DNA from: Candidatus Bathyarchaeia archaeon
GTDB lineage: Archaea; Thermoproteota; Bathyarchaeia; Bathyarchaeales; Bathycorpusculaceae
Assembly (NCBI GenBank): GCA_038883795.1
Contig: JAVZLK010000015.1
Span: forward strand, 1 to 34,939
Direction of reading: 5' to 3'
DNA length: 34,939 bases
The translations under genes were made by a program, and so were the position numbers. Positions 1 through 34,939 of this stretch are shown here, piece by piece. Numbering within the stretch: position 1 is the first letter of the stretch; every line of letters starts with the position of its first letter. Under the pieces are notes generated by a model that saw only the letters and a program-made list of their open reading frames with translations, was not told the origin of the DNA and made no database searches.

Positions 1-2
1 CT

Positions 3-965
3 TTAGAGAATACAAGTAAACCGATAATAAACGAAGCTATGCGAAAAGAGGGAGCTTTAGACGCTATAGAAATGGCTTCCGCAGCCGTGGGCGGAGTGGA
101 AGAGTTAAGGAGAAAGCCAATAATGCTTCTGCTTATGTCTATAACAAGTCCGCTTACATATGATAGGGCAACCCTTGAAGCCTTTATTGAAGCTTGCAAA
201 CTTGGTATTCCAGTTTTCGTGAATTCGGGTCCCATGGCTGGAGCTACAAGCCCCGTAACTTTAGCTGGAACTTTAACCCTAAACATGGCGGAATTCATAA
301 GCGCTCTCGTGATTCGTTATGTGGTTAACAAAGATGCTCCGCTCATAATTGGAAGTTGGGCTAGGGCAATGGATGTAAGAGAAGCCTCAGCAGTGCTGGG
401 AGGACCAGAATTTGCAATACTTCATGCATGCGTTGCCAATTTGGCTCACTATTACGGGATTCCAAGCGCTGGTGGTGGCGTTTTATCCGACTCCAAAACT
501 TTGGACGCCCAAATGGGATACGAAAAAGCTTTGACTGGTGTGCTTCCAGCCCTTGCTGGCCTTAACCTGATATGTGGCATGGGTTTAATTGCATCAGAAA
601 ATACCATGAGCCTTGAAGGACTCGTCATAGATAACGAAGTTGTCAGTATGATAAAGAAAATTGTGAATGGTTTTGAGATTAAGGATGAAACTTTAGCATT
701 TGATGTTATTAAGAAAGTTGGACCGAAAGGAAGCTTCATAAGAGAACGTCACACCCTTGAACATTTTAGAAAGGAGATTTGGATACCAAAAATAACTAAT
801 AGAACATTCCCTGAAGTTTGGGTTAAATCAGGCGCCAAAGATTTATGGGTCAAAGCTAAGGAAGAGGTTGAAAAAATATTGAAGGAACATGAGGTTCTCC
901 CACTTTCAAAGGATGTAAAAGATAAAATTATGAACATTATTAAAGGGAAAAGAGAAGGTGCCTAA
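3..965 (+). CDS. mttB: MttB-superfamily (trimethylamine methyltransferase family) substrate:corrinoid methyltransferase, non-pyrrolysine; 5'-truncated by window edge
   Basis: Frame open from position 3 (LENTSKPIINEAMR...). Motifs GATSPVTLAGTL, YYGIPSAGGGVLSDSK..DAQMGYEK, GLNLICGMG, LVIDNE, VGPKGSF..E.HT. Leu (483-485) at the Pyl-equivalent site. Confidence 0.92.
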   Translation, partial: LENTSKPIINEAMRKEGALDAIEMASAAVGGVEELRRKPIMLLLMSITSPLTYDRATLEAFIEACKLGIPVFVNSGPMAGATSPVTLAGTLTLNMAEFISALVIRYVVNKDAPLIIGSWARAMDVREASAVLGGPEFAILHACVANLAHYYGIPSAGGGVLSDSKTLDAQMGYEKALTGVLPALAGLNLICGMGLIASENTMSLEGLVIDNEVVSMIKKIVNGFEIKDETLAFDVIKKVGPKGSFIRERHTLEHFRKEIWIPKITNRTFPEVWVKSGAKDLWVKAKEEVEKILKEHEVLPLSKDVKDKIMNIIKGKREGA

Positions 966-1623
966 AATGAGTGTAGAAAAAGTTATAGAAAAATTGAGGC
1001 TTGCAGTTTTAGACTACAACACTGACGACGCAGTTTCAGCTGCTAAAGAAGTCATAAAACTTGGAGTTGACCCGCTTAGGGCTATAGAAGAAGGTTTGGC
1101 TCAGGGAATAAGAGAGGTTGGAGAAAAATTTGCAAATGGGGAAATATTCCTTCCAGAGTTAATTATGGCTGCGGAAACCATGAAAAAAGCCCTAGAAGTT
1201 TTGGAGCCCGAACTAAAGAAGAAAAAGAAAGAGCGCAAGGCTCTTGGAAAAGTACTTTTAGGCACAGTTGCAGGAGACATTCACAGCATAGGAAAAACCA
1301 TCGTTGCCTCCATGCTAACCGCAAACGGATTCGAAGTTTATGACATTGGAGAGGATATACCAGCAGAAAAATTCGTGGAGAAAATTAAAGAGTTAAATCC
1401 AGACATAGTTGGATTATCAGCCCTTCTAACCACAACCTTGCCGGAACAAAGAACAGTTATTGAAACTTTAAAGAGGGAAGGCTTGCGAGACAAAGTTAAA
1501 GTGATTATAGGAGGAGCCCCAGCCAGTAAGGAATGGGCTGAAGAGATAGGTGCTGATGGATACGGAGCTGACGCAGCTGAAGCCGTTGAAGTCGTTAAGA
1601 AACTATTAGAACATTCCAAGTGA
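958..1623 (+). CDS. Methyltransferase cognate corrinoid (B12-binding) protein, MttC/MtbC-like
   Basis: Cap domain (GEIFLPEL..AA..MK) plus GTVAGDIHSIGK (DxHxxG), GLSALLTTT, IIGGAP, GADGY. GTG overlaps the upstream stop; alternative ATG at 967. Confidence 0.95.
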   Translation: MPKMSVEKVIEKLRLAVLDYNTDDAVSAAKEVIKLGVDPLRAIEEGLAQGIREVGEKFANGEIFLPELIMAAETMKKALEVLEPELKKKKKERKALGKVLLGTVAGDIHSIGKTIVASMLTANGFEVYDIGEDIPAEKFVEKIKELNPDIVGLSALLTTTLPEQRTVIETLKREGLRDKVKVIIGGAPASKEWAEEIGADGYGADAAEAVEVVKKLLEHSK

Positions 1624-1656
1624 ACGTTTCTCAAAATATTAAGTGTGGAATAATAG

Positions 1657-2850
1657 ATGAGTAAAAAATTGAAACTCTCGAAACGTTCAAAGAGCATTCC
1701 AAAATCTGGAATTAGAAAAATGTTTGACCTCGCTCAAAAATATACGGATGTTGTGAATTTATCAATAGGAGAACCAGATTTTGACACTCCACCCCACATA
1801 ATTGAAGCCGCCATAAAAGCCATGAAAGAAGGATACACTCACTACACGGTAAATGCCGGCTTTCTAGTGTTTAGAAAGGCGGTTTCAGAAAAATTGCGAA
1901 GAGAAAACCGCATAGACGCCGACCCGGAAAAGGAGATTATGGCAACAGCTGGAGCAATGGGAGGCTTATCTTTAGCATTCCTAACCCTAATAGACCAGGG
2001 CGATGAAGTGCTTATTCCAAATCCCGGCTTTCCGAATTATGCTGCTCAAGTTGTTCTCGCTGGTGGCAAACCAATCTCATATCCCCTCAAAGAAGAAAAT
2101 AATTTTCGCATAGACGCGGATGACATAGCTAAACTAATAACGCCAAAAACGAAAGCGATTCTCATTAATTCGCCATCCAACCCCACGGGTTCCGTGCTGA
2201 GGGAAAAAGAGCTAAAAAATATAGCGAATATAGCGTTAGAACATGACCTTTTAGTTATTTCTGATGAAGCTTACGAAGCCATTTTATATGACGGAACAAA
2301 CCACATAAGTATAGCCTCCTTCCCGGAAATGAAGGAAAGAACCATAAGCATATTCACTTTTTCAAAAACATATGCCATGACGGGGTGGCGCATAGGCTTC
2401 ACAGTAGCACAAAAAGAGATAATAGAGGAAATGCTTGAACTTCAAGAACACATACTTGTGCATCCAAGCTCCATTTCTCAAATGGCTGCCCTCGCAGCGT
2501 TGCAAGGTCCAAGAGAGTACGTGCTAAAGATGCTCAGGGAGTATGCGAAAAGAAGGGAAATCATAATAAAAGAGTTAAACAACATGCCGGGAATTACGTG
2601 CCTAAAACCGGAAGGGGCCTTCTACGCTTTTCCAAACATAAAGAAAACCGGCATGTCCTCAACCGAAATTGCAATGTACCTCCTCAAGAAGGCGAAAGTT
2701 ATAACTGTGCCAGGAACAGCCTTTGGAGATTATGGCGAAGGATACGTAAGAATTTCCTATTCAACATCAAAAGAGAAGATAAGAGAGGCCATGAACAGAA
2801 TGAAGGCCGCCCTTGAAAAGTTAAACAAAAATAATAAGAACCATATTTAA
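1657..2850 (+). CDS. PLP-dependent aminotransferase class I/II (AspC-like)
   Basis: LSIGEPDF, NSPSNPTG, ISDEAY, FSKTYAMTGWRIG (PLP Lys), GAFYAFP, GYVRISY. Confidence 0.95.
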   Translation: MSKKLKLSKRSKSIPKSGIRKMFDLAQKYTDVVNLSIGEPDFDTPPHIIEAAIKAMKEGYTHYTVNAGFLVFRKAVSEKLRRENRIDADPEKEIMATAGAMGGLSLAFLTLIDQGDEVLIPNPGFPNYAAQVVLAGGKPISYPLKEENNFRIDADDIAKLITPKTKAILINSPSNPTGSVLREKELKNIANIALEHDLLVISDEAYEAILYDGTNHISIASFPEMKERTISIFTFSKTYAMTGWRIGFTVAQKEIIEEMLELQEHILVHPSSISQMAALAALQGPREYVLKMLREYAKRREIIIKELNNMPGITCLKPEGAFYAFPNIKKTGMSSTEIAMYLLKKAKVITVPGTAFGDYGEGYVRISYSTSKEKIREAMNRMKAALEKLNKNNKNHI

Positions 2851-2987
2851 AATCATCTTTTTCTAAAGTGATGTTTAATTTTATCTTTTTATCAAGCAGA
2901 GCAATTACGGACTGAGATTCCAGAGGCATATAACGTGACAATTTCTGGCGATGCTCTTAAATATCACGAATAAACTTGAACAATATA

Positions 2988-3015
2988 AATAAAAAAGAAA
3001 AATAAAAAGGGAAAA
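2988..3015 (-). terminator. T-rich archaeal terminator candidate after the opine dehydrogenase gene
   Basis: Minus strand reads TTTTCCCTTTTTATTTTTCTTTTTTATT immediately after the stop codon. Confidence 0.45.
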
Positions 3016-4164
3016 TTAAATTTGCCCTTCATTCACATATTTTAGAATTTGTTCCTTGCTCATTCCTGCCAAGCCAAGTTTCTGAAGAGTCCTTCCTTTT
3101 TCTCGGAAGTTTTCCTCAGCGATTATTGACCCTATTTCTATTACTGCGTCGATAGTTGGAGTTTCAACTCCCACTAGATCGCCTAATTCACTTATCGGAA
3201 CTAGCCCGTAAGGAAGATCCTCGGTTATATAGCGTCCCTTTAGGAAGTTAAACCCGCGACCAGGAGCATATTCAAGAGGCTGATTTTCCGGTTTAGCCCA
3301 CTCTGGTTCATCAATTCTTTCTCTTGGACGTTTTACCCAATATGGGTACATTAGAACGTCATGAACGTATTCCCAAGACCATGGTTCCATACCAAAGGAT
3401 TTTGTGATCTTCATGGCCTCATTATTCATAGCCCTTCTTAAGAGAGCCACGGCATGTGATTTTTCAGCCTTCAAATATGGTTCTTCGCCTAGTTCAACGT
3501 CAACAGCCTTGAGAATCATCATGGGTGGGTGACCAAATATATTTATGTTTTCCAAGCTCATTTTTAATTCATTAACAGAATCTATCAGTATTCCACGTTC
3601 ACCATCGTCTTCCGGATAAAATTCGTTTAACACGGATAACATTTTAGCAGTATTTTTCGCGGGAAAGGCTGAAAATGGAACCTTTGCTTTAACAGCTGTA
3701 CAGTAGACCTTATTACCCATAAACTTTCTCGTAGCATATGGTAGTATGCCTGTGGCACCTAACAGAATCCTTTTGAGGTCTACGCCCTTCTCTTTAAGGG
3801 TATGAGCGAATTCTACACATCCAAGAGTATAGGAAGGATTCAAAGTTATTAATTGACCATCTTCAATATATGGTGCGATGGCCTCTGCAAAAGCTTTGTG
3901 ACCGTAGGCGGGTACAGCGATTATAATCACGTCCACGCCTTTAATAGCTTCGCCTACATTCGTGGTGATCATGTTTAACTTTGCAAACCCAGTTCTAGCG
4001 ACACCAGCCATTTCGATGCCTCCGCTTTGCATCACCGGATCAAGACTTTCCTTAAACCGAGGCAGTTCACAAAGATTTACAGTATGCCCAGCTAAAGTCA
4101 AGTCACCAGCAAACGTTAGACCTCCATTACCGCTTCCTAAAACGGCAACTTTGTATTTTTTCAT
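3016..4164 (-). CDS. NAD/NADP-dependent octopine/nopaline (opine) dehydrogenase family protein
   Basis: Rossmann VAVLGSGNGG, IIIAVPAYGH, LENINIFGHPP, C-terminal RYITEDLPYGLVP...GVETPTIDAVI...GRTL..LGL. GGTGA RBS upstream. Confidence 0.88.
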   Translation of the reverse strand: MKKYKVAVLGSGNGGLTFAGDLTLAGHTVNLCELPRFKESLDPVMQSGGIEMAGVARTGFAKLNMITTNVGEAIKGVDVIIIAVPAYGHKAFAEAIAPYIEDGQLITLNPSYTLGCVEFAHTLKEKGVDLKRILLGATGILPYATRKFMGNKVYCTAVKAKVPFSAFPAKNTAKMLSVLNEFYPEDDGERGILIDSVNELKMSLENINIFGHPPMMILKAVDVELGEEPYLKAEKSHAVALLRRAMNNEAMKITKSFGMEPWSWEYVHDVLMYPYWVKRPRERIDEPEWAKPENQPLEYAPGRGFNFLKGRYITEDLPYGLVPISELGDLVGVETPTIDAVIEIGSIIAEENFREKGRTLQKLGLAGMSKEQILKYVNEGQI

Positions 4165-4192
4165 ATACTCACCTTTTCGCTATTTTTGATAT

Positions 4193-4213
4193 GAAAAACT
4201 TTAAAAACTTTTC
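4193..4213. promoter_or_regulatory. Putative bidirectional BRE/TATA element between divergent opine dehydrogenase and enolase genes
   Basis: GAAAAACTTTAAAAACTTTTC reads as purine-rich BRE + TTTAAA on both strands (reverse complement GAAAAGTTTTTAAAGTTTTTC). Confidence 0.5.
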
Positions 4214-4261
4214 CAGCATTTTTAGTTAAATCAACATATTGCGTAAAAAGATGGTGTCTAA

Positions 4262-5419
4262 ATGAAAATAACAGATTTAAAAGCATATTGTGTTGAAATG
4301 CCTTTTAAAGAACCTGGCCTTCGAGTTGCACACGAAGAAAATCCTGAAAAAATTATAAAAAGCGAGAAATTCACTTTAGTGAAAATATTCACCGACGAAG
4401 GAATAACAGGTTTCGGTGTACAAGATGTGCCTTACCAGTGGTTCTGTGAATACCTTGAAAAACAAGTAAAACCATACTTAATAAACCAGGTCGTAGAACC
4501 TTTTTATATTGAAAAATTTGTGAGATATTTCCGACCACAACCTTTCGGGACAAAAGTTAGTCCTCGCCCCTGTTGTGTAGAAATAGCTTTATGGGATTGC
4601 ATTGGGAAAAAAGCTGGTTTACCAATTTATAAAATTCTTGGAGCTTATCAAGATAAGGTAAAAGCTTACGCATCTGTTCTCGAAGAATATCCACTCTGGA
4701 ATGCTGAGAAATGGGTGAAGTTTGTTGAAAGCATATTTAAAGAAGGCTTTAAAGCGGTGAAACTTCATATTGGATGGATGTGGCCTGATCCGCGTAAGGT
4801 TATAAATGTTGTAAAGAAAATAAGGGAAACGGTTGGCTATGACGTTGACTTAATGGTGGATGCTATGCAAGCATGGGTCCCACAACCTCTTTACGATTTT
4901 AGAACCGCCTTAAAATATGCCAGAGAACTCGAAAAATATGAAGTTTTATGGCTTGAGGAACCTTTGCCGCACTTTAATAATCCTGAATTAAGCGCGAAAT
5001 TATGTGAAGCAGTGGACATTCCAATAGCTGGAGGTGGTGCAATGTTTGGCTTTCATACGTACAAGACTGTTTTAGAGAAAGGTGCGTTAGATATAGTTCA
5101 ACCAGATGTTATGCATGCTGGTGGAATTTTGGAAGTGAGAAGAATAGCCTTTTTAGCGGAGGCTTATGGAAAACAGTGCATTCCACATTTTTGGGGAACG
5201 GGGATAGGATTGGCTGCAACATTGCAAGTAATAGGCTCTACAAATATACCGTGGGTGGAGTACTGCTATCACCCACCTGCATTCAGCGTGGAAGTCAGAG
5301 ATGCTATGCTGAGTGAACCTATAAAAATAGATAAAGACGGTTTCGTCGAGATACCTAAAAAGCCAGGGCTTGGAGTAGAGTTGAATGAAGATTTTCTAAA
5401 AAAGCATATTGTAAAATGA
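4262..5419 (+). CDS. Enolase superfamily, mandelate racemase/muconate lactonizing enzyme family (MR-like subgroup), atypical active site
   Basis: TDEGITGFG, EIALWD..GK..GLPIYKILG, GFKAVKLH, LMVDA, WLEEP, DIVQPD, PH, VEY, P.KPGLGVE. Confidence 0.9.
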   Translation: MKITDLKAYCVEMPFKEPGLRVAHEENPEKIIKSEKFTLVKIFTDEGITGFGVQDVPYQWFCEYLEKQVKPYLINQVVEPFYIEKFVRYFRPQPFGTKVSPRPCCVEIALWDCIGKKAGLPIYKILGAYQDKVKAYASVLEEYPLWNAEKWVKFVESIFKEGFKAVKLHIGWMWPDPRKVINVVKKIRETVGYDVDLMVDAMQAWVPQPLYDFRTALKYARELEKYEVLWLEEPLPHFNNPELSAKLCEAVDIPIAGGGAMFGFHTYKTVLEKGALDIVQPDVMHAGGILEVRRIAFLAEAYGKQCIPHFWGTGIGLAATLQVIGSTNIPWVEYCYHPPAFSVEVRDAMLSEPIKIDKDGFVEIPKKPGLGVELNEDFLKKHIVK

Positions 5420-5428
5420 AATGATAAA

Positions 5429-6421
5429 CTAAAATTTGTGACAAGCTACAAAATGATTTTTGTTAACTTCAATTAGCTCTGGCTCTTCTTTTTCACAGGT
5501 AGATTTGCATAGTGAACATCTAGGATGAAAACGGCATCCCTCAGGTGGGTTGATGGCGCTGGGGACCTCCCCAAATAATGTAAACTCTTTGCCCCTAATT
5601 TTTGGATCAGGAATTGGAATCGCCTCTATTAATTTTTCAGTATAAGGATGCAGAGGTGATTGAAAAATCTCATTGACTTCAGCGAATTCAACAATTTTAC
5701 CTAAATACATTACTGCAACCTTATCGCAAATGTGCCAGACGGTGTTTAAATCATGGGAAATATACAAATATGTTAAGCCTAATTTTGCCTTTAATTCTGT
5801 TAATAGATTCAGAATTTGGGCTCGTACAGAAACATCTAATGAAGATACAGGTTCATCGCAAATAAGGAATTCTGGTTCAACAGCAAGAGCTCTAGCTATT
5901 CCAATTCTTTGCCTTTGTCCACCGCTAAATTCATGTGGATATCTATATGCGTGATATTCTTCTAAGCCCACCAACTTTAAAAGTTTTAAAAGTCTGTCCT
6001 TCCACTCATCTTTAGAAACATGTTGATGTATTTTAAAGGGTTCTGTTATTATGTCAGCAACAGTCCATCTTGGATTAAGCGACATATATGGATCTTGAAA
6101 TACAAGTTGCATTTTTCTTCTCAGTTCGAATTTTTTAGCTTGCTCTTTTGAACTGAAAATTTTGGTTATATTGACGCCTTTGAAAAATACCTCCCCAGAA
6201 GTGGGCATGATTAAATGTAAAATGGTCTTGCCAAGAGTTGTTTTCCCGCATCCGCTTTCTCCCACTAACCCTAACGTTTCGCCTTTATGAATTGTTAGAT
6301 TTACGCCGTCAACAGCCTTTACTACGCCTATTTGTTTTCTTCGAATTATGCCTCTTTCTGTAACAGGGTAGTACTTCATAAGATTCTTTGTTACTAATAA
6401 GGGATCCTCGCTCATCTTCAA
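5429..6421 (-). CDS. oppF: Oligopeptide/dipeptide ABC transporter ATP-binding subunit (OppF/DppF-like)
   Basis: Walker A GESGCGKTT, FSGGQRQR signature, ICDEP, C-terminal GCRFHPRC...H.VAC. Confidence 0.93.
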   Translation of the reverse strand: MKMSEDPLLVTKNLMKYYPVTERGIIRRKQIGVVKAVDGVNLTIHKGETLGLVGESGCGKTTLGKTILHLIMPTSGEVFFKGVNITKIFSSKEQAKKFELRRKMQLVFQDPYMSLNPRWTVADIITEPFKIHQHVSKDEWKDRLLKLLKLVGLEEYHAYRYPHEFSGGQRQRIGIARALAVEPEFLICDEPVSSLDVSVRAQILNLLTELKAKLGLTYLYISHDLNTVWHICDKVAVMYLGKIVEFAEVNEIFQSPLHPYTEKLIEAIPIPDPKIRGKEFTLFGEVPSAINPPEGCRFHPRCSLCKSTCEKEEPELIEVNKNHFVACHKF

Positions 6422-6432
6422 CTCTCCTTATT

Positions 6433-7425
6433 TCATTTTTCAGCATTGAAACATGAAACTATGTGTCCTCGTTCCAATTCTATTAGGTCGGGGACTTTAC
6501 TTTTACAAATTTCTTTCGCATAAGCGCATCTTGGATGAAATCTGCATCCCGGTGGTGGGGATATTGGATCAGGAATGCTTCCGTCTATGACTTTAAGTTT
6601 TTGTCTTCGCTCTGTTTTGTAATCAAAACGTGGTACTGAGGATATTAATGCTTCTGTATATGGATGTCCAGGGTTTGAGAATATAGTTTCGGTCTCTGCA
6701 ATTTCGCAAACTTTACCAGAGTATAAAACTACTACTCTATTTGTTAATTGGGCTACGATACCCATATCATGCGTAACGAATAATATTGTCATGCCGAAAT
6801 CTTTTTTCAAATCGTTAAGTAAATTTAAGAGTTGCGCTTGAACAGTCACATCTACGTTGGTTGTGGGTTCATCAGCTAGTAGAAGAGAAGGATTACATAA
6901 AAGGGCTCTTGCGATAACCACTCGCTGTTTCATGCCACCGCTGAGCTCATGAGGGTATTGATTAAACCTTTTTTCAGGGTCGGACAATCTTACAGCTTTA
7001 AGTAGTTTTAGAACTCTTTCTACCGCCTCTTCTTTGTTTAGGCCGGTATGCCAGCGCAAAATTTCTACTAATTGTTCTCCAATTGTGTAAATGGGATTAA
7101 GTGAAAATGCTGGATTTTGGAAAATCATAGATATTTCTTTTCCCCGAATTTTTTGCATCTCAGCTTCTGATTTCTCCAGAAGGTTGCTTCCTTTGAATAG
7201 AATTTTCCCACCAGCTATTTTCCCTGGTCTTGGAACAGTTCTTAGTATGGAAAGGCATGTTACTGATTTTCCTGATCCTGATTCGCCTACAAGTCCAACG
7301 ACTTCTCCTTGTTTAACGTCAAAGGTTATATCATCAACAGCCTTAACAATTCCGGCCGATGTATAGAAGTATGTTACAAGATTTTCTACTTTTAACAGCG
7401 TCTCAGAGCTATTTATTTTCGGCAT
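6433..7425 (-). CDS. oppD: Oligopeptide/dipeptide ABC transporter ATP-binding subunit (OppD/DppD-like)
   Basis: GESGSGKS, YPHELSGGMKQR, LADEPTT, GCRFHPRC. Confidence 0.93.
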   Translation of the reverse strand: MPKINSSETLLKVENLVTYFYTSAGIVKAVDDITFDVKQGEVVGLVGESGSGKSVTCLSILRTVPRPGKIAGGKILFKGSNLLEKSEAEMQKIRGKEISMIFQNPAFSLNPIYTIGEQLVEILRWHTGLNKEEAVERVLKLLKAVRLSDPEKRFNQYPHELSGGMKQRVVIARALLCNPSLLLADEPTTNVDVTVQAQLLNLLNDLKKDFGMTILFVTHDMGIVAQLTNRVVVLYSGKVCEIAETETIFSNPGHPYTEALISSVPRFDYKTERRQKLKVIDGSIPDPISPPPGCRFHPRCAYAKEICKSKVPDLIELERGHIVSCFNAEK

Positions 7426-7432
7426 TTCTTTC

Positions 7433-8362
7433 TTACTCCTTCAGCCTTGGATTAAGTGCATCACTTAAAGATTCTGCTAATACATTTGATCCAAATATCA
7501 TTAAAAATATGAATACGCCAGGAGCAATCACAACCCAAGGAGCTATTTGCATATCTTGTGCTGCGAATGTGAGCATTTGACCCCAAGAAATTATGTTTGG
7601 ATCTCCAAAACCTAGGAAGCTTATCATAGCCTCCATTAACATGGCATTTCCTACTTCAAGGGCTGCTAACACGGCTATTGGTGGTAAGGCGTTTGGCAGT
7701 ATGTGATTGAAGATTATTTTCCAAGTTGATGCGCCTAGACATCTTGCGGCTTCAACAAATTCTTGTTCTTTAAGCTTAAGAAATTGTGACCTAGCGACTC
7801 TTGCTATAGGTGGCCAATCAAATAACCCTAATACGAAAATTATAATCCATAAATTCAAGAGTGGGATATTGCCGAGAAAGGTTGTTGGAGATAATATAGA
7901 AAATATTCTGACAAGAAATAGTATTACAATGAAGGAAGGAACAAGCATGAATGCCTCCGTGAACCTCATTAAGAGTTCATCTACTTGTTTTCCCAGGTAT
8001 CCGGCAACTGCTCCAACACTAATTCCTATTATGGCTGCGAAAATTGCGGCCAGTAGGCCAACTATAAGTGCAGTTCGAGCTCCATAAAGAATTCTGCTAT
8101 AAACATCGAATCCAAATCTATCTGTACCTAAAGGATGCGCGAGTGATGGGGGGGCATAAGCTCCTGGTCCATAGATTAATGCTGACTGGTCATTAGGATC
8201 GTAAAGGGCAAGCAGTGGAGCAAACACTCCCATTATGGTTATCATAAGAACTAAGGATAACCCGAGTAATCCAAGTTTTTTCCTTTTAAATCTTTTCCAA
8301 GCAAGATCCCAGAAGCTGTTTTCCTTAAAAATCCTTATTTTTGATGGCAATTTTAACCTCAC
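7433..8362 (-). CDS. oppC: Oligopeptide/dipeptide ABC transporter permease (OppC/DppC-like)
   Basis: HPLGTD..G.DVYSRILYGAR, EFVEAARCLGAS (EAA loop), HILPN, SWGQML, multiple TM segments. Confidence 0.93.
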   Translation of the reverse strand: MRLKLPSKIRIFKENSFWDLAWKRFKRKKLGLLGLSLVLMITIMGVFAPLLALYDPNDQSALIYGPGAYAPPSLAHPLGTDRFGFDVYSRILYGARTALIVGLLAAIFAAIIGISVGAVAGYLGKQVDELLMRFTEAFMLVPSFIVILFLVRIFSILSPTTFLGNIPLLNLWIIIFVLGLFDWPPIARVARSQFLKLKEQEFVEAARCLGASTWKIIFNHILPNALPPIAVLAALEVGNAMLMEAMISFLGFGDPNIISWGQMLTFAAQDMQIAPWVVIAPGVFIFLMIFGSNVLAESLSDALNPRLKE

Positions 8363-8378
8363 GCATCATCCCCTTAAC

Positions 8379-9350
8379 TTATTCTAATTTGATTCTTGGA
8401 TCAATAGTAACATATATTATGTCTGCAATAAGACCAGCGGCGAATACTGTAATAACAAGAATGAAAATGACACCCATTATTAATGGATAGTCTAAGTTGG
8501 TTATGGCGTCTACGAAAATAAAACCTACGCCCGGCCACGTAAAAACAGTTTCTGTTACAGGGGAACTTGCAATCATAATTCCAAAAATGTAGCTCGCATA
8601 GGCAATGACTGGCATAATGGCGTTTTTTAAAGCGTGTTTCCAGATAACAGTTCTCCTATTTAATCCGCTTGCTCTCGCAGCCAAAATATAGTCTTCTCTT
8701 AATACATCAACCATGCTTGATCGCATCAATAAAGTAAATGCGGGAATATTGAAAAAAGTGAGCATTAGCGTTGGTAAAACCATATGCCAAAGTTCGTCTA
8801 TGAACTGGTTTCCAAAAAGGAGTTCTTTCGTAGATACGGCACCATACGATGGGAAAAGCTTAAGCCAGTTTGAAAATATAAGTATGAGCATTAGTCCAAG
8901 CCAAAAACCGGGAATTGAACGGCTAAATAATGATAAACTCATTATGGCAGTGTCTTTTTTTGTGTATTGATTCACTGCCGCGGTTACTCCCAAAAAAATG
9001 CTTAAAAATAAAGATATCGTGAGAGAAGTAAGCTGAAGCTTTAGAGTTTGTGCTCCGTGAACAGACAACAAAAATAGAACAGGCCTACCTTTATAAATAG
9101 AGGTCCCCAAATCAAAGCGTAGCATATTCCCTAGCCAGTAAAAGTATCTTAAGGCAACGGGTTTGTCTGTGCCAAAAAATTTCTTTACCATTTCTATCTG
9201 TTGTAGAGAGACCCCTGGTACTTCTGCAAGCATCATTTCCACAGGGTCTCCTATGACGTTTACCATAAGAAACACAAGGCTTGTTACTCCTATGAATAGG
9301 GGAATCATAAATAAGATTCTTCGTATAATGTATCGAAGTATAGGGTTCAT
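8379..9350 (-). CDS. oppB: Oligopeptide/dipeptide ABC transporter permease (OppB/DppB-like)
   Basis: YIIRRIL, GDP, DLGTS, SIPGFWLG, DYILAARASGL...KHALKNA, ETVFTWPG.G, DYP, IDPRI. Confidence 0.93.
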   Translation of the reverse strand: MNPILRYIIRRILFMIPLFIGVTSLVFLMVNVIGDPVEMMLAEVPGVSLQQIEMVKKFFGTDKPVALRYFYWLGNMLRFDLGTSIYKGRPVLFLLSVHGAQTLKLQLTSLTISLFLSIFLGVTAAVNQYTKKDTAIMSLSLFSRSIPGFWLGLMLILIFSNWLKLFPSYGAVSTKELLFGNQFIDELWHMVLPTLMLTFFNIPAFTLLMRSSMVDVLREDYILAARASGLNRRTVIWKHALKNAIMPVIAYASYIFGIMIASSPVTETVFTWPGVGFIFVDAITNLDYPLIMGVIFILVITVFAAGLIADIIYVTIDPRIKLE

Positions 9351-9427
9351 TTTTATTCAGCTTCCAAAAGTTTTTTATGCTCAAAGATATAAAAATGTTT
9401 TCAACGAAAGAAAAAAGAGGTAAACAT

Positions 9428-11305
9428 ATGAGAAAGAAATATTATGCATTGAGTATGATTCTGATACTCGTTAGTGTTCCCCTTATAGCTCCGCTTGCAA
9501 GCGCATATTATCCAGAGACACAAGGGCCTCCCTTCTTTAAAATAACTGTCATGATACCAAACAATGTTCAGAGTAGGATGATTTGGTCTACCACTATTTG
9601 TATTGAATGGAGCAAAATTGGAATTGACGTTAAATACACCTATGTACCTTGGAGCATAATTCAACCGCGTCGAGTAGCCACACCATTGGGCAAAACATAC
9701 GATGAAGGGGGTTGGGATGTTTATACAGAACGTTACTACTACGATACTATAACTCCAAATCCGGGGCAACTGTTCCACAGCTCACAAATGCCACCAACCG
9801 GAACAAACTACGGTCTCGTCAATAGTACGCAACTCGACCAGATTATAGACAATTATGCAAGTGCAGTGACCGAAAGCGACCGTCTCTACTGGATTAACGA
9901 ATTTCAAAAATGGTGGTTAGAATGGGAACCTATGCCAATCGTATACTATCCAGTTGATATAGTTGCAATTAATCCCAACCTACAAGGATTCGAAATAAGA
10001 GATGGTTCAACATACAACTGGCTGTTTTATCCACATCCTGAATTTTGGACAATACCGGGCAAAACTAAGGCAGCATTTGCTGTGTGGAAACCAGAGCCTC
10101 CTCTTCTACCCCAACATTCAATAGGATATGATAAATCAGATGTTTTCGGTCCAGTTCACAATCGACTATTTGAATATTGGGGTTGGAACAATAAGACTTT
10201 AGTTCCCGCTTTAGCTGTAAATTACACTGTTTCAAGTGATGGAAAAACATGGGTAGTTAACCTCAGACAGGGTGTTACATGGCATGACGGTTGGCCATTT
10301 AACGCCAGCGACGTCAAATTCACATTTGATTTAATAATGAATGAAACTTATGGCGCCATGCAAACTCAAGCGGTTAAAAAAGTTCTCGGCAGCCCAGATA
10401 ATGTAGAAATAACTGGCGAGTATCAAGTAACATTTCATCTACCCAACTACACAATCTTTATGAAGGAATATATACTTTCCAGCATCCACATACTTCCATG
10501 GCATGCCTATAAAGACCTAGGTCCAGAGGACATCGGATATGGTGGACTGCATCCAGCCAACACTTGGGAAGGCACATACACGGTTAAAATGCCTAACGGC
10601 ACCGATTATGTAGCACATGGCCCCATCGGAACCGGACCCTGGATAGCTATGGGATACGATCCGGTAAAGAAAAGTTTCAATTACATCAGAAACCATAATT
10701 ACTGGATGGATACACCAGGAAATATAGAAGAATTTTCTATTGTCATGATAGAAGGTGCAGCCGCTGTTCTAGCCGCCCTTAAAAACGGTGAAATAGATGC
10801 TTTTGATACCATGTATAGTATTGAAACTCTTGTCCCAACAATCGACCCCTCATGGGGCAAAGTCATAACAAGCGACTCTTACAAATGGCAACATGTAATA
10901 ATCAACATGAAACACCCAGTTCTCGGAACAGGTGTTGACACTCCACTAGGAAGGCAAGACCCAAGCCGTGCTGCTGAGGCTGCAAAATACGTAAGAAAAG
11001 CCTTAAGCTATGCTATTCCAAGACAAGCAATAATTCAAGAAGTCCTTAACAAATTCGGTGTGCCCGGTACCGTTCCAATACCTTATACAAGTATTGAATA
11101 CAACCACACTCTTCTACAACCAATAGAATACAACCTCACAAAAGCAAAAGAATACATGGAAATGGCAGGATACCGCTATGAAGCCGAGGAGAAAGCCCCA
11201 AGTTTCCTAGAAGCCTATGGCTTGTATATAGGCGCCCTCATTGCAGTGGTAGTAATAGTAGTTGCAGTCGCAGTTGTTGTCCGAAGGGGTAAAAAAATCA
11301 AATAA
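9428..11305 (+). CDS. Family 5 (peptide/nickel) ABC substrate-binding protein with signal peptide and C-terminal membrane anchor; apparently circularly permuted
   Basis: ATG 9428 follows a GAGGT RBS (track start 9377 is probably too long). LVPALA...SSDGKTW..NLRQGVTWHDG.PFNASDVKFTF, PIGTGPW, VRKALSYAI.R. C-terminal hydrophobic helix plus RRGKKIK. Confidence 0.9.
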   Translation: MRKKYYALSMILILVSVPLIAPLASAYYPETQGPPFFKITVMIPNNVQSRMIWSTTICIEWSKIGIDVKYTYVPWSIIQPRRVATPLGKTYDEGGWDVYTERYYYDTITPNPGQLFHSSQMPPTGTNYGLVNSTQLDQIIDNYASAVTESDRLYWINEFQKWWLEWEPMPIVYYPVDIVAINPNLQGFEIRDGSTYNWLFYPHPEFWTIPGKTKAAFAVWKPEPPLLPQHSIGYDKSDVFGPVHNRLFEYWGWNNKTLVPALAVNYTVSSDGKTWVVNLRQGVTWHDGWPFNASDVKFTFDLIMNETYGAMQTQAVKKVLGSPDNVEITGEYQVTFHLPNYTIFMKEYILSSIHILPWHAYKDLGPEDIGYGGLHPANTWEGTYTVKMPNGTDYVAHGPIGTGPWIAMGYDPVKKSFNYIRNHNYWMDTPGNIEEFSIVMIEGAAAVLAALKNGEIDAFDTMYSIETLVPTIDPSWGKVITSDSYKWQHVIINMKHPVLGTGVDTPLGRQDPSRAAEAAKYVRKALSYAIPRQAIIQEVLNKFGVPGTVPIPYTSIEYNHTLLQPIEYNLTKAKEYMEMAGYRYEAEEKAPSFLEAYGLYIGALIAVVVIVVAVAVVVRRGKKIK

Positions 11306-11325
11306 ACTCTTTTTTTTTATTTTAT
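11306..11325 (+). terminator. Poly-T terminator candidate after the binding-protein gene
   Basis: CTCTTTTTTTTTATTTTAT directly after TAA, between convergent genes. Confidence 0.5.
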
Positions 11326-11664
11326 TTAAATGTTAAAAGTAAGCGAAAATATTATTGCTTCAACCAGCAAGATTACTCCAACACAAAGGATAACATCAGC
11401 CTGTTTTAAACTCTTTTTCCATTCCTCAAAAGTCCAAGCCTCTGAATTAAAGGCCAACTCTTTAAACTTACCTACAGACACTGAAGAATAAGTTCCAATC
11501 AACCCAGCTGCAATAAAGAAGACGCTACTCTCAATCCATATGAGAACAGAAAGCGTTCTAAATAGATTGAGCAAAACAATAAAGAAGTCAATTAAAACAA
11601 TTATTTGTGCACGTACAAAACATTTTAATAAAAATTTACCAAAGGCGAACAGTTTTTTTGACAT
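11326..11664 (-). CDS. Small hypothetical membrane protein (about 3 TM)
   Basis: 112 aa with three hydrophobic stretches. Fills the gap and has an AAAGGTTTATAA TATA-like element about 35 bp upstream. Confidence 0.6.
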   Translation of the reverse strand: MSKKLFAFGKFLLKCFVRAQIIVLIDFFIVLLNLFRTLSVLIWIESSVFFIAAGLIGTYSSVSVGKFKELAFNSEAWTFEEWKKSLKQADVILCVGVILLVEAIIFSLTFNI

Positions 11665-11874
11665 CGGCTATCTCTCTCAAATAATGGGTTTGATAAATTA
11701 TAAACCTTTGGTTAATAAAGCTATAATGAAAATAGAATAGAAGTTCACTTAAACTGAAATCAGCGTATTTTTATTTTAACACCATTCAAGGTTCAATAAT
11801 AAACATGCAACAAAACATAAAAAAGAAACCAAAGACATATAACTCCAACATTTATAATAACGAACGGTGTTTCC

Positions 11875-12777
11875 ATGAAACCAAGCATCGAACTCAAGGG
11901 CGTAATTGTTCCCATGTTGACACCATTCAAAAGAAATGGCGAATTAAATATGGATGCTTTAAAAATGTTGACAGAACACTTAATTGAACAAGAAATAAAC
12001 GGATTATTCCCTGTAAGTAGCATTGGCGAAGCAGCAAAGCTCAGCATGGAGGAAAAGAAAATTATAATAAAAATGGTTGTGGACGTTGCCAATGGCCGCG
12101 TCCCGGTTATACCCGGCACTGGTTTTCCCGATGAAAAACGGACGATACAACTTACGAGATACGCTCGAGACGTTGGAGCAGATGGCGTCGTGATTGTGGA
12201 ACCTTATTATCAAAAACCGTCATTTAAGGCCCTTTACCAATACTACAAACGTATTAATAGAGCAGTAAAAAATTTCCCCTTGTTACTATATAATATTCCA
12301 TCCCTCGCAGGATATGAGCTCACAACGAAACTTGTTGTCAGCTGCGCCGACCTAGATAACATAGTCGGAATAAAAGACAGCAGCGGAAATCTCGCTGAAT
12401 TTACCATACTGCTCAATACAATCGGTGACAAAATTGCAATTTTGCAAGGGTTAGATATACTTTTCTTTCCATCATTAATGATGGGAGCACCGGGGGGAAT
12501 GCTTGGTGGTGGAAATATAGCTGGCAAATTAGAAGTTGAAATGTATAAAGCGTGTCTTCGAGGAGAAATCAAAAAAGCAAAAAGTATTCATGATAGACTT
12601 GTTCCGCTATGGAACATTCTTGGAAGTTATGGAACCTTTCCTGTTCCCTTTAAAGAAGCCTTAACACTGATGAGGATACCAGTAGGTCCAGCACGAATGC
12701 CAGCTGAACCTTTAACAAATGCTCAGAAGAAGAGGTTGCGAGAGGTACTCATACAAATAGGTTTGCTCGCAAACTAG
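11875..12777 (+). CDS. Dihydrodipicolinate synthase (DapA/NAL) family class I aldolase/deaminase
   Basis: GVIVPMLTPF, SSIGE (variant of GTTGE), GRVPVI.G.G, GADG...PYY, LYNIP (Tyr), GIKDSSG (Schiff-base Lys). Confidence 0.9.
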   Translation: MKPSIELKGVIVPMLTPFKRNGELNMDALKMLTEHLIEQEINGLFPVSSIGEAAKLSMEEKKIIIKMVVDVANGRVPVIPGTGFPDEKRTIQLTRYARDVGADGVVIVEPYYQKPSFKALYQYYKRINRAVKNFPLLLYNIPSLAGYELTTKLVVSCADLDNIVGIKDSSGNLAEFTILLNTIGDKIAILQGLDILFFPSLMMGAPGGMLGGGNIAGKLEVEMYKACLRGEIKKAKSIHDRLVPLWNILGSYGTFPVPFKEALTLMRIPVGPARMPAEPLTNAQKKRLREVLIQIGLLAN

Positions 12778-12837
12778 AAAGCATATGCCACATACAATAT
12801 AAAATTAAAATGCAAGCAACAACAGAAAAATGTTGAA

Positions 12838-13800
12838 TTAAGGGGTAAAAAACTCAGCTTTAAATTTTTCGATAATGACCCTTGCAACTGCAGCGTCTTG
12901 TATTGCTAAACCGACCGATTTAAAAACAGTTATTTCATCATCGGCGATTCTACCAGGCTTTTTGCCTGTAACTATTTCGCCCAATTCGGCGTAAATGTGT
13001 TTCTCTGTGATTGCTCCTTCCTTAATTGGCAAGATAACATCACCAGCCTCTTCTAACGCTGCCTTTCGCAGGTCTACAACTAACTTTGATTTCACTATAG
13101 TTTCGGTGTCCAATTCTCTTGCGTTAGGATAATATGAGCCTATCGCATTAATGTGAATCCCCCCGCTTATCCATTCACCTTTAATAACAGGTTCGGCGGA
13201 TGTTGTGGCTGTTATTGCTATATCGGCATCCTTTACTGCATCTTTAGATGAATCTGCGGGTAGCACGTCTATTCCCAATTTTTTAGACATTTCCTCAGCA
13301 AATGTTTCTTTTGTGCTTGATACTTTATCAAATGCACGTACTTTTTCTATTTCTCTTACTTCTTTAACTGCCAACAGTTGGGTTCTGCCTTGCATTCCGC
13401 AACCTATTATTCCCACATTTTTAGAATCTTTTCTTGACAGATATTTTGATGCTACTCCGCTGACGGCTCCAGTTCTTAAAGCTGTTAAATATGCAGCGTC
13501 CATCACTGTGGCTACTTTCCCCGTCTCCAGATCATAAACCAGGAGGGTGGCTACTGTTGTGGGAAGATTATATTTAACATTCCTTGGAAAAATTCCAAAA
13601 ACCTTTGTTGTGGCTATACGCATCCTTTTCAGATATGCACTCATTTGAGAAATACTTCCGTTTTTTAATATGAGTGTTGTGCGTTCTGGTATAATTACTT
13701 CTCCTCGCTGGAGTTCTTTAAAGGCTTCTTCAACAGCATCTATAGCTTCACGCATAGTTAAAAGTCGCTGCACATCAGTATCACTTAAAAAAAGCGTTAT
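12838..13800 (-). CDS. Ornithine cyclodeaminase/mu-crystallin family (imine/ketimine reductase or archaeal AlaDH-like)
   Basis: [51 protein letters not shown]. The frame extends upstream of the track GTG (13773) to ATA at 13800, giving a family-like N-terminus. Confidence 0.9.
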
Positions 13801-13810
13801 GAAACACCAC

Positions 13811-14818
13811 CTAACCTAATGTAAAGCCATATTTTATTGGGTCATCTTTTTCTAAAATGCAATGCTGCAAACCTATAATATACGCTTTTGCTGACAATTT
13901 TGGTATTATTGCTTTGTATTTGCCAACTTTTGTTTCTCTGCAGATTTCGCCAATCATTGTTAAGTCTGGATTCACTAAACTCTCAACTATGAGGCGGTTT
14001 CCAGCTTTGAATTCTCCCTTAGCCCAAAGCATAGCCAATTTGGCACTGACGGAAGTTCCAGCTGGGGAAACGCATATGGTATCAGAGTAGACATTTGCGT
14101 GCCTAAAATGATGCCCAGATTTTAGGGGTTTGGCTGAGAAAGTTACAAGTTCAATTTTATTCAGTTCCGGATTTTCGGGATGAACAACTTTAACTTGCTT
14201 ATTTGCAGCGTTAAGAATTTTCATGCCAACGCGAATTAGTTCTCTTGCATTTTCGGGTTTAACTTGAACTCCAACTTCATCTGGATTGACAAATACGTAG
14301 TATAATCCTCCAAAGGCTATGTCAACGTTAATTTCGCCAATTTCAGGAACTTTGATTTTCTTTGATTCTTGGTAGAAGGATGGGATGCCCTCAAAGGATA
14401 TTTCTTGCACTTCGCCGTCTTTAACCTTCGCCTCTACTTTCACGAGTCCCGCAGCCGTGTCAAGGGTTACTTCGGTTATGGGTTCCTTAACTTCAACCAT
14501 GCCTTGCTCAATTAAAACTTTAGTCACGCTGAAGGTGCTGTCTCCGCAGGAGTTGAAATAACCTCCTGTATAAGTGAATATTACTCCATAATCTGCTTTG
14601 GGATTAGTTGGTTCGGTGATTATGGCTCCCAATATGCCCGAGAAACCCCTAGGTTGCATCATGAGGGCTTTTCTCCAATCATCATAGCGTTCTTGGCAGT
14701 ACTTTGTCTTCTCCCACATTGTTTTCCCCGGAATGCGGGGAAAACCGCTTACCACAACTTTGGTTGTTTCGCCAGAAGAATGGGTTTCGAAAACAGTAAT
14801 TGTTTTCTCAACTTTCAT
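13811..14818 (-). CDS. Proline racemase/hydroxyproline epimerase-dehydratase family protein with non-canonical catalytic residues
   Basis: ETHSSGETTK (cf. HTxGEPxR), LMMQPRG (cf. LMxEPRG), ADYGVIF, SCGD (cf. MCGH), LDTAAGLV, VDIAFGG.YY, SPAGTS (cf. SPCGTG), DDP...GF. GGTGA RBS. Confidence 0.88.
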   Translation of the reverse strand: MKVEKTITVFETHSSGETTKVVVSGFPRIPGKTMWEKTKYCQERYDDWRKALMMQPRGFSGILGAIITEPTNPKADYGVIFTYTGGYFNSCGDSTFSVTKVLIEQGMVEVKEPITEVTLDTAAGLVKVEAKVKDGEVQEISFEGIPSFYQESKKIKVPEIGEINVDIAFGGLYYVFVNPDEVGVQVKPENARELIRVGMKILNAANKQVKVVHPENPELNKIELVTFSAKPLKSGHHFRHANVYSDTICVSPAGTSVSAKLAMLWAKGEFKAGNRLIVESLVNPDLTMIGEICRETKVGKYKAIIPKLSAKAYIIGLQHCILEKDDPIKYGFTLG

Positions 14819-14851
14819 AAGGTCACCGATGTAGCCTAAAATTTATTCTAT

Positions 14852-14867
14852 ATATAAAATTTTATAT
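14852..14867. promoter_or_regulatory. Perfect 16-bp AT palindrome (back-to-back TATA boxes or operator) between divergent racemase and FOR genes
   Basis: ATATAAAATTTTATAT lies about 35 bp from both start codons. Confidence 0.5.
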
Positions 14868-14903
14868 TCAAAGAACTGTGAAAGGGATGTGTGTGATGTA
14901 AAA

Positions 14904-16742
14904 ATGTATGGTTGGAATGGCAAAATATTGCGGGTTAACCTCTCAAAAATGGAAGCAACAACACAAAATTATGACTTGGATTTCGCAAGAAAATACTTGG
15001 GTGGAAGGGGTTTTGCAATAAAAATTCTATGGGATGAGCTGAAACCAGGAATCGATCCATTAAGTCCAGAAAACAAGCTTGTAATAGCCGCGGGACCACT
15101 AACTGGACTTCCAGGTCCAAGTCTTGGCAAACTGGTCATAGCAGCCAAAAGCCCACTCACCGGAGGCTACGGTGATGGAAACGTTGGAACCATGGCGGCA
15201 GTAAATATGCGCAAAGCTGGATTTGACGCCCTAATAATAGAAGGAAAAGCCCAAAAACCAGTTTATCTTTACGTAGAAGAGGAGAAAGGCTACATTCTAA
15301 GCGCTGACGGCATATGGGGCAAAACATCCTTCGAAGCAGAGAAAAACATCAAGGAAATCCACGGAAAAGATGTTGGAGTGCTTTTAATTGGTCCAGGCGG
15401 CGAGAACATGGTGAGATACGCCACTGTTGTTTCTCAAGAAGGAAGGGCTGGTGGAAGACCTGGAATGGGTGCTGTTATGGGTTCCAAGAAACTGAAGGCT
15501 GTTGTCTTTAAGGGAACAAAGGAAATTCCTTTGGCGGATCCGGAAGGGTATAAGAAACTTGTGGGCGATGCTTATGCAGATATTAAAGCCAGAGATTATT
15601 ATGGTTTCTGGATTAGGCAAGGCACCATGGCAACAATAGATTGGGCTAACGAAAACAGCGTTTTACCCACATATAACTTCAAGGAAGGAGTCTTTGAACT
15701 AGGCAATCTCATTAACGGCTATGCAATGGAAGCAGCAAAGGTTCAGCGAAGAGGATGCCCCTACTGTAACATGGCATGCGGGAACGTGGTCCTCGACAGC
15801 GAAGGCAGAGAATCGGAACTTGACTATGAGAATGTCGCCATGCTCGGCTCCAACATTGGATTGGGACATCTTGGAAAAGTTTCAGTGCTTAACAGAATGG
15901 CAGACGAATTCGGCATAGACACAATTTCTTTGGGCAACACAATAGCCTTTGCCATGGAAGCAACAGAAAAAGGGCTACTAAAAGATGGAATAGAATGGGG
16001 AGATTTTGAAAGAACAAAAATGCTAATCCAAGAAATTGCATATCGTAAAGGAGAACTTGGAAACGTCCTCGCAGAAGGCGTCATGAGAGTAAGCCAAAAA
16101 CTTGGCGACGACTCCAAAAATTGGGCAATACACGTTAAAGGACTTGAAGCTTCAGCCTACGACTGCCACACAGTTCCAGGAATGGCTTTGGCATTCGCCA
16201 CTTCCTCCATAGGCGCCCACCATAAGGAAGCTTGGGTTATCTCATGGGAAATAAGAACCGACAGGTCCGGATACACAGAAGCCAAAGTGGACAAGGTGAT
16301 AGAGTTCCAGCGTATAAGGGGAGGAATGTTTGAATCTTTAGTGACGTGTAGGCTTCCGTGGATAGAATTGGGCTTCGAACTAGAATGGTATCCAAGACTA
16401 TTAAAGGCAGCATCGGGAATAGAAATTCCTCTTAACGAGATGTTTTACGTGTTAGCCGACCGAATATATGCCCTCATAAGAGCCTTCTGGGTGCGCGAGT
16501 TCGGTAAAGAGTGGAGCCGCCAGATGGATTATCCACCATTGCGATGGTTCACCGAACCGATAACTAAAGGACCATACAAGGGCACGATGCTTGACAAAAC
16601 AAAATTCGACACGCTACTTGACATGTACTATACAAAGCGCGGATGGGACAATATGGGGATACCAACTCGGAGCACATTTGAAAAACTTGGATTAAAAGAG
16701 GTGGCAGAGCAGCTTTCAAGGAACGTCGCGTTGACCCCATAA
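14904..16742 (+). CDS. for: Tungsten-containing aldehyde:ferredoxin oxidoreductase, FOR (formaldehyde ferredoxin oxidoreductase) clade
   Basis: [96 protein letters not shown]. Closely resembles Pyrococcus FOR as I recall it. ATG at 14904 (track GTG 14889). Confidence 0.9.
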
Positions 16743-16756
16743 CAATTTTCACACTT

Positions 16757-17662
16757 TTACTTGAACATTTTAAATAAGGGGTGCTCCTTTATTAGCGGTC
16801 TTGTCCGAAACTCTTGGGATGCAGAGTAAGCAACGTAAGCATCGGCTAAGCCGCAGTAAAAGTATGCAGAGGGTGCGTTTTCGATTGGTCCGTATAGGAT
16901 AAAGTTGGCTCCAGCAATTATGGGAAAAACGTTGGCTACGCTACTTGCAAGCAAATACTCAGTTGCATCAAGTTTGCGTCTACTATTCCACCTCTCAACC
17001 GCATTATGTGTTCCCGCCCCAGCGGGCAACCCATACTTTTCCTTAACCAGATAGATGGCTCTGCTAACTGGTCCAGGATCGGGCAAGTCAAGGACTGTGG
17101 TGTCCACCAAGAATTTTTCTACACCTGCTTTTTGGGCTATAGTCAATAATTCATCAAGTACTTCTAATCTTCCAGAAATTGTGGGGTTTTTGGTGTTCAA
17201 AGTCAAGAGTATGGCGGATTTAATTTTAGCCTCTTTAATGGCTGAGATTTCCTCCTCTTTAAGATGAGGCGTTATGGAATTATAAACAACTCTGTCGGAC
17301 AAGCCTACCTCCTTAACATATTTTGCTCCAGCAATTCTCACATCAGCAGTGGCGCCATCCATAGCGAAGGGTCCATCAATATGGTTTGCTGCAAATTCCA
17401 AGAATTTTTCGAAAGCTTCAGGCCATGAGCAGCAGACGTCCACAATCCTTGGGTTTCCAGTTTTACTTGATATTTCTTCTTCCTTTTTCAGCAATTCTTC
17501 GGCTTTCTCTTTGTCAAACTCGCCTTTTCGCTCATCTTTTACGATCTTATGTTTATGGTAGAAAATGCTCCCGATCAACACCGTTGGAAGTTGACCCGGC
17601 TGCCCTCCAACCTTCACGTTTGCAATATCAAAAATTTTCTGTTCCCTTTCGAATTTGAACAT
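16757..17662 (-). CDS. mtrH: MtrH/MtgA-like methyl-corrinoid:pterin (H4MPT/H4F) methyltransferase, stand-alone
   Basis: MFKFEREQKIFDIANVKVGGQPGQLPTVLIGSIFY..HKIV.DE.KG.FD, VYNSI, G.G.HNA, GANFILYGPIENA, C-terminal HPL. Confidence 0.92.
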   Translation of the reverse strand: MFKFEREQKIFDIANVKVGGQPGQLPTVLIGSIFYHKHKIVKDERKGEFDKEKAEELLKKEEEISSKTGNPRIVDVCCSWPEAFEKFLEFAANHIDGPFAMDGATADVRIAGAKYVKEVGLSDRVVYNSITPHLKEEEISAIKEAKIKSAILLTLNTKNPTISGRLEVLDELLTIAQKAGVEKFLVDTTVLDLPDPGPVSRAIYLVKEKYGLPAGAGTHNAVERWNSRRKLDATEYLLASSVANVFPIIAGANFILYGPIENAPSAYFYCGLADAYVAYSASQEFRTRPLIKEHPLFKMFK

Positions 17663-17663
17663 T

Positions 17664-19556
17664 TTAAACGCTCCTTAGAATTCGTCTTACTGATGGGAAT
17701 CTATTTAAATTTTCATGCGGGATTAAAGTAGCTCTTAAAAATTCTTTTTTAAAACTTGGATCTGCAGCTAACTCTAAATAACGCACTTTTTTTGATATAG
17801 CATCAGCTTTTTTCCTAGCCTCTTCTGAAATTAAGGCCATTTTGGCGCCTATTATGGCGGTGTTGCCGACAAATTCAACGTTCTCTGTTGGAACGTCGGG
17901 TATTAAACCAATAATTTTTGCATTGTCGGGGTTTATGTAATTTCCAAAGGCTCCGGCGATGAAGAGTTTGGTGATATCTTTCTCTTTCAGTTTTTTCCTT
18001 TTCATTAATATTGAGCATCCAGTGTGTATGGCTGCTTTGGCAAGTTGTATTTCACGAATGTCCTTCTGTGTTACTGTAATTTCCTTTTTTGTTTTGGTCT
18101 CGTTTCCCCAAGCAATAATGAATTCCAATTCGCCGTTGCTTTTTCTTAATCTTGGAGTTTTAATATCACGATTTATTTTTCCACTTTGATCTATTATTTT
18201 ATGCTTAAACATTTCCGCAACCACGTCAACCATGGCTGACCCGCACAATCCAAGGGGTTTTTCATTCCCTATTGTTTCATATTCAACCTCAAAATTTGAG
18301 TTTATACGAACTTTCTCTATAGCGCCAGCTACAGCCTTCATTCCATGCTTAATATGAAATCCTTCAAAGGCTGGACCGGAGGCACAGGAACATGAAAGTA
18401 TGTCTTCGGAGTTTCCAATGAAAATTTCAGTGTTTGTCCCTATGTCAATTAGAAGAGAAATATCGCTTGAATCGCATATTCCAGTGGCTAAGGCATCTGC
18501 AACAGCGTCGGCTCCAACAAATCCTGCTATGACTGGCAAGACGGTTATGATTCCAGAAGGGTTTATGCCTATATTTAATTCGCTAGCCTTGACGTTCACT
18601 TGCTTTTTTATTGCAGGCGTGAACGGCGACAATGCCATGTATTTTGGTTGAATTCCAAGAAATAAATGGTGCATGGCGGTGTTGCCGACAACTACAATTT
18701 CATATATTTTGTTTGGGTCTATTTTCATCTTTTTACATGTCTCATTTATGATTCTGTTTATAGCCTCCACGACTAGCGTCTGGAGAGTTTTTAAATTTTT
18801 AGGGTCAGCCATTGCAAAAGTTATTCTTGTTATTATATCTTCACCATAAGCAAGTTGAGGATTTTCCAAAGATTCCAAATCTAAAGTTTTGCCACTCGCC
18901 AAATCTACAAGGTAACCAACAATCTTGGAAGTGCCTATATCAACGGCAAAACCGAACAGTTCCTTTGAAGTATTTGCGGGTTCAACAGCGATTATTTTGC
19001 GTCTATCCCAAACAGTTATGGTTGCTTTAAAATTTGATTGCCGAAGAACATCTGGAAGCCCTTTAAGAACATCATAGTCGATTTCTACGTGCCCAAATTT
19101 TTCAACCTTCAATAATGCGTCAATAAGCCTTTCATAATCTGGTCTTATATCTGACAATGTAGGTTTTAGAAGCCTAACGAAAATTTTTTTCACAGTTGGT
19201 TTTGGTTTTAGAAATCTTTCTTTTCCAGTAATCTGAATTCTTCGCGATTCAAAACCACTTTCAGGCGGAATCACGATTACCGTGTCTTTTAACACTTTAG
19301 CTTGGCAGGCTAATCTATAACCTTCGTCAATTTCAAATCTGGATAGATGTTTCCTTTCAGATTCAGTCAGTTCGTTTAAGTCTTTTGGGCTTTTGACTAT
19401 GATTCTGCATTTTCCACATAAACCCTTTCCGCCGCATTCTGATCTAATGTCTATAGCTGCATCTTTAGCTGCTTGAAAGACCGTGTTTCCCTTTGGAGTT
19501 TGAACTTTTTTGGCTTGGGGTTCGAATAGAATTTTTACATTTTCTGGTAAAACCAT
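17664..19556 (-). CDS. ASKHA-domain reductive activator of corrinoid proteins (RACo/RamA-like, DUF4445) with N-terminal [2Fe-2S] domain
   Basis: CGGKGLCGKC...RLACQ, AVDIGTS, NPQ..YGEDIITRI, VGNTAMHHLFLG, FVGAD, IDIGTNTEI, ASGPAFEG, CGS, TQKDIREIQLAKAAI, AGAFG, GN.A. Confidence 0.93.
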   Translation of the reverse strand: MVLPENVKILFEPQAKKVQTPKGNTVFQAAKDAAIDIRSECGGKGLCGKCRIIVKSPKDLNELTESERKHLSRFEIDEGYRLACQAKVLKDTVIVIPPESGFESRRIQITGKERFLKPKPTVKKIFVRLLKPTLSDIRPDYERLIDALLKVEKFGHVEIDYDVLKGLPDVLRQSNFKATITVWDRRKIIAVEPANTSKELFGFAVDIGTSKIVGYLVDLASGKTLDLESLENPQLAYGEDIITRITFAMADPKNLKTLQTLVVEAINRIINETCKKMKIDPNKIYEIVVVGNTAMHHLFLGIQPKYMALSPFTPAIKKQVNVKASELNIGINPSGIITVLPVIAGFVGADAVADALATGICDSSDISLLIDIGTNTEIFIGNSEDILSCSCASGPAFEGFHIKHGMKAVAGAIEKVRINSNFEVEYETIGNEKPLGLCGSAMVDVVAEMFKHKIIDQSGKINRDIKTPRLRKSNGELEFIIAWGNETKTKKEITVTQKDIREIQLAKAAIHTGCSILMKRKKLKEKDITKLFIAGAFGNYINPDNAKIIGLIPDVPTENVEFVGNTAIIGAKMALISEEARKKADAISKKVRYLELAADPSFKKEFLRATLIPHENLNRFPSVRRILRSV

Positions 19557-19592
19557 TTTATTCTATCCTAAAATAGTTATGCCCCAGAACTT

Positions 19593-21035
19593 TTAGTGTT
19601 TCTTCATAATGTCTTTCATGAGATTATCAAGGTTTTCTTGAACATCTTTTGGTAATGGTTCGGGTTCATGCTCTTTTAGTTTTTTCTTAACAATTTCATG
19701 CGCTCGTTTCGCGATGTCTTTTTTCCCAGAATCTTTCCAAATCTTCCATTCTTTGCGGTCAATAATTTCTGATGGTATAAATTGTTCTTTTCTAATCCAT
19801 TCTAAAGTGTGCCTTTCTGCCAAATATACTCCGCCGGGACCAACCTTTCTTATTAAGTCAAAGGCCAGAGTTTCATCTTCAACTTTTACGCCCTTTGCAA
19901 GTCTTAATGCCATACCGCAAATTTCATTGTCTATAACAAGTTTTTCTAAACTTTGACAATTCTCAAAATCTAACATTCCCGGTCCAGATATTACGTTTAT
20001 TCCAGCCAATGCGCCTAACACTATGCCGATTCCAGATTCGAAGCCGCATTGTGCATCTATTACTTTTGCATCGCTAAGTCCAATATACATGTGAGTTGGC
20101 AATCCGTAGCTTTTCGCAATTTGAGTATAAGAACAGCCAAGAAGCATAGCTTCTACGGCTCCAAGACATGCGGTGGCGTATCTTTGATCTAAAACTGTTG
20201 GCGAACCCCCATAAATTACTGGTGCACCAGGATTTGTTAGTTGAGCCATTACTAAGCCGCTTAAAAATTCGGCGTTGTGTTGGACGAGGGAGCCAGCTAT
20301 TGTTGCGGGTCCAGTGGCGCCTAATTGGGGTACTGGAATGATATTGGCTGGTAAGCGGAATTTGGCGCAGTCGATTAGATTTTGAGCGTCGAGTTCGCTC
20401 CATTTTAAGGGGGCTGAAGGGCAAATATCAAATATTGCCATTGGCTTTTTGGCTAATTCCTTTTCGCCGCCTACCACAATTTCAAGCATTCGCTTCATAT
20501 CGTAAAGCCCATCAATGCTAAAGGCGCCGGTTATTATTGGCTTTGAAGAATTTTTTAGGACTATGTAAAGGCGGTAGCGATCAACAATGGCTTGTGGAAC
20601 ATCTGAAACGACCATGGCCGTGCTTTGGGCATGGATATGCTCAAGAGCATCTGTTAATCTGACAAGTTCGGCTAAATCCTTCGAAACTGGCTTTCTAATT
20701 TCGTTTTCCTCATAATCCAAAATGTATAATGCAGAGGAGCCTGGATTAAAAGTAACCTTATCTCCTTCTAAAATTCTGTCATGTTTTCTGTTTCGACCGT
20801 AAAGCTTGATTGTGGATGGTGCCTTCGTCAATGCTTCTTTAACTAAATGCTGTGGGATGTAGGCGAGTTTCTTATTAGAATCTACTTCAGCTCCGCCATC
20901 TCTGAGCAATTTTAATGCGGTTTCGCTGTATATTTTTACGCCAACTTCTTCCAAAAGCCTAAGGGAAGCAAGATGGATGGATTCGATTTCGTCCTTAGAT
21001 AATGGTTGAAATTTTGGAAGAGAGGATTTAGACAT
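19593..21035 (-). CDS. mttB: MttB-superfamily substrate:corrinoid methyltransferase, non-pyrrolysine
   Basis: IH.ASL.LLEEVGV, GATGPATIAGSLVQHNAE.LSG, PGAPVIYG, GLSDAK..DAQ.GFE, LEKLVIDNEI, VGPGG.YL...HT. Leu at the Pyl-equivalent site (20076-20078). Likely ATG 21035. Confidence 0.94.
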   Translation of the reverse strand: MSKSSLPKFQPLSKDEIESIHLASLRLLEEVGVKIYSETALKLLRDGGAEVDSNKKLAYIPQHLVKEALTKAPSTIKLYGRNRKHDRILEGDKVTFNPGSSALYILDYEENEIRKPVSKDLAELVRLTDALEHIHAQSTAMVVSDVPQAIVDRYRLYIVLKNSSKPIITGAFSIDGLYDMKRMLEIVVGGEKELAKKPMAIFDICPSAPLKWSELDAQNLIDCAKFRLPANIIPVPQLGATGPATIAGSLVQHNAEFLSGLVMAQLTNPGAPVIYGGSPTVLDQRYATACLGAVEAMLLGCSYTQIAKSYGLPTHMYIGLSDAKVIDAQCGFESGIGIVLGALAGINVISGPGMLDFENCQSLEKLVIDNEICGMALRLAKGVKVEDETLAFDLIRKVGPGGVYLAERHTLEWIRKEQFIPSEIIDRKEWKIWKDSGKKDIAKRAHEIVKKKLKEHEPEPLPKDVQENLDNLMKDIMKKH

Positions 21036-21085
21036 GAATTTTCCCTTTTTGAAACTCTTAACAAACAAAGCTTTTAATAAGCTTT

Positions 21086-22546
21086 TTAGTGCATGGCCAA
21101 ATCTTTTTCCGCTTTTTTAATGATATTTCTGATTTCTTTTTGAACATCTTTTTCTAAAGGTTGGACTTGGTGCTTTTGAAGGATTACCTCAACCTTTTCC
21201 CTAGCCAACTTCACCAAGTCTTTCGCTCCCTCTTTAATCCAAGTTTCAAAAGACCGCCTATCTGTCAACTCAGGAATAAAATGTTCCTTCCGCAAGTTTT
21301 CAAGGGTATGTCTCTCAGCTAGAAAATTGCCGCCCGGACCAACTTTGCGAATGATGTCAAGCGCTAATGTGTTGTCGCTTACTTCTATTCCTTGGGCAAT
21401 TCGAAAAACTATCTTCACAATTTCAGCATCAATTAGAATTTCTTCAAAGGCTAGGGTTGTGCAGTCATCAAGCAATCCTATCCCAGCAATCATACTGCAA
21501 CCCGAGAAAACTGGAGGAAATCCGCTTGCAAACTTTTCATAACATGCTTGGGCGCCGGGCGTCTTAGCTGTAGAAACAAAGCCGCCCACAATAGATGGCA
21601 TATTATAATACCTTGCCAGTTCAGCGGCAGCAGCACCAGTTAATCCATGTTCTGGGCCTCCTCCAGCACGCTTTAGCGTCCGCATATCGAAAGCTGCAAT
21701 GCCAGCGCCATAAATAACTGGTGCGCCGGGACATACAAGTTGTGTGATTACAAGGCATCCTAATACTTCAGCATTGTTCACAACCAACGAGCCAGCAAGC
21801 GTTACGGGTCCCGTGGCTCCTGGCTGGGGCATTCCAAAAAACATCACTGGAACATCAGCTTTGGAAAATTCTAAGGCAGCTTCCATGCTATTTCCATCCA
21901 TTTGGAGAGGCGCACTTGTGCAGTGTAAGGAAGAGATTATTGGTCTTTTCCCCAGTTTCTTTTCATCTCCAACGATTACTGAAGCCATTTCTATCTGATA
22001 TCTAGCTTCTTTAGGTGACATGGTCGTCTCAAAGGTAACGTGCTTTTCTGTGTTAGCCAGAGACGCTTCAAGATCGTGGAGGTGCCGAACGTGGACTGGA
22101 TAATCTTGGGCGCTTACCATAGGCCAATAAATGTCCACAGCATCAACGGCATCAGAGATTATAGCTGATTTAGCTACGTCCTCCTTTGTCGATGTTCGCC
22201 TTTCTCCTGTTTCCATGTCAAAGGTTTGAGTTCCATTCCCATCGGTCGTTATATAAACATGATTTTGATCCAAAACTGCATCGTATTTTGGATTTCGGGC
22301 ACAGAGGGTTATGCTATTACGAGTTTTTCTTAAAGCTTCTTCAACAAGGTAAGGAGGAATAAGTGCCACTTGGCTTTTATAATCGACTTTGCAGCCTCCT
22401 TCTTCTAGAATTTTGAGACATTTTAGGCTGTTGATTCTAAATCCCGTTGTCTCTAAAACTTCAAGGGATGCTTTGTGGATTTTTTCTAAATCTTCTTTGG
22501 AAAGTATGGAAAAGTTTACTCTCTGACTTCCTCTAAAGAAAACCAT
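21086..22546 (-). CDS. mttB: MttB-superfamily substrate:corrinoid methyltransferase, non-pyrrolysine
   Basis: IHKASLEVLE..G, GATGPVTLAGSLV..NAE.L, PGAPVIYG, GGPE, FVSTAK.PGAQA.YEK, VGPGGNFL..HT. Val at the Pyl-equivalent site (21575-21577). AGGAG RBS. Confidence 0.94.
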   Translation of the reverse strand: MVFFRGSQRVNFSILSKEDLEKIHKASLEVLETTGFRINSLKCLKILEEGGCKVDYKSQVALIPPYLVEEALRKTRNSITLCARNPKYDAVLDQNHVYITTDGNGTQTFDMETGERRTSTKEDVAKSAIISDAVDAVDIYWPMVSAQDYPVHVRHLHDLEASLANTEKHVTFETTMSPKEARYQIEMASVIVGDEKKLGKRPIISSLHCTSAPLQMDGNSMEAALEFSKADVPVMFFGMPQPGATGPVTLAGSLVVNNAEVLGCLVITQLVCPGAPVIYGAGIAAFDMRTLKRAGGGPEHGLTGAAAAELARYYNMPSIVGGFVSTAKTPGAQACYEKFASGFPPVFSGCSMIAGIGLLDDCTTLAFEEILIDAEIVKIVFRIAQGIEVSDNTLALDIIRKVGPGGNFLAERHTLENLRKEHFIPELTDRRSFETWIKEGAKDLVKLAREKVEVILQKHQVQPLEKDVQKEIRNIIKKAEKDLAMH

Positions 22547-22582
22547 TTTAAACTCCTAACCCCTAATGATAGCCTTTTCAAA

Positions 22583-23233
22583 TTAAGAGGCTTTCACTAG
22601 CTTCTTTGCAATTTCAACAGCTTCTATGGCGTCTCCGCCGTGGCCGTCTGCCCCTATTTCTTCAGCCCACTTCTTTGATGTTGGCGCTCCACCAATTATT
22701 ATTTTAACTTTTTCCCTTAATCCTTCCCGTTTAAGGGCTTCTATGACATCTGCCATCTTAGCCATCGTAGTAGTCATTAGGGCAGACATTCCAACTATTT
22801 CCGGTTTGACTTCCTTAACTTTCTCTACAAATTTTTCAGTTGGAACATCAACTCCTATGTCTATTACTTCGAAGCCTGCAACCATAAGGAGGGTGCTTAC
22901 AATGTTTTTTCCAATGTCGTGGATGTCCCCTTCCACCGTGCCAATGAGAACTTTGCCCAAAGTTTTCTTTTCCCTAGCGCTTTTCAGAATGGCGGGTTCA
23001 AGCACTTTTAAAGCTTGTTTCATGGCTTCAGCTGCTATTACAAGCTCTGTCAAAAAGGCTTCTCCAGCGCCAAATTTCTCTCCAACAATTCTTACTCCCT
23101 TAGCTAAACCCTCCTCAATAGCTTCTACGGGATCAATGCCTTTTTGGAGGGCTTCTTCAGCAGCTTTAACTGCTGCTTCTGGGTCATAAGTTAAGACGGC
23201 GTTCATTAGCTTGTTTATAACATCTTCTTTCAT
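22583..23233 (-). CDS. Methyltransferase cognate corrinoid (B12-binding) protein, MttC/MtbC-like
   Basis: GTVEGDIHDIGKN, GMSALMTTT, IIGGAP, GADG. ATG 23233 follows GGTGG (track start 23269). Clear paralogue of 958..1623. Confidence 0.95.
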   Translation of the reverse strand: MKEDVINKLMNAVLTYDPEAAVKAAEEALQKGIDPVEAIEEGLAKGVRIVGEKFGAGEAFLTELVIAAEAMKQALKVLEPAILKSAREKKTLGKVLIGTVEGDIHDIGKNIVSTLLMVAGFEVIDIGVDVPTEKFVEKVKEVKPEIVGMSALMTTTMAKMADVIEALKREGLREKVKIIIGGAPTSKKWAEEIGADGHGGDAIEAVEIAKKLVKAS

Positions 23234-23354
23234 TAATCCACCAGCATTTCCAAACTGTATGGATTGCATATAAATTTTTTGAGATTGAATACATATTGTC
23301 TTTCATAAAGAAATAAATATAATGAGGTGTAGTAATTTTCGGAAGTGCATGCTG

Positions 23355-24314
23355 ATGGTTGACAAGGTTAGGCTGTTTCATGCTGTAGATGTGCATGGAA
23401 GCGAAATGGTTTGGAGAAAGTGGCTCTCCATCCCTAAAGTGCACAAAGCAGACATCTTATTATTATGTGGCGATTTAACGGGAAAACTAATAATCCCAAT
23501 AATTGAGGAAAAACCTGGGCGATATAAAACTATGGTTTATGGAAGATGGATTAACGCCAGCGGCGAAGATGAGCTTAAAAAGTTAGTGGATAAAATCACT
23601 TTCAGCGGATTTTACACTCATGTTTGTAATCAAGAAGAGTACGATGAACTTATGAAGAACTCTAAAAGAGTGGATGAATTATTCCGCAATTACATGAGGG
23701 AAAGGCTCCAAAGATGGCTCAGCATGATTGACGAAAAACTTTCCAAGGATGTTACTGTTGTAATGATGCCTGGAAATGACGACTCCTTTGAAATTGATGA
23801 GCTCATAAAGGCTCATGAAGACCGCGTTATATACCCACTAGAAAAAGTTGTAGACCTTTGCTTCGATTATAAGATGCTAAGTTTTGAATGGGTTAACCCT
23901 ACACCTTGGGATACGCCACGAGAAGCCCCAGAAGAAGAGTTGTGGAAAAAATTGGAAAAGATAAAGGATATGTTCTCCGGCGACTGGAGAAAGGTTATCC
24001 TAAATTTCCACTGCCCACCATATTGCACCAAACTGGATTTGGCTCCGAAATTGGATAAAAATTTAAAGCCTATTGTTTTCTTAGGGCGAATAATTTATGA
24101 TAATGTGGGCAGCAAAGCCATAAGGCGATTTATTGAGGAAAATCAGCCGCTTTTGAGTTTACACGGTCATATTCACGAATCCTACGCTTCCGATTATGTA
24201 GGAAAAACCTTAGCCATAAACCCCGGATCAGAATACAGCGAAGGAGTGCTCAGAGGTTTCATCATTGACCTTACCAAAGATGGTGTTGAGAAGTGGTGGA
24301 AAGTGGAGGGATAA
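23355..24314 (+). CDS. Calcineurin-like metallophosphoesterase (Icc-related)
   Basis: DVHGS, GDLTGK, PGNDD, HCPP, HGHIHE, INPGS. Start is uncertain (23322/23349/23355). Confidence 0.88.
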   Translation: MVDKVRLFHAVDVHGSEMVWRKWLSIPKVHKADILLLCGDLTGKLIIPIIEEKPGRYKTMVYGRWINASGEDELKKLVDKITFSGFYTHVCNQEEYDELMKNSKRVDELFRNYMRERLQRWLSMIDEKLSKDVTVVMMPGNDDSFEIDELIKAHEDRVIYPLEKVVDLCFDYKMLSFEWVNPTPWDTPREAPEEELWKKLEKIKDMFSGDWRKVILNFHCPPYCTKLDLAPKLDKNLKPIVFLGRIIYDNVGSKAIRRFIEENQPLLSLHGHIHESYASDYVGKTLAINPGSEYSEGVLRGFIIDLTKDGVEKWWKVEG

Positions 24315-24317
24315 AGA

Positions 24318-25109
24318 ATGGAGGAAAAGGAGAAAAAGCAGGTATCATCTGAAGAAATTGTAAAAATTGCTTTAGACCTTATAGAAGAATCTAAGAGGGA
24401 AGGGCTAACGTTAAGGCTTATAGGGGGTCCCGCAGTCAGAATCCATTCTTCTCCCATGGCAATTGACCTTCACAAGAAGTTAAAGAGGATTGAAGGGCAA
24501 GAGTTTCCAGACATAGATTTTGTGGCTCCAGATAAGGAAAGGGCGAAAATTAGAAAGTTCTTTGAGACGAGGGGTTGGAAGTTCGATTCCTACATCTTTT
24601 TCTTCACAAGCGGGGTGGGAACAAGAAATCGCCAAGTTTACAGAGGAAAAGTGGATTTGGACATTTTCTATGACGAGTTGGATTTATGCCACAAAATAGA
24701 TTTTAGAAACAGATTCCACTTGGACTATCCTACGGCATCATTGGTTGACTTACTGCTAACCAAGTTGGAAATTGTTGAATTCACAGAGAAAGACGCCAAA
24801 GACGTCATAGTCCTAATAAGAGACCACAAAATCGGAGACACTGATGCACCAGAAACGATTAACGCCAAATATATGGCTAAACTGTTTGCCAATGACTGGG
24901 GATTCTGGTATACAGCTACGACCAACCTGAAAAAGGTTAGGGCTGCCTGCCCCATGTTTAAGCAACTTTCTGAAGAGGATATTGCCGATGTTACTTCAAA
25001 AATTGATCAAATTTTAAGGTATATTGATGAGGAGCCTAAAACTAAGGATTGGTTGAAGAGAGCAGAGGTTGGAACAAAGAAGAAGTGGTATAAGGAAGTT
25101 AGACTGTAA
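24318..25109 (+). CDS. Uncharacterised nucleotidyltransferase-fold (Pol-beta superfamily-like) protein
   Basis: LRLIGG.AV..H, DIDF, third acidic strand DLDIF, helix LLLTKL.....EKDAKD. Starts 3 bp after the phosphoesterase stop. Confidence 0.65.
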   Translation: MEEKEKKQVSSEEIVKIALDLIEESKREGLTLRLIGGPAVRIHSSPMAIDLHKKLKRIEGQEFPDIDFVAPDKERAKIRKFFETRGWKFDSYIFFFTSGVGTRNRQVYRGKVDLDIFYDELDLCHKIDFRNRFHLDYPTASLVDLLLTKLEIVEFTEKDAKDVIVLIRDHKIGDTDAPETINAKYMAKLFANDWGFWYTATTNLKKVRAACPMFKQLSEEDIADVTSKIDQILRYIDEEPKTKDWLKRAEVGTKKKWYKEVRL

Positions 25110-25196
25110 ATTTTAAACTTAAGTCTTATAATCCCATGTCCATATACTATTTGCATTATAAGAGTCTGCAACGGCAAAGTTTAGAGTTGGTAACCC

Positions 25197-25874
25197 GTGA
25201 AATGGACGAAAGAAGACATAAAAAAGGCTGAGAAAATATCCAACGAGTTGGTTTCTGTAATCAGCTACTTTGATGGTTTAAGAAGTGCGTCAATACATGA
25301 TCCTAAAGAGTTGTTGATGAAAACTAAAACCTCTGGTTTAGACTCGGCATATCTGAAATATTTTAGTAAAGAAACTCAGAAGGTTTTAAAGAAAATAGGG
25401 CGGTCTGGCAAGGTTAGAAAAATGATAAGGGTGAATAAGGTTCTAAATTTTGTTACGCTGGTTTATTTCATGATTGTTGTTGCCTTAGCCATTTTATGGC
25501 AAAGAGACGTAAGGCCTCCCTCATTAGAGTGGGTGTATTGGACGTTTTTGTCATGGCCAAGCATAATTTTGCTTTTCATCCTAGCAGACGTAACTTTGCT
25601 CATGCTAAGCTTAACCAAGTATGAGCTCAAAAAAATTGCTGATGAAGCCGGCGTCAAAGATGAGGAGGCTACAAAAAGAAGGTTGAAGGAAGCTGTGCAA
25701 CATCACATTAACAAGTTGAAGGCAAATGTTGAAAAGTATGGTTTAAAACCCGAAGATTACAAGATTAAGTTGCAAAGGACAGATTATGAGGGAATAAAGA
25801 TAATTAAGAAACCGGGCATTTTGCGTGGATATTACCTCGCGATAATAAATGCAAGAATTAGAAAAAAATGGTAA
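25197..25874 (+). CDS. Hypothetical 2-TM membrane protein with basic soluble termini
   Basis: 225 aa ORF, GTG start, two hydrophobic helices (VLNFVTLVYFMIVVALAILW; WPSIILLFILADVTLLMLSL). Confidence 0.7.
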   Translation: MKWTKEDIKKAEKISNELVSVISYFDGLRSASIHDPKELLMKTKTSGLDSAYLKYFSKETQKVLKKIGRSGKVRKMIRVNKVLNFVTLVYFMIVVALAILWQRDVRPPSLEWVYWTFLSWPSIILLFILADVTLLMLSLTKYELKKIADEAGVKDEEATKRRLKEAVQHHINKLKANVEKYGLKPEDYKIKLQRTDYEGIKIIKKPGILRGYYLAIINARIRKKW

Positions 25875-25945
25875 TTAACGTCTGTGCCATGGCATAAGAC
25901 TATTAAATTCGTGTATCTATAATCTCTCACAGGGAGGAAGGAGAA

Positions 25946-27400
25946 ATGACGAAAGAAATGTTAGCTATTTTAATCGCTGCTTTTCTATTGCTAAGTTTCG
26001 TTAATATTTCATTGGAAACACCCGCAAATAACAACACGTTCGAATCGAGAAAGCGTTGTACAACCATTATTATTGGAAAGGGAGCGAGTGCAGACGGTTC
26101 AGTATTACTTGGTCACAACGAGGAACTAGGAGATAGGACATGCATGCATATACAAGTTGCTCCAAGCACGTCATACTCGCCAGACGATGTAATTGAGACG
26201 TTCTTTGGCGCCAAAATAAGAGTTGGCGACATACCCCATTGGACGCCTACATCTTGTACCTACATTAGACTCGCCGCTTTTGATGAGAAGTATGTCCCGG
26301 GCGACTTAGCGGCAGGTATAAATGAGCATCAGGTGTCAATAGCGAACAATCTTGCCTACTCCAAGGAAACATGGTTAAGAGACACTAAAGGGTGGCATGT
26401 TGCAAAAACAGGCGACATTCTTTGGAGCGAATTTATGGAAATAGCTTTAAAGTGGGCAAAAACCTCTAGAGAGGCAGTTGAGATTATTGCTTGGCTTGCT
26501 GAAACATATGGCCTTGGATGCGATCCGGGAACAATGTTTGGAATAACCGACCCAAATGAAGGTTGGTGGATAGAGATAGGGTATAAGCATTGGGTCGCAA
26601 AAAAGGTTCCAGACAACGCCATGGAAATGCGTGCAAACTATTTCAGAATAGGGACAGAGTGGGATATGGGCTCCAGCGATTTGGTTGAGTTTGCAATAGA
26701 ACAAGGATGGTACGACCCAAGCAGCGGACCATTTAATTGGACAGAAGTGTACGGTGATCCAAGCGGGTGGGGTTCCTGGCAATATCTTCGTCACTGGCGT
26801 GTTGAATCCCTTTTAGAGGAATATGCTGAGGGCGGTGTCTCCATCAGCGAATTAATGAACATTTTGAGGGATCATTATGAAGGAACATCATATGATACAA
26901 CTAACATGTACGAGTACGGTTCGCCTCACAATACGCCTTATAGAACTATTTGCCGCGATTATACTGTTGAGAGTTTTGTTGCCCAGTCGAGAAACTGGAT
27001 GCCTTCAGCAATTGGTGGTGTGATGTGGATTGCTCTAACTTCACCATGTTCAAGTGTCTATGTACCATGGTATATGGGAATATTAAGCGTTCCCAAAGCA
27101 TATCAGGCTGGCACTAACGGGTATGATAAAAACTCTGCTTGGTGGGTATTCGAAAAATTATCTGATACTGTAGACAAGAATTATGACTCCAGAATCTGGT
27201 CTGTTCGAAATGCGTGGCGATTATTTGAAGAGGAAGAATTCGCTGATGTGCCTTATCTTGAAGCTGAAGCAATGGAGCTTTGGGAAAAAGGACTTTACGA
27301 TGACGCACGCTTATGTTTGACATCTTACACGTGGTATAAAGCATTATCTGCAATGCGGCTAGCTATAGAACTTACTGCAGAAATCAAACATCTAAAATAG
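25946..27400 (+). CDS. Secreted C69-family (dipeptidase A/secernin-like) Ntn-hydrolase peptidase
   Basis: Signal peptide, then CTTIIIGKGASADGSVLLGHNE (Cys nucleophile), GINEHQVSI, AKTSREAV, D..EGW..E, ILRDHYEGT, RTI, S.YVP.Y. GGAGG RBS. Confidence 0.88.
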   Translation: MTKEMLAILIAAFLLLSFVNISLETPANNNTFESRKRCTTIIIGKGASADGSVLLGHNEELGDRTCMHIQVAPSTSYSPDDVIETFFGAKIRVGDIPHWTPTSCTYIRLAAFDEKYVPGDLAAGINEHQVSIANNLAYSKETWLRDTKGWHVAKTGDILWSEFMEIALKWAKTSREAVEIIAWLAETYGLGCDPGTMFGITDPNEGWWIEIGYKHWVAKKVPDNAMEMRANYFRIGTEWDMGSSDLVEFAIEQGWYDPSSGPFNWTEVYGDPSGWGSWQYLRHWRVESLLEEYAEGGVSISELMNILRDHYEGTSYDTTNMYEYGSPHNTPYRTICRDYTVESFVAQSRNWMPSAIGGVMWIALTSPCSSVYVPWYMGILSVPKAYQAGTNGYDKNSAWWVFEKLSDTVDKNYDSRIWSVRNAWRLFEEEEFADVPYLEAEAMELWEKGLYDDARLCLTSYTWYKALSAMRLAIELTAEIKHLK

Positions 27401-27547
27401 AAACTTTTAACCACCTTTATTTTTAGTTTTCATTAAAAATTTAAATTGAGACAAATAAGGAGTAAAGATGATTAATAAACAAAGTATTTTCGGATATCAC
27501 CGAACGATAATGAATACAAGAGTAAAGAAAATGGGGGTAATTAATGT

Positions 27548-29140
27548 TTATGCTGGTGGTATTTCGCCGTAAATGTCCTGTAATGCAATGCCAATTCTTC
27601 TGTTGCGCTCTGCAAAGGCAAACCATATTAGGGAGCCTATGAAAACCCATAAGGCCAAATACGCCATGCCCCAAGCACTCAACCAAGATGCGGCTACTGC
27701 TAATCCCCAAACCCAGAAGAAAATTGCCAAAGCGCCACATATGCTTATCACTGGTATGCCAGCAAAAACCGCTTTGAACCCTCTTTCCCAAATGTCTGGA
27801 CGTCTATAGGGCAGTATTACGCCTGCAAAGGCTATGAGGAGTTGGCTAAGGATGAAAATGAAAGTAGCGTCCACAGTTGCCATGAAAACATTACCAAGAC
27901 TTAACGGTATAAAGATGTAGGCAATCACCGCTGTCAAAATAACTGACCAGTGAGGCGAGTGGAAGCGTTCATTCACGCGGTTGAAGGCTTCTGGGAAGAA
28001 CCTGTCGAAAGCCCAAGCGAAAGGTTGTCTTGGACCCACAAGTAAGGTTGCTCCGGAACAGTTAGAGATCCATAGGGCTGGGATAAAGGCAAATATTGCT
28101 TGAAGCCACACTTGTCCATGTGCTAAGGGTACTGTAAATAGAGGTAGGCTTGGATCCATCATTGTCATTGTAGTTACTTGGTCAGTGTATCCTTTTCCAT
28201 AGACGTAACAGTATTGGCTTACGAAGTCTCCGTAAGCTGTGTATACGCCGATCACTGTGGCGACATACCAGAACATTACGAATAGTGTTGCAGCAAAAAC
28301 GCCAACTATAAAGCCTGTTTTTGGAGATTTCATTTCTCCACCAAAGTAGCATGCTGCCGTGGTTCCCCAGTATGCCCAGAAAGTGTCTACGAAATTAAGG
28401 ATTGTTGCACCTCCAGCACCGCCTGCCTCTTCTGTAGCACTTGCCACATAATCAGCCCAACCATTATCGATGGCTACTTGTTTCACTTGTTCCCATGAAC
28501 CTGCTCCATAAGTTAGATTCCAAGCTTCTTTCACATAGGTTGGATTCATAATTCCGTAGAAAGTGGCACCCACCCCAAGAAAGCTTCCCACTATGCCTAT
28601 GGCAACCAATCCCGCAACATACCATCTAAACACCCGTATACCCAGCAATGACAACACCGTATAAAGTGTAACTATCACCACAGCGATTAGGCCTAACCCT
28701 GTATTATCAAGTGCAAACTCGATCCAAGCTGGATTATCAGTGGCGTGACCCATCAGGTTGATCACTTTGACCCAGAACCCGGCGCCAATTACAGCCAAAA
28801 CTCCAGTAGCAAAGTTGTTAGCTACGAAATACAACCAGTCTCCGAGAAAGCCTACGTGAGGATCCAATACCCGTGATACGTAAATGTAGCTTCCTCCAGA
28901 CCTTGGCATCATTATTCCCATTTCAGTAATTACGTAAGCCAAGAAAATCGCTGGCAAAGCACCAATAATATAGGCAATGGGAATTATTGATCCGGGATGC
29001 CAATACGAAGCCTGCACAGACCAATAGTTTATTCCGCTGCCAATGGTGTAGCTGAGCGAAACGGAGAACGCTGACCACCAGCCTAACTCTCTGACCAGTC
29101 CAGTTGCCTTTCTTGGAAAAGCAAACTTAACTTCGGCCAA
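27548..29140 (-). CDS. APC-superfamily amino acid/amine permease
   Basis: F.RKATGLVRE, MPRSGGSYIYVSR, GGEMK.P, R..FAWAFDR.FP, about 12 TM segments, terminal EIPP. TTG start. Confidence 0.9.
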   Translation of the reverse strand: MAEVKFAFPRKATGLVRELGWWSAFSVSLSYTIGSGINYWSVQASYWHPGSIIPIAYIIGALPAIFLAYVITEMGIMMPRSGGSYIYVSRVLDPHVGFLGDWLYFVANNFATGVLAVIGAGFWVKVINLMGHATDNPAWIEFALDNTGLGLIAVVIVTLYTVLSLLGIRVFRWYVAGLVAIGIVGSFLGVGATFYGIMNPTYVKEAWNLTYGAGSWEQVKQVAIDNGWADYVASATEEAGGAGGATILNFVDTFWAYWGTTAACYFGGEMKSPKTGFIVGVFAATLFVMFWYVATVIGVYTAYGDFVSQYCYVYGKGYTDQVTTMTMMDPSLPLFTVPLAHGQVWLQAIFAFIPALWISNCSGATLLVGPRQPFAWAFDRFFPEAFNRVNERFHSPHWSVILTAVIAYIFIPLSLGNVFMATVDATFIFILSQLLIAFAGVILPYRRPDIWERGFKAVFAGIPVISICGALAIFFWVWGLAVAASWLSAWGMAYLALWVFIGSLIWFAFAERNRRIGIALQDIYGEIPPA

Positions 29141-29306
29141 AGCCTTCCCTTCCGTTCTTTAGATACGTATGGGTTTCTTTTTAAGCTTTGTTATTTTAGC
29201 CAAAAACTGAAGCCCTATTTTTAAAAGGGTTAATAAGGCGCAAATTTTAGAAATAAAAGACAAAATTTATGGCATCTAACAGATAGAGAATAGGCTGTGA
29301 AAAAGT

Positions 29307-30134
29307 ATGATAATAATTACTGTGGCTCCAACAGGTTCGGGTCCAATGTGGAAGGAAACACCTTACCTTCCAATAACCCCAGAGCAAATAGCTGAAGAAG
29401 CAGTAAAAGCCTGTGAGGCTGGAGCCGCCGTCGCTCATATACATGTCAGAAATCCCGAAACTAAGGAGCCACATCCAGACGTTAAACTGTATGGCGAAGT
29501 TATGGAAAGAATTAGAGAAAAATGCGACATGATTATTCAACTCACCACGGGCGGCGGTGGTCCATATGGCATATCATTGGAGCAAAGAATTTGCGCCCTC
29601 GAACTGAATCCGGAATTTGCATCATTAAACGTGGCTACCATGACCTTTGGCAACAGCATATTCCTAAACCCTCCAGAGGCTGTAGAAAAAATTGCCAAGG
29701 CAATGCTTGAAAGAAACATAAAACCAGAAGTTGAATGCTATGATGTTGGACATATAAACTTGGCACTTCAATTATTTGAGAAGGGATTGTTGAAAGAACC
29801 ATTAAGGTTTGGACTAGTGTTAGGAGTAAGAGGCGGAATCCCAGCAACACCAGAAAACCTTATGCACATGGTGAAAGCTTTACCAAAAAACTGTAGGTGG
29901 AATGTCATAGCTGTCGGAGGCAGAGTTCAATTTCAGTTGCTTACTCTCGGAATGATTTTGGGCGGAGACGTTCGAGTGGGAATGGAAGACAACATCTATC
30001 TCGCCAAAGGTGTCTTAGCCAAAAGTAACGCTGAATTAGTCACCAAAGTTGTTAGAATAGCTAAGGAACTTGGCATAGAAATAGCCACTCCAAGCGAAGC
30101 CAGAAAACTTCTCGGATTAACCGGAAAATCTTGA
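29307..30134 (+). CDS. Beta-keto acid cleavage enzyme (BKACE/DUF849, Kce family)
   Basis: IITVAPTG, P.TPEQIA..A..C.EAGAA.AHIHVR (Zn His pair), TTGG, PE.ASL, KPE.ECYD.G, RVGMEDN, ATP.EAR..LGL. Confidence 0.92.
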   Translation: MIIITVAPTGSGPMWKETPYLPITPEQIAEEAVKACEAGAAVAHIHVRNPETKEPHPDVKLYGEVMERIREKCDMIIQLTTGGGGPYGISLEQRICALELNPEFASLNVATMTFGNSIFLNPPEAVEKIAKAMLERNIKPEVECYDVGHINLALQLFEKGLLKEPLRFGLVLGVRGGIPATPENLMHMVKALPKNCRWNVIAVGGRVQFQLLTLGMILGGDVRVGMEDNIYLAKGVLAKSNAELVTKVVRIAKELGIEIATPSEARKLLGLTGKS

Positions 30135-30135
30135 A

Positions 30136-31449
30136 GTGATAAGCATGGAAGAAATGGAAAAATCAAAGAAACTTTTCGCAGAAGCAAAAAAACTCACACC
30201 CGGAGGCGTCCACAGCACCTTACGCTTTTTTGACCCCTACCCCATCTTCATATCAAAAGCAAAGGGCTCAAAAATTTATGATGTGGACGGCAACCAATAC
30301 ATTGATTATCACCTAGCTTTTGGACCCGTGATTTTGGGACATGCCCACCCAAGCGTTTCAGACGCCGTTAAAAAACAACTGGATAATGGCGTAATCTATG
30401 GCCTCTGCCATGAGTTGGAGGTTAAAGTTGCCAAAAAAATTGTGGCCCATGTTCCTTCAGCCCAAATGGTTAGATTTTGCAACACAGGCACAGAAGCCAC
30501 ATACCATGCCATCCGTTTAGCAAGAGCTTACACTAAAAGGAATAAAATTGTAAAGTTTGAAGGCGCCTACCACGGATGGCACGACATTGTATCCTTCAGC
30601 TCAAGCCCAACATTAAAGGAAGCTGGACCAAAAGAGTGCCCAACGCCAGTTCCAGATACTGCAGGCGTTTCAGCGGATACGGCAAAACAAGTGATTATTG
30701 TTCCCTTTAATGACCAGGAGGCGGTTGAAAAAGTAATAAAAAGGCATCATAATGAAATTGCAGCGTTAATAACAGAACCAATCCTCCACGGCAGCGCCAC
30801 ATGTATTATCCCAAAAGAAGGATTCCTAAAATTTTTGAGGGAAATCACCCAAGAATATGGCATCGTACTGATTTTTGATGAAGTAGTTACTGGTTTCCGT
30901 CACCATCTGGGAGGGGCACAAAAAATCTTCGATGTAACGCCTGACTTAACAACATTTGCAAAGGCTATGGCAAACGGTTTTCCTGTAGCAGCAGTTTGTG
31001 GGAAAAAAGAAATCATGGAATATTTTAAGCCGACTGGTAATGTTGATTATGGAGGAACTTTTAACGGAAATCCCATATCCATGGCTGCCACACTTGCCAC
31101 AATAAAAGAGTTGGAGAAAAATGAAGAGTACAAACATCTTTTTAAGCTTGGAGAAGAGATTAGAAGTCAGCTTAACAAAGTCATTGCCAAATTGAAACTT
31201 GAAGCTCAAACGATTGGTTTCGGGTCGATTTTTCAAATATTATTTACAAAAAAGAAAATCATAAATTACAGAGACACATTGTCCTCGAAAAATGAGCTTT
31301 TCATGAAATTTCAAAAAGAAATGATGAAAAGAAGTGTTTTCATCCTACCAAAACCAAACAAGAGATGCCACATTTCAGCCGCCCACACAACCGAAGACAT
31401 AAATTTCACAATTGAAAAGGCTGAGGAAGCTTTAAAAACGCTAAAGTAA
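30136..31449 (+). CDS. Class III PLP aminotransferase, HemL(GSA-AM)-like; probably a catabolic beta/omega-transaminase
   Basis: PGGV.S, DVDGNQYIDY, NTGTEAT..AIRLAR, KFEGAYHG, LIFDEVVTGFR, PDLTTFAKAMANG, GTFNGNP. Coupled to BKACE with a 1-bp gap. Confidence 0.88.
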   Translation: MISMEEMEKSKKLFAEAKKLTPGGVHSTLRFFDPYPIFISKAKGSKIYDVDGNQYIDYHLAFGPVILGHAHPSVSDAVKKQLDNGVIYGLCHELEVKVAKKIVAHVPSAQMVRFCNTGTEATYHAIRLARAYTKRNKIVKFEGAYHGWHDIVSFSSSPTLKEAGPKECPTPVPDTAGVSADTAKQVIIVPFNDQEAVEKVIKRHHNEIAALITEPILHGSATCIIPKEGFLKFLREITQEYGIVLIFDEVVTGFRHHLGGAQKIFDVTPDLTTFAKAMANGFPVAAVCGKKEIMEYFKPTGNVDYGGTFNGNPISMAATLATIKELEKNEEYKHLFKLGEEIRSQLNKVIAKLKLEAQTIGFGSIFQILFTKKKIINYRDTLSSKNELFMKFQKEMMKRSVFILPKPNKRCHISAAHTTEDINFTIEKAEEALKTLK

Positions 31450-31526
31450 GCATTACATTTTCTTCAAGTTAATGTAATTCCCTTTTTCGGAAAAGAATAA
31501 TTGGATTTGTGCAAAATTTACTTTTA

Positions 31527-32228
31527 ATGACGGTGTTTATCACAGTTGAGGGAGAAATTCTTGACGGCATTTTTAGAGAGCGGCTTACTCGTTTTTCGGC
31601 TTTAGTAGAGCGAGAAAACAAAATTTTTGAGGTTTTTCTGCCAAACCCTGGAAGATTAGAGGAGCTTTTGAATTCTGGTGCTAAGGTTGTTTTGAAAAAG
31701 ACCTTGCCTAAAGGGAGGAAAACAGCCTACGACTTGGTAGGCGTCTACCTTAACGGAGAGAAAGTTTCTGTGGATTCCCGGGTTCCAAACAAGTTGGTTT
31801 TTGAAGCTTTGAAGAAGAAAGCCATAAAAGAATTTGCTCAATACTGCATCGTTAAGCCTGAACCATTTTATGGAAATACGCGTTTCGACTTTCTCTTAAG
31901 TAATCATGAGAAAGCTTGCCTTTTGGAGGTTAAGTCTTGCACCCTTGTTAAAAATGGAATAGCCATGTTTCCAGATGCGAAAACCGAAAGGGGAACTAGG
32001 CATGTTATGAAATTGCTTGAAGCTAAAATGGAGGGTTATAGGGCTTGCATACTCTTCATTATTCAGCGCACAGATGCTTACGCTTTTTCGCCCGCTGATG
32101 ACGTGGACAAAGAATTTGGGGAAGCATTGCGGACAGCCTTTAAAGAAGGCGTGGAGGTTTACGCTTACTCTTCTGAGTTTTTGGATAATAAAATAATGCT
32201 TATAGGAAGAGTTGAAGTGAAGCTTTAA
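31527..32228 (+). CDS. sfsA: SfsA (sugar fermentation stimulation) PD-(D/E)xK nuclease-like DNA-binding protein
   Basis: F.ER.TRF, LPNPGRL.ELL, RKT.YDL, RFDFLL, LEVKSCTLV, FPDA.T.RG.RH, F.P....D..F, GVEVYAY. Confidence 0.93.
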   Translation: MTVFITVEGEILDGIFRERLTRFSALVERENKIFEVFLPNPGRLEELLNSGAKVVLKKTLPKGRKTAYDLVGVYLNGEKVSVDSRVPNKLVFEALKKKAIKEFAQYCIVKPEPFYGNTRFDFLLSNHEKACLLEVKSCTLVKNGIAMFPDAKTERGTRHVMKLLEAKMEGYRACILFIIQRTDAYAFSPADDVDKEFGEALRTAFKEGVEVYAYSSEFLDNKIMLIGRVEVKL

Positions 32229-32293
32229 CGATGTAATTCTTTTTCAAGAATTTAGGGTTTGGCGCAGGGCAAAGGCGACAGCCTCTCTAGATT

Positions 32294-33541
32294 TTATGGT
32301 GTTTCTCCGTTTTGTTCAACGGTTGTGTTGTCTCTGTCGAAGATTAGGTATGTCGTCACGTTTGTTTTGTCTATACCATGCCAGTTGTATGTGTTTCCGA
32401 TGGAAATCAGTTTTTGTGTGGGCGCCATTATGTTATAGCCACTATATTGTGGGTTGTGTTCAAATAAAGCGCCGATTAGGACTATGGTTTCTGCGCTTGG
32501 ATTTAATTGGCTGTATATGTTTGGGCTTTTGTCCGTGTAGAACATTCCACCAATTATTGTGAGTTTCGACATCATGCGATTTCTTATCAGAATGTTTGGG
32601 ACGTTTCCGCCTTGACCGTTTTCAACCCAACAGTTGGTTAACTCTAAAGTTGGTAAGAGCGCATTTTCTCCAGTTCCGCCCTCTATGATTATGTGGGCTT
32701 CTAATTCGGGGCTCCACATGTTTTTGCTTGATAAGAGACAGTTTGCAAGTTTCAGTTGGGCAATATTTTTAGCGTAGACATCTGTCTTTCTATGGAAGCC
32801 CATTAGGCAGTGGATGAGGTTTATTTGACCGCCAGTTCTGTAGTTTTCGTTAAATTCGCCTATTTTGACACCATAATCAGTTATGGCATCTGGGGCGTCG
32901 TTGATTTTTCTGCCGTCTATCCAACAGTTGAATATTGAGCTGTCTTCGCAACCCGTTAGGTCTACATTAGCGTGTGTGGCGCCCCAGATTTTGCAGTTGC
33001 GGATTTGGTGGACTGGCACTTGACTTGTTGTGCGCAGGGCATCTATGCACTTTTCCGCTAAGCCATTGCCGTTTATAAATAAGCCGTCTAGGTGCGCATA
33101 CCTTATGTGGCGTATGTCAAAGACGGTTGTCATATGTTCTGTAGCGAATATTTCTGCGCCATTGCCTATTATGTAAAAGTCTTCTTTCGGTGGCGTTATG
33201 GGTTTTGTAATGTTGAACCTTTGTTTTTCAAGGTATATGCATGAATAACCAGCATCCAAAGCCTCTTGAATATCTTCGAACCTTTTTCCTGTTCCAACCA
33301 CAATTTCTGCTGTTAAGGATTCGTTTAGTTCAAATTCGCCATACAGCCTATAACCTTCATCTATCCACTCGTCAAAATTCTCGAAAAAATTGAAGTAAGA
33401 TGCTCTTGAGCCGTTAAGGTTAACATCATAAGAGATAGGAGTGCAGCTAATGAAGGCTAAAGAGGTCGATAAGAAAAGCAGCGTAACCATTGTAAGGCGG
33501 TGAAGACGCAACGACTGCATTAAGCATTCCGAAACGCACAC
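32294..33541 (-). CDS. Secreted hypothetical protein, probable right-handed beta-helix (pectin lyase-like) fold
   Basis: N-terminal hydrophobic segment, VG.G..F..IQEALD and I.L....F.I.KPI cap motifs, repeated I.NC.I / L.NC.. strands. Start is uncertain (33541/33520). Confidence 0.6.
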   Translation of the reverse strand: MCVSECLMQSLRLHRLTMVTLLFLSTSLAFISCTPISYDVNLNGSRASYFNFFENFDEWIDEGYRLYGEFELNESLTAEIVVGTGKRFEDIQEALDAGYSCIYLEKQRFNITKPITPPKEDFYIIGNGAEIFATEHMTTVFDIRHIRYAHLDGLFINGNGLAEKCIDALRTTSQVPVHQIRNCKIWGATHANVDLTGCEDSSIFNCWIDGRKINDAPDAITDYGVKIGEFNENYRTGGQINLIHCLMGFHRKTDVYAKNIAQLKLANCLLSSKNMWSPELEAHIIIEGGTGENALLPTLELTNCWVENGQGGNVPNILIRNRMMSKLTIIGGMFYTDKSPNIYSQLNPSAETIVLIGALFEHNPQYSGYNIMAPTQKLISIGNTYNWHGIDKTNVTTYLIFDRDNTTVEQNGETP

Positions 33542-33623
33542 TCAACAGCTCATTATTGTAAGGTTTTGTATGTAACCCATTGGCACTTACAGAAGAAAAC
33601 GAAAGCCAAAATCTACTAATGTT

Positions 33624-34019
33624 TTAAGCCATTTCCTCGATTAACTTCTTAACTTTTCTTTCTATTTCGTCTCTGATTTGGCGCACTTTTTCTATGGGTT
33701 TTCCCTTTGGATCTTCAATTCCCCAGTCCACAACCTTGTTTAATAATGGTGCTGGACAGAATCCTCCCGCTTCGCATCCCATGACTATTATTTTGTCTGC
33801 TTCTTGAACCATTTGATTGTTTATGATTTTTGGTTTGTTTTTTGAGATGTCTATTCCCTTTTCCTGCATGACTTGCACTACTATTGGGTTTACTTCTTTT
33901 GAGGGCATTGTGCCGGCGCTTAGGGCTTCAATTTTTCCCTTTCCATAATGGTTTGTGAAGGCTTCAGCCATTTGGCTTCTTCCAGCATTTTCAACACAGA
34001 CAAAAAGAACTTTCCGCAT
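33624..34019 (-). CDS. arsC: Arsenate reductase ArsC (LMW-PTP fold)
   Basis: VLFVCVENAGRSQMAE (CX5R), SAGT.P, M.E.GIDIS...PK, MGC.....CP, DW.IEDP.G, VR.IRDEI. GAGG RBS before ATG 34019. Confidence 0.9.
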   Translation of the reverse strand: MRKVLFVCVENAGRSQMAEAFTNHYGKGKIEALSAGTMPSKEVNPIVVQVMQEKGIDISKNKPKIINNQMVQEADKIIVMGCEAGGFCPAPLLNKVVDWGIEDPKGKPIEKVRQIRDEIERKVKKLIEEMA

Positions 34020-34052
34020 TTCAATCCTCATTATAATTGTTTATTTTGGGCT

Positions 34053-34403
34053 TTATGTTTTGCCTTCGCAGTCCATGCAAACTTCAACTTCCCTATTAGT
34101 CCAAAAGGTTTTGCCGCATTTTTTGCAAACAACTTTATGAAGCAAGCCTTTGTCTGCGGATTTGACTGGTGTGAATGTAATCTCTCTTTTTGGGAAACTT
34201 ATCGCCTTTTTGTGGCATAACGGTTCGCACGCTGTACAACCATTAACACATTTTAGGGGGTGGGCAACTATGGCTTTACCATCTCTAAACTCGAAAACGC
34301 CGTTTGGACAGAACTCCACGCATTTTGGCTTTCCAAATGGGGCGCATCCGTCACATTTTTCTGGAAAAATTGTTGGATACCAGAGCGTACAAGATTCTGC
34401 CAT
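34053..34403 (-). CDS. 2x[4Fe-4S]-type ferredoxin fused to a C-terminal CxxC..CxxC Zn-ribbon
   Basis: CDGC......CVEFCP, CVNGCTACEPLC, then CKKCGKTFWTN.....CMDC. Confidence 0.82.
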   Translation of the reverse strand: MAESCTLWYPTIFPEKCDGCAPFGKPKCVEFCPNGVFEFRDGKAIVAHPLKCVNGCTACEPLCHKKAISFPKREITFTPVKSADKGLLHKVVCKKCGKTFWTNREVEVCMDCEGKT

Positions 34404-34414
34404 AAGGTTACCCT

Positions 34415-34603
34415 TCATTGCAGGTTTCTTCTACAGTCAAAGCAGAGTTCAGTTTCAAAGTTTGTTAGGAAAGTTTTTCCGCATCCCTTGCATTTCACTT
34501 CTTTTAGCATTCCCTCTTTTATGGGCGAAACTGATTTCAGAAGGTCCGTTGCTGTTTGCATGCATGAGCATGGCGGTTTATTTTTCTGTTCATTTTCTTT
34601 CAT
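34415..34603 (-). CDS. Small Cys-rich Zn-ribbon protein (62 aa)
   Basis: ATG 34603 lies 2 bp after the permease stop. PPCSC plus CKGCGKTFLTN.....CFDC, homologous to the tail of the next gene. Confidence 0.7.
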   Translation of the reverse strand: MKENEQKNKPPCSCMQTATDLLKSVSPIKEGMLKEVKCKGCGKTFLTNFETELCFDCRRNLQ

Positions 34604-34605
34604 AG

Positions 34606-34938
34606 CTATAACGACCCACTTATAAAGCCGTATAAGAGTCCGAATATTACGCTTCCAGCCCAAGCTATAAACATGTAAGTCAAAACCACTTTCCACTTTG
34701 CGATTCGTGAAACTGCCATTGCATTTGCAACATCATATGGCTGTCCCATAAGCCAGCTAAGCAAGGCGCCTTTTGACATTCCAAGATCCCACATAGCCTT
34801 GCCCAAGACAACTTCAACAAGCGTTGGAGTGTAAAGTGGTCCGCCGAGAATGGATGCAATTAATATTCCAGTGACTCCTGTTAGGTATGTCCCAACGATA
34901 TCTTCAGGTAGGAAAGCTTCCACATAGCTTACTACAAC
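34606..34938 (-). CDS. DUF318/ArsP-like permease, C-terminal part (truncated by window edge)
   Basis: Frame open to the window end. GGPLY.P...EV, LGMSKGALLSWLMGQP, hydrophobic helices. Lies upstream of arsC. Confidence 0.78.
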   Translation of the reverse strand, partial: VVVSYVEAFLPEDIVGTYLTGVTGILIASILGGPLYTPTLVEVVLGKAMWDLGMSKGALLSWLMGQPYDVANAMAVSRIAKWKVVLTYMFIAWAGSVIFGLLYGFISGSL

Positions 34939-34939
34939 C

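Follow-up and report, generated by a model that had tools for sequence, protein, structure and literature searches.

Among the closest described systems are the glycine betaine:THF methyltransferase MtgB/MtgC/MtgA of Desulfitobacterium hafniense and MtpB, MtcB, MtyB, and MthB with MtqC/MtqA of Eubacterium limosum. They share with the locus described here a non-Pyl MttB of TIM-barrel fold, a corrinoid protein, an MtrH-type methyltransferase, and a RamA/RACo activase. According to the part of PMC8604678 consulted, characterized non-Pyl MttBs take one methyl off a quaternary amine; with a secondary amine as substrate, their activity is below 1%. The substrate residues of MtgB are Y97, R312, H348, and F356, and R312 is conserved in MtgB, MtcB, MtpB, MthB, and MtyB (PMC13080624). 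Gene neighborhoods with non-Pyl MttB-like, corrinoid, and MtrH proteins have been published for the Asgard lineages Atabeyarchaeia and Freyarchaeia (PMC11291895), and MttB-based methylotrophic acetogenesis has been predicted for Bathyarchaeia (PMC10321748). The consulted portions of these papers and of PMC11264602, which concerns the same predicted systems, assume quaternary amines or trimethylamine and discuss neither active-site residues nor backbone enzymes. In Ca. Electryoneota and diverse bacteria, MttB is proposed to feed a split methionine synthase whose methyl donor is unknown (PMC9324843).

We analyzed a window of 34,939 nucleotides, the whole of contig C15 in the 87%-complete genome of an uncultured hot-spring Bathyarchaeia archaeon. 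Its MttB, corrinoid, RACo, and MtrH set is of known type and resembles the archaeal predictions in architecture and methyl fate, so the initial annotation's claim of an undescribed system does not stand. Its architecture has been described before, whereas its substrate chemistry has not.

Methyl-transfer genes and their active sites

Strands and Pfam annotation supported the two inward-facing methyltransferase modules previously proposed. Module 1 (3–2850, + strand) comprises the methyltransferase I gene mttB1 (3..965, PF06253), whose 5′ part is lost at the contig edge, corrinoid protein 1 (958..1623, PF02310+PF02607, over the TIGR02370 cut-off), and a class I PLP aminotransferase (AT1; 1657..2850, PF00155). 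Module 2 (16757–23269, − strand) consists of corrinoid protein 2 (22583..23269, same Pfam families, also over the TIGR02370 cut-off), mttB3 (21086..22546) and mttB2 (19593..21068; both non-Pyl, PF06253), a RACo/AcsV-type ATP-dependent corrinoid activase (17664..19556; Fer2 and RACo linker, middle, and C-terminal domains), and mtrH (16757..17662, PF02007). The last encodes a stand-alone methyltransferase II of MtrH/MtgA type (transfer from corrinoid to pterin), over cut-off for TIGR01114 and NF002142 and below it for the MtgA model. No further MttB, MtrH, or RACo gene turned up in the source genome, which is 87% complete. They make up a complete pyrrolysine-free corrinoid set with a pterin-type outlet, in agreement with the suggestion that methyls pass to a pterin carrier.

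In alignments, none of the four MtgB substrate residues was kept in any of the three MttBs. The R312 position holds Ala, His, and Ile in MttB1, MttB2, and MttB3, and the pyrrolysine position Leu, Leu, and Val, respectively, with no amber codon. The missing betaine-binding residues argue against stachydrine or carnitine, earlier favored as lead substrates. The idea that some MttB members are O-demethylases found no support either, as MtvB, OdmB, VdmB, and MtoB belong to the UroD superfamily in the part of PMC13222342 consulted. The pyrrolysine-containing trimethylamine methyltransferase MttB/MttC of Methanosarcina barkeri provided the best PDB sequence match for MttB2 and MttB3 and the best fold match for MttB1. 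MttB3 passes TIGR02369 (533.5 bits, cut-off 525), yet has Val at the pyrrolysine position; the outlet is MtrH-type here, whereas it is MtbA/CoM in M. barkeri. MttB2 carries Ser/His/Ser/Glu at the positions of Y97/R312/H348/F356, with acidic residues kept (Asp on β-4, Glu at F356) and no Arg.

On a FastTree phylogeny of 89 representatives, rooted at the midpoint, each of the three MttBs fell into a deep clade of its own; they were therefore gathered rather than recently duplicated. The MttB3 clade is rare, with orthologues in 3/400 class genomes. Bacterial relatives match MttB2 at 40–53% and form the split methionine synthase cluster, with the operon form mttB–activation domain–corrinoid–homocysteine methyltransferase; the last gene was present in 19/37 bacterial loci of this clade. 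In contrast to that cluster, the outlet here is MtrH with RACo, and no homocysteine-binding module accompanies it. Compared with MtgB-type systems, the locus is distinguished by three MttB clades, an archaeal H4MPT/ACDS context, and amino-acid catabolic partners.

Conserved core and variable insert

The comparison set was the 10 closest loci, four of them from the sister genus. A core recurs in two genera of Bathyarchaeia: mttB1–corrinoid–aminotransferase facing mtrH–mttB2–mttB3–corrinoid, the permease cassette, and BKACE–aminotransferase. Corrinoid protein 1 and AT1 occurred in 10/10 loci, the RACo activase in 4/10, with none at the equivalent position in the sister genus (four loci). Upstream of mttB1, relatives have a threonine-synthase-like PLP enzyme (8/10) and an agmatinase-like gene (6/10), so the island starts beyond the window edge.

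Outside this conserved methyl-transfer island lies a variable 10-kb insert (2851..12830), encoding an opine/octopine-type dehydrogenase (3016–4164, −), an MR/enolase protein (4262–5419, +), dppFDCB (5429–9350, −), dppA (9377–11305, +), h112 (11326–11664, −), and a DHDPS-like protein (11875–12777, +) with SSIGE in place of GTTGE. The block was present in 0/10 closest loci. Alignment with the relative G001 covers window positions 1–2831 and 12861–28822 with just 45 nt in between, a clean 10-kb indel, and in five relatives insert sequences gave nothing beyond short paralogue matches. An MR orthologue was found in 0/77 family genomes. GC content was 0.387 in the insert versus 0.414–0.415, and its read depth in run X2 was low relative to the core. 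The block is best explained as a recent, unrelated insertion, which forms part of a joint reading with about an even chance (see below).

The C69 peptidase (25946..27400, +; PF03577; putatively secreted, from a hydrophobic N-terminus judged by eye) and the OCD/mu-crystallin-family imine reductase (12838..13773, −; PF02423) are accessory, each in 1/10 closest loci. No racemase, OCD, or AOR gene adjoins mttB1 in any of the four sister-genus loci. By contrast with the insert, the APC amino-acid/amine permease (27548..29140, −; PF13520) is core, being 83–96% identical in 7/10 loci and kept in 7/7 of sufficient length. Co-occurrence in relatives thus held for the core and failed for the insert, C69, and OCD, and the 31 kb did not emerge as a single system; with 13 alternating strand blocks, the stretch is not one operon. 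Pfam matches confirmed every one of the expected transporters, the C69 peptidase, and the amino/imino-acid-type enzymes (Dpp/Opp ABC transporter, APC permease, C69 peptidase, opine dehydrogenase, MR/enolase, DHDPS-like, OCD, proline-racemase-like, AOR, BKACE, and class III aminotransferase). However, the closest matches of MR and the DHDPS-like protein are sugar-acid dehydratases and aldolases rather than enzymes of amino-acid metabolism, which qualifies the initial count of about eight amino/imino-acid catabolic enzymes. Atypical active sites were confirmed for the racemase-like, DHDPS-like, and three MttB proteins.

A catabolic assignment is absent for h112 and the membrane protein h225 (25197–25874, +), both without Pfam family, the metallophosphoesterase (23322–24314, +), and the nucleotidyltransferase-like protein (24318–25109, +). 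The latter three (23322..25874) belong to a permease-linked cassette found in 7/10 closest loci. Paralogous permease–phosphoesterase(–nucleotidyltransferase) sets lie on contigs C34, C54, and C2, where the cassette recurs without MttB, and the same joint reading treats it as a separate recurring unit.

The core BKACE, a Kce-like β-keto acid cleavage enzyme (29307..30134, +; PF05853; 5/10 loci), adjoins a HemL-like class III aminotransferase (AT3; 30136..31449, +; PF00202; best models HemL), and the pair was kept in 5/5 close loci long enough to show it. Such a pairing has a precedent (PMC3149608): as in the alternative lysine fermentation of Ca. Cloacamonas acidaminovorans with Kce and Kat, a BKACE gene neighbors that of a HemL-like transaminase and HemA is lacking from the genome (no match in G000, the source genome, or in G001, G003, and G403; G140 matches). 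AT3 is probably a Kat-like β-transaminase. Unlike Kce, the BKACE scores below the Kce model cut-off (327 vs 382) and has Gly for the N-terminal Glu (alignment to 2y7d). KamA was found in 0/5 genomes; a KamD search gave no match, its control search being likewise silent. AT3 homologues accompany 8/28 distant mttB2 loci and are lacking in 20/28. Two distant AT3 orthologues (64–66%) had no MttB in the stretch fetched, and a distant AT3 orthologue adjoins CoA-transferase/thiolase-sized genes.

MttB1 and its amino-acid partners

A full-length MttB1 orthologue is predicted to adopt the MttB/MtgB fold (TM 0.83–0.84). The clade carries a Trp-x-Arg ("SWAR") motif throughout, with W and R of this β-6 motif reaching 90% or more both among the 32 sequences of ≥60% identity and among the 26 of 45–60% identity. 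In the model, strand E268–272 ends at W273, a position from which, rather than from coordinates, W273 and R275 may be deduced to line the pocket. The sister clade has xWxR as well as R312.

We compared 14 distant mttB1-orthologue loci with 62 other MttB loci as controls, a contrast that is overstated because the 14 are partly kin. Liv-type ABC permeases occurred in 10/14 versus 2/62, which bears out the proposed amino-acid link for MttB1. The racemase (13811..14818, −; PF05544; 6/10 closest loci) was present in 5/14 versus 0/62 and the aldehyde:ferredoxin oxidoreductase AOR (14889..16742, +; PF01314+PF02730; 5/10 closest loci) in 5/14 versus 5/62; both belong to the MttB1 module. OCD was not enriched (3/14 versus 11/62). 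A DAO/SoxA-like dehydrogenase pair is encoded in two of the distant loci, a 2-oxoacid oxidoreductase in one. An N-methyl amino or imino acid is the likely substrate of MttB1, given that amino-acid ABC transporters and this Cys/Ala racemase family neighbor its distant orthologues.

The racemase-fold enzyme shares with the proline racemase superfamily (ProR, 4HypE, t3HypD) the fold family and the first catalytic Cys, and with the Thermococcus litoralis cluster the neighbors OCD, aminotransferase, and DAO/SoxA-like dehydrogenase. In T. litoralis, proline racemase-like genes cluster with proline dehydrogenases (PMC4364671, in part). The aligned motifs of the enzyme encoded here are CGDS/CVSPAGT versus CGH/DRSPCGT: Cys91 is retained, the second Cys is Ala253, and the ring-nitrogen/carboxyl-binding His and Asp are replaced by Asp93 and Cys249. 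The types named in the consulted parts of PMC4113996 and PMC4364671 are Cys-Cys, Cys-Thr, Ser-Cys, and Ser-Thr. Among 120 homologues, CGDS and xCxSPAG were each conserved in 119. The link to MttB1 is not obligatory, because the subfamily occurs in 50/53 genomes of family f24, where an MttB1 orthologue was found in 0/53, and in 0/7 class genomes with an MttB1-like gene.

Methyl fate and competing explanations

The best explanation, to which we give an even chance as a whole, is a composite catabolic island with a standard corrinoid methyl-transfer heart, an MttB1 demethylating an N-methyl α-amino/imino acid, and an unrelated insert. Two corrinoid proteins and a single RACo activase would serve all three MttBs, together with one MtrH-type enzyme, which by analogy with MtgB/MtgC/MtgA and MtqB/C/A would pass the methyl to tetrahydromethanopterin. 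Methyl-H4MPT would most likely enter CODH/acetyl-CoA synthase, encoded on contig C3. CdhC was found in 4/5 genomes, including the source genome (cdh operon on C3), and Mch in 5/5; among these genomes, all incomplete, Mer over cut-off and MTHFR were found in 0/5, and no Mtd turned up in G000, G003, or G403. Because no Mer was found, the methyls probably go to acetyl-CoA synthase. The reduced ferredoxin it needs would come from backbone oxidation of the demethylated amino acid, or of a co-imported one, by the aminotransferase and AOR (plus 2-oxoacid oxidoreductases).

The substrates of the MttBs are probably N-methylated amino acids. For MttB1, an N-methylproline/hydroxyproline-like or similar small N-methyl amino acid appears most likely, which the clade-specific Trp-x-Arg may hold in place of MtgB's R312; its module includes an amino-acid transporter, the racemase-fold enzyme, AT1 or OCD, and AOR. 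MttB2 and MttB3 have no basic residue at those sites (MttB2 having His at the R312 position) and probably use other methylamines; side-chain-methylated lysine/arginine products are conceivable, with a loose tie to the β-transaminase/BKACE pair. Against the best explanation stands the amine range: transamination requires a free amine, whereas characterized non-Pyl MttBs act on quaternary amines. Further points against it are the racemase subfamily's occurrence without MttB1, the partners missing beside mttB1 in the sister genus, the unenriched OCD, the distant mttB2 loci lacking AT3, the distant AT3 orthologues without MttB, and the missing Mtd.

It is very improbable that 3–31449 forms one co-functioning system that takes up peptides and betaines (stachydrine, betonicine, carnitine, methyl-lysines), removes their methyls, and ferments the skeletons with nine enzymes. 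All its genes are present and adjacent, and the betaine enolase HpbD is an enolase-family enzyme of hydroxyproline pathways. Racemase, OCD, DHDPS-like, and enolase families occur in such pathways (PMC4113996, in part), but the absence of opine dehydrogenase, MR, dppA, and h112 from the closest loci, the rarity of C69 and OCD there, the clean indel, the lack of MR orthologues, the strand blocks, and the missing MtgB residues count against it; for the insert, this reading is largely refuted already. Biosynthetic scavenging, with methyls going mainly to methionine synthesis (methyl-corrinoid to core MetE) or other anabolism, is improbable. The homocysteine methyltransferases of bacterial mttB2-clade loci, two Meth_synt_2 genes in the source genome, crenarchaeal loci with corrinoid and mttB2 only (L039, L040, L044), and the missing Mer favor it. 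Yet the window has MtrH and RACo without homocysteine methyltransferase, the latter occurs in 0/28 distant archaeal-type mttB2 loci, and the presence of three methyltransferases and two carriers points to more flux than methionine synthesis would require.

There is a slim chance that the donors are S-methyl or guanidino compounds or free methylamines rather than N-methyl amino acids; examples are methionine/S-methylcysteine, methylarginine-derived mono-/dimethylamine, and creatine-type compounds. The upstream threonine-synthase-like and agmatinase-like genes, a dimethylargininase homologue that neighbors mttB2-clade genes in two to three loci of bacteria and one of archaea, a cysteine synthase in L023, and the acidic, Arg-free site of MttB2 fit this. 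However, these loci are few, the Liv, racemase, and AOR partners of MttB1 go unexplained, and S-methyl activity is not reported for the family in the MttB literature consulted. Methyl harvesting only, in which a single methyl is stripped from a quaternary or another amine and the product released as in E. limosum while the neighbors are an ordinary peptide-fermentation hot spot that shares no substrate with the MttBs, is possible but unlikely. Single demethylation with excretion is known behavior (PMC8604678, in part). The partner genes differ greatly from one lineage to another, and at many mttB2 loci a catabolic partner is lacking. The source genome encodes close paralogues of AOR (64%) and AT1 (54%) at other sites, and the racemase subfamily occurs mostly without MttB1. 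On the other side, mttB1 is co-directional with Liv genes and the racemase in loci of different families (L017, L125, L134, L230), mtrH–corrinoid–racemase–OCD forms one run in G102, and the BKACE–AT3 pair and permease are kept in every close locus long enough to show them.

Methyl-transfer genes in a patchwork island

The window spans all 34,939 nt of contig C15 in genome G000 (2.18 Mb, 87% complete), and every MttB, MtrH and RACo gene found in that genome lies on this one contig. The sequencing runs containing this DNA are labelled as hot-spring metagenomes, and the closest MttB2 homologues (86–95%) come from Bathyarchaeia. The gene list of the initial annotation was borne out: mttB1 (3..965), a corrinoid protein gene and the class I aminotransferase gene AT1 (1657..2850) on the plus strand face a minus-strand module of corrinoid protein, mttB3 (21086..22546), mttB2 (19593..21068), RACo (17664..19556) and mtrH (16757..17662). 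Between and beside both modules lie genes for an opine-type dehydrogenase, an MR-type enolase, dppABCDF, h112, a DHDPS-like protein, OCD, a proline-racemase-fold protein, AOR, a metallophosphoesterase, a nucleotidyltransferase (NTase)-like protein, h225, a C69 peptidase, an APC permease, BKACE and a HemL-like aminotransferase (AT3, 30136..31449, plus strand), in 13 alternating strand blocks. In the ESM Atlas, the NTase-like protein and h225 matched unnamed clusters only. A tRNA scan of the window found none, and a sigma-70 promoter and terminator scan, a method unsuited to archaea, gave no excess over shuffled sequences. mttB1 is truncated by the contig edge. Window positions 1–646 are 100% identical to L008:8579-9224, a locus on contig C18 of comparison genome G001, whose own island copy is 89% identical. 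L008 is probably a contig of the window species binned into G001, and likely the upstream continuation of the window; ahead of mttB1 it encodes a PLP enzyme resembling threonine synthase and an agmatinase-like protein, an arrangement shared with most relatives.

All parts of a corrinoid-dependent methyltransferase system (MTI, corrinoid protein, MTII and activase) are predicted here. The three MTI genes belong to PF06253, the MttB superfamily (fold TM 0.83–0.84); both corrinoid proteins exceed the TIGR02370 cut-off and contain D-x-H-x-x-G; the MTII scores 283 against a TIGR01114 cut-off of 271; and the activase has RACo domains. The same four components make up the MtgB/MtgC/MtgA/RamA set described for Desulfitobacterium hafniense (PMC13080624). 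Neighbourhoods of non-Pyl MttB, corrinoid protein and MtrH have been described in Asgard archaea (PMC11291895), and MttB-based methylotrophic acetogenesis has been predicted for Bathyarchaeia (PMC10321748, PMC11264602). The methyl-transfer set is therefore of a known type, not the undescribed system first proposed, and it combines three substrate-orphan MttB clades inside a patchwork island. Pyrrolysine-dependent trimethylamine methyltransferase (MttB proper) or pyrrolysine read-through is ruled out, as the window frames are open and contain no in-frame amber codon, with Leu, Leu and Val at the Pyl column of MttB1, MttB2 and MttB3. The suggestion that some MttB members act as O-demethylases named the wrong superfamily: MtoB, MtvB, OdmB and VdmB are placed in the UroD superfamily (PMC13222342), and PF01208, the UroD-type MTI domain, was absent from the 33 window proteins scanned.

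Related genes occur in other arrangements. In a sister genus, whose island lacks RACo, a fourth MttB (L203:12936-14390, 65% to mttB3) is followed by a PLP enzyme and an agmatinase-like gene. Three crenarchaeal MAG loci (L039, L040 and L044) have a corrinoid protein and mttB2 (58–59%) inserted next to MCM/cdc6 and lack MtrH and an activase in the vicinity, and an mttB3-like gene (67%; L018 on G028:C146) is broken by two TAG stops.

Conservation was assessed in the 10 loci with mttB1 at ≥80% identity, leaving out L008, L020, L021, L022, L027, L029, L034, L038, L054, L092, L130 and L139 as duplicates of other loci. Corrinoid protein 1 and AT1 were present in 10/10, mtrH and the mttB2 and mttB3 orthologues in 8/10, the phosphoesterase–NTase–h225–APC cassette in 7/10, the racemase in 6/10, AOR and BKACE–AT3 in 5/10, RACo in 4/10, and OCD and C69 each in 1/10. 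Some of these loci are truncated; among those long enough, the permease cassette occurred in 7/7 and BKACE–AT3 in 5/5. The opine dehydrogenase, MR, dppA and h112 genes were found in none of the 10, and one 36% DHDPS paralogue lies far from the island in G001. The MttB family itself is patchy (9/60 relatives; mttB3 orthologues 3/400, mttB1-like genes 7/300).

The block at 2851..12830 is a real but recent insertion, as indicated by a synteny gap, base composition, a rare orthologue, read depth and a bridging contig. G001 aligns with window positions 1–2831 and 12861–28822, the two stretches being separated by 45 nt, and the block matched five relatives only through short ABC-ATPase paralogues. 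Its GC content is 0.387 versus 0.414–0.415, and orthologues of its MR gene occur in 0/77 family and 5/300 class genomes. Summed depth in sequencing run X2 exceeded 100 over the core and was 0–3 over most of the block. Misassembly is unlikely, since a contig from run X7 spans 2654–3426 and crosses the left edge. No contig joint skipping the whole block was among those listed, so within-species absence rests on the X2 depth and on congeners; at the edges, a search for a target-site repeat gave just an unconvincing 10-nt AT-rich match. The single 31-kb system initially envisaged gives way to a nested, non-unitary region. This strain-level insert encodes an opine dehydrogenase, a KLH-type enolase, a Dpp transporter and a DHDPS-family protein of the SSIGE type; it could serve the breakdown of opine-like conjugates of amino acids with sugar or carboxyalkyl groups. 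An opine dehydrogenase and an MR gene also lie near an AT3 orthologue in another locus (L220).

Substrate residues of the three MttB clades

MtgB binds glycine betaine via Y97, F356, R312 and H348, and R312 is stated to be conserved in all characterized quaternary-amine MttB members (PMC13080624). Residues were mapped by PDB alignments and a 235-sequence alignment. The R312 column holds Ala in MttB1, His in MttB2 and Ile in MttB3; none of the three has His at the 348 column, and the aromatic pair Y97/F356 is likewise absent (G/E in MttB1, its first site taken from the orthologue in G003; S/E in MttB2; G or N/C in MttB3; loop columns possibly off by one). MtgB, MtpB, MtcB, MtyB and MthB, by contrast, are described as binding the acid group through R312 and mostly also H348 (PMC13080624). 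The initial annotation was largely right in what it observed, but its interpretation stood in part only: the atypical active sites are real, as seen in the missing MtgB motif and in the Cys-Ala pair of the racemase-fold protein, whereas canonical betaine specificity of the stachydrine or carnitine type does not fit any of the three MttBs.

MttB1, MttB2 and MttB3 fall in separate deep clades (unrooted data with a midpoint root, and no characterized enzyme in the tree). In the MttB1 clade, 90% or more of the members, with identities down to 45%, have Trp and Arg ("SWAR") at the end of strand β-6; W273 directly follows strand 268–272 in a structure model (pLDDT 81.5) whose fold matches MttB/MtgB. 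The sister clade carries both a SWAR-type motif and R312. We infer that the SWAR Arg took over carboxylate binding in MttB1. MttB2, with an Asp on β-4, a Glu at the F356 column and no Arg, would suit an amine that has no acid group close by. Literature searches on Bathyarchaeia MttB, non-Pyl MttB active sites, N-methylproline demethylation and methyllysine with MttB, covering few subscription journals, returned no substrate for these clades. An obligate relay in which the three enzymes perform tri-, di- and mono-demethylation is not favoured given their separate distributions; MttB1- and MttB2-clade genes nonetheless share a locus twice (L230 and L232).

Amino-acid enzymes near the MttB genes

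For the MttB1 clade, the link to uptake and breakdown of amino acids is convincing. We compared 14 distant mttB1 loci (48–83%) with 62 MttB loci that served as controls and were similar in mean length, a comparison that includes kin and is therefore not a statistical test: a Liv-type amino-acid ABC permease occurred in 10/14 versus 2/62, the atypical racemase in 5/14 versus 0/62, AOR in 5/14 versus 5/62, OCD in 3/14 versus 11/62, AT1 in 3/14 versus 1/62, and a DAO-type dehydrogenase in 2/14 versus 2/62. Among seven further class-level mttB1-like loci (41–51%), Liv genes lay in line with mttB1 in both at ≥50%, one of which resembles locus L136 again; the racemase was found in none of the seven.

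The racemase-fold gene (13811..14818, minus strand) encodes the motifs NSCGDS and ICVSPAGTS. Proline racemase motifs with two catalytic Cys read MCGH and DRSPCGTG (PMC4364671; known types also in PMC4113996). Unlike proline racemase and hydroxyproline epimerase, the window protein lacks the second Cys, and its subfamily replaces the His and Asp described as contacting the ring nitrogen or carboxyl. Tested for a Cys-Thr or Ser-Thr pair, it has Cys-Ala, and it scores 269 against the NF045511 cut-off of 540. CGDS and xCxSPAG were each found in 119/120 subfamily homologues, and a literature search with weak coverage of subscription journals found no description of a Cys/Ala racemase. The subfamily is present in 50/53 genomes of one Bathyarchaeia family (f24), none of which has an MttB1 orthologue; these genomes and the class-level loci rule out an obligatory MttB1–racemase pairing. 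In 29 short f24 loci (L093–L121), it lies beside an AT1 homologue 13 times and beside OCD 3 times, and in one genome (G102) mtrH, corrinoid protein, racemase and OCD form a single run. We therefore read it as an amino/imino-acid enzyme that methyltransferase loci often recruit, not as a dedicated partner. The subfamily, near-universal in f24, offers a separate tractable target. Neighbours of the subfamily often include a class I aminotransferase, OCD, creatininase or hydantoinase.

Neighbourhoods of MttB2 were more varied. Across 28 distant loci (55–80%), we found an AT3 homologue in 8, an amidohydrolase in 6, an M20 hydrolase in 5, BKACE and agmatinase in 3 each, dimethylargininase in 1, and C69, APC or dppA in none. 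Canonical lysine fermentation via KamA is not supported: BKACE has Gly in place of the amine-binding Glu of Kce, and KamA (PF12544) was found in 0/5 incomplete genomes, with the control positive in 4/14. KamD (PF09043) was also found in 0/5, but its control was silent too. AT3 as a tetrapyrrole HemL (GSAM) was rejected, because the partner HemA (PF05201) is absent from all four island-bearing genomes (G000, G001, G003 and G403) and present in the control G140; the Kce pathway includes a HemL-like protein described as a β-transaminase (PMC3149608). In 37 bacterial MttB2-clade loci (40–53%), a homocysteine methyltransferase occurred in 19 (17 at ORF level) and a dimethylargininase match in 3 (2 at ORF level). 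Williams et al. proposed this bacterial cluster as an MttB-fed methionine synthase with unknown donor (PMC9324843). That split cassette has an adjacent homocysteine methyltransferase and activation domain; no such neighbours were found in the window, in the 10 closest loci or in the 28 distant ones. A saccharopine-dehydrogenase-like neighbour is a weak clue to lysine, as four of the bacterial loci share one gene order. Dimethylargininase homologues adjacent or close to MttB2-clade genes occur in one archaeon and two unrelated bacteria (L043, L088 and L089).

Methyl-group fate and candidate donors

Contig C3 of the genome carries a cdh operon and two Meth_synt_2 genes, and Mch is present. Neither Mer over its cut-off nor MTHFR was found in five incomplete genomes; Mtd occurred in two of these, excluding that of the window. 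mer is reported missing in two hot-spring families (PMC8407382). If the Mer gap is real, the usual oxidation route would be closed to methyl-H4MPT, which would have to be condensed with CO by ACDS. This step would need reduced ferredoxin, for which the island AOR would be the obvious source, giving a reason to couple demethylation with backbone oxidation. Such coupling is what these incomplete genomes suggest.

We hypothesize, tentatively and with the odds against it, that R312-less, Pyl-free MttB clades demethylate tertiary or secondary N-methyl amino acids fully to the free amine. MttB1 would act on N-methyl-proline or -hydroxyproline types and MttB2 and MttB3 on protein-derived N-ε-methyl-lysines or methylarginine products, methyl-group acetogenesis would be coupled to oxidation of the same backbone, and a new Cys/Ala racemase-fold class would handle the N-substituted imino acid. 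These MttB2 and MttB3 donors would be plentiful wherever crenarchaeal proteins carry heavy methylation; extensive lysine methylation is reported in crenarchaea (PMC2929605). If true, full demethylation would act as an anaerobic sink for amino acids that carry methyl groups, and it would identify the methyl donor used by the MttB-fed methionine synthases of bacteria. Eubacterium limosum is described as removing one methyl only, and MtyB as acting on a secondary amine with <1% activity (PMC8604678). Since transamination needs a fully demethylated amine, any coupling of demethylation to backbone oxidation needs chemistry new to the MttB family, or else a route in which an imine reductase or dehydrogenase handles N-substituted imino acids.

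Thousands of Pyl-free MttBs have no substrate assigned to them, and genome papers fall back on "quaternary amine" or "trimethylamine". The three clades at this locus all fail the sole experimentally defined substrate motif, and one of them has both a candidate motif to replace it and amino-acid genes as consistent neighbours, so that assays on a small panel of compounds could identify new methyl donors. Positive assays would show how Bathyarchaeia recycle methylated amino acids in the absence of methanogenesis. They would also shed light on the proposed methionine synthase that MttB feeds in many uncultured bacteria.

Two further gene groups recur within the genome. The cassette of APC permease and metallophosphoesterase (plus NTase-like gene; 23322–25109 and 27548–29140) looks like a transporter-linked writer/eraser pair. 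It is present in four copies, the others on contigs C34, C54 and C2 (L237–L239), with catabolic neighbours that differ between copies (a fumarate-reductase-like flavoprotein, acetamidase/formamidase), and it also occurs in locus L214. At 32294–34938, a gene for an unknown 415-aa protein, arsC, ferredoxin and an arsP-like permease have a second copy on contig C72 (77–86%), either because they were duplicated or because the bin contains a second strain.
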